A program made the translations under genes and the position numbers. Below the pieces are notes generated by a model. It saw only the letters and a program-made list of their open reading frames with translations. It was not told where the DNA came from and made no database searches. This document shows positions 1-64,000 of a stretch of 64,000 nt of DNA, piece after piece. The DNA lies in contig SMSO01000032.1 in assembly GCA_004764695.1 (NCBI GenBank), positions 5,922,483 to 5,986,482 of the forward strand. The letters run 5' to 3'. The DNA is from Schizochytrium sp. TIO01 (Eukaryota > Protista > Bigyra: Labyrinthulomycetes). Numbering within the stretch: position 1 is the first letter of the stretch; the number at the start of each line of letters is the position of its first letter.

Positions 1-351
1 GTTCTTTGTGTCAAAGCTATGCACGACCAAAGGAACACACTGAGTTTAGAGCATTACAGCGGTGGTGTGGTGGATAAAGTTGTTTTTGATGACTGCTTTA
101 AGCAATACATGTCAAGATGGAGAACTAAGCGCGTACTCATGGCCAAAAAGATGAAAGATGAAAATAATCATCATAGAAGCATGGAAGACATCGTGACACA
201 GATGTCCGTTGAACACCCACGCTGGTTTTTCACTGGTGTTCAAGACGCTTATCATGTTCCAGATGTTCGACAGGAAATCTTTTATCTTGTGAGTAACTTT
301 GAAGGTATGAGCAAAGTAACAGACCCAAAAGACATGGTACGTGTCATTTAG
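1..351 (+). CDS. Hypothetical protein, probably 5'-truncated by the window edge
   Basis: Frame is open from position 1 to TAG at 349-351; no recognisable motif. Confidence 0.55.
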   Translation, partial: VLCVKAMHDQRNTLSLEHYSGGVVDKVVFDDCFKQYMSRWRTKRVLMAKKMKDENNHHRSMEDIVTQMSVEHPRWFFTGVQDAYHVPDVRQEIFYLVSNFEGMSKVTDPKDMVRVI

Positions 352-378
352 ATTGAACTATAATAAATAGAATTGTAA

Positions 379-969
379 TTAGTCTAAGCTTCGATCCGGT
401 AGTTTCATCATCAAGTCTCTTGGCAATTTCAAACCAAGACACACCCACGAAACATCAAAACTTGCTGCATAGTTACCTCGCCTTGTGGGTCGAGCGTATG
501 GATCAACTGCGGGTCCGTGGGTGAGTGGGTCTAAAAAACGACACCTCTTACAATGAGCAATGATTTGTGGTTCAAGTGAGTACTTTTCTACTAGTTCATA
601 AAAATAGCTTGTATAAATTGTTGCTGCGGGAAGAAGAATTGCAAACCGCCGAATTCCCAGCTTCTCAATAATGTGACGTATAACATCATGCTTTCGACTG
701 AAAGGCGGATTGGTAACTAAAACGAGAGATTTTCCCGGTGGACAATAAGGTACTGTGCTTTTGAAAAAATCTTCTGTGCCTACATTATGAACAACGTGGA
801 AACCGAAGGATTCCATCACTTGAGTACTAAAATTCGATCCTGGAAATGGCTCCCAGAGTACATCTCGTGAAGGGTCAAGGTGCTCCAGTGCCATCTTGAG
901 GGCGGAGGGTGGTGTTTCATAGAGATCATTCTTAGATCGGTTTTGAATATCGCTTGTATACAATGACAT
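379..969 (-). CDS. Orphan N6-adenine (amino) DNA methyltransferase, phage/giant-virus Dam-like
   Basis: N-terminal DLYETP, SAM-binding motif I WEPFPGS, DFF, catalytic motif IV VTNPPFS. ATG at 969 (MSLYTS) preferred over the non-ATG start at 1014. Confidence 0.8.
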   Translation of the reverse strand: MSLYTSDIQNRSKNDLYETPPSALKMALEHLDPSRDVLWEPFPGSNFSTQVMESFGFHVVHNVGTEDFFKSTVPYCPPGKSLVLVTNPPFSRKHDVIRHIIEKLGIRRFAILLPAATIYTSYFYELVEKYSLEPQIIAHCKRCRFLDPLTHGPAVDPYARPTRRGNYAASFDVSWVCLGLKLPRDLMMKLPDRSLD

Positions 970-1039
970 TATAATAGTAAAAAAATAATTCTTTATGTTT
1001 TTAACCAACAACAATCATGTATTAGTTTATTGAGCTGAG

Positions 1040-1696
1040 TTATTCGCTGATCATACTACAATAGATCTTAGCAAATCGTTCACGCGATTGTACATCGGGA
1101 AATATGTTCATCCAATCGCTACAAATATAGTGTGACATGAATTGTCTTAGATATTCATAGAGAAAGGCCATAACAACCTTGACACACCAGATTGCCTGAT
1201 AAGAATTGCCTTTCAATCTAGGAAGAATGACATTCACAAATGCGGCATTGAAGTACATACGTTGATGATCAGCCGATGCGTACATCGAGGCGAAATTCAT
1301 CTTGAGAGATGCAAGTGTGCAGCTTCTAGCAAATCTCTGCAAGAGAACGTTGGAATTGATAAAGTACCCAGTCAGGTTCTCGTTGAGTGCAGTAAACTTT
1401 TCAACATAACGTTGGAAACGAAACTTAGGATCACCAAAGTTTTTAAAAGCATGTACTACCTCATCAAAAGAGTTGAGTTGGAAAAGGGGTGGGCTGGTCG
1501 CTTGCTCGAGCTCCCCTACCGTCAAGCCATACGCTGTTATTGAATCGTCACTGAGATTTTCGTTCAAATCAAGAGCATGCTCACCAGTCTCGAAAATGGG
1601 ATCGAGCTCGTAATCAGGCATTTTGGTAAGGAATTGTTTCAAATGTTCCACCTTGCTGTTATCTTTAGTATAATCACGAGTACTATGAGTGGACAT
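1040..1696 (-). CDS. Hypothetical helical protein
   Basis: Likely start ACCATG at 1696 (MSTHST), just downstream of AAAACCAAAC/AAAACCGAAAC motifs; the longer ORF call runs into the tandem repeat. Confidence 0.7.
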   Translation of the reverse strand: MSTHSTRDYTKDNSKVEHLKQFLTKMPDYELDPIFETGEHALDLNENLSDDSITAYGLTVGELEQATSPPLFQLNSFDEVVHAFKNFGDPKFRFQRYVEKFTALNENLTGYFINSNVLLQRFARSCTLASLKMNFASMYASADHQRMYFNAAFVNVILPRLKGNSYQAIWCVKVVMAFLYEYLRQFMSHYICSDWMNIFPDVQSRERFAKIYCSMISE

Positions 1697-1814
1697 GGTG
1701 GACAAACAGACACAAAGGGTGCTTTGGTGCTTTGGTGTTTCGGTTTTGATGTTTCGGTTTTGATGTTTGGTTTTGCTCGCGCATCCTACGTTAGTGCAAT
1801 AGGTATATGTCTGT

Positions 1815-2350
1815 GAAGTCAAGGAGAGTTGACTACTCATGTTCTTGGAAGCCATCAAAGCAACGTTCCGAGGAGTTCTAGAGCAGATAGTTTAGATCTT
1901 CGCGAAGTCACTATGAATTGACTACTCATGTTCTTGGAAGCCACCAAAGGAACATTCCGAGAAGTTCTAGAGCAGATAGTTTAGATCTTCGCGAAGTCAA
2001 GGAGAGTTGACTACTCATGTTCTTGGAAGTCATCAAAGCAACGTTCCGAGGAGTTCTAGAGCAGATAGTTTAGATCTTCGCGAAGTCACTATGAATTGAC
2101 TACTCATGTTCTTGGAAGCCACCAAAGGAACATTCCGAGAAGTTCTAGAGCAGATAGTTTAGATCTTCGCGAAGTCACTATGAGTTGACTACTCATGTTC
2201 TTGGAAGCCACCCAAGGAACATTCCGAGAAGTTCTACAGCAGATAGTTTAGATCTTCGCGAAGTCAAGGAGAGTTGACTACTCATGTTCTTGGAAGCCAT
2301 CAAAGCAACGTTCCGAGGAGTTCTAGAGCAGATAGTATAAAACTTCGCGA
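1815..2350. repeat. 89-bp tandem repeat, 6 copies with two interspersed variants, between divergent genes
   Basis: Unit gaagtc(aagga/actat)ga(g/a)ttgactactcatgttcttggaag...ttctagagcagatagtttagatcttcgc starts at 1815, 1904, 1993, 2082, 2171, 2260. Confidence 0.95.
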
Positions 2351-2419
2351 AATTATGCGGATGTGAAAATATAACATCATAGACATCTACCGGGCTATAG
2401 GCTTCAAAACCAAAATAGA

Positions 2420-2920
2420 ATGGTGCCCCTGGAAATCCCCAATGACGATGATGTTGTTGCATTTAAAAGCCTCCTCGATGCAACGAGACACCATTTTTCC
2501 TCGAGACGAACCATTGAACGTGTTATTGAATGTTGTATCCGGCGTGGTATTGATTATGAATTTACTCTTCGTGTGATAAATGAACAACTTCATTATTCGT
2601 ACTTTGTAGAAAATGTGGTAAGAAACGTTCTTGGTCAGATGCTTATCAGCAGTTTCAACGAGATAGATTTGATGTTATTGGACAATATATCAAATGCCAA
2701 GGGCAAGGAGAACTTCACCCTCGCGTGTATGGGTTTTTGCATGGCTCATGATTTGAGACGATTATTCGAATCAACTTATCCATCACCCGTCACTACCTTC
2801 ATGTTTGATGGGTCACACGTATGCTTTGCGCATCACTTGGTACAGATTTTATCGGAATCTGTCGATAGATTCCACGATGAAGAAGTTGCTAAACTCAAGT
2901 ACTTTTTTGATGAAGAATAA
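2420..2920 (+). CDS. Hypothetical protein
   Basis: 166-aa ORF preceded by CAAAACCAAAAT and followed by an AT-rich tail. Confidence 0.7.
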   Translation: MVPLEIPNDDDVVAFKSLLDATRHHFSSRRTIERVIECCIRRGIDYEFTLRVINEQLHYSYFVENVVRNVLGQMLISSFNEIDLMLLDNISNAKGKENFTLACMGFCMAHDLRRLFESTYPSPVTTFMFDGSHVCFAHHLVQILSESVDRFHDEEVAKLKYFFDEE

Positions 2921-3029
2921 AATATTTTTTTTCTCGTCTCTAAACTCCATTTAATATTCACTTGTGACTTCGCGCTATTCGCTTACATTTTGATTGGATA
3001 TGAAAATTATAATCCTTAGACTCCTCCTG

Positions 3030-3180
3030 GAAATTAGAAGTGAAAGATATTCAAGTTTTTTTTAGAAACGTTCATATTGATTGATTGTTTAAATGTCATT
3101 GAGCCTTGAAATTACAAGTGAAAGATATTCAAGTTTTTTTAGAAACGTTAATATTGATTGATTGTTTAAATGCCATTGAG
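3030..3180. repeat. ~78-bp tandem duplication overlapping the 3' end of the 3166..4140 gene
   Basis: gaaatta(g/c)aagtgaaagatattcaagttttt...attgattgattgtttaaatg(t/c)cattgag at 3030 and 3108. Confidence 0.85.
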
Positions 3181-4140
3181 AATGAGAAGAGATTCTTCTC
3201 TGTTCAGGGTGCATGCAATAGGCAATTTCATCAAGGGGGTGCGCTTGAGAAACGTTGAAAGATGACGCAATTGAGTATCCACCCATTCTCGCACACTTCT
3301 CAAACTCCTCACGTTGACACCACTACCTTGCAGAAGAATAGAAGGTTCGCAATAAACCATTTTATGAACGGCGTGGGCGAGGTCATCATCACACTGGGGT
3401 AGTGGAGAGTCGAGCAACTCTCGAAGAGAATCCGAAAAGGTTTGAGTGCGCTTCTCAACGCAAGCAACCTTTATTCCAAGATTTTCTTCAACGCGAGATA
3501 ACAACTCTCTTTGGAATTGAGTAATCATGGTCAACGCCGTGTCATATTGACGAATATTAAACGGAGGTTGCTTTTTAAACGTCACCTGACGCAATACAGC
3601 GCCAAATATGGACTGGAAAACCTCGCGTGTGATCCCAAAGTCTGGTTTGGGTAGCATGGGAGCAACGGCGTACACACGATACAAGGACAATGCGTATAAG
3701 TGCACCTCAGAGTATGTTGTAGAGGCCATGATGCGATAGCCATAACAATGATCCCACTGTGAGATGCATTCGAGGCTCGAGTATTTGTGCATGTGAGTAA
3801 TATCAAAACCAGCAATGGCATCGTACCATGTAGCAATTTTTTTTGCCATCTTTTTGTTCTCTCGAAGTCGAACCCAAAGACTCTTCAAGAGTCGCTCAAG
3901 GGGTTTGACGAATAGCTTTTTGTGCAAATGCACAGGAATGATCGTAGGCCACGCACCCTTGACCATCTCGTAAATGGCACACACGTTGGTATTGAGAATC
4001 AGGTTCTCAAACGCATGTTTGCTTCCTGGTTTCATCAGTGTCCAACGCAGCGATTGACGTTCGTTCCCTAAGCTCGTATCATAGTGAACAAGGTCATCGA
4101 GTGTATTCACAACATGCCTTGGCCATTTCACATTGTACAT
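3166..4140 (-). CDS. Hypothetical protein
   Basis: 324-aa ORF, normal composition. Confidence 0.75.
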   Translation of the reverse strand: MYNVKWPRHVVNTLDDLVHYDTSLGNERQSLRWTLMKPGSKHAFENLILNTNVCAIYEMVKGAWPTIIPVHLHKKLFVKPLERLLKSLWVRLRENKKMAKKIATWYDAIAGFDITHMHKYSSLECISQWDHCYGYRIMASTTYSEVHLYALSLYRVYAVAPMLPKPDFGITREVFQSIFGAVLRQVTFKKQPPFNIRQYDTALTMITQFQRELLSRVEENLGIKVACVEKRTQTFSDSLRELLDSPLPQCDDDLAHAVHKMVYCEPSILLQGSGVNVRSLRSVREWVDTQLRHLSTFLKRTPLMKLPIACTLNREESLLILNGI

Positions 4141-4181
4141 CGTAGGAGTATAGTTGTTTGGATTACTTACTATTTAACTTT

Positions 4182-7100
4182 TTATAGGTTGTAGGTTTTG
4201 GTTTTGGTTTCCTTGTCTGCTTTGCGGGCACCACGCTTCTTCTTTTTTGACTTTTTTCTAGAAGATTGACTTGATTTTCCAGAATGGTTATTTTGGAAGT
4301 TCCCAGAAACTTCCTCTGTAACTTTCTGTTTCTTGGCATCGAGAGTTCTTCCAGATGTATATTCCTTGTTCCTACCCAACAGAGGTTCACCATCATCAGC
4401 TTTCCTTTTAGTCCCGGTGCTTACTTGAGAGGATGAAGATGCTTTCACGGGTTTCTTCGTAGGTTCAAAATCACTAGTACTACTGTTGTCTGAGTGCGCA
4501 GATCGTATGTCCCCTTGAGCACCATCCGAATCACTTCCCGATTCATCAGAATCAAGAATAATAACTTTTTTTTCACCAGTATTGGTATTAGACTCCTTTG
4601 TTTGTTGATGCTTAGAACCCTCTGGTATACAAAAAATATATTTCGTGTCGTCTGGGACCTCATACATGAGCATCTTAGTCACATTGAAAGCGAGACATGA
4701 AATAAATCCCCGAAAGACACATTTTTGAGCATACGAGGTACGCTGATCTGGAACTAACAGAGAATCATACATGTTCAGTGTGTTATACGGTGCTCCCTCG
4801 TCACCTTGACCATGGCCAAATGTACTGAGCGCAGAAAGGAAGAGTGTTCCTACCCATTGAGATAGTACATCCTTTTTATCGCTTAATGATTTCGGCCACG
4901 ATTTCTTCTGAAGAGTCTCCATCTTTGTTTTTGATTCTTTGACTTCTGAGTGAGCATGTCTGTAGGGTGAAAGGTTCCTGCGAACATGTTTTGTGTGCAA
5001 CCCCGCGAGATAAATGAGTGCCGTATTGATGCCAGATGTGACGTTTGGTGATTCCTCTAAGTACATCTTAATGTCATTTTCAATGTCTCCAAGAATAGCA
5101 TCTCCATCATTGGGAAGGTTCAGAATTTGCCTAATTTTACGTAAGGCATCATTATATTGGCGTTCAATGAATTTGATCAACCTCTTGGCAATTTGAAGAG
5201 CATCTTCTGGGATGGCGCTGTCTTCACGAGTAGTATCCGATCGTTCCACTTGAAGTTCACTAGCCGGAGGTTGTTTTTTCCGCTCCTTCTCCTGATCCTG
5301 ATCTTGTTCTTCCTCCTCTTCATCATCTCCGTCTTCGCCTTCTTTATAATCTCCGTCGTTGTCTTCCTCTTCATCTTCTTCTTCCTCTTCTCCGTCTTCA
5401 TCTTCTTTATAATCTCCGTCGTTGTCTTCCTCTTCATCTTCTTCTTCCTCTTCTCCATCTTCGTCCTCCTCTTCATCATCTTCGTCCTCTTCGTCTTCGG
5501 TCAAAATATCGTCTTCTTTATGTGCGTATTTTGGGACCAGATATTTAGGTTCCTGATCAAAGAGAATTATATTATGACGAAATGAACCTTTGATAGCCTG
5601 AACGAAGTCTTTGTACCTATTTGCTTGGCGATCAGTTAAATCTTGATTTGGAGTAGTGAAAATGGTGTTCCAGTCGAACAGGAGAGAAGCATTGTTTCTA
5701 CTGTCAATGACATGGTCCGTAATATACGACGCGATGAAATCGATGGCAGACTGAAGGTCCGTGACGTTATCCAGATCTAAACCGTACGGGGGGTGTTTGG
5801 TGTCTTCTGTAACTTGATCCATTTTTTCTCGATTTCCCACAACAGAGGCGGGCATCGAATCAATCGCATCAATTAAATAATAAAACAGATTATTGTCCTC
5901 AAACACGCCATCTAAACACATCCGAATGAACTTATCAAAATCCTGACGAGTCATGTTCTGTGTTTTATGCAAATGCTCAAACAAGTCCTTACCGAGTTTA
6001 GGTGGTGGATACGACGATTTACTAACAATATCCAGGTACTCCTCGGCGAAAGTATAAGCAGCATGGCTCACCTTGTCACCACCGTATCTTCTGTGGTTTG
6101 AAAACTCGAAAAAATCTTCGGAATCAACCGTCTCTTTAGGATACGGCGCCGTTGTGGTCTGAGTGGTTTGAGCTGTTTCTTGAGAGTTCACGGTGCGAAC
6201 ATTGTACGAGCTCTCCCTTGAAGGGTGTGCGATATTGTTCATAAATACATCACTAATGGCACTGATGAACATTCCAATAGCATCACAATCGTTACCTGGA
6301 CTCTCCAAGATGGAGTTCAACGCACCTGATGTAGAATCTACATCGTTAAGACTTTTTCCAAAGGCCAGGAAAGAACGTACGAAGTAACATTTCATTGCAT
6401 TGAAGACTTCTTCAGGTCTCTGTACCCGTGGAACGCATGCAGGCAATGAATCAATGTAAGAAGCACTCTCCTCGTATGTCTTATCATTACGACTTGCATG
6501 ATTGTACTTTCCAGCGAGGAAACTGACCACCCTATCCCACACGATGGTGAAATGCTGACGAGCAAAGAACTTTTCAATTTGAGTAGAAATATTCCTGGAT
6601 GCTTCATCGTGAGTCATGCTATTTCCTTTCCCCGTTAGATTTTGCAGGAACATCATGCCGATAGCCTCCATCTCGAAATCCTTGGACTCTTTGATGAAAT
6701 TCAGATACAACCGTGCTACATCCAACATCGGAGTTGTAGGGTCAACTGTGGCGGTGGTAGTATCACTAGTCTCCGTACGTGAGTTATGAGCCAGTGGCTT
6801 ACTTTCATCGTCACTATCATCATTATCCTCCACACCGGTCACAGGTTCATCCTCGATGTTCGAAATGTCCGGTACCTCAAAATATAATTCTGAGTTGGGG
6901 TCAGTGAGGTTGTTCATGAAAGAACCCTCGATGGCAGCACTAAAATCTTGAAACCGACCGACTGCAGCTTGAGACCGACTGAAGTTGATCGGAAAAAGCT
7001 TTGATGCACAGAAGAAAGAAAAATTGGTCTGTGCAGAATGATCATATCGAGGAGTACGTGCAAACTCGATAAACGTAAAAGACACATATGCAGACAAAAA

Positions 7101-8210
7101 CGACCAAAGTTTGTGCCTATTATTGAAGGGCAATTTGGTTTCCAAGGTGTCGGTAAAGTTCTTCATAGTCGTGTCATAGTCGCAGCTTGTCATAGACGAC
7201 TGGTCACCTAGTTCTCTGCAGAGGCATTCCATGGCCGTTTCTAGTGAAACAATAGGTTTCCCGTTACGGAAAAAGTCTCCAATGCGTTCCTCGAGATAGG
7301 TCTTCATCGACGAGTCAGAGCTAGTTCGTGATCTCATCTTATCAAAAACCACCTGACGAACATTACCCATGGGATACTTGGTATTATCTTTAAGGAACGA
7401 TAGATAATGCGCAGCTATTTCATAGACCAGATACGAGACAACGGATTTACCACCATCGCTGGTGGCTCTATGTTTCAGTGCTTCTTCTTCTTTCCCTACA
7501 GACGAGGCTACATTGGTCCGGACTGGTAAGTTGGTGACTTTCTTCTCAGGTGTTGTGTATGGGTCGTTTTCAGATGCATGTGTATCCTTAGCAGGTGCTG
7601 TTCTTGTCTTCTCCTCGTTTAGCATCTGGCGATCTTTACCGTTCACAGTGAGTGTGTCTATGTTATCACGAGAGGAGCGTTGTACCTGAAAAATATCATA
7701 GGCGACTTGTGAAGAGAGAATGGACGAGAAAAACGTCATCTTGCCCGAATGGTTGATCACTGTACCGTCAATCATACCAGCCAAAACACGCAGACTACTA
7801 TCGAGGCCAGTAGATTTGGTTGTTTCATCGAGAAAGGCTAACATGACGAGTTTAGAATATGCTCCAACCGTTTTACGTAGTTTTACAATGTCCGATGCAG
7901 GACTGAGATCAACATTGTTACAAAGACGGCGTTTCAGCTTGTCCGATTCGGCCACGGTAAGGTCAGAGCGATATGCAGTCATTGTCAGAACCACAATCGC
8001 TTGCATGTCAATTTCTTTTCCATCATAAACCTCATCAGTAATGGATTCTACTATGCGTGGACACACTTTAGTAGTATCGACATAAGCGGAAAAAGGTACG
8101 ACCTTTTTATTCTCACATATAAACGCACTAGCCACTGTAGCAAACGCATTGGCGAACGAGGAGAAAACAACCTCAAATTCTTCACCATCTGTAGAACTGG
8201 ATGATGCCAT
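4182..8210 (-). CDS. Large protein with ~4 diverged internal helical repeats, an acidic tract, a SIM-like motif and a basic C-terminal NLS
   Basis: 1342-aa ORF; recurring blocks (A..YL.F.. and F..AI.GSF.NN); D/E tract; KKVIILDSDES; RKKSKKKKR. Confidence 0.85.
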   Translation of the reverse strand: MASSSSTDGEEFEVVFSSFANAFATVASAFICENKKVVPFSAYVDTTKVCPRIVESITDEVYDGKEIDMQAIVVLTMTAYRSDLTVAESDKLKRRLCNNVDLSPASDIVKLRKTVGAYSKLVMLAFLDETTKSTGLDSSLRVLAGMIDGTVINHSGKMTFFSSILSSQVAYDIFQVQRSSRDNIDTLTVNGKDRQMLNEEKTRTAPAKDTHASENDPYTTPEKKVTNLPVRTNVASSVGKEEEALKHRATSDGGKSVVSYLVYEIAAHYLSFLKDNTKYPMGNVRQVVFDKMRSRTSSDSSMKTYLEERIGDFFRNGKPIVSLETAMECLCRELGDQSSMTSCDYDTTMKNFTDTLETKLPFNNRHKLWSFLSAYVSFTFIEFARTPRYDHSAQTNFSFFCASKLFPINFSRSQAAVGRFQDFSAAIEGSFMNNLTDPNSELYFEVPDISNIEDEPVTGVEDNDDSDDESKPLAHNSRTETSDTTTATVDPTTPMLDVARLYLNFIKESKDFEMEAIGMMFLQNLTGKGNSMTHDEASRNISTQIEKFFARQHFTIVWDRVVSFLAGKYNHASRNDKTYEESASYIDSLPACVPRVQRPEEVFNAMKCYFVRSFLAFGKSLNDVDSTSGALNSILESPGNDCDAIGMFISAISDVFMNNIAHPSRESSYNVRTVNSQETAQTTQTTTAPYPKETVDSEDFFEFSNHRRYGGDKVSHAAYTFAEEYLDIVSKSSYPPPKLGKDLFEHLHKTQNMTRQDFDKFIRMCLDGVFEDNNLFYYLIDAIDSMPASVVGNREKMDQVTEDTKHPPYGLDLDNVTDLQSAIDFIASYITDHVIDSRNNASLLFDWNTIFTTPNQDLTDRQANRYKDFVQAIKGSFRHNIILFDQEPKYLVPKYAHKEDDILTEDEEDEDDEEEDEDGEEEEEDEEEDNDGDYKEDEDGEEEEEDEEEDNDGDYKEGEDGDDEEEEEQDQDQEKERKKQPPASELQVERSDTTREDSAIPEDALQIAKRLIKFIERQYNDALRKIRQILNLPNDGDAILGDIENDIKMYLEESPNVTSGINTALIYLAGLHTKHVRRNLSPYRHAHSEVKESKTKMETLQKKSWPKSLSDKKDVLSQWVGTLFLSALSTFGHGQGDEGAPYNTLNMYDSLLVPDQRTSYAQKCVFRGFISCLAFNVTKMLMYEVPDDTKYIFCIPEGSKHQQTKESNTNTGEKKVIILDSDESGSDSDGAQGDIRSAHSDNSSTSDFEPTKKPVKASSSSQVSTGTKRKADDGEPLLGRNKEYTSGRTLDAKKQKVTEEVSGNFQNNHSGKSSQSSRKKSKKKKRGARKADKETKTKTYNL

Positions 8211-8218
8211 GATGTAAA

Positions 8219-8470
8219 TTGTCGATTGACAGTCGCGGTCGCGGTAATGAGACTGTCACCTGTTGTTTATTTTTCCACCTTTGTCCTGGGAATGTCAATT
8301 GACAGTCGCGGTCGCGGTAATATGAGATTTCCACTTGTTGTTTATTTTTCCACCTTTGTCCCTGGATTGTCGACTGACAGTCGCGGTCGCGGTAATGAGA
8401 TTCCCACTTGTTGTTTATTTTCTCCACCTTTGTCCTGTGATTGTCAGTTGACAGTCGCGGTCGCGGTAAT
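8219..8470. repeat. 73-75 bp tandem repeat (3 full + 1 partial copies) immediately upstream of the 1342-aa gene
   Basis: tgacagtcgcggtcgcggtaat at 8227, 8300, 8375, 8449. Confidence 0.95.
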
Positions 8471-8572
8471 AAAATCCTTGTTCGTTGAAAAATTTTCACG
8501 ATGCGGTTTTATTTTCGAGGTCTTGTGCACTCCTGGAAAGCCAACCTACTCAGTGACGGAAGTTAGGATAGG

Positions 8573-8730
8573 CTAACCTAACCTAAAAGATGTCCTCGCA
8601 AAAATCTAACCTAACCTAAAAGATGTCCTCGCAAAAATCTAACCTAACCTAAAAGGTGTCCTCGCAAAAATCTAACCTAACCTAAAAGGTGTCCTCGTCA
8701 AGATCTAACCTAACCTAACCTAACCTAAAA
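8573..8730. repeat. 33-bp tandem repeat with telomere-like (CCTAA)n cores
   Basis: ctaacctaacctaaaag(a/g)tgtcctcgcaaaaat x4, then a longer run of ctaac units. Confidence 0.9.
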
Positions 8731-9311
8731 AGTGCGTCGTTGGTTCTTTTCTTTAAAAAAGGAGGTTGTTTAACAGGGGTACAGGGTGAATGTGTACCAC
8801 CGTTTTTAATTCAACCCACTCTTTAAAAAGAAGAGAAAAGCTGTACTAGTGATTAGTTAGGGTAAATGTGTAAGGTTAGATAAATTGGTGAGTGAGGGCA
8901 AGAAGTTGAATAGACACGGGGAGGACGGCAAGCTGTACGAGTTGAAGAAGTTGTATATGCACGGCGTTGTTGGCGATGGCGATTTGCAGAGGTGCAAGCG
9001 TGTGAAGAAGTCGGCGGGGCGGGAAAGGCAATCCGCCACAAAGCAATCGTAGACGATCAAGAGCGAATGGAGCACAGGCGGCACGCGGATGGCGCGCAGG
9101 CAGCGGGCGGCGGGCAGCGGGAGGGCGAAGGCGAGGGCGAGGGCGAGGGCGAGGGCGGCACTCAGGCAGGGCAGGGCAGGGCAGGCCCGATGCGCGTGGT
9201 GCAAGGCTATGGGTCTGTTGGATGACTTGAGTTTTGGTTTTAGGAGTTAGGTGTTTGGTTGAAGTTTTGGTTTGATGTTGATGCCTGGGTTAGTTCGATT
9301 AAGGTGATAGT

Positions 9312-10037
9312 TTAAGGTGGTGGTAGGTCTGCTCCTTTGTAAGAAGGGAATGCATAAGCAATTGTATTGTTGTTCTTAAAGTAAGGTGCGAAAGTTACGA
9401 TTGGATCTTTGGAAAGGTCAGGAATTTGCGGGGAAGTAACAAATGCTTGCTGCGCGGGCGGGCGTGTAAAGGGGAACGGGCGGACGGAAACTTGGAGGAA
9501 CTGGTCGTGGCGATTATAACAGAGGAGAGTTGCAAATACAGATTGTATGGTGTCCGGGTTGTTTAAGATGGCGACTACGATTTCATGTAGAAAACGCGCC
9601 TTCCATAATCGCAGTTCTAAGTCAATGATGTTGGTTGATAAGTCGGCGTTTGTGAAAAAGAGAGGCTGATGAGTGGTAATGTGTCTTAGGGTTGAAATTT
9701 GGCGTGCGATTGTTTGTAATGCAAGAACATTCCTGCGTGCGAATTTTGTGGCTTCCTTTTGAGGGAGGTCTGTTATTTGAAGTAGAGGAGTGAATGGGTA
9801 TGAATCCGATTCAGCTTTATATTCGGGGTAGTCGTAAATTCCGTGACGAGTTGTCCAGTGTTGCGCGTAATGAACAAATAGGTTGATGGTAAGGAGGATG
9901 ATGGAATGTTCCTTGGATTTTAGTAAGTTGTTGCCCGAGTCAGTGGTTGTAATGTAGTCGCGCGTTTGCGTAGTCTTGTTGTAAACTGATACGTCTACGG
10001 CCGTGAGCGTTGCTTGGTAGTAGTAGGAGTCACTCAT
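9312..10037 (-). CDS. Hypothetical protein with a strongly A/C-biased coding strand
   Basis: 241-aa ORF, T/Q/H/Y-rich. Confidence 0.65.
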   Translation of the reverse strand: MSDSYYYQATLTAVDVSVYNKTTQTRDYITTTDSGNNLLKSKEHSIILLTINLFVHYAQHWTTRHGIYDYPEYKAESDSYPFTPLLQITDLPQKEATKFARRNVLALQTIARQISTLRHITTHQPLFFTNADLSTNIIDLELRLWKARFLHEIVVAILNNPDTIQSVFATLLCYNRHDQFLQVSVRPFPFTRPPAQQAFVTSPQIPDLSKDPIVTFAPYFKNNNTIAYAFPSYKGADLPPP

Positions 10038-10110
10038 CGTTGAGTTAGGTGTTTGCTTGTGTGTGTCTTAGTGATTACAGTTTACTTGATCGATGGAGTA
10101 CTTCGAGAAT

Positions 10111-10241
10111 GTTCCTCGGTTGTTTCTTTTCAAGTTCCGATGCGACGGAGAGTGATGTGTAATAAGGACTGTATGCTATCTTGAGGAACAAGCTGCGTTC
10201 CTCGGTTGTTTCTTTTCAAATTCCGATGCGGCGGAGAGTGA
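10111..10241. repeat. 45-bp direct repeat pair next to a perfect HSE-like site
   Basis: gttcctcggttgtttcttttcaa(g/a)ttccgatgcg(a/g)cggagagtga at 10111 and 10197; TTCgaGAAtgTTC at 10102-10114. Confidence 0.8.
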
Positions 10242-10880
10242 ATCAATGGTAATAGTTAAGGTGATGTTTCAAAAAAAAAATTAATTTCATTAAGTAGCTT
10301 TCTAGGTCTCGTTCACCCGAGTGTAGATCGACTAGTGGTCGGTAAGATTAGTTAGAGAACTTGGATTCACTCATGGTGTGTTTACTAGCATCGCTGAAGA
10401 GGTTTTTCAAGCTAGATATTTCGACCTTCTGAGAGAAACGGTTTGATTTCTTGTTGGGCTTGATAGGTGCATAGCAGGCCGAGTGTTGGTTGAATGATTT
10501 GGGCTTGACAGGCGTTGATTGGCGGCGGGACTCCATCTTGGTCAGCTTACTCTGTCAAGATTTTTTGTGTTTGTTGAGTTTTGTGATTGGTGTTTGGGTT
10601 TTGTTGATCGGATTTTCATTGTGTCCATTTCAACTATTTTAATCAATGATTTTTTAAAAATGGTCTATGAAAAAGGGGTCTATGAATACTTCTCGAAAAA
10701 ATGCGAGCCTCTGAGACTTTGGGCAAAAAAGGCATGTTGAAGCCTTATGGCCTTTTTTGGAGTCATGCTATTTGACGTGCGCTTGCGCTAATTGTTTCGA
10801 TGTGGGTGTTATAATGCTTTTTTTGGCCCCCGACCGACAAAAATGATAGTTTATAAGTTCTTAAAAAATAGTTTTGATTT

Positions 10881-12290
10881 TTAGTTTGGGAATAACAAGG
10901 TGCTTACAGCGTTACGGAAAGATTCCACACAGATGGTAGCCGCCTCACCAAAGAAGAGGTTGCTGTCATCATCATCCCAAGATAGGTCGTTGACGGTCGA
11001 TTGGTGCTGAACGAGACATGCTGTGTATTGTGTGAATAAATAGAACTGCTCATCTGCCTTAGCGAGGTCTTTCACGGTTTCCAAGCTGAGTTTGGCCTTG
11101 AGGCTTGAAGACAATTTGGCAGTGTCCATCAAAGTGTCAAGAATTGTCTGTTCAATTGATTCATCTGCACGATTGTTGAAGTATCTCATCATCATTGATG
11201 CCAAATAAGCACAGCCAGGCTTATAGAATTCTAGTACTACCTTTTCTAGCTCAGCGTATTCAGTGATGTTGTTATCTTTAACGTACTTTTCGCATGTACG
11301 CGTAAGACTCTGGGTGACCTCATGATATTCAATTGCGTTTACTTTGGACTGGAAATATCTCAAATATTCTTTGAGATCCCTCCGCTTCATAGGTCGAGGC
11401 ATCGTTTTACCTTCTAGACGCGATTTGTAATCCGTGGCATCGCACCGCATCACTGTTAGGGCATCGTTCCTACAGTGTCTGAAGAGTTTGCCTAAAATAT
11501 AGACAGGTGACTTATCCTCAAGTGACTCCTCGGACAAGTCATCGGTCTGCTTCTTGGCCTGCTTCTCCTGCTGGACCTGCTGCTGCTCCTGCGGCTCGAC
11601 CTGCTGCTCGGCCTGCTGCTCGACCGGCTGCTCGACCGGCTGCTCGACCGGCTGCTCCTGCTGCTCGGCCTGCTGGGCCTCCTGCTGGGCCTCCTGCTCG
11701 ACCTGCTGCTGGGCCTCCTGCTCGGCCTGCTGCTGGGCCTCCTGCTCGGCCTGCTGCTGGGCCTCCTGCTCGGCCTCCTGCTCGGACTTGATTTGTTTGA
11801 GCTTGGGCTGAACAGGATGGTCATCCTGGCCATCACAGTCTACCTGGTCCAGCTTGCGCTTCCGTACCTCGACAATTTCAACAAACTGATCATCATCGCT
11901 TTCAAGCTCGGTGTCGTCTCCTTGGCTGCAGCGCGACGCTTGGCTGGATCCGTGTGCAGGTGATTCGCAGACGAACTCAACATCCTGATCCTGGTCATCA
12001 ATGGGGGAGTTGGGGGGTGTGCAAGAAACGAAGTGCACCTCCTCCTCATCGTCCTCCACGCCATTTTCCCGGTTCTGCAGATAAACTCTGAGCATCTCGT
12101 CCTGGGAATGGCTTCCCGGTGCTACTGACGAGGTAATGGGTGAAGCCTGAAGACTGTGCTTGATGATGTTGCGCTTGCGAGGCTCGAAGCCGAGTTGGAG
12201 GAGGTCGCGGGCCCTCAGGTGCATCTGGAGAGCACGGTTGCGAGTAATGATGCCTTGGTAAAGGCGAGCGCGGCTGCGAGTCATAACCAT
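10881..12290 (-). CDS. Hypothetical nuclear-type protein with Q/E/A repeats, SIM-like motifs and NLS
   Basis: 469 aa; MVMTRSRAR N-terminus; EEEVHFV, DQDVEFV, DQFVEIVEV; RKRKL; (EQEAQQQA)n. Confidence 0.85.
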   Translation of the reverse strand: MVMTRSRARLYQGIITRNRALQMHLRARDLLQLGFEPRKRNIIKHSLQASPITSSVAPGSHSQDEMLRVYLQNRENGVEDDEEEVHFVSCTPPNSPIDDQDQDVEFVCESPAHGSSQASRCSQGDDTELESDDDQFVEIVEVRKRKLDQVDCDGQDDHPVQPKLKQIKSEQEAEQEAQQQAEQEAQQQAEQEAQQQVEQEAQQEAQQAEQQEQPVEQPVEQPVEQQAEQQVEPQEQQQVQQEKQAKKQTDDLSEESLEDKSPVYILGKLFRHCRNDALTVMRCDATDYKSRLEGKTMPRPMKRRDLKEYLRYFQSKVNAIEYHEVTQSLTRTCEKYVKDNNITEYAELEKVVLEFYKPGCAYLASMMMRYFNNRADESIEQTILDTLMDTAKLSSSLKAKLSLETVKDLAKADEQFYLFTQYTACLVQHQSTVNDLSWDDDDSNLFFGEAATICVESFRNAVSTLLFPN

Positions 12291-12625
12291 GGTGCCTGGG
12301 TTACTTGGGTTGCTTAGACTGCTTGAGTTGCTTACGGTGACTGGGTGAAGTGTTTTGGTTTTGCTGCTTCAGAAGTTTTGGTTTTGCTTTGCTGATGTTT
12401 TGGTTTTGCTTTGCTGGTGTTTTGGTTTGATTCGTGATTAAATAGCGTGTTGTTGAGTGTTAGTATTACATATAGTGTATTCATAAGAAGTATGTTTAAT
12501 AATTCATATTCATAGTGGATATCTTCTATGGATAAAAGTAAGTCGTGTACTATATTAGTGTATCTATAATAATATTCACTATCAAAATAATGTTTACTTT
12601 TCAACTGAATAAAGGATTGGAATGG

Positions 12626-12989
12626 AAGCCAGTCTTAAACTTAGCTTAGTCTGTGAAGTTGTTTCTGGTAAAGGTTGAGAGCATATCAATCATGGTAAAA
12701 GAAAGGCGTAGTGCTTAGCTATCAGAGGTAGTGGTGCTAGAAACTTCCTCGGACGCTCCTCCGCTTCCCCCGCGTTGCGTTTGATTGCGCGTGTGATTCA
12801 AGCCAGTCTTAGGCTTAGCTTAGTCTGTGAAGTTGTTTCTGGTTAAGGTTGAGAGTAAATCAATCATGGTAAAAGAAAGGCGTAGTGCGTAGCTATCAGA
12901 GGTAGTGGTGCTAGAAACTTCCTCGGACGCTCCTCCGCTTCCCCCGCGTTGCGTTTGATTGCGCGTGTGATTCAAGCCTGTCTTAGGCT
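12626..12989. repeat. 174-bp tandem duplication (2 copies plus a stub)
   Basis: aagccagtctta...gcgcgtgtgattc at 12626 and 12800; stub at 12974. Confidence 0.95.
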
Positions 12990-13159
12990 GTCGCTTGATG
13001 CGCTATAATTGATCGAGTATTCCCGGGCCTTTATTCTAGAACTCCCGATACACGTTTTGGAAGATTTGTGATGGAATATAAGTCAAGGATATAGGGAGTG
13101 AAATGAAAAGAAATGTAGATGAAATTCATTACCTGTTTAAAGAAAAGAAAACTTGGTTT

Positions 13160-13927
13160 TCAGTTGTCCATTCTAATTTGTTGGGGAAAGAGTTCACACC
13201 AGTTGAATGCAAAACGCGTGACGATTGCGTACATGTGCTTATCACCAAATGTAAAAGTGCTAGATGGTAAAATAGACGTGTAATCATCTGGTGTAAGAAC
13301 AATTGCATCTAAGAAATGAATGGTCATTTCTAGCAAAGCTTCCGTCCGTAGATCGTGTACAGCTTTGTAGACGTTTTCAAATTCTTTAAGTTCTGGAAAC
13401 TTATATCTTCCAAAAGCCACCCACAGTCCTTGAATCGCGCTCTTCTTAAGAAGGTTGTTATACTCGAAAAGGTGGATTTCGACGAGCTCATCAGCTCCAC
13501 TCATACTTCCTATCACACCCGCCTTTTGAGTGAGTTCAGCACTCTTCTGCATCAGAAGTGCAGCAACAATGGCCCTGGCTATCATGTAAGGGTCGGTAAC
13601 AAAGTTCAAATCCTCGGATCCTGTGGCGCATTTGAAGTAGGGGGAGAAATTGCCCGCTGTGATTCGGTCTATGAACAGTTGCATTGCATCTAAGGCTTCA
13701 CCCGTGGTGTAACTTGTTTTTTCTTTACTTGGCGGAGATGTTCGGATGCGGTCGTAAAAACAGGCTCGGAGGCGTTCATTCTGTTCCTCCGAGCATGGTT
13801 CAACAGAGAAGCGTTCATCTGATAAAATGTCGTCAATCTCATGATCTCCAGATGATAATGATGACATATAACCATCACTACTTTGATCGTATGTGCCATC
13901 ATAATCATCTTTTTTAGAGAATTGCAT
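13160..13927 (-). CDS. Hypothetical protein, possible distant member of the 14.4-21 kb paralog family
   Basis: 255 aa; C-terminal DYTSILP...TRFAFNWCELF resembles NLTSLIP...ADYAKEWNRQL. Confidence 0.75.
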   Translation of the reverse strand: MQFSKKDDYDGTYDQSSDGYMSSLSSGDHEIDDILSDERFSVEPCSEEQNERLRACFYDRIRTSPPSKEKTSYTTGEALDAMQLFIDRITAGNFSPYFKCATGSEDLNFVTDPYMIARAIVAALLMQKSAELTQKAGVIGSMSGADELVEIHLFEYNNLLKKSAIQGLWVAFGRYKFPELKEFENVYKAVHDLRTEALLEMTIHFLDAIVLTPDDYTSILPSSTFTFGDKHMYAIVTRFAFNWCELFPQQIRMDN

Positions 13928-14160
13928 CGTTTCGACAGTGCAGACTAAGACTCACGTTTAAAGTATTGGTTGCTTGATATTTTGGTTTTGTTAACGCGAG
14001 TGTTTTGGATTTGCTGAGCTGATTTGAGTTGATTGAATGTCAACTAAGAGAAAGAATACCAAAAGATAAATACTTCATTGTTCTTTTCTTGTTCTTCGAG
14101 AACACGGTTGACCCAAGGTGAGTTCCGCGGAAAGTTTCATCATTTGGGGTGGGTATAATA

Positions 14161-14371
14161 GGGGGGTAGGGTGTAATTTAGTGTAAGGTCCTGTGAAGAC
14201 TTTCTCAGATGACAAAGTACTGACAAGACTTCGGGTCTTCAGAAAAAAGGTCACTGAGAGGGGTTTTCAAACCAAAACGCCGCAGAAAATCTAGATAGTG
14301 ACCCTTGCACAAAAAAAATAGGTATCGCTTTTATCGCTTTTATCGCTTTTATCGCTTTTATTAGGGGGGTA
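14161..14371 (+). repeat. G-run-bounded ~205-bp element, copy 1 (type A)
   Basis: GGGGGGTA...ttttcaaaccaaaacgccgcagaaaatctagatagtgacccttgcac A8 taggt (atcgctttt)4 atta GGGGGGTA. Confidence 0.95.
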
Positions 14372-14455
14372 TGCAAGACGTTTGGAAATAATGGAGAACA
14401 ATTTTATTTTAATTTTTTTTTACAAATTATCAATGTATAAGGTTTAGATGCATGT

Positions 14456-15112
14456 CTACTTGGATGCATAGAGGGCTTTTTGGAGCTGTCGGTTCCACTC
14501 TTTGGCATAATCGGCGATCGTACCGGGTTCGTTGTTCGGCGGAATCAGAGAAGTGAGGTTCTTGTACAAAAAGATAGAAAGAAGCGTTTGGTACACAGTA
14601 GAAACCAGTGGGCAGAGCTTGAAATCCGGATCGAAGACCTCTGCAATGTTGAATTTATTATAGCCCTCCCCACCCCGGGTCCTTCTATTGATCAGCACAC
14701 CTGTCATGGCCTGAGCAAAGCTCGTTATGCGCTCTGTATCTCTACCTTTACCCGAGACAAAGAAGGAACCTTCGCCGAGGAAAGCTTTCCTTTCATTGGC
14801 AAGGAACTCGAAAATCATGTATGCTACAGCCGGGTAGGTGAACTTCATAGCATGGCCGGACACAGAGAGGCGACTCAGTACTCTCCGGAAGGTGTGAATT
14901 TGCCTTTTGATATGCATAGACGTGTCACCACGAGGGGTAATCGCAAATGCCTCCATAGCCTTATAGTCGGAAGCATAGAGCTTGAGCTCGCGGCACATGA
15001 CGGTCTCCATGGTATTAAGATGCAGTTGGCGAGAACGGCGCGGACGGAAGCTGTAAGAGCCCTCCCGGCTAATCTGCGCCCGTCGAACGACCTTAGAGTT
15101 CATTGCAGTCAT
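14456..15112 (-). CDS. Hypothetical protein, paralog of 16092..16739
   Basis: Shared ELKL(Y/H)ASDY, YPAVA(Y/H)MIF, KLCPLV, YAKEWNRQ..ALYASK. Confidence 0.85.
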   Translation of the reverse strand: MTAMNSKVVRRAQISREGSYSFRPRRSRQLHLNTMETVMCRELKLYASDYKAMEAFAITPRGDTSMHIKRQIHTFRRVLSRLSVSGHAMKFTYPAVAYMIFEFLANERKAFLGEGSFFVSGKGRDTERITSFAQAMTGVLINRRTRGGEGYNKFNIAEVFDPDFKLCPLVSTVYQTLLSIFLYKNLTSLIPPNNEPGTIADYAKEWNRQLQKALYASK

Positions 15113-15808
15113 CCTTACTGTTATTGATAAGCTACGCTAGGCCTCGGTGATCTTTGGTGTTTTGGTTTTGCTGGTTTGGTGTTTTGGTTTTGCATCACTA
15201 TGTTGATTATTATTTGGCAATTTGCGGCCGCATCGCTGCGCCGTGGATTCCAGTGCATAATTTCCAGTGCGAAAATTCCGGTGCAAAAATTCCAGTGCAA
15301 AAATTCCAGTGCAGGCTGCTAAGACAGGTTTCAAGTATAAGTCGCCATTATATGATTGTGATATGACTAGTATTTACGTATAGTTTATGGTAACCGTAGA
15401 TCTTTCCGGAATAGCTGAAACTTCCAGGAACCTTCTGATAAATGCCAAACGTCGGGAACAAACAGAATAGCACCGATCGGAGAGTGGGGCGAGGGTTAGG
15501 GTAGAGGCTGTGTTGAAAATGTGTTGTTCAGGAATTTCCTTGTCATACCGGGAGTCCTTATCTATATAAGCTACAGTTTGAAGCAAGGCAATGATGATGG
15601 ACTTCGTGATAGGACCGCCTTTGGAATCCAATACCTTGAAAGTATCATTAGGCGTTGAGTTCGATTCCCATTTCTTCAGATTTATTTTCCCCTCCCCTTT
15701 TTCTCTTTGAGAAACACTCGCGCGTGTCACCACCTGCTCTAAGAACCGCATATAGATAGCAATCGTCGCGGGGTGGGAGGGGGGGCATTATGATTTTCTT
15801 TGTTTTTA

Positions 15809-16016
15809 GGGGGTAGGGTGTAATTTAGTGTAAGGTCATGTGAAGACTTTCTCGGATGACAAAGTACTGACAAGACTTGGGGTCTTCAGAAAAAGGTCAC
15901 TGAGAGGGGTTTTCAAACCAAAACGCCGCAGAAAATCTAGATAGTGACCCTTGTGCAAAAAAATTAGATATCGCTTTTATCGCTTTTATCGCTTTTATCG
16001 CTTTTATTAGGGGGTA
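15809..16016 (+). repeat. G-run-bounded element, copy 2 (type A)
   Basis: Same core, (atcgctttt)4, GGGGGTA at both ends. Confidence 0.95.
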
Positions 16017-16091
16017 GATGGGACGTTTGGTAATATGAAATAGTATTAAGAGAAACAAATATTGATGTATAACGTTTAGATACCTGCATGT

Positions 16092-16739
16092 CTACTTGGA
16101 TGCATAGAGGGCTTGTTGGAACTGGCGGTTCCACTCTTTGGCGTATGCGGCGATTGTAACGGGTCGGTTGTTGGGTGGAATCAAAGAAGCGAGGTCCTTG
16201 TACAAAAGCATGGACAGAAGCGTTTGATATACAGTGGTAACCAGTGGGCAGAGCTTGGAACCCGGATGGAAGACCTCCTCGATTGTATGTGGGTTGTAGA
16301 CTGCCTTATAATCGATCGTTTTCCCAATCATATGGCACAGCATCATCTGTGCACAGCTCGTTTTGCGCTCTGTATCCTCGTCTTTACCGGAGACAAAGAT
16401 GGAGCCTTCACTGAGGAAAGTATCCCTTTCCTCGGCAAGGAGCGTGAAGATCATGTGCGCTACAGCCGGGTAGGCGATCTTGGCAGCGTAGCCGGGTAGA
16501 TGGAGGGTCCTTAGTACTCCCTGGAAGGCCTGGACTTGACTCTTGATGTGCATACACGCGCTACGGTCGAGGGTCATCGCGAATGCCTCCATCAAATCGT
16601 AGTCGGAGGCGTGCAGCTTGAGCTCGATGTACGTGACGGTCTGCGCGCTTTCCAGGTGCGAGGGGATAGAGTGGCGCGGAAACAGCCCATAATAGCCCTC
16701 CGAATCGAGGTTCGACCGTTCAAAGAGGTGCTCCTGCAT
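16092..16739 (-). CDS. Hypothetical protein, paralog of 14456..15112
   Basis: Protein and DNA similarity along most of its length. Confidence 0.85.
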   Translation of the reverse strand: MQEHLFERSNLDSEGYYGLFPRHSIPSHLESAQTVTYIELKLHASDYDLMEAFAMTLDRSACMHIKSQVQAFQGVLRTLHLPGYAAKIAYPAVAHMIFTLLAEERDTFLSEGSIFVSGKDEDTERKTSCAQMMLCHMIGKTIDYKAVYNPHTIEEVFHPGSKLCPLVTTVYQTLLSMLLYKDLASLIPPNNRPVTIAAYAKEWNRQFQQALYASK

Positions 16740-17091
16740 TGTTGATAAGTTACGGTAGGTCTTGGTTTTGCCTTACTGATGTTTTGGTTTTGCTTTGTTG
16801 GTGTTTCGGTTTTGCTTTGTTGGTGTTTTGGTTTTGCTTTGTTGGTGTTTTGGTTTTGCTTTGCTTTGTTATTCTGATTTGCCAAAAGTTTACGGCCGTA
16901 TCGCCGCGTAGGAAGGGGGGTTCTAGCGAGACCGGTAAGGTTGACACCTACTTCACTCAATAAATGCCGCAGGTAAGTGGGTGAGTTTGAAGCTTAGGTG
17001 CGTCAAGTAGCACCAAGAATTTTCTGAGAATTTCCATAACCGGTAGTAATCAAATGTCCGCGTGGTTCCTTTCAGTACCGACTTAATACTA

Positions 17092-17190
17092 AGCAAGAGT
17101 TCCAGTGCAAGAGTTCCAGTGCAAGAGTTCCAGCGCAAGAGTTCCAGTGCAAGAGTTCCAGCGCAAGAGTTCCAGCGCAAAGATTCCAGC
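17092..17190. repeat. 14-bp tandem repeat (gcaagagttccag[t/c])n; related TTCCAGTGC array at 15248-15313
   Basis: About 7 units visible. Confidence 0.9.
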
Positions 17191-17696
17191 ACGAGTCGCA
17201 TTTACATGATTGTGATATGACTAGTATTTACGTATAGTTTATGGTAACCGTTGATCTTTCCGGAATAGCTGAAACTTCCAGGAACCTTCTGATAAATGTC
17301 AAACGTCGGGAACAAACAGAATAGCACCGATCGGAGAGTGGCCAAACGTCGGGAACAAACAGAATAGCACCGATCGGAGAGTGGGGCGAGGGTTAGGGTA
17401 GAGGCTAAGTTGAAAATGGGTTGTCCAGTCAATTGTTGTGATGCTGGGTGTGTCCTTATCTATAAAAGGTACAGTGGATGGGTAGCAACAATAATCGTGT
17501 TAGAACCAGGACAGCCTTTTGTATGAAATAATTGGAAATGACTGTCAGGCATTGAGTTCGATTCTCGTCACTCCAAATTTATTTCCCCCTTCCTTTTCCT
17601 CTGTCACAGACACTCACACGCACCGCGACCTACTATAATACTTGCATATAGTAGCAGATAGCAAGCCGTCCTGATATTTTTTTGTGTTGGTTTTTA

Positions 17697-17906
17697 GGGG
17701 GGTAGATTACAATTTGGTCTTAGGTTCTGTGAAGACTTTCTCATTTGACAAAGTACTGACAAGACTTTGCGTATTCAGAAAAAGGCCGCTGAGGGGGGTT
17801 TTCAAACCAAAACGCCGCAGAAAATCTAGATAGTGACCCTTGCACAAAAAAAATAGGTATCGCTTTTATCGCTTTTATCGCTTTTATCGCTTTTATTCGG
17901 GGGGTA
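17697..17906 (+). repeat. G-run-bounded element, copy 3 (type A)
   Basis: Same core, (atcgctttt)4. Confidence 0.95.
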
Positions 17907-17969
17907 GATGGGACGTTTGGAAAATATTGGAGAAGAGAACAATTTTTTTTTAAAGAAGGAAGTCTCTAT

Positions 17970-19007
17970 CTAGTCATTTTTTTTACTGTCGTAAGTGTAA
18001 ATCATCTCATTCTGATACTCCTCATACCACACCTGAGTATAGATAGCATGATTAAGATCATTAGAGAGTGTGTGGAGAATCGTCGTAAAATGCTCATAAT
18101 CCAGAAATATGACGAGTACAAAGTACATTACACGAATCATGCTGTTTCTTGTTGAGTATAGCCGATTAACTACGTGCATGGAATCCCCAACATGTTCCCC
18201 GCCAGGCAAGATCTCCAGCCGTAAGATCCGCAGAACCATTTTTTTGAGCAGATCGACCCGCAGTTCCGGACGGCAATTTTTTAATTCATAAATAGTATTG
18301 CGGATTAGGTCCCGGTGGTGTGTCACGAGCTTCATACATAAAAAGACCACGCCGATGAGCCCAGGACCCAGTCCGTGCATTTCAACACCACCTGTGCTAT
18401 GTAAGTGTGCAAACCTACGCGCAGTCCTTCGAATGAGGAAGTAAATCTCACTTGCGCCGTCTGGCTGTTTGGACTGCAGCATACTGCAGCATTCTCTGGT
18501 GGCCAACCTCACTTTTTCGTTAACAAATTTCACAATGTCCTGCTCTGTGATATTCGCTGGACGAAGACATTTCCCCGGCCGAGGGCACTTTTCAAGAGTT
18601 ATGTCCTCACGGGGGCGCTTTTCGGAAGTACGTAGCGCAGAGACAGCCTTCTTTGCGACCTCCGCACTAACCTTGATGGACTTACTCAGGGTTCCGGGGC
18701 TTTTAAGCTTAGCCTCAATCATATTTAGGAGGATGGTTCGGAGGGCCTCGGACATGGCAGTAGAGCGAATGTGCGAGCTAGAAGGGCCGCTGGTGATACC
18801 CGTGGTAGAAGTAATGGTAGGAGTAGAAGTAGCAGTCACAGTAGTACCCGTGGTAGAAGTGGTGGTAGGGGTAGTAGCATTGGTAGCATTAGGAGTAACA
18901 GTGGCAGCACTGGTCGTAGTTGTTGTACCCGGGGTAGGAGTAGCCGTAGAAGTGGCAGTAGGCTTCAGACTCTTACTCTTAGACGTAGATTTAGGGAAAG
19001 GCGGCAT
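17970..19007 (-). CDS. Hypothetical protein with a Thr-rich N-terminus, paralog of 19943..21073
   Basis: Shared MPPFP.STSKSKSLKP, EKRPREDITLEK, HGLGPGL, LPGGEHVGDS, NHAIYTQ.WYEEYQ. Confidence 0.85.
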   Translation of the reverse strand: MPPFPKSTSKSKSLKPTATSTATPTPGTTTTTSAATVTPNATNATTPTTTSTTGTTVTATSTPTITSTTGITSGPSSSHIRSTAMSEALRTILLNMIEAKLKSPGTLSKSIKVSAEVAKKAVSALRTSEKRPREDITLEKCPRPGKCLRPANITEQDIVKFVNEKVRLATRECCSMLQSKQPDGASEIYFLIRRTARRFAHLHSTGGVEMHGLGPGLIGVVFLCMKLVTHHRDLIRNTIYELKNCRPELRVDLLKKMVLRILRLEILPGGEHVGDSMHVVNRLYSTRNSMIRVMYFVLVIFLDYEHFTTILHTLSNDLNHAIYTQVWYEEYQNEMIYTYDSKKND

Positions 19008-19471
19008 ATTGAAAGTCGGTTTCTAGCTTCTTGGGGAACAGAAGGCTGATCCGTGCTACTGCGTATCCGCTTACTTTGTTTTTATTCTTTCGCTGGTTAG
19101 CGTTTTGGTTTTGCCACCCGAAATGGTGGAACCTCTGTTTGAATTCCGGTTTTCATCAGTCACGGTCGCATTGTTACAATCATTAGATACATGTAAGCAA
19201 GAGTTCTCTCGGAGCGCATTAGGAATAACGTTGAGTGTAGTGCTAATCAGCAGGCCCTCTCGAACAAGTGCAACTTCCAGGAACAATCTGTCAAGTATCG
19301 GGGACAACTTAAATTAGACCGACACCGGGCGAGCGCTCGATTGCGTCGTCCTCTCAGTGGGAGAGTTAGGGTTAGGGTAAAGTCAGAAAACAGCGAGTGA
19401 AGTCGGGTTGCTCAGAGCGCCCTGTTTATGAAAATGGGTTGCGCACACATCTCCAAGTTTTTGTCTTGTTA

Positions 19472-19866
19472 GGGGGGGTAGGGTGTGATTTGATACAGGG
19501 TCTTGTGGAGACTTTGTCAAATGGCAAGGTGCTGTCAAGACTTTGAGTATTCAAATAAAGCTCACTGAGGGGGGTTTTCAAACCAAAACGCCGCAGAAAA
19601 ACTAGATAGTGACCCTTGCACAAAAAAAAGAGGTATCGCTTTTATCGCTTTTATCGCTTTTATCGCTTTTATTAGGGGGGTATGGTGTAATTTAGTGTAA
19701 GGTCACGAGGAGACTTTGTCAAATGACAAGGTGCTGACAAGACTTTGAGTATTCGGATAAAGGTCTTTGTGAGGGGTTTTCAAACCAAAACGCTGCAGAA
19801 AATCTAGATAGTGACCCTTGCAGAAAAAAATTAGGTATCGCTTAAATCGCTTTTATTCGGCTGGTA
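19472..19866 (+). repeat. G-run-bounded element, head-to-tail copies 4 (19472-19682) and 5 (19675-19866) sharing one GGGGGGTA junction
   Basis: Two consecutive cores; copy 5 has only 2 partly degenerate atcgctt units and a degenerate right G-run. Confidence 0.95.
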
Positions 19867-19942
19867 TTCAAGATGTTTTAAAGAAATAGCGGAGAAGAGA
19901 ACAATTTTTAAATTTTCTTTTTAAGAAGGATATCCCTAGTCA

Positions 19943-21073
19943 TTAATCACTTGCGTATAAGTAAGTTATCTCACTCTGATACTCCTCATACCACAACTGG
20001 GTATAGATAGCATGATTACGATCATTATGGAGTGTGTGGAGGATCGCCGGGAAATCTTTACATTTCAGAAATATGAGGAATGCAAAGTACATTACGCGAA
20101 CCGTGCTGTTTTTGGTTAAGTATACCCGATTAAGCGCGTTTGCGGAATCCCCAACATGTTCCCCACCAGGCAACATCTCCTGCCGTAAGAGCCGTACACC
20201 CATTTTTTTGATCAGGCCGAACCGCGCTTCCCGGCTGTAAGTTCGTACTTCATTAAGAGTACCACGGATTATATCCCAGTGACGTGTCATCATCTTCATA
20301 CATAAAAAGATCACGCCGGCGAGCCCAGGACCCAGTCCATGCGTTTTCAAAGTACCTAAACTCTGTACGTGCGCAAAGCAACTCGCAGTCCTTCGAATGA
20401 GGAAGTAAATCTCAATTGCACCGTCTGGCCGTTTAGGCTGCACGATACTGCAGTATTCTTCGGTGGCCAACCTCACTTTTTCGTCAAAAAATCTCACAAT
20501 GTCCTGCTCTGTGATATTCGCTGGACGAAGACATTTACCTGGCCGAGGGCTCTTTTCAAGGGTTATGTCCTCACGGGGGCGCTTTTCGTTAGTACGCGGC
20601 ACCAAGGTAGTCTTCTTTGCGACCTCCGCACTAATCTTGACGGGCTTACTCGGGGTTGCGGTAGTTCTAAGCTTAGCCTCAATCAGATTTAGGATGACAG
20701 TTCGGAGGGCCTCAGACATGGCAGTAGAGCGAATGGGTGGGCTAGAAGGGCCACTGGAGAGAGTCCTGGGAATCGCGATACTCGTAGTATGCATAGGAGT
20801 AGAAGTAGCAGTCACAGTAGCAGCACTGGTAATGGCGGTACCCGTGGTACAAGGAATGATAGGAGTAGAAGTAGCAGTCACAGTAGCAGCACTGGTAACG
20901 GTGGTGCCCGTGGCCCCAGTGGTAGAAGCAATGGCAGGGGTAGTAGCACTAGGAGCATTAGTAGTAACAGTAACATCACTGGTAGTAGTTATACCCGTGG
21001 TAGGAGTAGCCGTAGAAGTAGCAGAAGGCTTCAGGCTCTTACTCTTAGACGTAGATTCAGGGAAAGGCGGCAT
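19943..21073 (-). CDS. Hypothetical protein with a Thr-rich N-terminus, paralog of 17970..19007
   Basis: Similarity throughout; upstream DNA is also duplicated (19008-19470 vs 21074-21534). Confidence 0.85.
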   Translation of the reverse strand: MPPFPESTSKSKSLKPSATSTATPTTGITTTSDVTVTTNAPSATTPAIASTTGATGTTVTSAATVTATSTPIIPCTTGTAITSAATVTATSTPMHTTSIAIPRTLSSGPSSPPIRSTAMSEALRTVILNLIEAKLRTTATPSKPVKISAEVAKKTTLVPRTNEKRPREDITLEKSPRPGKCLRPANITEQDIVRFFDEKVRLATEEYCSIVQPKRPDGAIEIYFLIRRTASCFAHVQSLGTLKTHGLGPGLAGVIFLCMKMMTRHWDIIRGTLNEVRTYSREARFGLIKKMGVRLLRQEMLPGGEHVGDSANALNRVYLTKNSTVRVMYFAFLIFLKCKDFPAILHTLHNDRNHAIYTQLWYEEYQSEITYLYASD

Positions 21074-21534
21074 ATTGAAAGTCGGTTTCTAGCTTCTTGG
21101 GTAAAAGAAGGCTGACCCGTGCTACTGCGTATGCGCTTACTTTGTTTTTATTCTTTCGCTCGCTGGTTAGCGTTTTGGTTTTGCCACCCGAATGGTGGAA
21201 CCTCTGTTTGAATTCCGGTTTTCATCAGTCACGGTCGCATTGTTACAATCATTAGATACATGTAAGCAAGAGTTCTCTCGGAGCGCATTAGGAATAACGT
21301 TGAGTGTAGTGCTAATCACCAGACCCTCTCGAACAAGTGCAACTTCCAGGAACAATCTATCACGTATCGGGGACAACTGAAGTAAGACCGATCCCAGATG
21401 AGCACTCGATTGCGTCGTCCTCTCAGTGGTAGGGTTAGGGTAAAGTATGAAAGTAACGAGTGAAGTCGGGTTGCCCATAGCGTCTTGTTTATGAAAGTGG
21501 GTTGCGCACACATCTCCGAGTTTTGGTTTTGTTC

Positions 21535-21743
21535 GGGGGGTATCTTACAATTTAGTCTTAGGTTCTGTGAAGACTTTGTCAAATGACAAAGTGCTGACAA
21601 AACTTTGACTATTCAGGAAAGGTTGCTGAGCGGGGTTTTCAAACCAAAACGCCGCAAAAAGTCTAGATAGTGACCCTTGCACAAAAAAATTAGGTATCGC
21701 TTTTATCGCTTTTATCGCTTTTATCGCTTTTATTCGGGGGGTA
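21535..21743 (+). repeat. G-run-bounded element, copy 6 (type A)
   Basis: Same core, including the palindrome actttgtc-aaat-gacaaagt and (atcgctttt)4. Confidence 0.95.
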
Positions 21744-21812
21744 GATGGGACGTTAGAAACAAATTTTAGTAAACAGACAAAATAAAAAGGAATAAGATTC
21801 TTCTTCTTCTTC

Positions 21813-21855
<43 letters not shown>

Positions 21856-21940
21856 TATTATTGTTGAATGATTAACTACCAGGGCTCAGGTAGTTGCATA
21901 GGTTGATGCACCAAGGCCCTTGCGTCATCGATACGGTTGG

Positions 21941-22951
21941 TCAGAATGCTAGACTCTTGATCATAATCGGCTCTATCGGTGTGAAACCTGGTTTGATAAA
22001 GTGCATCTCTGACATAAAAGAAACTGGCATGGGCCCTTTGTTTTCCAACTCAATGAGTGCATCGGTAATATGCGCACACTCCCCACGATTCCCAGCATCA
22101 TCAGACTCTGGCTTGAGAAGACGGAAACAAGCAGAGCGGAAAGCATCAATAATTTCTCCAGCAAGGATGAACGAGGGCGCGGAAGTAAAGTTGTCCAGCA
22201 GACTTGTGTGGAGATGGGCAAGGTAGATCTCCAAGCTGCGTGAAAAATACCGCGTGAAGCCGGTTGCAACCAGGGCATGATAAGCCCGGATATTAATCTT
22301 AGATTTTGGGTGTGTGAGTCTGTGAAGACTGGCTGCAAGCTTTTCGAAGTATTGGCATCTTTTAGTGGTATCTGGGAAAACACCTCCTGTGCTACGGGAT
22401 ATAACATACTCTACCCGTACCTCTTCAAGGGCAGTATACACACCTGCGCCGTGTGTGACCAGATCGAAGTATGTGGGAGCTCGATTCCACAGTGAAAGCC
22501 TGTAAGCCCTCGCGTACTTTTTCCGGGGGGTCATCAAAACGTCCCCGCTCACGTACTCGTTCATGAAGATGAAAGCAAATTCCGAAATGCTCATCAAATG
22601 AATTGAGATAAGCTTTGGGTCAAAGCACGTGTTCAGAAACCGTGCGAGGCTGGGCATACCCTGAACGGACTTATCGCCTTCACACATGAAATTCACCAGT
22701 CCTTCTGCAAATGAGAGAGACCGGGGCTGGGGCTGGGGCTGGGGCTGGGGCTCGCTAAGCTTTCTCTTCTTGTCACTTGATACCATTTCCAAGGGTGGGA
22801 GCTCAGGGATTTCTCCGAAAGCGTCGCAGTCGAAAATTGCATCAAAATCTACAGTATCACACGAATCGAGGTGTTGAAACTTGCGCTTTACGGGGCTGGA
22901 GCCATCGTGTCCGTACTCGTAGGTTGGCGCGGTGAGAGAAATAATGGCCAT
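21941..22951 (-). CDS. Hypothetical protein with NLS-like motifs and a (QP)n tract
   Basis: 336 aa; PVKRKF, KKRKLSE; ACCATGG-like start context (gccatgg on + strand); AAAACCAAAAC upstream. Confidence 0.8.
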   Translation of the reverse strand: MAIISLTAPTYEYGHDGSSPVKRKFQHLDSCDTVDFDAIFDCDAFGEIPELPPLEMVSSDKKRKLSEPQPQPQPQPRSLSFAEGLVNFMCEGDKSVQGMPSLARFLNTCFDPKLISIHLMSISEFAFIFMNEYVSGDVLMTPRKKYARAYRLSLWNRAPTYFDLVTHGAGVYTALEEVRVEYVISRSTGGVFPDTTKRCQYFEKLAASLHRLTHPKSKINIRAYHALVATGFTRYFSRSLEIYLAHLHTSLLDNFTSAPSFILAGEIIDAFRSACFRLLKPESDDAGNRGECAHITDALIELENKGPMPVSFMSEMHFIKPGFTPIEPIMIKSLAF

Positions 22952-23129
22952 GGTGGATGGGTTGTTTGCAAAGCTGGTTTCTGCTCCTGTTTACTTGTTC
23001 GACTCGCTTGTCTTACTTTTTTTTGCTGGTTTGGTGTTTTGGTTTTGCTGACTTGATTTGGTGTTTTGGTTTTGATGATTTGGTTTGGTGTTTTAGTTTT
23101 TCACCCATACCACTTGTTCGCGAGGTTAG

Positions 23130-23455
23130 GGTTTCCAGCAAGGTTGCTAGGGCAGGTTGCTAGGGCAAGGTTTCCAGAACATGCTGCAGAGGCAAGGTTG
23201 CTAGGGCAAGGTTTCCAGCACAGACTGCCAAGGCAAGGTTTCCAGTGCAAGTTGCTAAGGCAAGGTTTCCAGCACAGACTGCTAGGGTAAGGTTGCTAGT
23301 GCAGGCTGCTAAGGCAAGGTTTCCAGCACAGACTGCTAAGACAGGTTTCCAGTGCAAGTTGCTAAGGCAAGGTTTCCAGCACAGACTGCTAAGACAGGTT
23401 TCCAGTGCAGGTTGCTAAGGCAAGGTTTCCAGCACAAACTGCTAAGGCAAGGTTG
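23130..23455. repeat. Degenerate ~27-bp tandem array (gttgcta[a/g]ggcaaggtttccagcacagact) between divergent genes
   Basis: About 10 interleaved units. Confidence 0.9.
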
Positions 23456-23969
23456 GATTTCCTTCCAATCTTTCCAAGAATTTCCAAGAGTTTCCAGGAA
23501 CAGGCTTCCGGTCCAAAATTGTTCAAGGAATTTTCGAGTGCGATTGGCGTTCGAATATTCGTCATTCGTCCACAACTATGTCTGCTAGGATAAGACTAAG
23601 GCTTCAGGAAGGTTTCCAGAATATTCTACCTACTCTCCAAACACAGTCACACGTGCACGCGGTGAGAGCGTCCGGCGAAACTTTCGCATAGCCCCGTATC
23701 ATAAGATCTACCAATAATGGATGGATGGCGTGAAGCAACGCTATCATCTATGATTTCTATGAATGGAATCACCATTGATACCTTACCTGATTAATTGACA
23801 GTAGTAGGAGGATACCTCGAACAGTGCGTGCGGTCATCCAAGGCAACCAAACCAAGTCAACAAAACCAAAACTCCAAACCAGCAAAACATCCAACCCAGC
23901 AAAAAGTAAGACAAGCAAACCAGCAAGCAGCCTTTTACGACCACTACCTACCTACCTTTCACCGAGAAA

Positions 23970-24524
23970 ATGAGCATTGGTGCATGCATTGACGACCTCT
24001 ATGAATACGTTGATAATCACAAGACGCAAACGCTGCTTAATTATCGCAAAAGCCTCGATGCTATCGATCGCGAGGATTGCTACAAGCCCTTTACCCGTAC
24101 ACTTATCATTCGCGTCGTGTACCTGATCCTGGGACTTGATGTCCCAGACCTCATTGCGTGTGTTCCCGACAACATGGAACTTGTGGATCAACTGAGGTCC
24201 GAGTGGGAGGAGGCTCTTACAAAGGAGTACTGCAAGAATCTCAGAAATAAAAAGCAGGATCTTATTGAAGAGTTCGATGTGGAGTGCATGGAGTCCGTTA
24301 TCGCAACTTTCGGTCTTTATAAGTCTAGGAATATTCAGCAGGAGGCTTTTGACATCCCAGAGGACTACTGCCCCGGTTGTGACGAGGTGGAGTATGGATG
24401 TTGCTGCGACAGGTGTGACGTGTGTAATGCGATTAACCCGGAGGGCAGCCGTCACCAGTACTGTGAAAAGGACTGCAAGGACTATATCTTGTATTCAGAA
24501 GACAAGCTTGTCTACCATGATTAA
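23970..24524 (+). CDS. Hypothetical protein with a C-terminal Cys/His (putative Zn-binding) cluster; family with 25337 and 26713
   Basis: KPFTR, NMEL..Q..SEWE; CPGC..CCCDRCDVC..INPEGSRH..C...C. Confidence 0.8.
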   Translation: MSIGACIDDLYEYVDNHKTQTLLNYRKSLDAIDREDCYKPFTRTLIIRVVYLILGLDVPDLIACVPDNMELVDQLRSEWEEALTKEYCKNLRNKKQDLIEEFDVECMESVIATFGLYKSRNIQQEAFDIPEDYCPGCDEVEYGCCCDRCDVCNAINPEGSRHQYCEKDCKDYILYSEDKLVYHD

Positions 24525-24652
24525 AGTAAATACCACAATTCATAATTAATTACATCTTTTATCATTAAGACACACCCAACCAACTCATCTCTCCTTCTCA
24601 TTGTTCTCCTTGTTCCCCTTCGTATTATTATCCTTCTTCTTCTAAGTAATTG

Positions 24653-24691
<39 letters not shown>

Positions 24692-24736
24692 AAACAAAGG
24701 GTCAAGTAATCATAAAAGATTCATTGCAAACTAGTG

Positions 24737-24962
24737 AAGTTCTTCCAGAGCAGTTCTTCCAGTGCAGTTCTTCCAGTGCAGCTCTTCCAGTGCAGTTTTC
24801 CAGAGCAGTTCTTCCAGTGCAGTTCTTCCAGTGCAGTTTTCCAGAGCAAAGATTCCAGAGCAGTTTTCCCGAGCAGTTTTCCAGAGCAAAGATTCCAGAG
24901 CAAAGATTCCAGAGCAGTTTTCCCGAGCAGTTTTCCAGAGCAAAGATTCCAGCGCAGTTCTT
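24737..24962. repeat. 14-bp tandem array (ttccag[a/t]gcagtt[c/t]) with gcaaagattccaga variants; shorter copy at 26275-26335
   Basis: Directly visible. Confidence 0.9.
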
Positions 24963-25210
24963 TCAACACACCTGATAGAAAAAAAATGCGTGATTGCCTG
25001 AGTAACCGTTCATGGTTGATTGAGGAATTCAATAGCGAATGACTAGGCGTTCAAACTTGATTTACCCGAATGTTTCCAAAGTGTTCCTAAGCCATTCTAG
25101 AAGACTCGGTTAAATACAAACCACCAATTCTGTTTACTAATATGATACTATGATGTAAATAGTAGCTAGTATGATAGTGTGTGATACCTAACACAGCGTC
25201 TCTGATTGGC

Positions 25211-25258
25211 AAAACCAAAACCAAAACCAAAACCAAAACCAAAACCAAAACCAAAACC
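25211..25258 (+). promoter_or_regulatory. (AAAACC)8 array, an amplified putative promoter motif; also at 26575-26616
   Basis: ~80-100 bp upstream of ATG in sense orientation; single-copy AAAACCAAAAC precedes many other genes. Confidence 0.6.
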
Positions 25259-25336
25259 AGCCAGCGAGAGTAAGTGAAGCAAACCAACTAGCAAGTAACC
25301 TTCTCACGACCACCACTTCCTATCCATTCAAGAAAA

Positions 25337-26113
25337 ATGTTCATGATCGGATTATTCGTTCAGGCGATCATAGGCTATGTTGCGAGAAACGACATGCAAG
25401 TGCTGCGCCACTACTACGATAGCCTCCATCCCAGTGACCGTGAAAATTGGATCAAGCCCTTCTCAAGATCGTTTTTCGCCCGGATCGTGTACATGATCTT
25501 GAGACTCCCCGTTCCACCCGAAATTGAACAGGAGAACCACAATATGGAACTTGCGGAACAGTTTAAGTCTGAGTGGGAAGGAGTTTTTAACCAAGTATTT
25601 CCTATGGGTCTCAATGGGCTCAATACGGAGAAAGTGAAAGCTACACTTCTCCATGAGTTAGCTCAAGAAGAGCCTTACCTTGTTGAAGAAGATGGATCGT
25701 CCTCTGAAACCGATGAGGATTCGGACGAAGAGGATTCGGACGAAGAGGATTCGGACGAAGAGGAATACCAGCAGTTTGACATTGAATCTACCAAATTGGG
25801 TGACATTGAATTTACCCAATGGTGTGACAATGACACCTTCGACGAGGTAATCATTCGCTCATTTCAGTTCACCGGCAAACAACACATCGAGGGTTTTGCG
25901 AATTGCATGTTTGTTGAAGTATTTCGTATAATTCGCGGCATGCCAGCCTTCTCCTGTCCCGGGTGTGCCCTTCCTAATGAAAATTGCGTATGTGAACATT
26001 GCGAAGGGTGCTATGTCATTAACCCCAAGGGCATGCGTCACATCTTATGCTCTCCTCAATGCCCCAAGATGGAACAGTACACGCAAGGCCAGGTCCACTA
26101 CAACGACAATTAA
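25337..26113 (+). CDS. Hypothetical protein with an acidic insert and C-terminal Cys cluster, tandem paralog of 26713..27480
   Basis: High identity; (DEEDS)n; CPGC..NCVCEHCEGC..INPKGMRHILC...C. Confidence 0.85.
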   Translation: MFMIGLFVQAIIGYVARNDMQVLRHYYDSLHPSDRENWIKPFSRSFFARIVYMILRLPVPPEIEQENHNMELAEQFKSEWEGVFNQVFPMGLNGLNTEKVKATLLHELAQEEPYLVEEDGSSSETDEDSDEEDSDEEDSDEEEYQQFDIESTKLGDIEFTQWCDNDTFDEVIIRSFQFTGKQHIEGFANCMFVEVFRIIRGMPAFSCPGCALPNENCVCEHCEGCYVINPKGMRHILCSPQCPKMEQYTQGQVHYNDN

Positions 26114-26712
26114 ATCATTTCTTTTTAAAAACTAAAGAACATTTTACTCAAACGTAGTATTTAAGACTTCTTCTTATTCATCCTTCTTCTTCTTCTTCTT
26201 ATTCGTCCTTCTTCAGTATTAAGTAATAATAATAAACAAAGGGCCAAACAATAAAAAAAAGAATCATTGCAAACTAGTGCAGTTCTTCCAGTGCAGTGTT
26301 CCAGTGCAGTTCTTCCAGAGAAGTTCTTCCAGAACACCTGTTAGAAAAAATGCATGATTACCTGAGTAACCGTCCCTGGTTGATTGAGGAATTCAATAGC
26401 GAGTGACTAGGCGTTCAAACTTGATTTCCCCGAATGTTTCCAGAGTGTTCCTAAGTCACTCTAGAAGACTCGGCTAAATACAAACCACCAATACTGTTTA
26501 CTAATATGATGCTATGATGTAAATAGTAGTTAGTATGTTAGTGTGTTTTACCTAACACAGCGTCTCTGATTGGCAAAACCAAAACCAAAACCAAAACCAA
26601 AACCAAAACCAAAACCCAACCAGCCTGCCAGCTAGCGAGAGAGAGTAAGTGAAGCAAGCCAACTAGCAAGTAAGATTTTTTACGACCACTACCTACCTAT
26701 CCATTCAAGAAA

Positions 26713-27480
26713 ATGATCATGATCGGGGTATTCGTTCAGGCGATCATATACTATGTTGCGAGAAACGACATGCCAGCGCTGCGTCGCTACTACGATAGCA
26801 TCGATCCCAGTGACCGTGAATTTTGGATCAAGCCCTTCACAAGATCGTTTTTCGCCCGGGTCCTGTACACGATCTTGAAACTCCCCGTTCCACCCGAAAT
26901 TGAACAGGAGAACCACAATATGGAACTCGTGGAACAGTTCAAGTCTGACTGGGAAGGAATTTTTAACCAAGTATTCCCTGTGGGTCTTAATGGGCTCAAT
27001 ACGGAGAAAGTGAAAGCTACACTTCTCCATGAGTTAGCTCAAGAAGAGCCTTACCTTGATGACGAAGGTGGATCGTCCTCTGAAACCGATGAGGATTCGG
27101 GAGAGGAGGATTCGGACGAAGAGGATTCGGACGAAGAGGAAAAGGACGAAGAGGAAAACCAGGAGCTTGAAGTTGAATTTAACAATTGGGGTGACAATGA
27201 CACCTTCCAGGAAGTACTCATTTGCGCATTTCAGTTCACCGGCAAACAACACATCGAGGCTTTTACACAATCCATGTTTGTTGAAGTATTTCGTATAATT
27301 CGCGGCATTCCGGGCTACTCCTGTGCCGGGTGTACCCTTCATAAGGAAAATTGCGTATGTGAACTTTGCGAAGGGTGCCGTTGCATTAACCCCAAGGGCA
27401 TGCGTCACATCTTATGCTCTTCTCAATGCCCCAAGAAGGAACAGTACACGCAAGGCCAGGTCCACTACAACGACAATTAA
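26713..27480 (+). CDS. Hypothetical protein, tandem paralog of 25337..26113
   Basis: High identity, including flanking DNA. Confidence 0.85.
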   Translation: MIMIGVFVQAIIYYVARNDMPALRRYYDSIDPSDREFWIKPFTRSFFARVLYTILKLPVPPEIEQENHNMELVEQFKSDWEGIFNQVFPVGLNGLNTEKVKATLLHELAQEEPYLDDEGGSSSETDEDSGEEDSDEEDSDEEEKDEEENQELEVEFNNWGDNDTFQEVLICAFQFTGKQHIEAFTQSMFVEVFRIIRGIPGYSCAGCTLHKENCVCELCEGCRCINPKGMRHILCSSQCPKKEQYTQGQVHYNDN

Positions 27481-27751
27481 ATCATTTCTTTTTAAAAACT
27501 AAAGAACATTTTACTCAAACGTAGTAGTTAAGACTTCTTCTTCTTCTTCTTCTTCTTCACTATTAAGTAATAATAATAATAAACAAAGGGCCAAACAATC
27601 AAAGCTCCTAATAAGAGTGCAAGGTTTACAGTCGTTGATCGCAGATGCTAGAGTCCAAAACTCACCAAGACAAACAGGGCGATTTACTAGACTGGTATGT
27701 AGTGAATACTATAAGAAATCAGATTGACTCTAAAATGATATTAAATATTTA

Positions 27752-28141
27752 TCAAGTACTTTGTGATAGAGGAACCCAGACCCGTTCAACGTATTCATTC
27801 AATGCATCAAGCGCGCCTTGCCTTGTATGAAGCGATGTTGGGAGTTTACCCGTATTTCCCCACCTCATCAGCTCACCGTCGACAATCTCCTTCAACTTCT
27901 GAGGAGGCCGGGCGCGGCGAAGGTAAAGCAAACCAAAGACGCAGTCTAAGTCCTTATTCCTTGTGAAAAAATCAACCATTTTCCAAAGCCTAAGAAGCCG
28001 GTGGTGAGTCACCGAATGCGGCGAAGGTAGCTGGAAGTGAACGCGCTTCTTGGTGATTTTCGGAGCAGTAGCCAAAGCTGAGTGCTTTTTCAAGATGGAC
28101 TTGACCATTTTTTGCGGCGGTCTGCGTCCAACAACAGCCAT
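27752..28141 (-). CDS. Small basic protein with SILK and RVxF motifs, putative PP1-interacting protein
   Basis: KSILKK followed by KKRVHF. Confidence 0.65.
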   Translation of the reverse strand: MAVVGRRPPQKMVKSILKKHSALATAPKITKKRVHFQLPSPHSVTHHRLLRLWKMVDFFTRNKDLDCVFGLLYLRRARPPQKLKEIVDGELMRWGNTGKLPTSLHTRQGALDALNEYVERVWVPLSQST

Positions 28142-28185
28142 GATGAATGAATGAATGAATGAATGAATGAATACTGGATACTTAC

Positions 28186-29265
28186 TTAATTACTTTCGTG
28201 AACGAGAGAGTTTGGCGTTTCGGTTTTGCCGCCATTATCACCACCTTTCAACCAGCGCGGGTGGGATAGGATAATCTCCATGTAAAGATCATGCATAGCG
28301 TGTGATAACTGAACACTAAGGTGATCTAGAAGAGAACACAGAGGAACGTCACCATAAAAGGCAGTACTAGAAGAACCGGTACACTTAGTGGTAGAAGAGA
28401 CCTTTACCCTCGTCAAGAACAGTTCAAACGCAAGCGCCGTGTGGATAGTGTAATTCATAGCAAATCGATCAAGGTATTCGCTACGCGTCTCCAGGTACGA
28501 GCGGTAGGTGTTCGCATAAAGGAGCATCGGAGGTAGCGCCCGTAAGCCCGAGATGACTTGATTGGCGCGCATGGCCGATTCATTTCGGAGTGAGTCACGG
28601 AGAGTTGCAGCAAGACCATTCCCAGAGGATTCCAGAGAAATTCCAGGAACAAACCCTTCCTCTAGATCGGTTGTGCGGAACCATTCATTGTAGAAACTGT
28701 CACCTTCTTCAAGAGCACCTGAGAGCAACGCACTCGAAAGCTCAGCGGCTTCGAACCGAGGCGCAGGGGGAAGTTTCCGGGAAAGTTCGTAATCGCTCGT
28801 TCGCAGAGTCATTTGGAGGAAGATCTGCGGGTGTAAATGCTGGTCGTCAATCGTAGAGTCACCGCAACCCTCCATGCAGAATTTCAGGAACTCAATCACG
28901 ATGTTGTTTACACCCGTTTCTCGGATCCAGTTCTCCAGGAACGAATGGTCTTCAGCACCGTTCTGAACAGTCACCAAGGGCCACTCGTAATCACTAGCAT
29001 CATCGATAGCACCAATGCTAGTGTCTAGCGGTTCAAGGAAGGGAAACTCATCTTCGGCAGCCTTCGCCACCCTCGGCTTCTTCTTTTGCAGAACTTGCTG
29101 ACCTTCATCAGACCCAGGCGCAACCCGCTTTGAAGACCTCCTATGAAAGTGACGCGAGAACCTCTCTGACTCACGCGCATCACCATGGCTACGCCTACGC
29201 ATACTCAACGCGCTGGCAGAGCTCAACATACCTAGCAGCATACAACAGAACAAGCTCACTTGCAC
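28186..29265 (-). CDS. Hypothetical protein (hydrophobic N-terminus, Arg-rich segment, KKKPR); start uncertain
   Basis: 359-aa ORF. Confidence 0.7.
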   Translation of the reverse strand: MQVSLFCCMLLGMLSSASALSMRRRSHGDARESERFSRHFHRRSSKRVAPGSDEGQQVLQKKKPRVAKAAEDEFPFLEPLDTSIGAIDDASDYEWPLVTVQNGAEDHSFLENWIRETGVNNIVIEFLKFCMEGCGDSTIDDQHLHPQIFLQMTLRTSDYELSRKLPPAPRFEAAELSSALLSGALEEGDSFYNEWFRTTDLEEGFVPGISLESSGNGLAATLRDSLRNESAMRANQVISGLRALPPMLLYANTYRSYLETRSEYLDRFAMNYTIHTALAFELFLTRVKVSSTTKCTGSSSTAFYGDVPLCSLLDHLSVQLSHAMHDLYMEIILSHPRWLKGGDNGGKTETPNSLVHESN

Positions 29266-29456
29266 TGCCCGAGTGATAAGGTTTTACCAGCATTCACTTG
29301 CGCCGAGCCTAAAGTGCGTAACTTAGGGACCCCCACATTAGTCTTCTGGAAACATGCATATTAAAACTTGTAGTATTCTGATAATCACAAATTACCCTGG
29401 GTACCTACCCTCGGGTGCCGCCATTTTGAGGATTCCTTGATAGGAGGTAATATGGC

Positions 29457-29663
29457 GGGGGTAGAATAAACATGCGATTTTAGGTTCGGGGAAACTAAAA
29501 ATTCAAATTCTCAACCCAAAACTCCGACTCCCCCATAGTAAAGTGACTTTTCTCCGCAGAAAATCTAGATAGTGACCCTTGCACAAAAAAAATAGGTATC
29601 GCTTTTATCGCTTTTATCGCTTTTATCGCTTTTATCGCTTTTATCGCTTTTATTCGGGGGGTA
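29457..29663 (+). repeat. G-run-bounded element, copy 7 (type B: different left half, same core), (atcgctttt)6
   Basis: GGGGGTAgaataaacatgcg...ttttctc|cgcagaaaatctagatagtgacccttgcac...; lies within an inverted repeat ~29360-29705 / ~36968-37277. Confidence 0.95.
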
Positions 29664-29834
29664 TCGTAAAGTTTTAGATGACGGAAGATTAAATAGTTTA
29701 CCCGATGGTAGTTATAGTTTCACCGACATTACCTAATCACTATCAAGCTCTAGCAACTACTCTCTTCCCTCTATTCATTATCATTATCATTATTATTATC
29801 ATTATTATTATTATTATTATTATTATTAGTTTAG

Positions 29835-30158
29835 TTATTTAATAGTAGTAGTATTATGCATAGTTCTGGTAGTAGTGGATTTGAGTAGACTCTCACAGTG
29901 TTCGATATCATTAGTGGTACTAGCAGTGATAAAGGCCATATCAGTGCGCAACATGCTCAGGTCGCGTGACCGGAAGCTTGTATCTGGTTTCTTCTGTCTG
30001 TTATGATTCTCTTGAAAGATGAACCTGAAGATGCTATCAAGCTCGTCATCAAAGCTGTGTTCTGACTTAGCCTGCTCTGTGCTAGTCATCTTGATCAAGA
30101 GCTCTTGATATGATATTTCTTGGTCAATTGGTTTAGGTTTGCGTTTTGGTTTTACCAC
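29835..30158 (-). CDS. Small hypothetical protein
   Basis: 107-aa ORF; start uncertain. Confidence 0.45.
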   Translation of the reverse strand: MVKPKRKPKPIDQEISYQELLIKMTSTEQAKSEHSFDDELDSIFRFIFQENHNRQKKPDTSFRSRDLSMLRTDMAFITASTTNDIEHCESLLKSTTTRTMHNTTTIK

Positions 30159-30384
30159 ATTGACTCAGCGGAGGAAAAAGGGAAAAAGGTAATAAAAAAA
30201 TAAATACAACTAAGGAATCGAAAACCCGATCTCTAACAATTACTACAGTTATATAATGAAAACACACCACTGTAATAACCATTCATCAATGTTCCCCGTG
30301 TTCCCCATATATTTGACACCTAAGCTAACCATATTCCCTCTTACACAATTCAAGTTTTTAATCAAACTAATAATAAATTAATTA

Positions 30385-30423
<39 letters not shown>

Positions 30424-30846
30424 TAGAGAGAAAGAGAAAGAGAAAGAGAGAGAGAGAGAGAGGAGGAGTTGCTGGGGCTTGTTGCTATGAACCCTTGACC
30501 CGGGGGTTGCTATCAATTGCACATAAGACTATATGCTGCCTACCTTCTTCCAGAACTTCATTCAATATAATACTTAACAAATAAATAAAATAAAATAAAA
30601 TAAAATAAATAATAATAATAATAATAATAATAATATGAGAGAAAGAGAGAGAGAGAGAGAAGAGTAGTTGCTAGGGCTTGTTGCTCAGGCTTGTTGCTCA
30701 GGCTTGTTGCCCAGGCTTGTTGCTATGAACCCTTGACCCGGGGGTTGCTATCAATTGCACATAAGACTATATGCTGCCTACCTTCTTCCAGAACTTCATT
30801 CAATATAATACTTAACAAATAAATAAAATAAAATAAAATAAAATAA

Positions 30847-30886
<40 letters not shown>

Positions 30887-30925
30887 TGAGAGAAAGAGAG
30901 AGAGAAGAGTAGTTGCTAGGGCCTG
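30385..30925 (+). repeat. ~238-bp tandem unit (2 copies plus a stub) of (AAT)n-(GA)n microsatellites and the core gttgctatgaacccttgacccgggggttgctatcaattgcacataag
   Basis: Cores at 30481-30527 and 30719-30765; inverted copies at 34880-35365. Confidence 0.9.
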
Positions 30926-30989
30926 TTACGTGGGATCGTTGCTACCCTCTTCCATAACCTCATTCAATAAATTCAATAACAATAGATAG

Positions 30990-31961
30990 TTACTTATTAT
31001 GATTGATAGCATCACCACTAACAAAAGGCTGAAAACTCCGACAGAGCTCCTTCCAACTAGCGCTTCCAGGAGTCGGGCATTCGTGGCATAAGGCCGAGCC
31101 ATACTCAACACGTGTACGGAAATTAAACATTGACCGAGGGAACCATTCAAGTGGATCCTTGAAAGTGCAATCATCCAGAATCCAGGAACTCACCGACAGG
31201 GAACGAATGGCAGCCTGTCGCAAGGAACATTGCAAGGCACCCGCATAAAGCGTCAGCTCATCGGCAAAGGATGCTTGATGGCCATACAACCTTAGGCGTC
31301 CCACAAAGCGTTTACCCCACTCATGTTCTAGAATACCATCTATCAAGTTGCTCAAATGAACCTTTAAAAGATACTCATACCGACGAATAACATCATCAGC
31401 AGTAGTACGCTGAGTGAAGCGTAGGGATAGTTCCAGCTCAACATCACCCAGAGAGTTGCCATACTCTGCACCCGCCGTGCGTCGAGTCACGCGACGGCTA
31501 GGGCGGACGGCCCACTGCAGAGAACGCCTCAAAGCATCGATAGAAAAAACCTTATCCACAAACATAGCGTGAGCACCAGCAGGAAGCCGATCCCCAAAAT
31601 CAGTTCCGGAGTCATCTCCTTCCCCTTCCTCGCCCACCAACTCAGGAACCAATCCGAACGCTGAAGACAAATTCGGTCTTAACACACACTCACGGAAACC
31701 ATCAAACAACGACTTGTCCCAAATCGATAGGTGTTTCTCCATCACTAGTTTGAACTCAGTAAAGGCAACACTAATTGCATCATGATATGATAGTATTTCA
31801 GAAAGCGATTCTAAACCAATATACCTGATGATGTAAAGCAAATTCCCGATATCAGTATGACTGAATCCGCTACGCTGATCGAGATTAGACCCAAGAACAT
31901 TCTGGAAACTATGAATGAAAAACAACAGTTGCTGCTCAACCTTAGCGTCTACCACCATCAC
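30990..31961 (-). CDS. Hypothetical protein (G/T-biased coding strand)
   Basis: 323-aa ORF; C-terminal LCHEC. Confidence 0.75.
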   Translation of the reverse strand: MMVVDAKVEQQLLFFIHSFQNVLGSNLDQRSGFSHTDIGNLLYIIRYIGLESLSEILSYHDAISVAFTEFKLVMEKHLSIWDKSLFDGFRECVLRPNLSSAFGLVPELVGEEGEGDDSGTDFGDRLPAGAHAMFVDKVFSIDALRRSLQWAVRPSRRVTRRTAGAEYGNSLGDVELELSLRFTQRTTADDVIRRYEYLLKVHLSNLIDGILEHEWGKRFVGRLRLYGHQASFADELTLYAGALQCSLRQAAIRSLSVSSWILDDCTFKDPLEWFPRSMFNFRTRVEYGSALCHECPTPGSASWKELCRSFQPFVSGDAINHNK

Positions 31962-32092
31962 GACTCACCACAAGCATCCATAAAACAGCTCTACCCCAAT
32001 TAGGGTTTTGCTTCAAGATTCTTCCTTTTATTTCTTTCTGTAATATTATAATTTTATTTATTTAGTTTTTAATTGATACTGCTACCATTTAT

Positions 32093-32575
32093 TCAGTATG
32101 GAACGCGCAAACGATCGTCAACATAGGCCGTAAACAGGCTATCTTCCAACAGCATTTCCGGACGAATACCAGCATAGTGGCACTGCATAACCGTCCACAC
32201 AGACAAATCATGCAAGTACTTCTGCCCAACCAGCATAAGATTGTTCCAGGAACAAGCCGCGATGCGCCGCAGCTGACCGTCCTTAAGATAACCAATCGAT
32301 AACGGCACGGCAGCAGTCGAAATACCACGAGCAACACGCCCCTGGCACTCATCAAGAACACTGGCTGTGAATCCAGCAGGTACCAACATTGCACCCTTTA
32401 ATTCAGGACCCATCAGCCGACGGAAAGCACGAGTAAGCTCAGCATAGTAACCTTCTACCTTCTCCTATAGCAACGATCTATGCTCTGCAGTATGATTAAC
32501 ACGACTATCACCCAATCGAACCTTCTTCATTCGATCACTCACATCATCATTGCTACACTCGCGTTCACGCTTCAT
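32093..32575 (-). pseudogene. Hypothetical gene interrupted by an in-frame TAG at 32465-32467
   Basis: ATG at 32575 (MKRERECS...RMKKVRL...RSLL*EKVEGYYAELTRAFRRLMGPELK) is in frame with the 32093..32413 ORF. Confidence 0.55.
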
Positions 32576-32741
32576 GATCACACTTACAAGATAATTACTT
32601 TGGATAAATCACCGCTCAGGAGTTTTGGGTTTGTTGAACACCAGCAAACCCGAAACTAGACCCACCACCACGATCAAACACTAGCTCAAGACAAACACTA
32701 CAACTACAACTACAACCCACTACCCCCATTACATCACCACC

Positions 32742-33497
32742 ATGCAATATTACCAACCCAACGACGAAAACTCTCCCTTCGGGAAATGCAAGCAAACACC
32801 CGAGGAAGAAGCCCTCAACAACCACCTACAACATGCATCCTTCCTTCAACTCGCACGCTACTTCGGAGGTTTCCACAATTGCTCCGTAAAAAGAGCCATA
32901 GACTTCCTACTCACAGCAGCATCCGACTCTCTACTCAGATTCCTACGCTGCCTACACGCAACCAACTTCACCATTAGACTTCAATACATCCGTCAGCAGT
33001 TCCCCAGACGCGACTTTGACAACTTCTGCGCAGACTTCAACACCCACCATTTCATAAACGCAATCAAAAACACCATTAAGTCTACACATGAAAAAGTCAT
33101 CAGCGAACAAGCACGCAACCGTACTCCACTCTCTCTAGCAGCCAGACTTCCACAAATGCCCAAGAAAATGCTCAGAAAGTTCCATAGAGACTCCTTCCAC
33201 CGTTGCTTCTTCAGACTACTCTACCAGACAATCTACTTCGGATTAAGAACATCGGACACCCACCTTAATGCTCTTGTCACCTTACTCGATCCTTCCTCGC
33301 CCCACTACAAGTTTGCAACACTCATGCAAACCCAAATCGCAACCGACTCCAAGGACCCGCAAAATATCAAACCCCGCTGCATTTACCAACAACTAGCACA
33401 GACCGTAACCCAAACTGTACTTGCCGATCCTACAAAGCTCTATGTCTCTACATATCAACTCGCCTCTTTTCAACCAGAGACACAAATCAAACCTTAA
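32742..33497 (+). CDS. Hypothetical protein (strongly A/C-biased coding strand)
   Basis: 251 aa; CACCATG start context; AAACCCGAAAC upstream. Confidence 0.7.
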   Translation: MQYYQPNDENSPFGKCKQTPEEEALNNHLQHASFLQLARYFGGFHNCSVKRAIDFLLTAASDSLLRFLRCLHATNFTIRLQYIRQQFPRRDFDNFCADFNTHHFINAIKNTIKSTHEKVISEQARNRTPLSLAARLPQMPKKMLRKFHRDSFHRCFFRLLYQTIYFGLRTSDTHLNALVTLLDPSSPHYKFATLMQTQIATDSKDPQNIKPRCIYQQLAQTVTQTVLADPTKLYVSTYQLASFQPETQIKP

Positions 33498-34106
33498 AAT
33501 TAACATACCACCTACCCACCACTCCCTTGAAGTCATCAACAACATCATCATACCCAACACGCCTACTCACCACCCACAACACAAAGCACAACACCCTATC
33601 ATAACAACACCTCCACCAATTCATCATTCACCAACACTCACAATAACACCCCTTACACCAGGAGATGACATTCCTTTCTCATGGAACATACCCCTATCAC
33701 CACCTCCATAACCCCTATCAATATATTCTATTCTATCTTCTGATAATAATAATAAAATATTATTATTATTATTATTTTTTATTTTTTTTGTTTGAGAGAA
33801 GAGAAGAGAAGAGAAGAGAAGAGGAGAGGGAGGCTTTGAGTAGAAAAGTTGCCTCTTTGCCTAAACTTTATAAAAATCGATTTTTACTTATGCTTCGACC
33901 GGTCCAATTCCGCCATCGCGATCTCGAACGCTGGGAGACCAGGGAGACTCCCAGTTGTATTTATAGTTAGTTATGACGTTTTTATTTAAAAATTTTACAC
34001 TAGGAGTCTATATAGGGAAAACCCTAGGAGTATTTTTTTAAAATTCGCGTTTTAATTTTCGGATCCAAATTTCGCTTTTGATAGCGAAAAGCAACTAGTA
34101 ATTAGA

Positions 34107-34312
34107 TAGTCAAAACCATAGTAGTAATCAGATGGCTTATTCTGTGGTGAACATTTATTATAAGATATCTAGTCAAAACTATAGTAATCATCAGGTGTTT
34201 TATTCTAGGGTGAACAATGACTATAGGATATCTAGTCCAAACTATAGTAATCATCAGGTGTCTTATTCTAGGGTGAACAATGACTATAGGATACCTAGTC
34301 AAAACTATAGTA
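34107..34312. repeat. 63-bp tandem repeat (~3.3 copies)
   Basis: tagtc(a/c)aaac at 34107, 34170, 34233, 34296. Confidence 0.9.
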
Positions 34313-34451
34313 GTTGTTGAGTAGTTTAATCTGTTATTCGAAAGCGAAAATACTAATCACGTGATACGGAGAACCCTAATAGTGCTATGATAGTTTATTT
34401 TGTTCAAATTTACCCGTTTAACGGTGGTTAGTTGAATAAATTATTAAACAA

Positions 34452-34890
34452 ACTTGCTCAGAAGACTTGTTCAGAAGACTTGCTCAGAAGACTTGCTCAG
34501 AATACTTGCACCCTAATAGTCCCTAGGCGCCTTACTCAGAAGACTTGCTCAGAAGACTTGCACCCTAATAGTCCCTGGGCGCCTTACTCAGAAGACTTGC
34601 TCAGAAGACTTGCACCCTAATAGTCCTTGAGTGCCTTGCTCAGGAAACTTGCTCAGAAAACTTGCACCCTAATAGTCTCTGGGCGCCTTGCTCAGGAAAC
34701 TTGCTCAGAAACTTGCCTCCCCCTAAATTACTTGATCACAATCATATTCAGACGAGCAACATGCCCACCCACCATGCCCACTCAACAAGTCCACGCAACA
34801 AGCCCACACAACAAGCCCACACAACAAGCCCACGCAACAAGCCCACGCAACACGCTCACCTAACATGCCCACGCAACATATCCTAGCAAC
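34452..34890. repeat. Composite short-repeat arrays: (acttgctcagaag)n with caccctaatagtc units (34452-34716), then (gcaacaagcccac)n (34755-34890)
   Basis: Directly visible. Confidence 0.9.
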
Positions 34891-35090
34891 TACTCCTCTC
34901 TCTCTCTTCTCTTCTCTTCTCTTCTCTATTATTATTATTATTATTATTATTATTTATTTTTTTGTTAAGTATTTATAGAAGAAGGTAGAAAGAGACAGCC
35001 TTATATGCAATTGATAGCAACCCCCGGGTCAAGGGTTCATAGCAACACGCCCTAGCAACTCCTCCCTCTCTCTCTTCTCTTCTCTCTTAA

Positions 35091-35121
<31 letters not shown>

Positions 35122-35365
35122 TTATTTATTTGTTAAGTAGTAAGAAGGTAGAAAACATATAACCTTATGTGCAATTGATAGCAACCCCCGGGTCAAGGGT
35201 TCATAGCAACACACCCTAGCAACTCCTCCCTCTCTCTCTCTCTCTTCTCTTCTCTTCTTTCTTAATATTATTATTATTATTATTATTTTATTTTTTTGTT
35301 AAGTATTTATAGAAGAAGGTAGAAGGAGACAGACTTATATGCAATTGATAGCAACACCCGGGTCA
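34880..35365 (-). repeat. Three inverted copies of the 30385-30925 unit
   Basis: cttat(a/g)tgcaattgatagcaacccccgggtcaagggttcatagcaac at 35000 and 35164, partial at 35334, each after (TC)n-(ATT)n. Confidence 0.9.
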
Positions 35366-35449
35366 GAGGTCGGTCTAGTATGGGAACATAGGGAATCTGA
35401 ATGAGTTCTTCGTGTAGTATCTTATACAGTTAGGTGCTAACGTCGTGTC

Positions 35450-35649
35450 TACCCCCCTAATAAAAGCGATAAAAGCGATAAAAGCGATACCTATTTTTTT
35501 TGTGCAAGGGTCACTATCTAGATTTTTTGCGGCGTTTTGGTTTGAAAACCCCGCTCAGCAACCTTTCCTGAATAGTCAAAGTCTTGTCAGCACTTTGTCA
35601 TTTGACAAAGTCTTCACAGAACCTAAGACTAAATTGTAATCTACCCCCC
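35450..35649 (-). repeat. G-run-bounded element, copy 8 (type A, reversed), (aaaagcgat)3
   Basis: TACCCCCC at both ends; palindrome actttgtca-tt-tgacaaagt. Confidence 0.95.
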
Positions 35650-35676
35650 TAAAAGCGCCTCTTCTATGGAGAAAAG

Positions 35677-36300
35677 TCACGTTAAGATGGAGGCCTTTGA
35701 GTTTCGGTTTATGAATTTGAATTCTTGTGATTTCCAAATAAAATAAAGTTGAAGAACCATCGTTTGAATATCAGCAACTCCCTTCATCCATTCATATGGA
35801 ATGTCATCATGATAAGCACTCATGATATTACATTCACTTGAACACGGCTCGGTGCGAAACTTAATCAATTTGTTTTTCAACGCTGGATCATTTATGTTTT
35901 TTTCTACCTCTATTACCGAGGCTACACAATGATCTATCTTATGCAAGATAGATCGTAAGATATAATGCTTTGATATGTAGTGACGGGGCATAATTGTATG
36001 AAACATGGGATCCACGATAAAACTTCTAAAGATTATCAAATCCTCACGCGAATAGGGTCCCAATGTTAAAATGATTGCAACAATTGAAAGGACGAAAGAC
36101 CTTATAAATGAGAAAGGGTGGAATCCTTCTAAACAAATAATGAGTATGCTATTAATGATTGCTCCACCTACGACTATGTTTGTAGCTCGAATGGTAGAAG
36201 CACGTTGTGCCAATTCTTGCTTTCTAAAAGCACGAGGGTCAAAATCTGGAGAGAAAAATACGCTACAATGCACTGGTATCCCATCATACATTGCTGCCAT
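35677..36300 (-). CDS. Hypothetical protein with two hydrophobic (possible TM) segments
   Basis: IVVGGAIINSILIICL; FIRSFVLSIVAIILTLG. Confidence 0.65.
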   Translation of the reverse strand: MAAMYDGIPVHCSVFFSPDFDPRAFRKQELAQRASTIRATNIVVGGAIINSILIICLEGFHPFSFIRSFVLSIVAIILTLGPYSREDLIIFRSFIVDPMFHTIMPRHYISKHYILRSILHKIDHCVASVIEVEKNINDPALKNKLIKFRTEPCSSECNIMSAYHDDIPYEWMKGVADIQTMVLQLYFIWKSQEFKFINRNSKASILT

Positions 36301-36423
36301 GTTTGCTTATGCTCTTAATTTCGGGTTTGCCTGGACTGCGTTGACTCATCAAGTATGTTCGATAAAAGCCAGCAAGCGCACACACTTTTCTACAAATCAA
36401 GTATCTTCGAGAAGAGTTCTCGC

Positions 36424-36830
36424 GTTCAACGAATGTTCCCAGAAAACGATTGATTGCGAGAAGAGTCCTCAGGTTCAACGAATGTTCCCAGAAAACGATT
36501 GATTGCGAGAAGAGTCCTCAGGTTCAACGAATGTTCCCAGAAAACGATTGATTGCGAGAAGAGTCCTCAGGTTCAACGAATGTTCCCAGAAAACGATTGA
36601 TTGCGAGAAGAGTCCTCAGGTTCAACGAATGTTCCCAGAAAACGATTGATTGTGAGAAGAGTCTTAAGGTTCAGTTGAGGAACGAATCTTCCGAAGAGCC
36701 GTAAGGTTCGGTTGAGGAACATTCGTTCTGAAGAGTTCTAAGGTTCAACAAATGTTCCGAAGAGCCGTAAGGTTCAGTTGAGGAACGAATCTTCCGAAGA
36801 GTCCTAAGGTTCAACGACTGTTCCTGGAAC
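36424..36830. repeat. 49-bp tandem repeat (5 copies, then diverged units)
   Basis: gttcaacgaatgttcccagaaaacgattgattgcgagaagagtcctcag. Confidence 0.95.
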
Positions 36831-36990
36831 ACGAATAGCATTCGCTAAAGTATGCTTAGAATACTCTCGGGCATGATTGATTGCGAAACGTTTTTGCGAC
36901 GTATGTTCGAGGACAATATTCTGACATCGGGAAAATAATATAGTATCTCGGATAAATTATCCTCTACCTCGGGTAAACAAACTTCCCCGA

Positions 36991-37180
36991 TACCCCCCTA
37001 ATAAAAGCGATAAAAGCGATAAAAGCGATAAAAGCGATACCTATTTTTTTTGTGCAAGGGTCACTATCTAGATTTTCTGCAGAGAAAAGTCACTTTAATA
37101 TGGGGGAGTCAGAGTTTTGGGTTGAGAATTTGAATTTTTAGTTTCCCCGAACCTAAAATCGCATGTTTATTCTACCCCCC
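36991..37180 (-). repeat. G-run-bounded element, copy 9 (type B, reversed), (aaaagcgat)4
   Basis: Near reverse complement of copy 7. Confidence 0.95.
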
Positions 37181-37378
37181 TCATATTATCGCATAATTAA
37201 CTTTTGGGCAAGTGGGTCAACCCCTGGGTAGGTACCCAGGTCTCTTTGTGATTATCAAATTACTACAAGTTTAATATTAGTAAAAAAAACGCAGAGCAAA
37301 ACCAAAACTCGGACACAGCAAAACCAAAACTTGAACCCAGCAATCCCAAAACTTCAACTCAGTAAATCCTTAAAGACT

Positions 37379-38071
37379 ATGCAGGTAGCCACTGTCACCC
37401 CCGTTGTCATTGACCTTACAGGTGGTACGGTATCGGCTATGAGTTCGCCTACGTCAGAGCCTATCGACTTGACTAGTGACTCGGAAGACGACTACGATGA
37501 GTACTCTAGTTGCGCAGAGGAGAGTGCGGATGCTAGTGCCCCGAAACGCGCCATTGACTGTGCCGTTTACCCTGATCCTACGCCTGCCAAGCGTATGCGC
37601 CTTGTCGAGGCTGATAACAGGAGCTGCATCCCTGTTTCTGAATTGCTAGCGCGTGTTAACCAGTATCTGCCCCACGGGATTCGCAAGACAGATGCTTACA
37701 ATCAAGCCTTGGAGCAAGACGAGCAGGTGGTCCGTTGCGCGGTTGCTTATGGTAGAAATACATCTCGGAGCTTTTCAATCATTACCGATACGCATGCCAT
37801 TTACATGGCTTTTTTGATTGTCTACCATGCGTCTTCTAACGACGATTTCGCCAAGCTGTTTTGGTCCCTTCTGGGTGGAGATAAATGGATTACGCGCGGT
37901 GAGTTTGACGAAATGCTCGCACTGGCAGGGTCAGACTCAAGCATCGGCTTCGCCTTGGAGTTGGCAAAGTATTTAGTTGCAAACAAGATTGCCCCTGAAA
38001 ACAGCGACTTTGAAACCATTCTTTCATATACCATGAAGTGGGTTATCGCAATTGAGAACTTACAAGAATAA
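37379..38071 (+). CDS. Hypothetical protein with two SIM-like motifs and an NLS
   Basis: ATG at 37379 after two GCAAAACCAAAAC; PVVIDLT, EPIDLTSDSEDD, PAKRMRL. Confidence 0.8.
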   Translation: MQVATVTPVVIDLTGGTVSAMSSPTSEPIDLTSDSEDDYDEYSSCAEESADASAPKRAIDCAVYPDPTPAKRMRLVEADNRSCIPVSELLARVNQYLPHGIRKTDAYNQALEQDEQVVRCAVAYGRNTSRSFSIITDTHAIYMAFLIVYHASSNDDFAKLFWSLLGGDKWITRGEFDEMLALAGSDSSIGFALELAKYLVANKIAPENSDFETILSYTMKWVIAIENLQE

Positions 38072-38110
38072 TAATAAAGTAAATCATTAAGAATACAAAC
38101 CCCTAATCCA

Positions 38111-38662
38111 ATGATTGTGACTTTCATTACCGGAAATCCTCAAAAACTTGCTGAGGCTCGCGCCCTCCTGGGTCCCACGTTTGAGCTACGCCACGAAAAT
38201 GTGGACTTGCCAGAGTTTCAAGGTGAGCCAGAGTATGTTGCGATAGAGAAGTGCAAGATTGCCCAGCAACGAATCAAACAAGGTCCAGTGCTAGTTGAGG
38301 ATACTAGCTTGTGCTTCAATGCGCTTGGCGAACTCCCTGGTGTGTACATTAAGTGGTTTAATGAAAAGATTGGTCACCAAGGTTTATACAATTTGCTTAT
38401 GCCTTATGAGGATAAATCGGCGTTTGCACAATGCATTTTCGCATTTAGTAAAGGGCCGGGTGCCGTTGTTCAAACATTTTCGGGGCGTACCAGTGGCGAA
38501 ATTGTGCCTCCTCGCGGCCTTGGTGGTTTTGGGTGGGACCCTATATTTCAACCAAGCGGTTATGATAAAACTTACGCTGAAATGGACAAGATGACTAAAA
38601 ACAAAATTTCGCATAGATTTAAAGCGCTGGAAAGTCTCAAGGGAAGCCTATATATTAATTGA
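38111..38662 (+). CDS. ITPA: Inosine triphosphate pyrophosphatase (Ham1/ITPase)
   Basis: [47 protein letters not shown]. Confidence 0.97.
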
Positions 38663-38668
38663 CAATAG

Positions 38669-39301
38669 ATGCAAACCCCAAATACAATGAAAAACCCTGC
38701 TTTTGCAGAGTCTGAATTGGACTTTGTACGATTAGTGAATGCGGCAAGTAAGTTCGAAAATGTTGGTACCTCTCTTATGTATCAAGGAGCATCGGTTATC
38801 ACATCAGCGTTTATTCGTAAGGCTTGCTATGAATCCGGCATTGTGAAACGTGAACAGGAAATTAAAAGCGCAAAAGTCGTTGTTCTCAACGTATTCGATA
38901 TAAATAAAGTTCCGAAGGATCAAGCTTTTGAGGTTAATGACCAATTGCACAAGTCTATGGAAAAATTGGCCGAGATCTTTGGAGGTAAAGAAAAACTCAT
39001 TGAAGATTTAGATTTCTTAGAGGAGCTTAGATTGTGTTCCAGTCATTTATATGAAGATTCAACTATTTGTTTCTTGAAATTATTGAAAGGATACGTTCAT
39101 AATGACACTAGTGATTTTTATTCCAAATTTGAAGAATACAAGCGGGCATATGAAAAGCTTATTGTTATCGACGAACGAAATGGTGACATACCTAAAGTGA
39201 ATACATTAATAAACTTTGAGCACATGATGGCTATTTCGTCAAAGTTAGTAAAGAACGGTTACGTATTGTTAGAATATCCAGATGCTGATAGTAATAAATG
39301 A
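38669..39301 (+). CDS. Hypothetical protein
   Basis: 210-aa ORF tightly packed after ITPase. Confidence 0.75.
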   Translation: MQTPNTMKNPAFAESELDFVRLVNAASKFENVGTSLMYQGASVITSAFIRKACYESGIVKREQEIKSAKVVVLNVFDINKVPKDQAFEVNDQLHKSMEKLAEIFGGKEKLIEDLDFLEELRLCSSHLYEDSTICFLKLLKGYVHNDTSDFYSKFEEYKRAYEKLIVIDERNGDIPKVNTLINFEHMMAISSKLVKNGYVLLEYPDADSNK

Positions 39302-39308
39302 TATAAAA

Positions 39309-39623
39309 TTAATCTTTAAAAGGTCTTAAGAATTCTTCTACAATTCGAATAGCCTCAAATCGTGGGCTTCGATCAATCAATTCGACCACACCTATGGAAT
39401 CAAAAAAGCAACTTTCTACTTGATCAAATGCCAACATGTGTGTAATAATTTCTTCAATATCATCAGTCAATGATTGCTGATCAGCGATTGACTCCAATTT
39501 CCTAAAGTGAAACATAGCTATAGGTTGATCCTTAAAGTTGAATGAACTACAATTTTGTAGTCTCTGCATGATATTCATCTTACATTTGAGTCGTGTAGAT
39601 AGTTCAAGTACCGGTACCTTCAT
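39309..39623 (-). CDS. Small hypothetical protein
   Basis: 104-aa ORF filling the gap between neighbouring genes. Confidence 0.6.
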   Translation of the reverse strand: MKVPVLELSTRLKCKMNIMQRLQNCSSFNFKDQPIAMFHFRKLESIADQQSLTDDIEEIITHMLAFDQVESCFFDSIGVVELIDRSPRFEAIRIVEEFLRPFKD

Positions 39624-39649
39624 CTCTTATAATTAATCTGATTCACCAA

Positions 39650-41182
39650 TTAGGGGTTTGTATTCAAAATGTCGTGAGGTGGATCATGAGGTAATTCGAA
39701 TGGTGGTGCAGGGGGAAGGCCTAAGTTCGCGAGTAGTGTCATATAACATAACATAAACTTGTTAAGTTCTGCTTCAAAACCACTACCGTTTATATTTTCG
39801 TGTGCAGAATTAGTGATTCTGATCATGTCATCATACATTTTTTTCGCACTCGACATATTGATTCCTTGTATGATTTCATTTGCTTGATTGCTTAGTCTTA
39901 TCATAGTTATCAGTGCATCACTGCGTGATCGATTGGTTCCCGTGTTGTTCCCTGGAATATCCATATCTGTTCCCCTGGCATTCTCATTTTCTACCCGCTT
40001 TCGTTTGTTTATTCCATTTTTAATACTCTCTTCATTTTTTTTAATCCTTTTAATTTCCCGATAAATTAAGTCCCATATATAAGCGCGCATTACCATTGTT
40101 CTGGTACCCTTGATTGGTTTTTTCGAATCAGGAGAATCAGGAAAATCAGGACTATCCTTATTTGTCCGCTTAATAATATCGATTGCATTTGTTTCGTTTT
40201 CATTGAAAAGTTCAAACCAAAATACAATACTCGTGGACGAACTACTATCAAAATGTCTCAAAAGATCATTGTTAAGATTAATAAAACCATCGACCTTAAC
40301 TTTGCATTTTTTCGCATAATTTTGGAGATTCCGAATACGTGCTTTTAAATAATACAATAATGTGTCGTAGAGTAGTTTTTTCGTAGAATTGTATTTTGAC
40401 TCTGTAATGACATTACTATTATCTTCCAAAAATTGGATAATAGATTTTTTAGACTCTTCATTTAATTCAACGTCACGTAAGTTTGATGTTATTTCTAATT
40501 CTAAATCACCCTGTACTCGGTTAACCAAATCGTAGATTTTTTTACCATCATCTTCGATATCATCTTCGCTATTATCTCCGTTAGCATCTGTGTCAGCATC
40601 TGCGTTAGCATCTGCGTTAGCATCTGCGTTAGCATCTGCATTGGACTGAATCTGATTGGTAATCTTAAACGCTTCGTACAAGTGCCAAAGTACATTGAGC
40701 TTCTTCAACTGAGTGAGCATCCGGTTCGTTCTCTTTTGGAGGTGTGCAAGATGTTGTTTCTTCATAGTTCCAAGCAGTTTCTTGAGAAACTTTTTCTCGT
40801 ACCTCTGAAATAGCTGTGTTCTACTTTCAATGTCTGCATCGGTTAGGAAGGTGACCTGGTTCTTATCCTTGGCGAAACCTTTCAGCGCAGCTTCCATTTT
40901 TGGAATATATTTCGCTCCGTCCGGGTCTATATCATGATACTCTCTGCATTCGCGGAACCTTTCTCTGATATCGGCGACGATCTCTCTTCGGATTGTTTCG
41001 CGGTATTTCTTAACATTTTCTGGTGCCCCTTCGAGCCTCATCAAGTGCTTCAATGCCTGAATCACCTTTTCTGGAAGTCTGCCTTGGGATAGTGGGTAAA
41101 TTTCATCTCCCCATTTGAACTTCAATAGATGACGAAGTCTGGTTTGATATTCGGACGACATTATAATCCTACTTACATACAT
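39650..41182 (-). CDS. Hypothetical coiled/helical protein with an (NADA)n repeat and NLS
   Basis: 510 aa; NKRKR. Confidence 0.8.
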   Translation of the reverse strand: MYVSRIIMSSEYQTRLRHLLKFKWGDEIYPLSQGRLPEKVIQALKHLMRLEGAPENVKKYRETIRREIVADIRERFRECREYHDIDPDGAKYIPKMEAALKGFAKDKNQVTFLTDADIESRTQLFQRYEKKFLKKLLGTMKKQHLAHLQKRTNRMLTQLKKLNVLWHLYEAFKITNQIQSNADANADANADANADADTDANGDNSEDDIEDDGKKIYDLVNRVQGDLELEITSNLRDVELNEESKKSIIQFLEDNSNVITESKYNSTKKLLYDTLLYYLKARIRNLQNYAKKCKVKVDGFINLNNDLLRHFDSSSSTSIVFWFELFNENETNAIDIIKRTNKDSPDFPDSPDSKKPIKGTRTMVMRAYIWDLIYREIKRIKKNEESIKNGINKRKRVENENARGTDMDIPGNNTGTNRSRSDALITMIRLSNQANEIIQGINMSSAKKMYDDMIRITNSAHENINGSGFEAELNKFMLCYMTLLANLGLPPAPPFELPHDPPHDILNTNP

Positions 41183-41206
41183 CGAACAAAGTGTTTTTAA
41201 GATATG

Positions 41207-41752
41207 TTAATTGTTATCTCTTTTTGCGCGTTCGTAAATGGTTTCGAGTACAATCAATCTGTGCATAATGTCGCCACCCACCTTGATTTTTCTCAGGTAG
41301 AGAAATGGTTTATCATTATGAATGTGTTTCAGGAACAGGTCTTCAAATGCGTCGAATGTACGCAGCAATGTATTGAACTCATTAATATGGAGCATTGCGT
41401 AATCAAAATTGCACCCGCGCAACGCAACGGAAATTGCCTTCATTGTATCGAAGTACATCATCACTGAGTTGTCGTCTTGTTGGAAGGCTGAATTCTCGGT
41501 TCTATTAACACGTGTTTCAATGTTTTCTACTAGTTTCCTATAGTAAATTTCAAAGAAACCTCGCAAGAATTTGAACTTATCTTCAAATGCAAGTAGCTGG
41601 TTCATGTAGGAAATCTTTTTTGTGTCCCACTCCCTAGAATCCATTCCATCGTTGAATACTTTGGCTAGCCTATCAAAAATTTTGTAAAAGTGTTCTCTAT
41701 CCAGTCTTTCTCTCCTCTCTAAATCTTCTTCCGAAAATACATTCGATGGCAT
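41207..41752 (-). CDS. Hypothetical protein
   Basis: 181-aa ORF. Confidence 0.75.
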   Translation of the reverse strand: MPSNVFSEEDLERRERLDREHFYKIFDRLAKVFNDGMDSREWDTKKISYMNQLLAFEDKFKFLRGFFEIYYRKLVENIETRVNRTENSAFQQDDNSVMMYFDTMKAISVALRGCNFDYAMLHINEFNTLLRTFDAFEDLFLKHIHNDKPFLYLRKIKVGGDIMHRLIVLETIYERAKRDNN

Positions 41753-41802
41753 TCTCGTGTTAACACTTTAAAAAAGTATTGTATAATTTATATATATTCT
41801 CA

Positions 41803-42063
41803 GTTCCTCTTCCGCGGTGTTTCTGGTCAGTTCCTCCGTTGTGTTTCTCGATAGTTCCTCCTCTGCTGTGGTTCTTGATAGTTCCCCCCTGTCGTGCTCC
41901 TCCTCCGCGGTGTTTCTGGTCAGTTCCTCCGTTGTGTTTCTCGTGAGTTCCTCCTCTGCTGTGGTTCTTGATAGTTCCCACCTGCCGTGCTCCTCCTCCT
42001 CGTCGGTGTTTCTCGTGAGTTCCTCCGTGGTGTTTCTCGATAGTTCCTCTTCCGTGGTGTTTT
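41803..42063. repeat. Degenerate 24-27 bp tandem array (gtg[t/g]ttct.g..agttcctc) between divergent genes
   Basis: About 9 units with TTC-N7-TTC spacing. Confidence 0.85.
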
Positions 42064-42182
42064 CATCTGTGAGCTTGTGATGCTTGCCTAATCTTGCAAT
42101 CAAAACCAAAACTCAAACCCGCAACTCAGTTCGATCAAAACCAAAACTCAAACCCGCAACTCGAGCTTCGAATCATCCCAGT

Positions 42183-44666
42183 ATGTCTCACCCAAGCGCC
42201 CTGACCAATGCCACCGTGTGCCACTCCAGGTGTGACTGTATGTTTGCCCTTGATGATCCGATTATCCCTGGCTTTCGTCGCGCCGATCTCCGGCTTGATA
42301 TTTGTTTCTTTTTAACCTGCGACTGGTTTTTAAAGCAACCTCGATTTCCCGCTGACGATCAGAAGCTCAAACTCACCGCGAAAGAGAGCAGGTCCGTTGA
42401 ATGTCTGCTTGCCCATGCATCTGTATGTCAGTCACAGAATGTGTTCGCTGGCAATTGTAAAGACGAGCTCGATGGTCTGTTGAACAATCTAGGCTCTTAC
42501 CCTCGTGAGCTTAGTATTAGCAGCCAGATAGGTACCATCGAGGCGTTTTTTCTGGACGATTCAATCAGCTACGCTGCCAAGTTAATTGTCCTTTATTGTC
42601 CTCCGCTCAGCCGCATCTCGATTCGCAAGCCTGAAAGCAGACAAGATCTCCAAGAATTTCGCCGCGTGTGGAAGAGTCAAGTTGACTTATTCAAGGGCCC
42701 TCTCAAGAAAAAGCTGGTTCTGTTCAATGAACTCTACAAGTATGTGCTGATCATGAGGGGTGGAAAATACGCCAGGGATCCTACAGTCTTGAGAGATGAT
42801 GTGAACGAATCTCTCCGCCTTCGCTCTGTTGATCCTTACGATTGTACTCCCCGCTCATTTTCGAGTGTGGCTGCGTTAGATACCTGGGTCCTTCGGATGT
42901 TTAACGAGCAGCGCTGCAACCGTTTAATGCCGGACTCGAGGTCTCCGCCCAAGATTACATTTTCTGAGCTCGTGGATACCGCTCAGTCTCTCGGAAGACT
43001 ATCCGTTGTAGTATCTGAATTGCGTGAGCAACACGGGCATTTACTGGGTAGTCTTGTGCCGGAGCCGTCAAATGATGATCCATTTGAACGGTTGGCCCCC
43101 CATAAACCCAAGACTCTCAATCAGTGGAAGGAGCTTTATGAAAATATCGAGTGGAATAGTGATACTTTGGATGAAGATGAAACACTGCGCAAGCTGTACT
43201 ACGGTTTGAGTGATTTGTTAAAATCCCATAACTCCAGGGTTCTGCGAGCTTACATTGATGATCTTCCCAGCAGATCCAGTCCCTCTAGCACTGGCCTTCG
43301 CCGGTGGTTCGGAAAGAGCATTGGGTGGATTCAATCTATCATGAATGAGCGTAAAAAGACATTTAGTGTTGCCCAGAGGAAGATTATTGCTGAAACACTC
43401 CAAAATGAATTCGGAGGTCGTCGCTGTATCGATATAGAGAGTTCATTTTCTCACTTGAAGACATCACTTGAGGACTCTGAAAGTCGGATTAGCCAATTAT
43501 TTCCATTGGCCCACTTTGCATATGGCTTAACTGATAGCTTTCGTGCGCATGCAGTAATCATGTGCGCCGTTTACTCGGGGCTTCAAAATGAGGCTGGTTC
43601 TCGCAGAAATTATCCCTCGGGGTCTCCATCGGCTGCCCGCAAACGGCATTGTTTGTGGTCAATTCTCACGGAGCATTTCACGGATGTTGGGTTCGATGAC
43701 CCATTTAGCCCCCCCGGTGGCAACCCGATTCATTTTTTTCGCCGCAACGGAATGATGATCATGGTCCGGCGTGGGTGCAATAGTTCTATCTACTTTTTCG
43801 CTGAAGAGACTCTTACATCATACAAGATGAAGGAACTCGCGCTCTTTGCCCATGTAGGTATGATTCAACTGGTCACAGCCAAGTCTTCGGGGAGTACTTC
43901 GGGCGTTGTACAGCGTGATGACCTACTCCCTAACACGGCCAAATATGATCAACTGCAGAGACTTTCATTACCTATTCTGGGTGAGGACTGGATTGATTTT
44001 ATTCGGGAGACAGATCTCCCGTCTCGCTTCAAGTGTTTAGCGACCAAGGTACAGTCCCGGGGTGGCAACGTTGACGCGTGGTTGCGTGGTATTCTCCAGT
44101 GTGCTGGTGTGGCCTTGAATGATTCTGCGAATTGGGTTGAAGCTGTTCTTACTAGAATTACCGAGACCTCACCCGAACTTGGTTTCAATGGCATGAGTCA
44201 GGTCGCGTGGGTAGATCACATTCGTGCTACCAATGACGCATTGAATGAATCTTTCAATAAATTACTGCTTCCTGTGAGCAAGGAAGCCGTTGGCCGCACT
44301 TATGCAACAGCAAACGCCGAAGGCCTGTACACTTGTTGCGTTTGTTATACTGACACGAATTCTGACAAGTCAATCGTGACCTGTAAGAATGCACACATTT
44401 GCTGTACTGAGTGTCTGCGTAAGTGGAATGACCGTTGCCCTGGCTCGAAAAGCTCTTGTCCAATGTGCCGCGATGAGATCCCGAAAGTAAATCTTCACAG
44501 TCTCTCTTGTTATTTGGACAAATTCGGGCTAAGAGACGCGCGTAAGCGTGGCTCTCCTACTAAGCGTAAGCGTGACTCCGATCCGTCTGATAACCAAGAA
44601 AACCCCTCCAAGAAGGCCAAATTAACAAGCGACAATTACCCAGAAGTCATCGTCATTGATGAATAA
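42183..44666 (+). CDS. C3HC4 RING-finger protein (putative E3 ligase) with NLS and a C-terminal SIM-like motif
   Basis: CCVC...CKNAHICCTEC...CPMCR; KRKR, PSKKAKL; ends PEVIVIDE*. ATG at 42183 follows two CAAAACCAAAAC. Confidence 0.85.
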   Translation: MSHPSALTNATVCHSRCDCMFALDDPIIPGFRRADLRLDICFFLTCDWFLKQPRFPADDQKLKLTAKESRSVECLLAHASVCQSQNVFAGNCKDELDGLLNNLGSYPRELSISSQIGTIEAFFLDDSISYAAKLIVLYCPPLSRISIRKPESRQDLQEFRRVWKSQVDLFKGPLKKKLVLFNELYKYVLIMRGGKYARDPTVLRDDVNESLRLRSVDPYDCTPRSFSSVAALDTWVLRMFNEQRCNRLMPDSRSPPKITFSELVDTAQSLGRLSVVVSELREQHGHLLGSLVPEPSNDDPFERLAPHKPKTLNQWKELYENIEWNSDTLDEDETLRKLYYGLSDLLKSHNSRVLRAYIDDLPSRSSPSSTGLRRWFGKSIGWIQSIMNERKKTFSVAQRKIIAETLQNEFGGRRCIDIESSFSHLKTSLEDSESRISQLFPLAHFAYGLTDSFRAHAVIMCAVYSGLQNEAGSRRNYPSGSPSAARKRHCLWSILTEHFTDVGFDDPFSPPGGNPIHFFRRNGMMIMVRRGCNSSIYFFAEETLTSYKMKELALFAHVGMIQLVTAKSSGSTSGVVQRDDLLPNTAKYDQLQRLSLPILGEDWIDFIRETDLPSRFKCLATKVQSRGGNVDAWLRGILQCAGVALNDSANWVEAVLTRITETSPELGFNGMSQVAWVDHIRATNDALNESFNKLLLPVSKEAVGRTYATANAEGLYTCCVCYTDTNSDKSIVTCKNAHICCTECLRKWNDRCPGSKSSCPMCRDEIPKVNLHSLSCYLDKFGLRDARKRGSPTKRKRDSDPSDNQENPSKKAKLTSDNYPEVIVIDE

Positions 44667-44694
44667 ATTTTTAGAAATGTTTAAAACTCTACCC

Positions 44695-44904
44695 TACCCC
44701 CCTAATAAAAGCGATAAAAGCGATAAAAGCGATAAAAGCGATACCTATTTTTTTTGCACAAGGGTCACTATCTAGATTTTCTGCGGCGTTTTGGTTTGAA
44801 AACCCCCCTCAGTGACCTTTTTATGAATACTCAAAGTCTTGTCAGCACTTTGTCAAATGACAAAGTCTTCACAGTACCTTACATTAAATTGTAATATACC
44901 CCCC
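44695..44904 (-). repeat. G-run-bounded element, copy 10 (type A, reversed)
   Basis: Starts ~30 bp after the RING gene stop. Confidence 0.95.
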
Positions 44905-44919
44905 TCTCAGCCAGCCTAG

Positions 44920-45330
44920 CAACTTCACTCACTCAACTTGTTTCTGGAAACTTCTTGAGCTAATAAGTTGACTTCACTCACTCGACTTGTTTCTGGAAAC
45001 TTCTTGAGCTAATAAGTTGACTTCACTCACTCGACTTGTTTCTGGAAACTTCTTGAGCTAATAAGTTGACTTCACTCACTCGACTTGTTTCTGGAAACTT
45101 CTTGAGCTAATAACTTGACTTCACTCACTCGACTTGTTTCTGGAAACTTCTTGATTCAATAAGTTGACTTCACCCACTCGACTTGTTTCTGGAAACTTCT
45201 TGAGTTAATAACTTCACTTCACTCACTCTGGAAACTTCTTGATTCAATAATTTGACTTCACCCACCCGACTTGCTGCTGTAAACTTCTTGGTTCAACGAA
45301 TTGACTTCACTCACCCGACATGTTGCTGGA
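44920..45330. repeat. 49-bp tandem array, most units with TTCtgGAAacTTC plus TCACTCACTC; continues at 45605-45790
   Basis: ttgacttcactcactcgacttgtttctggaaacttcttgagctaataag; about 8 + 4 units. Confidence 0.95.
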
Positions 45331-45378
45331 AGTCATTGTCATTGATAAATAATTTAAGAGATGTTTTAAACTCTACCC

Positions 45379-45588
45379 TACCCCCCTAATAAAAGCGATA
45401 AAAGCGATAAAAGCGATAAAAGCGATACCTAATTTTTTTGTGCAAGGGTCACTATCTAGATTTTTTGCGGCGTTTTGGTTTGAAAACCCCCCTCAGTGAC
45501 CTTTTTATGAATACTCAAAGTCTTGTCAGCACTTTGTCAAATGACAAAGTCTTCACAGTACCTTACATTAAATTGTAATATACCCCCC
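45379..45588 (-). repeat. G-run-bounded element, copy 11 (type A, reversed)
   Basis: Near-identical to copy 10; preceded by a duplicate of the RING gene tail (gaagtcattgtcattgataaataa). Confidence 0.95.
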
Positions 45589-45968
45589 TCTCAGCCAGCC
45601 TAGCAACTTCACTCACTCAATCTATTTCTGGAAACTTCTTGAGCTAATAACTTGACTTCACTCACTCAACTTGTTTCTGGAAACTTCTTGGGTCGAAAAA
45701 TTGACTTCACTCACTCAACTTGTTTCTGGAAACTTCTTGGGTCGAAAAATTGACTTCACTCACTCAACTTGTTTCTGGAAACTTCTTGGGTCGATAGATT
45801 GCGTATCTTGTATGTATGTCTTGTTGTCTTGTATCTCCTACATGAATGACTATTTAATTCCTTGTACTCTTTTCAACAATAATTCATTCTGCAAAACCAA
45901 AACGTCAATCAGCAAACCCCGAACTCGAAGACTCCCTTGCAACATTTTCAACAATAGTAAGAAACACC

Positions 45969-47087
45969 ATGACTCCCCGTCCTTCAATTCTCAAGCCCTC
46001 CCCTCGTCGCACCGGACCGTTAAGAGTTCTCAAGCGTAAGCCTGATGTGATCATCAAGTCTAAACCCAAGACCACTTCTTCGCGCTACCCTACGATCACC
46101 AAGGTCTTCTTACCCCATCAAGAAGCTGGTGGAGCACTCGAGCATCTCCTTAGTGAAGGATATGTAGTCCTCAATCCAGAAATTGAATCGGTAAAATCGG
46201 AAATCCTCCGAGATGCCAGTCAATTCCCCGAGTACAACATGGCTAACCCTAAGGTCTACGTCGGTGGTGGTTTCTCCGCCCTGGGCAACCCATCATCCTT
46301 CCATTGCCCTTCTGTCCGTAAGCTTCGAGTCTTAGCGCAGAAGCTGATTGCACCTATCCTCCTCCCGTGGGCCCGTAGCCGTGGTCAAAAGGTCGAGCAG
46401 CTTTTCGACCGCCTCGTGATTCGTCCGAAGGGCACAACGATCAGCGGCGAATCTTGGCACCGCGACATTAGTCAGTGCTCTGGCGTTTTACCCGACGACG
46501 TCATTTTTGGAGGCTGGTGGAACCAAGATGATGTTCCGAATCAGTTCATTTGCGTTCCTCGTAGCCACCATGGTGTTGAACGTTCGGAGGGCCCGGGGTT
46601 CGCCAAACTTTCTCCGAAGGACTCGTGTCACTACAATACTAAGGGTATTCAAGTGATGGTCCCGGCCGGACACATTATCTTATTCAACGAGATGATTGTG
46701 CACAACATTGCGCGTGTTAACAAGTCTACGATTCAACATGTTCGTCTTTTTCTCGGTTTCCGGGTGACGCGTTCGTGTGAATCACTTTGTGGCACTGAAG
46801 AAGTTGTTCGGCGCATCAATTGTCAAGCTTCAATGCAGGTAAAGTCGGGTCAAGAACCCCCGATGTTCCCGAAACTCTATCTTTGCAATCATGTCGAAAA
46901 GCTTACGAGTTTCGCTTCCACCCTCGTTCCGAGTATGAAGCATGAACATTCTTTTGGCCCCAAGTCGAAACGCGCCGGTCAAACCGTCGTGATCCCCCGT
47001 ATGTTCTCCAAGTCTCTTTCTGAACAAGGCCTCCCTCTCTACCCTGCGTACTCTCCTGAGGAGATCGGCTTTTTTATTCCCAAGTAG
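45969..47087 (+). CDS. 2OG-Fe(II) dioxygenase-like (PhyH-type DSBH) protein
   Basis: WHRD (HxD), CVPRSH, VPAGHIILFNEMIVH (distal His), downstream VRLF Arg. Confidence 0.7.
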   Translation: MTPRPSILKPSPRRTGPLRVLKRKPDVIIKSKPKTTSSRYPTITKVFLPHQEAGGALEHLLSEGYVVLNPEIESVKSEILRDASQFPEYNMANPKVYVGGGFSALGNPSSFHCPSVRKLRVLAQKLIAPILLPWARSRGQKVEQLFDRLVIRPKGTTISGESWHRDISQCSGVLPDDVIFGGWWNQDDVPNQFICVPRSHHGVERSEGPGFAKLSPKDSCHYNTKGIQVMVPAGHIILFNEMIVHNIARVNKSTIQHVRLFLGFRVTRSCESLCGTEEVVRRINCQASMQVKSGQEPPMFPKLYLCNHVEKLTSFASTLVPSMKHEHSFGPKSKRAGQTVVIPRMFSKSLSEQGLPLYPAYSPEEIGFFIPK

Positions 47088-47139
47088 AAATTAATTCAAA
47101 CCCGAATCTCAAAGTAATCCATCTATCTTCTTTCCCTCT

Positions 47140-48180
47140 ATGATGTTTACCAGTGACCGTGCCGCCTTTGTGTCCACTTATCGTGAGTGCAAGGTATGTA
47201 TGGCATGTGAGCGACCCATCTTAGGTTCTTCACCTGGTCGCCATGTTGCTCATCTCAATTTATTCGTAGACGAAGGTTGCTACGCCCGCCTTTTCGGTGC
47301 ACACGCTCACACTCTGACTCTAGGGGTCGTTTCTAAAGATGTAGTCGAGCGAGTAAAGAAGAGTCGCGAGCTCATTGGATTGTCTGAGTTGTACGAGCAC
47401 CAGGTTGGCTTCGAAGAGCTGGAATGTTCCAGTCACCCTATCCGCGAATTCTGGCATGAATTACGTTCCTGTGAGTTCGATCTTGATCGATTTGTGGCCT
47501 TTTCAGGTCATCTTTCGCGTTTTTGGACAACTCTCGTGTATGAATACCAAGAATCAATTGTTCCACTCCTCTTCCGAGAAGGTGAAAGTTGGTATCCCGA
47601 TACCCCCGCGAGTTTTTTCCGTCTGCTTCTTCGTCAAGGAAGCGGGGGAGTTGAGTTACTTGATGTTCTTAATTTCCTTGGTCTCGGGAATTCGTTGTTG
47701 CGCACTTCAGTGTGTGAAGTGATTAATGCAATGATACCGCATATTCACAATGTGAATACGATGATTTTCGTGCGGTTTGTTTTCAGTGGTTTCTGCGAGC
47801 ACAAAATCTTAAATGTTGCATGGGCATTTCCGGAGTTTTTCCAGTTCGTTGACTATTCTCCGGATACTACAACTAGGTCTATAGTCTTATTCAACATTGT
47901 AAGTTTTTGTGACATCGTTGACACGCTTCCAGAAACAAGTTCACTCCTTCCAGAAAATCAATATAGAATCTGTCATTATGTTTTGACTCGGCTCCACGTT
48001 GGACTGAAAGAATTTGATTGTAAACTTCTAGAAGAATCAGTTTCTAAGCTTTGCGCTGAAATATTATGGTATGGTTGGAACAATTTAGATCAACCTGGCA
48101 AGATGATACCCTTTCAGCAAACCCCTAACACCAATGAGTGTTTGCGTCGAAATGAAGTGTTCACCCAAGTCACTTGTTAA
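47140..48180 (+). CDS. Hypothetical protein
   Basis: 346-aa ORF; N-terminal CKVCMAC. Confidence 0.7.
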   Translation: MMFTSDRAAFVSTYRECKVCMACERPILGSSPGRHVAHLNLFVDEGCYARLFGAHAHTLTLGVVSKDVVERVKKSRELIGLSELYEHQVGFEELECSSHPIREFWHELRSCEFDLDRFVAFSGHLSRFWTTLVYEYQESIVPLLFREGESWYPDTPASFFRLLLRQGSGGVELLDVLNFLGLGNSLLRTSVCEVINAMIPHIHNVNTMIFVRFVFSGFCEHKILNVAWAFPEFFQFVDYSPDTTTRSIVLFNIVSFCDIVDTLPETSSLLPENQYRICHYVLTRLHVGLKEFDCKLLEESVSKLCAEILWYGWNNLDQPGKMIPFQQTPNTNECLRRNEVFTQVTC

Positions 48181-48925
48181 GAAAATAAAGTACTGTAGTG
48201 GTCGTGATGGTAAATGTAATAATAAAGTATGGATTAGAGGCTTTTGCAAATCTTGCTATAAAGCAAATATTAAAAAGCAAGGTCAATTCCACTGTTTGTA
48301 TAGGCGTTGTAGATTACCATTGATTGCTGGTACTAATGCCTGTGTTAAGCATCAAAACTCTCCTCTCCTGAAACCTCTTTTGGTCATGGGTACGAATGTG
48401 ATAAATTCGAGTAAGGTAGTACCTTCCCCTACTGTTCCCTCGTCAGTTCCTTCGAGAGTTGCTTCGTTATCTTCTTCGGAAGTTCCTTCGGCAGTTCCTT
48501 CGAGAGTTGCTTCGGTATCTTCTTCGGAAGTTCCTTCTTCGGCAGTTCCTTCGAGAGTTGCTTCGGTATCTTCTCCGGCAGTTCCTTCGGCAGTTCCTTC
48601 GAGAGTTGCTTCGGTATCTTCTTCGGAAGTTCCTTCTTCGGCAGTTCCTTCGAGAGTTGCTTCGGTATCTTCTTCGGAAGTTCCTTCTCTGGGAGTTCCT
48701 TCTCTGGGAGTTTCTTCGGGAGTTCCTTCTCTGGGAGTTGCTTCGGGAGATCCTTCGACATCGGAACCACCTCTCCTGAATGATATTAGTATAGAGAGTC
48801 TATGCGAAATGTTGAAGTTCAATTATGAAGAGGTTGAGTCATTGACACGGCCAATTGATTTTAATGAATTAACTGGAGATGAAATAACTAGCTTAGATTT
48901 CTTCGATAGATCATTATTTTCATAA
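48134..48925 (+). CDS. Cys-rich (Zn-finger-like) N-terminus, S/V/P repeat and acidic tail; possible transcription regulator
   Basis: C-x5-C...GFCKSC and C-x4-C...CVKH; (AVPSRVASVSSSEVPS)n. Confidence 0.65.
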   Translation: MSVCVEMKCSPKSLVKKIKYCSGRDGKCNNKVWIRGFCKSCYKANIKKQGQFHCLYRRCRLPLIAGTNACVKHQNSPLLKPLLVMGTNVINSSKVVPSPTVPSSVPSRVASLSSSEVPSAVPSRVASVSSSEVPSSAVPSRVASVSSPAVPSAVPSRVASVSSSEVPSSAVPSRVASVSSSEVPSLGVPSLGVSSGVPSLGVASGDPSTSEPPLLNDISIESLCEMLKFNYEEVESLTRPIDFNELTGDEITSLDFFDRSLFS

Positions 48926-48961
48926 GATAATTTATAATTACAGTTACTAACTATTATTAGT

Positions 48962-50734
48962 ATGACTGATAGATCAAGTTATCGGACTCATCAGCGCCAT
49001 GAACATCCAAACCCCGAACCTTGGCTTTCTAAGCACAAATGGCCCATGGGTACCTTGGTCTTTATTTTATTAATAATTATTATAGTACCATCAGTTGTGA
49101 TCAGTACAAGCAGTCAAGAGGGTGACGGAGGTCCTCTTGATGGTGGGGGTGAAACTTTTGCGCCAACCACATATTCCCCTACGAGCATTGGTAGTCCATC
49201 TCCGAGTGCAAGTCCGACTTCGCCCACCTCTAGTGCTTGTGATGAAAGTCACAGACCCAATATCATTATCATGCAATCTGATGACCAGGGCTACGGTGAC
49301 CGACACTTGTGGAATCCCTCTTTCTACCGTATGCCAAATTTTGAGCGTCTAGCTGCCTCTGGAGTTGACTTTCGAGATGGACATTCACACTCAAGTGTGT
49401 GCTCCCCGTCCCGTTTTTCAATCATGACAGGTGAGCATTGGTATCGTTATCGTAGTGATCGTGGCGTTTTGAACAGCAACTCTGCCCCTGCGCTCCGTGA
49501 TGCCCCAAGTAATAGCAATGGAACAGTCACGACTATTGCTTCTCTGCTTCAGTCAATCGGTTATGGTACCTACTTTCTGGGCAAGTGGCACTTGGGACTT
49601 GAATTGCCAGTGAACTCTGCAGGAAAACGAGACTGGTCACTCCCTGTAAAAGGTGGACCCCTTGAATTTGGTTTTGACCATTGCCTAGCATTCTATGCCT
49701 TCAATGGGCTTATGACCTATTTGGAAGATGATTATTATCCGGAACCCCCGGACCATTACACCAAGCGTGATTCAAATACGTTTGGTATTCAAGATACCCC
49801 TAGTGAAAAGAAGTATGGTTGGGCCCGTTGCACAAGCACTTCTTCTACCTGTGAGGCAGTGGGTGCCTTCAAATCATCCAGTAATAATGGTTACAGTCGA
49901 AGCATTGGTCCAAGTTTTGATCACCGTTTCATGTTGCAAAATCTCACGAAGCGGGCCATTTCTTACATTGACACACATATGGAATCAACTCCAGACCAAC
50001 CTTTTCTTGTGCATATGGCTTGGACAACCCCGCATTTGCCTCATTACCACCACCCTGACTTTGATGATAATGACTTTGGAGCTTACGTTTCAGTTATGGA
50101 AGAGCTTGACTACCGGCTTGGTGAGATTCTGGACACTCTTGACCGTTGGAATATCACCGAAGACACATTTATAGTTGCAACAAGTGACAATGGTCCTGAA
50201 ACTAAGAGTTCTTACACCAAACACAATTTGCTCCCTGCGGCTGGTCTTCGTGCTGGTAAACGGTCCCTTTATGAAGGTGGCCATCGTGTTCCTTTCATTG
50301 TTTCGTGGCCTCGGGTAATGCCCACTGGTCTGAACATTACCGATGTTTATGTTGGTCAGGTTGACCTACTTTCAACAATTGCTGAAATGACAGGTGCGAC
50401 CATTCCCGATGGTTCTGCCCGTGACAGTTTTAGTTCCTGGCGGGCTATTTGTGACGCCTCAAACGTGAGACAGTCTGACATTCGCTCCAACCAACCGATG
50501 GTAAACGAACAACCTGGTGGAAGTGATGATGGGGGTCTTGGTCGATCATTGCGTTGCGGAGACCTTAAATTGATTCCAACCTCGAGTAGCAAGTGGGAGC
50601 TTTACAACATTTCTGCTGACCCTTACGAGCAAAATAATATTGCTAGCTCCCACTCTAGTATTGTATCAACGTATAAGACAGTTCTCAAGGAAATTATCAA
50701 CAATGGATTTAGTGACAGCACTGCTATATGCTAA
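48962..50734 (+). CDS. Arylsulfatase (formylglycine-dependent), type II membrane-anchored
   Basis: PNIIIMQSDDQGYGD, CSPSR (CxPxR), GKWHLG, SDNG, GKRSLYEGGHRVP, ELYNISADPYE; N-terminal TM plus S/P/T stalk. Confidence 0.95.
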   Translation: MTDRSSYRTHQRHEHPNPEPWLSKHKWPMGTLVFILLIIIIVPSVVISTSSQEGDGGPLDGGGETFAPTTYSPTSIGSPSPSASPTSPTSSACDESHRPNIIIMQSDDQGYGDRHLWNPSFYRMPNFERLAASGVDFRDGHSHSSVCSPSRFSIMTGEHWYRYRSDRGVLNSNSAPALRDAPSNSNGTVTTIASLLQSIGYGTYFLGKWHLGLELPVNSAGKRDWSLPVKGGPLEFGFDHCLAFYAFNGLMTYLEDDYYPEPPDHYTKRDSNTFGIQDTPSEKKYGWARCTSTSSTCEAVGAFKSSSNNGYSRSIGPSFDHRFMLQNLTKRAISYIDTHMESTPDQPFLVHMAWTTPHLPHYHHPDFDDNDFGAYVSVMEELDYRLGEILDTLDRWNITEDTFIVATSDNGPETKSSYTKHNLLPAAGLRAGKRSLYEGGHRVPFIVSWPRVMPTGLNITDVYVGQVDLLSTIAEMTGATIPDGSARDSFSSWRAICDASNVRQSDIRSNQPMVNEQPGGSDDGGLGRSLRCGDLKLIPTSSSKWELYNISADPYEQNNIASSHSSIVSTYKTVLKEIINNGFSDSTAIC

Positions 50735-50767
50735 TACTTATCGTTTAGATTTTAAACTCTCCGTTAC

Positions 50768-52603
50768 TTATGCATTAGATTGGGTTGAGCCCATCATTTC
50801 AAAAACCTCTATAAGGGTTGCTAACTCTCTTTCCTTTTCAACTTCAGCCAAAGAAGCAGTACCTGGCATCTTCTTTGCTTCACCAAAATCAATGAAGTGA
50901 ACCATGCCTGCATCTGCATCAAAAGCAATATTTCGGTCTGCAATGTCTCCATGTAAAACGCCAGCTGCATGGATAAGTTGAAGCGACTCCACAGCCCGAT
51001 CTATAATCCACGGATGCCTATCAAGCATGAGACTAGTTGGATGTATACCCGAACTCGTCGTAGCGATCATTGGTCGTTGATGAAAGTGCCCGCCATAAAC
51101 AAGAAAAGGGACTGCAATTCCTTGGAGAGCACGCAAAGGACCATTATAAAAGTCAATCTCCTTCAGGAAATGCTGCAACTGACGATTGATTTCGTCAACA
51201 TCGTGAGAGGTGTGAATAACAAAAGTTTTGACGTACACATCACGCACACCACCAATTGCGTTTGTGGTAATACGTGCAGTGTCTGCCAAATTTCCTGCAC
51301 GTACAAATTGGAATGTAGATTTCCATGGTAGTGGCATACTGAAATGATTCTCATCAAGGGGAAGCAGATCTAAAAATCTTCTGCGTTTAATCTCGAGATC
51401 CTTAGGGAATTCCAGTGACGCATGCCTATGGTAATCTCTAATTTTCTCAAAAAATTCTCTTGCGGCATGACCTGCTGATGCATAGACTCTGTCAGAGTTC
51501 TCACTGTCTAGCCTCTCGTCACCGTAACTGTCTGCACAGTGGATGAAAAAATTAGCTTCGTCAATATTTTCACCATCATCAGATGGAAAATACTCAATGG
51601 CATCCTCGACGAGTCCATGTTTTAGACAGAACAAGAGGGCAAACAATGCCCGATTAGTTGTAATTGTTTCATCATCTGGACGAGACTCGCCCCTTGCGAA
51701 ACCACTTATTGGTGGAGTAATAAAAAGAGTGCCTTTGTTGTCTCGCTTAAGTAAGTAAGTAAATTCGTGGGTTGTATAAACCCCAAATCTGAGGCCGCGC
51801 GTTACCATGTAGCTGAAGAGTTGTTGAAGTCCAGCAAGAGCAGGTGCACTTAAATCATTTCGATTCGACATGGAGGCAGCCGTGGCACGGGAAAATAAAT
51901 TCGGTGACCGGGAGATCGTTACAACGTCGAGAGGCTTCTTGGCTTCAATAACCAAATAAGCGATTTCCCCAAAAAAAATTGTAACGTCGCTGCGAGACCC
52001 AACTCCGTTTGTTCGCTCAACGTCACTGTTGACATCGGACATGCCAAAGACAGATTTATCCTCACAAATGCTCTCAATGGGTGTGCAGCAGAACTTGTCG
52101 AAGTTCCTTCGGATGGTAGGTTCTTTGGATTGAATATTCAGAGACCGTGGCATTTTAAAGTTACTCCGACCAACTAGAAGAGATCGGTCATCGAGGGAAG
52201 TAACCCCTGTACTGATCACTTTATCGAAGATCTCTTCTCGGAACGATGCCATATGCCATTCACAAAGCTCGAGAAACTCAAGAGTCCAAGGCGATATTGC
52301 TGTACCAGCACGGGTTTCAGTGTGCGAGTCAACAGGTGAGCTCGTCAAATCATTGATCAGACGCATCCCAAGTCCTGCCCAAAGATATATTTTATAACCC
52401 CCGCTATCGAAGGCGTTTCGTTGGTTACCGCTCATGTAGCGAACGTAGGTCTCCATCTCCTGCATGACCTCGCTAGAGAAAATGCAGAAAGCATTTGGGG
52501 GTATTTGGTCAAGTCGGTTCTCCAGTTGATTTAGCGGGGTATTTGCCAGTTCGGCTAGAAGAGCTTCAGCATCAACCAAACCAGCGCCAGGTGGCTGAGC
52601 CAT
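50768..52603 (-). CDS. PD-(D/E)xK restriction-endonuclease-like domain fused to a protein-kinase-like domain (Crinkler-type architecture)
   Basis: RSDVTIF..VIEAKK..QQLFSYM..FGVYTT; C-terminal VYVK, HGDIADRNI, IDFG. Confidence 0.75.
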   Translation of the reverse strand: MAQPPGAGLVDAEALLAELANTPLNQLENRLDQIPPNAFCIFSSEVMQEMETYVRYMSGNQRNAFDSGGYKIYLWAGLGMRLINDLTSSPVDSHTETRAGTAISPWTLEFLELCEWHMASFREEIFDKVISTGVTSLDDRSLLVGRSNFKMPRSLNIQSKEPTIRRNFDKFCCTPIESICEDKSVFGMSDVNSDVERTNGVGSRSDVTIFFGEIAYLVIEAKKPLDVVTISRSPNLFSRATAASMSNRNDLSAPALAGLQQLFSYMVTRGLRFGVYTTHEFTYLLKRDNKGTLFITPPISGFARGESRPDDETITTNRALFALLFCLKHGLVEDAIEYFPSDDGENIDEANFFIHCADSYGDERLDSENSDRVYASAGHAAREFFEKIRDYHRHASLEFPKDLEIKRRRFLDLLPLDENHFSMPLPWKSTFQFVRAGNLADTARITTNAIGGVRDVYVKTFVIHTSHDVDEINRQLQHFLKEIDFYNGPLRALQGIAVPFLVYGGHFHQRPMIATTSSGIHPTSLMLDRHPWIIDRAVESLQLIHAAGVLHGDIADRNIAFDADAGMVHFIDFGEAKKMPGTASLAEVEKERELATLIEVFEMMGSTQSNA

Positions 52604-52887
52604 GGCACGTTTGGGCTAGCTTTCACTCCAAAGGGGACAGGGATGTCGCTAGTGCCTTGTTGCCTTCCGAGTGATGGCTTGCTAGCTTGCCTTGCAACTG
52701 GTTTGCGACTGATGACCTGCCAGCTAGTTTGTGTTTGCCCAACCTTGTTGTTGCATCGTGAACAATGAAAATTTTTGAATTTTTATTATTTTAACACTAT
52801 AACAAGTTGACTATAATAAACTATAGCAATACATGAAAATGATTTCTTACTCTCACATACGCCTATTTACACATTTCAATAAGGTAT

Positions 52888-53545
52888 CACTCACTCACTC
52901 ACTTATTTACACACCTACAGTAGTGTTGATTTAATCAGAAATTATATCATTTTTGAAAAAATAACTCACTCACTCGCTCTCTCACTCACTCACTAACTCA
53001 CTCACTCACTCACTCGCTCTCTCTCTCACTCACTCACTCTCACTCACTCACTCACTCTCTCACTCACTCAATCACTCACTCACTCGCTCTCTCACTCACT
53101 CACTCACTCACTCGCTCACTCACTCACTCACTCGCTCACTCACCCACTCACTCACTCGCTCACTCACTCAATCACTCACTCACTCACTCACTCACTCACT
53201 CAATCACTCACTCACACACTCACTCACACACTCACTCACTCGCTCACTCACTCACTCACTCGCTCACTCACCCACTCACTCACTCACTCACTCACTCAAT
53301 CACTCACTCACTCACTCACACACTCAATCACTCACTCACACACTCACTCACACACTCACTCACTCACACACTCACTAATTTACACACCCACAGTAGTGTT
53401 ATCAGAAATTATATCATTTTTGAAAAAATTAATTTAATATTGGTCGAAAAGAAAATCAAATAAGCACTCCTTCTCTCAGTCACTCATTCCTTCACTCACT
53501 CACTCACTTTCTCTCTCACTCACTTCCTCACTCACTAACTCACCT
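52888..53545 (+). repeat. (TCAC)n microsatellite (~420 bp core) bracketed by a ~55-bp direct repeat
   Basis: tttacacacc(t/c)acagtagtgtt...atcagaaattatatcatttttgaaaaaat at ~52907 and ~53379. Confidence 0.95.
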
Positions 53546-53676
53546 ACTTACAATGGTTTTTGAATAAGTATTAAGTAACTATTACTATTTAAAATCTTGA
53601 AGAATCTAAAACTTCAAACCCCGAATTCCAAACTCATTCTACAAAGGACTGTAGGCATTAGCTCAAGAAGGAAGCC

Positions 53677-55581
53677 ATGGATACTGCTAAGAATGAATAT
53701 GCAAAGGTGCTTGAGACCATCCAGCACATACGCAAGCAGGCCGGTGGTGAGCTCGAAATTCCTCAAATTTGTGTCCTTGGTGACCAAAGTAGTGGAAAAT
53801 CCACATGGCTATCGTCTGTCGTTTCTGGTCTCAAAGGAGTGCTCCCAGCTGGCCGTGGTACGGTAACACTTTGCCCTATTGTAGTGCATGTCAGGTGTGG
53901 CGAAAGTAGACATGTCGTTATTCGTAACACTGGGCAAAAAATCCAGACCGATACAACAGATTGGCAGAAAACTGCTCGGACAGCGCTTGAGGAACTCATG
54001 AAAAAAGTCACGAGTAGCTCTGACAGTGAATATGAAGACGGATACAGTACTAGTAGTGAAATTACAGGACAACCTCCGATTCATGTCAGTAAAGAAGAAA
54101 TCACGGTTGAATACAGTGCTCCTGATGTACAAGATTTAGTTCTAGTTGACCTTCCCGGATTAACCCAAGCAGGTCCGTTTGTAGACGACATCGAAAAGAT
54201 GGCGAGGAAATATATCAATCCCGTCTCGACACTGATTGTGATAACAAGAGAGGCTGATTTGGATCCAGATCGGGCAGCTGCAGTCAGACTTGCTAACGAA
54301 GCAGATCCGGATGGAGATAGAACAATGGTTGTGTTAACAAAATGTGATATTTTTTCGAACGACGAAGGAAGAAAGGCAGTTCTGAAGGAGATTTCCAATC
54401 AGAACTCGCCCGATGTTTCGAAAAACGATAGTTTGGCTATTCACCTGACTTGCTGTGACCCACAAGATACGACGGAGGATGACTACTTCAAACTCAATAA
54501 CTTTAATGACTATCAAAATGTTGGGTCCAAAGACCTTGCTGATCGAAGATTACCTAGTTTACTTGCAGGGCGGATTTTGGGCTGCAAGCAAAACCTGGTA
54601 GAGCAAATATATACTAAACTAGAACAGTCACGCAAATTCTTGCGCCAAGCCGGACGCTGTCCAAAAAACCAAGACATAATTTGCTCAGAATTTGTCAGCC
54701 ATGTTTGCGAGGTCGTCAACATGGAACAACTTCTATCACCTCTTCTACCACGCCTTTCTGACGTGAAGATTGAAGCAGAATGGACAAATGAAAGACACAA
54801 ACCCAATTTATTCAAGCCATCCTTTTATCAAGGACTAACTAGTTTTGACCGTTGCATTAAAGATGCATCTGATGAGTTTATGAGACCATGCACAGAGACC
54901 CTTTGCACTGATGTGCGCAATCTTCTCGACACCATTCCAGAAAAAGTATTTCAAAATTATCACCACACTAGCCATGACCTTGAATCTGCATTTAAGTTAA
55001 TATGGCTTAACAAAAAGAATGAAATAATGAATACCTTGCGCAAGAGAACCGTGGATATTATAGACTCGGAGTCGCGCTTCGCAACAATGAACGATCATTA
55101 TCTCCAGGTGGAACTCTTGTGCCAGCTCTTTACACCTGATTTAGTAGTTGCAAGTCTAGCAAATGCTATTGAAGACCACCATATCAGTTATGAAGACAGA
55201 AGAAACAACACAATTTTACATGAGAAGGACGATAGATCAAAAGAGCTGCAAACTGTTTTTCATAGCGTTCTAGACCACCATTTCACTACCGTTGTGAAAT
55301 CTCAGGCAGAAGAGTTTCAACAGAGACATCTTCATGCTGCGGTGAAGGCTTATTGGAAAGTTTCTCGCAAACGATTTTGTGATAATATGATGCAAACCAT
55401 TCGCGATGTAGTGATCAAAGATGGCTGGCTTGCGTTTTGCCGTGCTCTCAATGGATTAGAGGAGATTAAGAATTCCTGTAAAGAACCTGATACTGTCAAG
55501 CAAGACCGTACTCTCTATTTAGAACTAGAAGAAAACATGAAAACGTGTCTTCAACTTGCGCAAGAACTGCCATCGGTATGA
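53677..55581 (+). CDS. Dynamin-family (Mx/DRP-like) GTPase
   Basis: IPQICVLGDQSSGKS (G1), VTLCP (G2), LVDLPG (G3), LTKCD (G4); GED-like AYWKVSRKRFCD. Confidence 0.93.
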   Translation: MDTAKNEYAKVLETIQHIRKQAGGELEIPQICVLGDQSSGKSTWLSSVVSGLKGVLPAGRGTVTLCPIVVHVRCGESRHVVIRNTGQKIQTDTTDWQKTARTALEELMKKVTSSSDSEYEDGYSTSSEITGQPPIHVSKEEITVEYSAPDVQDLVLVDLPGLTQAGPFVDDIEKMARKYINPVSTLIVITREADLDPDRAAAVRLANEADPDGDRTMVVLTKCDIFSNDEGRKAVLKEISNQNSPDVSKNDSLAIHLTCCDPQDTTEDDYFKLNNFNDYQNVGSKDLADRRLPSLLAGRILGCKQNLVEQIYTKLEQSRKFLRQAGRCPKNQDIICSEFVSHVCEVVNMEQLLSPLLPRLSDVKIEAEWTNERHKPNLFKPSFYQGLTSFDRCIKDASDEFMRPCTETLCTDVRNLLDTIPEKVFQNYHHTSHDLESAFKLIWLNKKNEIMNTLRKRTVDIIDSESRFATMNDHYLQVELLCQLFTPDLVVASLANAIEDHHISYEDRRNNTILHEKDDRSKELQTVFHSVLDHHFTTVVKSQAEEFQQRHLHAAVKAYWKVSRKRFCDNMMQTIRDVVIKDGWLAFCRALNGLEEIKNSCKEPDTVKQDRTLYLELEENMKTCLQLAQELPSV

Positions 55582-55629
55582 AAATTATGAATGATCAAAT
55601 TGGTTAAAATGGAATCAATGTTTTCTTGT

Positions 55630-56961
55630 TTAATCTTCTTCTTTTTGACGTTTTGGTTTTGGTTCTGTTTCTGACTGAGATTCACTATCTTCTCCTCTTT
55701 GCCGTTTGCTAGTATTTTGGGCTATAAAACTATGATACTTACGAAGCAATAGTATTGCTCTGTAGCTACTCATATCCTGATTATGCCCTTCGGTATCCTT
55801 TTCTAACAAAATATCATTTGTTTCTTGTAGTACCTTTTTTGATAGGGCTTGCACTGCTGTTAAAAAAAAACGTTTATCTGTACTAAAAACATGCTCGATT
55901 GCATCAATTGACTTTTTAATGGCTTTACACGCCACCTCGGGATCATTTTTTTGTTTTGATGATGCAAACTCAATGGCTCTCCAATCTGATTCAAGTGCCA
56001 TCAAAATTTCTTCCGTTGAGGGCTCATGAATAGCCTCTATAGCTCTCCAGTTGGATCTAATTGCCACAAGCGCCATTGTGGGGTCTCTAATGCACTTGGG
56101 TACATATCGAATCGCCAATCCGTTTTGGTGAATGGCTACTGCAATGACTTCTATATCCTTTTTAAGCCTGGCCGATGCATAGCGTAGAAATAGCCCCTCA
56201 GCGGAAACAGCTTCAATCATCAAACTCTTATCGTCTAATATGCTATCGTGAACGTTTTTCATTGCGGAGAGTCCCTTCTCCTTGTGTTGGGTGATGATTC
56301 TGAAAACCTCAACATCCTTTCTCCAAAAAGGATCTACCCAGTAAATATTATTAGGATCCATGTGAATTGCTAACATGACCATTTCCTTATCCTGCTTAAT
56401 TTCTTGGGACGCGTACTGAAATGTGCGGGGGTTAATTGTGAGAAGTTCTTTGATAAATTCTCTATCTTCGCGAATGCGACTCGTTGTTAAAGCGAGTATC
56501 TTCTCCCCTGCACCAGCTTCCATGGCCAGAGTAATCATTTTTTTATCTTCCTTAATTGACTTTGAGAAACGGGGGAAGAAATTATGAGGATCGGTTGGAA
56601 TGATAATTTTTGCAAATTCTTCATTCTTCCACATTTTGGGATGCACCAAAAACATGTTCTTCGCTAGCTGGATCGCAGAAACATTGATATCAATGTCCCA
56701 TTTTAATGGATTCATTGTTTTGTCTTCGGTAATCAACTCAAAGTACTCTGGTTTTTCCTCGATAACCTGAAGCATGATTTCTTTATCCTTCCAGAACATT
56801 GGGTCAACATGATTTATATAATCAATGGAACGTTTTAATGCAGCTAGTATAAACTCCCTATCTACCCTTATCTGACTTGGAATATCATTGATAATATCAT
56901 TGATATCAATGTGAGTTATCAACTCCAAGGATAACCTTTTCCATACTTCCGAGGTCGTCAT
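55630..56961 (-). CDS. DUF4116-repeat protein
   Basis: Repeated DKE(I/M)V..A..., LRYAS.RLKKDIEV, IEFAS...KNDPEV; C-terminal KPKRQK. Confidence 0.8.
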   Translation of the reverse strand: MTTSEVWKRLSLELITHIDINDIINDIPSQIRVDREFILAALKRSIDYINHVDPMFWKDKEIMLQVIEEKPEYFELITEDKTMNPLKWDIDINVSAIQLAKNMFLVHPKMWKNEEFAKIIIPTDPHNFFPRFSKSIKEDKKMITLAMEAGAGEKILALTTSRIREDREFIKELLTINPRTFQYASQEIKQDKEMVMLAIHMDPNNIYWVDPFWRKDVEVFRIITQHKEKGLSAMKNVHDSILDDKSLMIEAVSAEGLFLRYASARLKKDIEVIAVAIHQNGLAIRYVPKCIRDPTMALVAIRSNWRAIEAIHEPSTEEILMALESDWRAIEFASSKQKNDPEVACKAIKKSIDAIEHVFSTDKRFFLTAVQALSKKVLQETNDILLEKDTEGHNQDMSSYRAILLLRKYHSFIAQNTSKRQRGEDSESQSETEPKPKRQKEED

Positions 56962-57040
56962 TTTCTCGAAACTGCCTTTTTTTCCAACTTGACAATATAT
57001 TACTAAATAATGTCAACAGAACCGTAACTAATTGTGCAAC

Positions 57041-59005
57041 ATGATTCAAACGCTCTTGGTGTTCCTGTGCTGTTTCTCCGCTGTGGCTCACGTGACGGCT
57101 TTCCTACCGCCCGCCCCACACGCACCGCCGCTGCAGATTGTCATTCCCCGAGATGCATACGGTCTGGATAGTATTACCATTACGCTACAGCAGGGTCATG
57201 TTCCGTACAAGAACCCGGCGGATGCCCCTCGAAACCCCGCCCGTCCTCCTTTCTACCGCTTTTCGGATAAATTAATTGGCTGGGCGTTCGCTGAGCACAA
57301 CGCTGAAACTGGGCGAATTGAGGGTCAGTTTTATGATGCTGCACGTGACAATATCACCCCGTTTCACTCGACTATCCAACGCCCTGGTATTTCGCGGCAC
57401 CTGACTAGCACGGGCGACTCTTCTTACACATCAGGTGGTGACTCGGATGATGAGGAAAACTACTATAGTTCTATTTATAGCAGTGAGTACTCTACCCCGT
57501 TCGAATTTGAGTTCTTCGAAAATTCTTCGAATAACGACACAGAGGGAATTCTATGCAAGGCCGTTGAACTGGAGGAAACCAACGCTGCTGGCGATCGTCT
57601 CTTAGGTGTGTCTAGTTCGGGATCCGTTCCCGCAACCGTCGGCGATCACGTTTACTATGGCAATAACAGCTGCTATTCGGGCGATGCTAGTTTGCACGAA
57701 TTTGCGCTAGGTATTACGATTCATTCGAGTGTCTTGGATCAATATGGAAGCCAATCTGCAGCTCTGACTGCAATCGAAACTTCCATCGCCAAGGCCTCCG
57801 TGATTTACGAGTATCAATTCAATCTTCAACTCTCCATTGATCAAGTCATTGTATCTGGAGAGACAGGTGCCACGGGTGATATCTACACGAGTTGCTACAG
57901 TGATTCTAAACAAATCGAAGATTGGTTGGCTAGCTACGTAAGCTATCGCCGTTCCACCTCTTCCGGTTCTTCATCGGGTGCCTGGCTTCATTTTATGGAC
58001 TGTGGTACTAGCGACTCTTATGCGGGTATTGCCTATGTAGGTTCTGCAGGTTGTGGTCATGATAAGTATGGCTATAACACTGGTATTGTTAAGACTTCTT
58101 ACCCTTCCACTATGTGGCGGCTGTTCGCCCACGAGTTGGGGCACTTGTTTGGTGCACACCACTCGACAACCAACGGCATCATGAGCTACGGCTCGCCTCT
58201 CGTTGACGGCCGGCCTCTTTTTAAGCAGGAACGTGTTGACGAAATGTGCCCGGTGATGGAAAATATGGAAGCCGAGTCATGTGAGTATTTCTCGAAAGTT
58301 CCTCTGGAACTGGTCCGTAACTTGACTGTTGCCGAAAGAACTTGTAGCTTCAGCGATTCTTCCGACTGTAATGAACAAAGTAACTATTGCACCTGGTCTG
58401 ATGGAGAGTGCCGTTTCCAGCCGTTCCACCTGCTTCCCCCTGGCACGCAGTGCAGACGCGGTAGCAACCGTCGTGCCAAATGGTTGACTAGCGTTGACGC
58501 CCCTAGTATGTCATCGTGTATGACAGCTTGTGCTTATGATGGGTCGTGTTACGGCGTCGATTATAATGAAAATACACTGGCTTGTGATATGTGGACAGTT
58601 CCTATCACGCGTGCTAAGATTCTCGGTTCCTCACCCGAGTCACGGTGTATTATCCTAAATTCCGACGCACCACTGACTAATCTTGAGTGTGCAACTTCCA
58701 ACGAGGAATGTTCCGGAAACTGTTCCTTTTCTTTGCTCCGGAACACTTGTGGTGACAAGTCCTTCAAGTTGATGAGTAATAGCACAGGTCAGTGTCAGTA
58801 TAATGGGCGCGACCGAAGCAGCTACCGAACGCTTACGAAGAATATCCCTACTCTCCATGCCTGTATGCAACTATGCGACGATAGTTGCGGTGCCGTAGAC
58901 TACCAGGCTAGTCGTAAGAAGTGTATTTTGTGGAACAAGACTAAACTTCCTACAGACGTCGGCTCTAATAATTCGCGGAAATGCTACGTAAAAATTAACA
59001 TTTAA
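57041..59005 (+). CDS. Secreted M12B/reprolysin-like zinc metalloprotease with C-terminal PAN/apple domains
   Basis: Signal peptide; AGIAYVG; HELGHLFGAHH; Met-turn GIMSY; C..AC....C.GVDY......C.MW PAN pattern twice. Confidence 0.9.
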   Translation: MIQTLLVFLCCFSAVAHVTAFLPPAPHAPPLQIVIPRDAYGLDSITITLQQGHVPYKNPADAPRNPARPPFYRFSDKLIGWAFAEHNAETGRIEGQFYDAARDNITPFHSTIQRPGISRHLTSTGDSSYTSGGDSDDEENYYSSIYSSEYSTPFEFEFFENSSNNDTEGILCKAVELEETNAAGDRLLGVSSSGSVPATVGDHVYYGNNSCYSGDASLHEFALGITIHSSVLDQYGSQSAALTAIETSIAKASVIYEYQFNLQLSIDQVIVSGETGATGDIYTSCYSDSKQIEDWLASYVSYRRSTSSGSSSGAWLHFMDCGTSDSYAGIAYVGSAGCGHDKYGYNTGIVKTSYPSTMWRLFAHELGHLFGAHHSTTNGIMSYGSPLVDGRPLFKQERVDEMCPVMENMEAESCEYFSKVPLELVRNLTVAERTCSFSDSSDCNEQSNYCTWSDGECRFQPFHLLPPGTQCRRGSNRRAKWLTSVDAPSMSSCMTACAYDGSCYGVDYNENTLACDMWTVPITRAKILGSSPESRCIILNSDAPLTNLECATSNEECSGNCSFSLLRNTCGDKSFKLMSNSTGQCQYNGRDRSSYRTLTKNIPTLHACMQLCDDSCGAVDYQASRKKCILWNKTKLPTDVGSNNSRKCYVKINI

Positions 59006-59024
59006 GAATGTTCTGGAATATTCT
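59005..59024. promoter_or_regulatory. Perfect four-unit heat-shock-element-like site
   Basis: aGAAt gTTCt gGAAt aTTCt upstream of the 59148 gene. Confidence 0.55.
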
Positions 59025-59147
59025 CCTTGGACACTCCCCATTCAAAGCAAAAAAACGTCAGCAAACCCAAAACTAATCGAGAGCGACTTGCGTGACAACG
59101 ACTTGCCTTGAGTAGTATCTGGTACTAGTTATTATAACACTATAGGA

Positions 59148-59720
59148 ATGTGTAAACGAGCCGATCTCAGCACTAGCCATGCAACCACCGGGAGCAAGGC
59201 ACCTATGAATTCCAAAAGCAGCAAATCCCAAACTGCAAGTAGGTCTTTTTCTCCTTCTAAGAAAACAACAGCAAGAAAACGATGTGAACAAGCGGGCTGT
59301 ACCAACATTGCAGTTTCAGGCAACCGCTGTGTCGCTCACGGGGGTGGTGTGAGGTGCAAGTATGAGGGTTGTGACAAGTACGCTCCCTACAATGGTCTTT
59401 GTAAAAGTCACGGTGGCAGTCGCAAGTGTACAGCCCATGATTGTAATAAAAATGCCCTTAGTCGAGGCTTTTGTGCGACCCACGGGGGTGGAGCTCGTTG
59501 CAAGGAGGATGGATGCAGCAAACTAAGACTTACGGGTGGTTTCTGTCGCCAACACGGTGGGGGCAGAGTTTGCAAAATCGAAGATTGTGATAGTCTAGCA
59601 CGCGTAGGTGGTCTCTGCATAAACCACGGTGGTGGTCCTAGATCTAGATGTACCATTCATGGCTGCAAACTCATCATTCGTAAAAATAATCTTTGTAGAA
59701 AACATTTAGAAACTAAATAG
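59148..59720 (+). CDS. 'WRKY19-like' Cys/His zinc-finger repeat protein
   Basis: About 6 repeats of C-x4-C-x(7-8)-G-x-C-x2-H(GGG); no WRKYGQK. Confidence 0.85.
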   Translation: MCKRADLSTSHATTGSKAPMNSKSSKSQTASRSFSPSKKTTARKRCEQAGCTNIAVSGNRCVAHGGGVRCKYEGCDKYAPYNGLCKSHGGSRKCTAHDCNKNALSRGFCATHGGGARCKEDGCSKLRLTGGFCRQHGGGRVCKIEDCDSLARVGGLCINHGGGPRSRCTIHGCKLIIRKNNLCRKHLETK

Positions 59721-59774
59721 AGGCCTTTAATTATATGACTAACTGAATTTCTAGTTCAATAGATTCATGTAGAT

Positions 59775-62700
59775 ATGCTTTTGCATTCATTTGTTGTATT
59801 TTTCGTTATACTTGTCCACGACATCTCGGCAACATTTATTGCAGACAGCAGTCTATTTGCAAATTACCAAGACTGTAACACTGATTACTACACAACGGGC
59901 AAGCAGCTTTATACTACAAATGCAACATTTCTCACCACTACAAGCTACTCGTACAGCACGAGTTCAGGTGCAGACGTTTCTGCATGCGCCCAAGAATGCT
60001 ATGATTATAACCGGAATAATGAAGGATCCGTCCCGTGTAACCTAATGATGATTTTGTTTGAAACCTCGGGTTCCACTTCCGGATCCTTTGGTTGTGCGCT
60101 TTACAACGGTAATGAATTCAATATCATCGATGCTAGCAGTGCTAACCAGGTCCAAGTTGCTGTTTTCAATGACTGGATTACTCCCGACTGCAAGGGTAAC
60201 ATGATGAACAGCACTGAATCTGCTGCTTACGATGACTACAAATGGTCCTATTTTACCCACTGTAAGAACCCTGGTAATGCGTATAGCATTGGTACTCCAT
60301 CTTATGGTACCATAAGCGAGTGTATTGCCCGGTGTGAAGCCACAGACTTGTGCGTGGCTATTCAATTCAATGAAATCAATAAGTGTGCAATGTACAAACA
60401 ATGCATGTTCGAACCCCATAAAGACCAAGAGTACACTCTCTTACGCCAGCGCTTCGGCACCGCAGAGACAACCGTTACCGGAGCTACTGAATGCTTAGAG
60501 ACCCCCTACTATAGTGGTAATAGTGTTAGTTTGGTGCCTGAATGTGACAGTCTTTGTTGGAATGACCGACAGTGTGCTGCGTTTCGATTGGATCTAGATC
60601 GAAAGTGCTACTTGTACAATTCATGTTATCAAATGGACTCTAGTGATCTCCTCTCAACAGTTTACGTTGAAAATGAAGACACCGATCTTCGTACGCGACC
60701 CCCTACTCCTAGTCCTACTAACCGCCCTACTACACGCGCGCCGACCTCATTTCCTACTGGCAGTCCAACTTCTCCTACCGTTTATGCTACCCAGGCGCCT
60801 ACTAGCCCTACCCCCTACCCCACACCCCAACCCTCAACTGTTTGCTACACTGATACCTTGTATTCTTATGTTCAGGTTGGTGATATTGGCATCAATAATA
60901 TTACTGATGTAAATTTGAATTCCCAAATGTGTCCTGAAAAGCCATTTATTGGTACCTACAGATCAGCCTTGGTCTCGGGGTCACCACTGGTCACCGATCC
61001 TGACACTTTTGATGCACTCGAGCCTAGCACCAAGTTGGCTCTAATTGAACAGGACATTAGTGATCCCTTTTTAGTTGACATTGCATCAATGACTGATACA
61101 GAGATTAATGAAAGTTGTTTGACTGCGGCCGATTGCCGAGTACCTCCTCTATTGGGAATCATGCGCAAGGTCTCTGACGATAGCATTTGGCGCCCGAGTG
61201 TTAACACTGGCAGTAGTGCCTACAAAGATTTAAAGGGTGCTTGGTGCTGTGAAACAAACCAGTATGTTGAAGGTTTTGGGTACTATGTTCGTAATAGTAA
61301 CGGCAAAACTATTGGGCGAATGTACCCAGCTGTTCGGCATCAATTCCGTCAGTCCGCCACTTTGAATGACATTATCACCTATCCTTCTGGATCCTCAATT
61401 GATGAAGCCAAGATTCTCCGTGTGGAATTCACAATGTCTAGCACTAAGCTTTACATCTATGTAGACAATACATGTAACGTTCTCAATGGCAACCATTGGT
61501 CCAACGGATTTTACGGAAATCAGGGTCGCACCGCGGGTGGCTTTTTCCACGAAGTCATCTTCAAAAGTAGTAATACCAATCTTCCGAGTACACACGGTCC
61601 CGCGAATCAGGCCAATGGGCCTCGTCCTTATGATTCCAACTCTTTCACTGTGCAGTATCTGGGTAATTTTGATGGTAGCAGTACAACCATGGAATGGGCA
61701 GCAGTTAAGAACTTTTGGTACACTGTTAGTGTTGGAACTACGGATACGGGCAACAAAAGAATGGCTGCTGCCCACCTTAAGACCGCATTGGAATGGCTAT
61801 TCCTTGCACCACCTAAGGGTAACTTGGCAGTGGGTCTACTGTACGTGTTTGCATCCAAAATGTTTCTTGACAAGGTAGGAACCAACAAGTACACTCCTGG
61901 AATGATGGATTTTACGCTTGTTGAGAATCATCAGGGTGAGTTTTACACATTCATGGAGCCTCTCCTTGATTACCTCCTCGAAGCAGACCCGTCTTCATCC
62001 AATGGTTACTCTCGTATTTACCACGCTTTAATTGAACTGGACGGATTTGATAATTGTAAAGATTCCATGATGAGTGACTTTTACGATCAATTTGCAAGTA
62101 CTTCTTCTAGTACCCGCAAGCCACCTGAACAGGGATGTCTAGGTGCAACCCCTGAAACTTCAATTATGGACTGTGGCAAGTGGCATTCTAGGCGTTGTTC
62201 GAACACAATTAATGTTCTGTACGAGGCTCGTGCACTTCAATGGTCTGCCTTCCACAACTCAATGCCTCAGTGTTCTGAGTGTCCTGGATTTATTGGTTGG
62301 TGGCGTTCAGGAGCCACAGAAAGTCCGTATCAAAAGATTTTGGACATGACTGTTTTCCCTCAATGCCTTCCATTCATGGACACGACTGGCATTAAAACTG
62401 ATCTAGGATTTGATATGAGTGATGCCTCTGCTTATGAAATAGATTACAATGAGGGTTTCACATGCGATAAGAATGGTTGTCGATTTACTGATGTGCTCGA
62501 GGTTGATTTATCATTTGTAACAGAGGCCGTTTCTTCACGCGTATGTGCTAGTTCTGGCGACTGGTTGGCCACCAGTACAACCAGCACACTTGACATTTGC
62601 CGCGAAACTTGTTATTCTGAAACCTACAGCACTTGTGCATCATTTAGTTACAACACCAATACAAAGTCATGTAAAATGTATGCATCTTGCACAGAGATTA

Positions 62701-63266
62701 CAAGTGTTGGTGCGAGTTCTGATGATACGATCTATATTGCAAAGCCCCACTTGACTAACTCGGACGCGACCTGGGATGACCCTGCTGATTATGTCGATGT
62801 TTCATCGCCTACCCCTTTCCCCACCAGCCCTACCCCTGCACCGACTTCACCTACATCTTCCCCGACTTCTCCCACACGGTCTCCCACGACCCCCTCACCT
62901 ACGTCTGCACCTACAACTCCCTCACCTACCAACCCGGGTGAAACCAGAAGCCCTACCCAAAGGCCCACACCAAAGCCTACAAGCACAAGTTCCCCTACCT
63001 TCTCTCCCACCGCCCCCACAACAGGTGCCCCGACTTTCCTTACAATGCGGCCTACCACGTCTCCCACTGCGGCCTCCACAACAATTTTCGAGAATTCAAT
63101 GTTTTATATTATTGTGGGAGTGTCTCTGTTTGTCATTATCATATGCTGTTGCTTGGTCGCATGTTGCTGTCTCCGCTCACGCTCACCAACCGCCCCATCT
63201 GCTCCTTCCGCTTCAGTATACCCCGCGTATCGATCATTGGGATCAGCTCCCCCCCTAAATCTTTGA
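59775..63266 (+). CDS. Large type I membrane/surface protein with several PAN/apple-like domains and P/T/S stalks
   Basis: Signal peptide; C...C....C.(A/S)F......C..Y..C patterns; (PTSP)n; C-terminal TM plus Cys cluster. Confidence 0.85.
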   Translation: MLLHSFVVFFVILVHDISATFIADSSLFANYQDCNTDYYTTGKQLYTTNATFLTTTSYSYSTSSGADVSACAQECYDYNRNNEGSVPCNLMMILFETSGSTSGSFGCALYNGNEFNIIDASSANQVQVAVFNDWITPDCKGNMMNSTESAAYDDYKWSYFTHCKNPGNAYSIGTPSYGTISECIARCEATDLCVAIQFNEINKCAMYKQCMFEPHKDQEYTLLRQRFGTAETTVTGATECLETPYYSGNSVSLVPECDSLCWNDRQCAAFRLDLDRKCYLYNSCYQMDSSDLLSTVYVENEDTDLRTRPPTPSPTNRPTTRAPTSFPTGSPTSPTVYATQAPTSPTPYPTPQPSTVCYTDTLYSYVQVGDIGINNITDVNLNSQMCPEKPFIGTYRSALVSGSPLVTDPDTFDALEPSTKLALIEQDISDPFLVDIASMTDTEINESCLTAADCRVPPLLGIMRKVSDDSIWRPSVNTGSSAYKDLKGAWCCETNQYVEGFGYYVRNSNGKTIGRMYPAVRHQFRQSATLNDIITYPSGSSIDEAKILRVEFTMSSTKLYIYVDNTCNVLNGNHWSNGFYGNQGRTAGGFFHEVIFKSSNTNLPSTHGPANQANGPRPYDSNSFTVQYLGNFDGSSTTMEWAAVKNFWYTVSVGTTDTGNKRMAAAHLKTALEWLFLAPPKGNLAVGLLYVFASKMFLDKVGTNKYTPGMMDFTLVENHQGEFYTFMEPLLDYLLEADPSSSNGYSRIYHALIELDGFDNCKDSMMSDFYDQFASTSSSTRKPPEQGCLGATPETSIMDCGKWHSRRCSNTINVLYEARALQWSAFHNSMPQCSECPGFIGWWRSGATESPYQKILDMTVFPQCLPFMDTTGIKTDLGFDMSDASAYEIDYNEGFTCDKNGCRFTDVLEVDLSFVTEAVSSRVCASSGDWLATSTTSTLDICRETCYSETYSTCASFSYNTNTKSCKMYASCTEITSVGASSDDTIYIAKPHLTNSDATWDDPADYVDVSSPTPFPTSPTPAPTSPTSSPTSPTRSPTTPSPTSAPTTPSPTNPGETRSPTQRPTPKPTSTSSPTFSPTAPTTGAPTFLTMRPTTSPTAASTTIFENSMFYIIVGVSLFVIIICCCLVACCCLRSRSPTAPSAPSASVYPAYRSLGSAPPLNL

Positions 63267-63287
63267 ATCAATTAAATAGAGTTCATA

Positions 63288-63743
63288 TTATCTTCTTAAT
63301 GAGACTAATCGTTCACCAAGCGCATTGTTTAGAAGAATTGCCATCTTATTCGCACATTCATCAGACAAAGCCGTATTATCATCCAGGATATGAAATGGGT
63401 CGAACATTTCGAACAATTTTTCGTTTAGAAATAGAAAATCGGTCGTGATTTTCATCATGTACTCAACATACTCTATAAGCATTTCACGCGAAACAATGTT
63501 ATTCTTCAATTCGAAATGAAATGTGTTCGCAAGTTTTTCAAACGATTCCTCTTGGTGGCTTAGAAATAAAAAGTACTCGAAAATGGCGAACAAAACCATT
63601 TTCTCAGAAATCAAAGCTTCGAGCGAAGTTGCATTCAAGTGTTTACGATATTTCATGCATAATAGAATCAGATCATCAAGCACTTCGTGGTTCTTGACAA
63701 ATCTAAGCCATGCAAATAGAAACACATTCATTGCTTCGTCCAT
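63288..63743 (-). CDS. Hypothetical protein
   Basis: 151-aa ORF preceded by an (AAAACC)n array. Confidence 0.7.
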   Translation of the reverse strand: MDEAMNVFLFAWLRFVKNHEVLDDLILLCMKYRKHLNATSLEALISEKMVLFAIFEYFLFLSHQEESFEKLANTFHFELKNNIVSREMLIEYVEYMMKITTDFLFLNEKLFEMFDPFHILDDNTALSDECANKMAILLNNALGERLVSLRR

Positions 63744-63780
63744 ATTGATGCAGCTAGTAAATGCAAAGTGTCTAACTTAA

Positions 63781-63858
63781 GTTTTGGTTTTGGTTTTGGT
63801 TTTGGTTTTGGTTTTGGTTTTGGCTTCGGTTTTGGTTTTGGTTTTGGTTTTGGTTTTG
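63781..63858 (-). promoter_or_regulatory. (AAAACC)~12 array in sense orientation upstream of 63288..63743
   Basis: (gttttg)n on the + strand. Confidence 0.6.
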
Positions 63859-64000
63859 CTGTGTCTAGCACAAAATAAAACAATACATGAATCAAGTGCT
63901 CTGCGGATTATTGATAGTAAATACCATAATACATCATGACAATCATTGAGGAACAGATTGAGAAGGTGGCGGAAGATTCTGTGACAGAAGCAAAAGAACT

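Follow-up and report, generated by a model that had tools for sequence, protein, structure and literature searches.

A family of 11 related elements in AurliV-2-type DNA consists of units of about 200 bp that may, in the reading we tentatively favour, be att-like attachment modules for a tyrosine recombinase and drive a gene accordion. The window (the whole 64,000-nucleotide stretch analysed) is, judged by its genes and gene order, both of which match, a strain variant of the thraustochytrid mirusvirus AurliV-2 (Soporavirales). Its ITPase is identical to AurliV-2 ORF 470, its dynamin is near identical and the order is conserved; a 346-aa gene of the window is absent from AurliV-2 and has no adjoining element. 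These viruses are maintained as nuclear episomes or integrants (PMC12606086), and a 2026 preprint calls the mechanism of episome maintenance unclear (10.64898/2026.07.28.741200). The element bears on mirusvirus episome replication, persistence, integration and gene gain; no account of it, nor of any cis-acting DNA element of mirusviruses, was found in the literature searched. With the family comes a defined substrate of 200 bp, together with named candidate proteins, in a host–virus system that can be cultured.

The first-pass annotation described seven copies on the plus and four on the minus strand, and this family is real: a 16-bp core occurs exactly 11 times, once in each copy and on the expected strand, with no additional match in the window at up to three mismatches. 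The nonamer is element-specific in the window (all 42 occurrences of ATCGCTTTT fall inside elements), and 20 of the 24 occurrences of GGGGGTA are element ends. Elements are 190–211 bp long. Nine are of type A and two (copies 7 and 9) of type B; copies 1 to 11 carry 4, 4, 4, 4, 2, 4, 6, 3, 4, 4 and 4 nonamers, within the range of two to six given before. Copies 1 (14161..14371), 2 (15808..16016), 3 (17697..17906), 4 (19473..19682), 5 (19675..19866), 6 (21535..21743) and 7 (29456..29663) lie on the plus strand, copies 8 (35450..35649), 9 (36991..37180), 10 (44695..44904, 29 bp past the stop codon of a RING gene) and 11 (45379..45588) on the minus strand. Copies 4 and 5 do share one G-run, the right core of copy 4; copy 5 has a degenerate right core. 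A twelfth, internally deleted type-B remnant (35650..35745, minus strand) abuts copy 8 in tandem with a G-run in common (score 72; best of 1000 shuffles 38) and overlaps the 3′ end of ORF 35677-36300. Copy 7 is the inverted partner of copy 9, with homologous flanks; the orthologue of copy 9 lies inside AurliV-2 ‘ORF 128’. Copy 2 has G5 ends in the window, and its right end is G6 in 4/4 runs compared.

Each element is arranged as left site, TGACAA palindrome, AACCAAAAC motif, core, A-run, nonamer array and right site, and has neither TIRs nor an ORF. The palindrome is missing from both type-B copies. The viral promoter motif AACCAAAAC occurs once in all nine type-A elements and as a variant in both type-B elements; it is also found 44–136 bp upstream of many ATGs. 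The nonamers are contiguous and begin 4 bp from the core, and the distance from the A-run to the right core changes with their number. The AT content of the elements is 57–62% (56% for the window).

Both ends carry the short direct repeat G6(TA), and each end is more than a plain G-run: it consists of G6 and a 13-bp arm, TA-N6-RNKTT. The conserved end runs 11 bp past GGGGGGTA as N6-RNKTT, outside the right end of the element. This arm is present in 10 of 10 distinct right flanks and in 0 of 23 non-element GGGGTA sites (background 2.5%), and recurs in right flanks that are absent from the window (loose ends of run contigs); six loose-end motifs did not turn up in the published ORF tables, where each cell is truncated to about 400 letters. 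The N6 segment differs at five of six bases at the orthologous right end of copy 2 (runs X13 and X15) and, compared by eye, at five of six between copy 9 and its AurliV-2 orthologue. The last nonamer is an imperfect mirror of the arm, giving a 13+6+13 layout in which the 13 bp left of the right core, when reverse-complemented, match five of the seven conserved arm positions. This geometry is suggestive of a tyrosine-recombinase site at the right end. Left sites have a single conserved arm, left flanks having no mirror arm, and four of the 11 right sites have TC in place of TA inside the core.

Among eight self-matches of at least 400 bp, three start/end no more than 6 bp from a core in both copies and a fourth no more than 17 bp away. 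The unit formed by copy 3, a gene and copy 4 is repeated as copy 5, a gene and copy 6 with one core in common, which requires that crossing over took place at the 8-bp site. The remnant and copy 8 also meet at a shared core, and so do tandem copies in runs X15 and X19. These duplication ends on cores, the recurrence of tandem junctions in other runs and the recombinase-site geometry support the earlier proposal that a protein binds the element as a cis site and that crossover takes place at the G-run. Two duplications, that of copies 10/11 (684 bp, in tandem, with breakpoints outside the element) and that of 24911/26276, do not end at cores; they count against the recombinase reading, as does the 346-aa gene with no adjoining element. 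Sequence comparison shows the elements to be mosaics that have been homogenised: of the 190 informative site pairs, 78 conflict with any single tree, and copies 6 and 8, which lie on opposite strands within unrelated flanks, share 97% identity. Ordinary homologous recombination between 200-bp repeats, which counts against a dedicated recombinase, explains the mosaicism and the duplication in the region of copies 1–3. The elements had also been described as more conserved than adjacent genes, which is true of copies 1 and 2 (94% vs 75% for the genes), not of copies 3 and 5 (82% vs 81%), and fails between strains.

The genes between the copies supply candidate binding proteins. A 218-aa ORF (14456..15112, minus strand; AurliV-2 ORF 924) lies between copies 1 and 2 and is predicted to be a truncated tyrosine-recombinase-like protein; its 215-aa paralogue (16092..16739, minus strand; AurliV-2 ORF 923), 56% identical, occupies the copies 2–3 interval. 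The ESM Atlas matches of the 218-aa ORF include four named families (DUF3504, NDC10_II, DUF3435 and Phage_integrase), all of them tyrosine-recombinase families, at scores of 0.85–0.89, where anything below 0.9 is a lead only; the recognition value of this ORF, 2032, is under the 2300 mark. As a lead, the two proteins may resemble tyrosine recombinases truncated ahead of the catalytic end. Both ORFs stop about 50 residues past a CP motif, with the H-x-x-R and Tyr regions absent (positions by eye). No recombinase relative of the pair was found in Pfam, PHROGs, NCBIfam or PDB sequences, nor in an HMM search of 1.84 billion proteins, which gave three matches (one orthologue and two repetitive or unrelated proteins). 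AlphaFold models are poor (pLDDT 34 and 45), and a fold search on the first returned only helical matches (best Z 6.1). The copies 3–4 interval holds a 345-aa ORF of no family (17970..19007, minus strand), and its 376-aa paralogue (19943..21073, minus strand) fills the copies 5–6 interval.

The enzyme is probably no longer encoded in the window: the 64 kb contain no catalytically complete recombinase, and no recombinase annotation turned up for AurliV-2 apart from an IS607-like TnpA/TnpB. Since the 218- and 215-aa genes appear to end before H-x-x-R and Tyr, activity would be ancestral or supplied in trans. One source in trans could be a Flp/Ndc10-like protein of the co-resident AurliV-1, the long ORF 726 (792 aa), for which the authors’ table gives Foldseek matches to NDC10_II (2e-5) and Flp (0.017) and which shows, by eye, a similar CPL...IAD..KE stretch.

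In the mechanism that we favour, each module end (G6 core and 13-bp arm) is a predicted crossover site. The recombinase would bind the arms and the nonamers, the latter as accessory repeats, and exchange strands at G6. Where two sites lie on the same strand, crossover between them would excise or re-insert either a module or the gene between two modules, gene conversion would keep the copies alike, and the outcome would be a 31-kb gene accordion. Such a module would account for the duplication of genes in this region and could lead to a new site-specific recombinase of eukaryotes. An extended form is unlikely, in which a eukaryotic virus would hold an integron-like array of gene cassettes: single viral genes, placed between recombination modules, would be excised as circles, leaving head-to-tail module dimers such as copies 4/5, and be re-inserted by a Flp/Crypton-type recombinase from the second co-resident mirusvirus, and the truncated local paralogues would bind these sites too, either to regulate or to tether the episome in the manner of Ndc10.

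Among described systems, Cryptons and their non-autonomous derivatives are similar in having no TIRs, a short direct repeat at both ends, regarded as recombination substrate, and a predicted circle (PMC3212892, PMC13465315), and the neighbouring genes give the Crypton-derived feature matches noted above as leads. They differ in that the present unit, having no ORF, holds no R-H-R-Y tyrosine recombinase and the adjacent proteins have no catalytic C-terminus; the copies are moreover clustered in a virus, fixed across strains and equipped with a nonamer array and promoter motif. In the phaeovirus attP (PMC13236599), one end carries an inverted repeat, the opposite end direct repeats, and the core is CC. 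The element resembles phaeovirus attP/attL/attR as a giant-virus site with this layout and a C/G core, but in phaeoviruses there is a single site in each genome, at which a complete viral recombinase carries out integration into the host, whereas here there are at least 11 internal copies in a different viral realm.

Conservation in related genomes and empty-site alleles had both been put forward as tests of the element; the former was found, and no empty-site allele was seen. No element-skipping joint occurs in 8/8 runs over 13000-21780 (copies 1–6), a weak but real negative as contigs break in repeats. Gene spacing suggests that AurliV-2 keeps copies 1–6. Run X11 has zero cover at 19153-19445, and no contig joins across the gap. 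Three joints in run contigs that go back on themselves are read not as circles but as hybrid copies or flanks. Three runs presumed to be RNA gave partial cover, and one of them was flagged as probable DNA. The element patterns have no match in IMG/VR or in JGI metagenomes, and none of three nonamer-array matches in IMG/VR comes with any other element part; related-locus searches gave one unrelated-looking ITPase locus or no match. A high-copy host MITE was rejected on anatomy alone, by the absence of TIRs and the fixed end motif.

The main rival, possible though on balance doubtful, holds that the elements serve as origins of replication, as enhancers or as sites that tether the episome, in the manner of baculovirus hrs or gammaherpesvirus oriP/terminal repeats. 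An initiator or tether would bind to the nonamers and the A-run would be the site of melting; the truncated recombinase-like proteins would be DNA binders of the Ndc10 type, and nicking and repair would give rise to dimers and mosaicism as side effects. An iteron-like array, A-run, palindrome and AACCAAAAC in 9/9 type-A copies speak for it, the elements are present in all strains compared, and ORF 10881-12290 nearby encodes a putative LANA-like protein. An Atlas search with its C-terminal part gave unnamed and DUF6532 clusters and nothing LANA-like. The cumulative GC skew peaks at 23456, and the nine type-A copies all change orientation about this point, but copy 7 violates this skew-based polarity. 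The polarity claimed by the first-pass annotation has P=0.006 for a single switch in 7+/4−, and only 0.1 once duplication-linked copies are collapsed to 3+/3−; its reading as the mark of an origin or terminus located between copies 7 and 8 was abandoned, as the skew turns at 23456. Domestication of Crypton recombinases as Ndc10 without catalytic residues (PMC3212892) and viral persistence as nuclear episomes or integrants (PMC12606086) also favour origins or tethers. Like hrs, the elements are intergenic repeats of a nuclear dsDNA virus with an imperfect palindrome and are more alike within a genome than between strains. Hrs are, however, AT-rich tandem arrays of units with a central 30-bp palindrome, placed around the genome (PMC13513840), whereas these units are single, 57–62% AT, in two cases devoid of the palindrome, confined to 31 kb of the 64-kb window and bounded by identical polar end sites. 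An origin or tether leaves unexplained both the identical site at the two ends and the arm conserved outside the right end. If the elements do have this role, they could seed an episomal vector for industrially used thraustochytrids.

The remaining readings fit worse than either recombination or an origin/tether. The herpesvirus a sequence is a direct-repeat-bounded unit in which one repeat is shared in tandem, and the tandem units with one common repeat seen here recall it. It is improbable that the elements are terminase cleavage/packaging signals of this kind, cut at the G-run direct repeat, even though Soporavirales encode terminase, portal and HK97 capsid (10.64898/2026.07.28.741200) and the a sequence (PMC13595911) comes from a related viral realm and has an internal repeat array. 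A pac2 heptamer matches at 6/7 positions in 8 of 11 copies and the left end of copy 1 is pac1-like, but by the definitions in PMC13595911 pac1 (T-rich between G-runs) is present in 1/11 copies and exact CGCGGCG in 0/11; the packaging option of the first-pass annotation, taken as herpes-type, largely lacks its characteristic motifs. The many copies also lie inside the genome in both orientations, about 25–60 kb from the last listed AurliV-2 integrant ORF, and their A-run to right core distance varies with nonamer number.

It is very doubtful that the elements are selfish non-autonomous IS607 derivatives, moved by a serine transposase via a circle with crossover at GG. Members of that family end in GG on either side, carry short direct repeats and lack TIRs and TSDs (PMC6188088, PMC10711439), IS1535 has four 9-bp motifs (PMC6188088) and AurliV-2 bears IS607-like tnpA/tnpB at 48–50 kb. 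IS607 targets share only (G)GG (PMC6188088), however, whereas the present sites share the extended 13-bp arm; the motifs of IS1535 show helical phasing and begin 20 bp inside the end, unlike the contiguous nonamers, and the elements have no structured right-end RNA and show no insertion polymorphism across the runs compared.

Least probable are small RNA genes or transcription terminators/polyadenylation signals, to which an internal promoter motif, four TTTT runs, the position of several copies 29–200 bp past a stop codon and a minus-strand AATAAA beside the core might point: folding is no better than that of shuffles on either strand (z +2.3 and +1.45), Rfam gives no match, ARAGORN gives none at normal settings and 182 noise calls at relaxed settings, copy 9 is flanked by divergent genes and the orientation of copy 8 is opposite to that of its neighbour gene.

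The family of repeats between 14161 and 45588 of the window is real: the 16-bp core, a near-invariant internal motif, has 11 exact occurrences, each where the first-pass annotation had placed a copy (copies 1–7 forward, 8–11 reverse), and no further one at up to three mismatches in the window outside these copies. In motif counts over the window, all 42 nonamers (the 9-mer direct repeat of the array) lie inside copies and 20 of 24 GGGGGTA occurrences are copy ends. The units measure 190–211 bp and hold 2–6 nonamers. Nine are of type A (mutual identity 80–98% up to the array) and two of type B, which are 97% identical to each other and 57–65% to type A. A twelfth copy, a type-B remnant with an internal deletion, forms a tandem pair with copy 8 and extends over the end of a gene. 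Support for the polarity ascribed to the family is weak when copies linked by duplication count as one (P 0.1).

Both unit ends carry G6 followed by an arm, TA-N6-RNKTT, which lies inside the unit at the left end and outside it at the right. The arm is kept in 10/10 distinct right flanks, some of which have common ancestry, vs. 0/23 other GGGGTA sites; additional right flanks, absent from the window, occur in loose ends of other sequencing runs, most (by eye) with the arm or one mismatch. The arm is imperfectly mirrored at right ends by the final nonamer together with ATTA, so that the site reads 13+6+13; the inner TA is spoiled at four of these ends, and left flanks have no mirror arm. The interior contains the 16-bp core, an A-run, the nonamer array, one AACCAAAAC motif and, in type A, a TGACAA palindrome. 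Window-wide, AACCAAAAC is found 44–136 bp upstream of many start codons, often repeated (e.g. 12360–12427, 16789–16855, 25213–25249, 63789–63855), and likely serves the virus as a promoter or initiator element.

There is good evidence that the unit ends are recombination foci. Three of eight long self-matches start or stop ≤ 6 bp from a G6 core in both copies, and the block copy 3–gene–copy 4 is repeated as copy 5–gene–copy 6 with one core in common. Since whole-copy unequal crossover alone would leave one copy between genes, this block repeat implies an exchange at the 8-bp site. Junctions with a shared core are also present in two public runs (X15 and X19). The copies are mosaic (78/190 site pairs incompatible), and copies 6 and 8, on opposite strands with unrelated flanks, share 97% identity. 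Two observations count against mobility: no empty-site allele was found in the eight runs compared, all of them contigs that break in repeats, and other duplications and gene gains lie away from the units. Window 29360–37280 has a nested inverted layout comprising copies 7 and 9 with their flanks and microsatellite-bearing repeats of about 160–200 bp (30380–30930 and 34870–35370).

Its genes mark the window as a strain-level variant of AurliV-2, a Soporavirales mirusvirus of Aurantiochytrium. By PMC12606086 supplement file 4, the window ITPase is identical to AurliV-2 ORF 470, and gene order equals the published map at about 238 to 285 kb. An orthologue of copy 9 falls within the listed ‘ORF 128’, and gene spacing in this listing implies that copies 1–6 are kept. 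Parts of the stretch were found in 20 public runs from 10 studies, half or more of it in nine. The unit had been held to be more conserved than its neighbouring genes; comparison between strains shows no unusual conservation. Against AurliV-2, copy 9 has 14 differences in about 143 positions, core included (by eye), and an element piece from X19 differs at 25/186 from its best match in the compared stretch; three gene pieces in the same comparison differ at 28/609, 20/431 and 32/402. At two orthologous sites N6 is changed at 5/6 bases, for which another copy could be the source by conversion. Set against the AurliV-2 listing, the window's orthologue of ORF 919 (32093–32578, reverse) is interrupted by a stop in frame and its start is altered, the window's 346-aa ORF (47140–48180, forward) has no entry at the corresponding AurliV-2 position, and a 251-aa ORF (32742–33497) stands where AurliV-2 has ORF 314.

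The family appears to be an undescribed set of mirusvirus cis-elements; the mirusvirus and AurliV literature searched on repeats, packaging signals, origins and tyrosine recombinases does not describe the unit, and subscription papers, figures and bioRxiv supplements (tandem-repeat tables, genome maps) may mention it. The leading reading, possible if somewhat short of probable, is that the units are att-like modules on which a tyrosine recombinase, ancestral or supplied in trans, would act, turning the region into a gene accordion. The evidence for this enzyme is weak. The genes between copies 1–2 and 2–3 are paralogues whose only named ESM Atlas rows are tyrosine-recombinase families (DUF3504, NDC10_II, DUF3435, Phage_integrase; scores of 0.85–0.89, a lead only). 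By eye, both have a CP(L) motif and end before the H-x-x-R region; HMM and structure tests gave the identity no support. The consulted part of the authors’ table (PMC12606086) lists AurliV-1 ORF 726 (792 aa, 220546–222924) as well expressed, in the nuclear-enriched proteome and matched by Foldseek to NDC10_II and Flp, with no final annotation; a search of the AurliV-2 table by these names yields no equivalent.

That the units serve as origin, enhancer or tether is somewhat less likely than the att-like reading, and compatible with it; the iteron-like array, the promoter motif, their fixed presence and the flip of type-A orientation around the skew maximum at 23456 favour it. This GC-skew maximum falls in a divergent intergenic region (22950–23970) with 13-, 14- and 27-bp repeats, a candidate origin or terminus. 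Packaging signals are improbable and fail a tested feature; so, with still lower probability, do derivatives of IS607, although IS607-like tnpA/tnpB are listed for AurliV-2 (PMC12606086). RNA elements are the least credible, failing a tested feature; the unit shows no folding advantage over shuffled sequence and has no match in Rfam.

Upstream of copies 2 and 3, decayed tRNA-like stretches (15580–15690 and 17470–17580, forward) show a TATA-like box followed by a T-loop-like GTTCGATT; ARAGORN and Rfam make no call on either, and contigs matching 15655–15691 are high-depth and AT-rich. A 469-aa protein (10881–12290, reverse), whose N-terminus is basic (TRSRAR) and which also has a long E/Q repeat, is reminiscent in layout of gammaherpesvirus LANA, a likeness given no support by Atlas or AlphaFold. 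A long (CACT)n microsatellite occupies 52930–53600, and the AurliV-2 data consulted contain one too; minisatellites of 49, 52 and 89 bp occur at 1715, 34427, 36338 and 44905. A kinase (50768–52603, reverse) weakly matches the restriction-nuclease-like HSDR_N, and a small protein (379–969, reverse) has, by eye, an NPPF methyltransferase-like motif.
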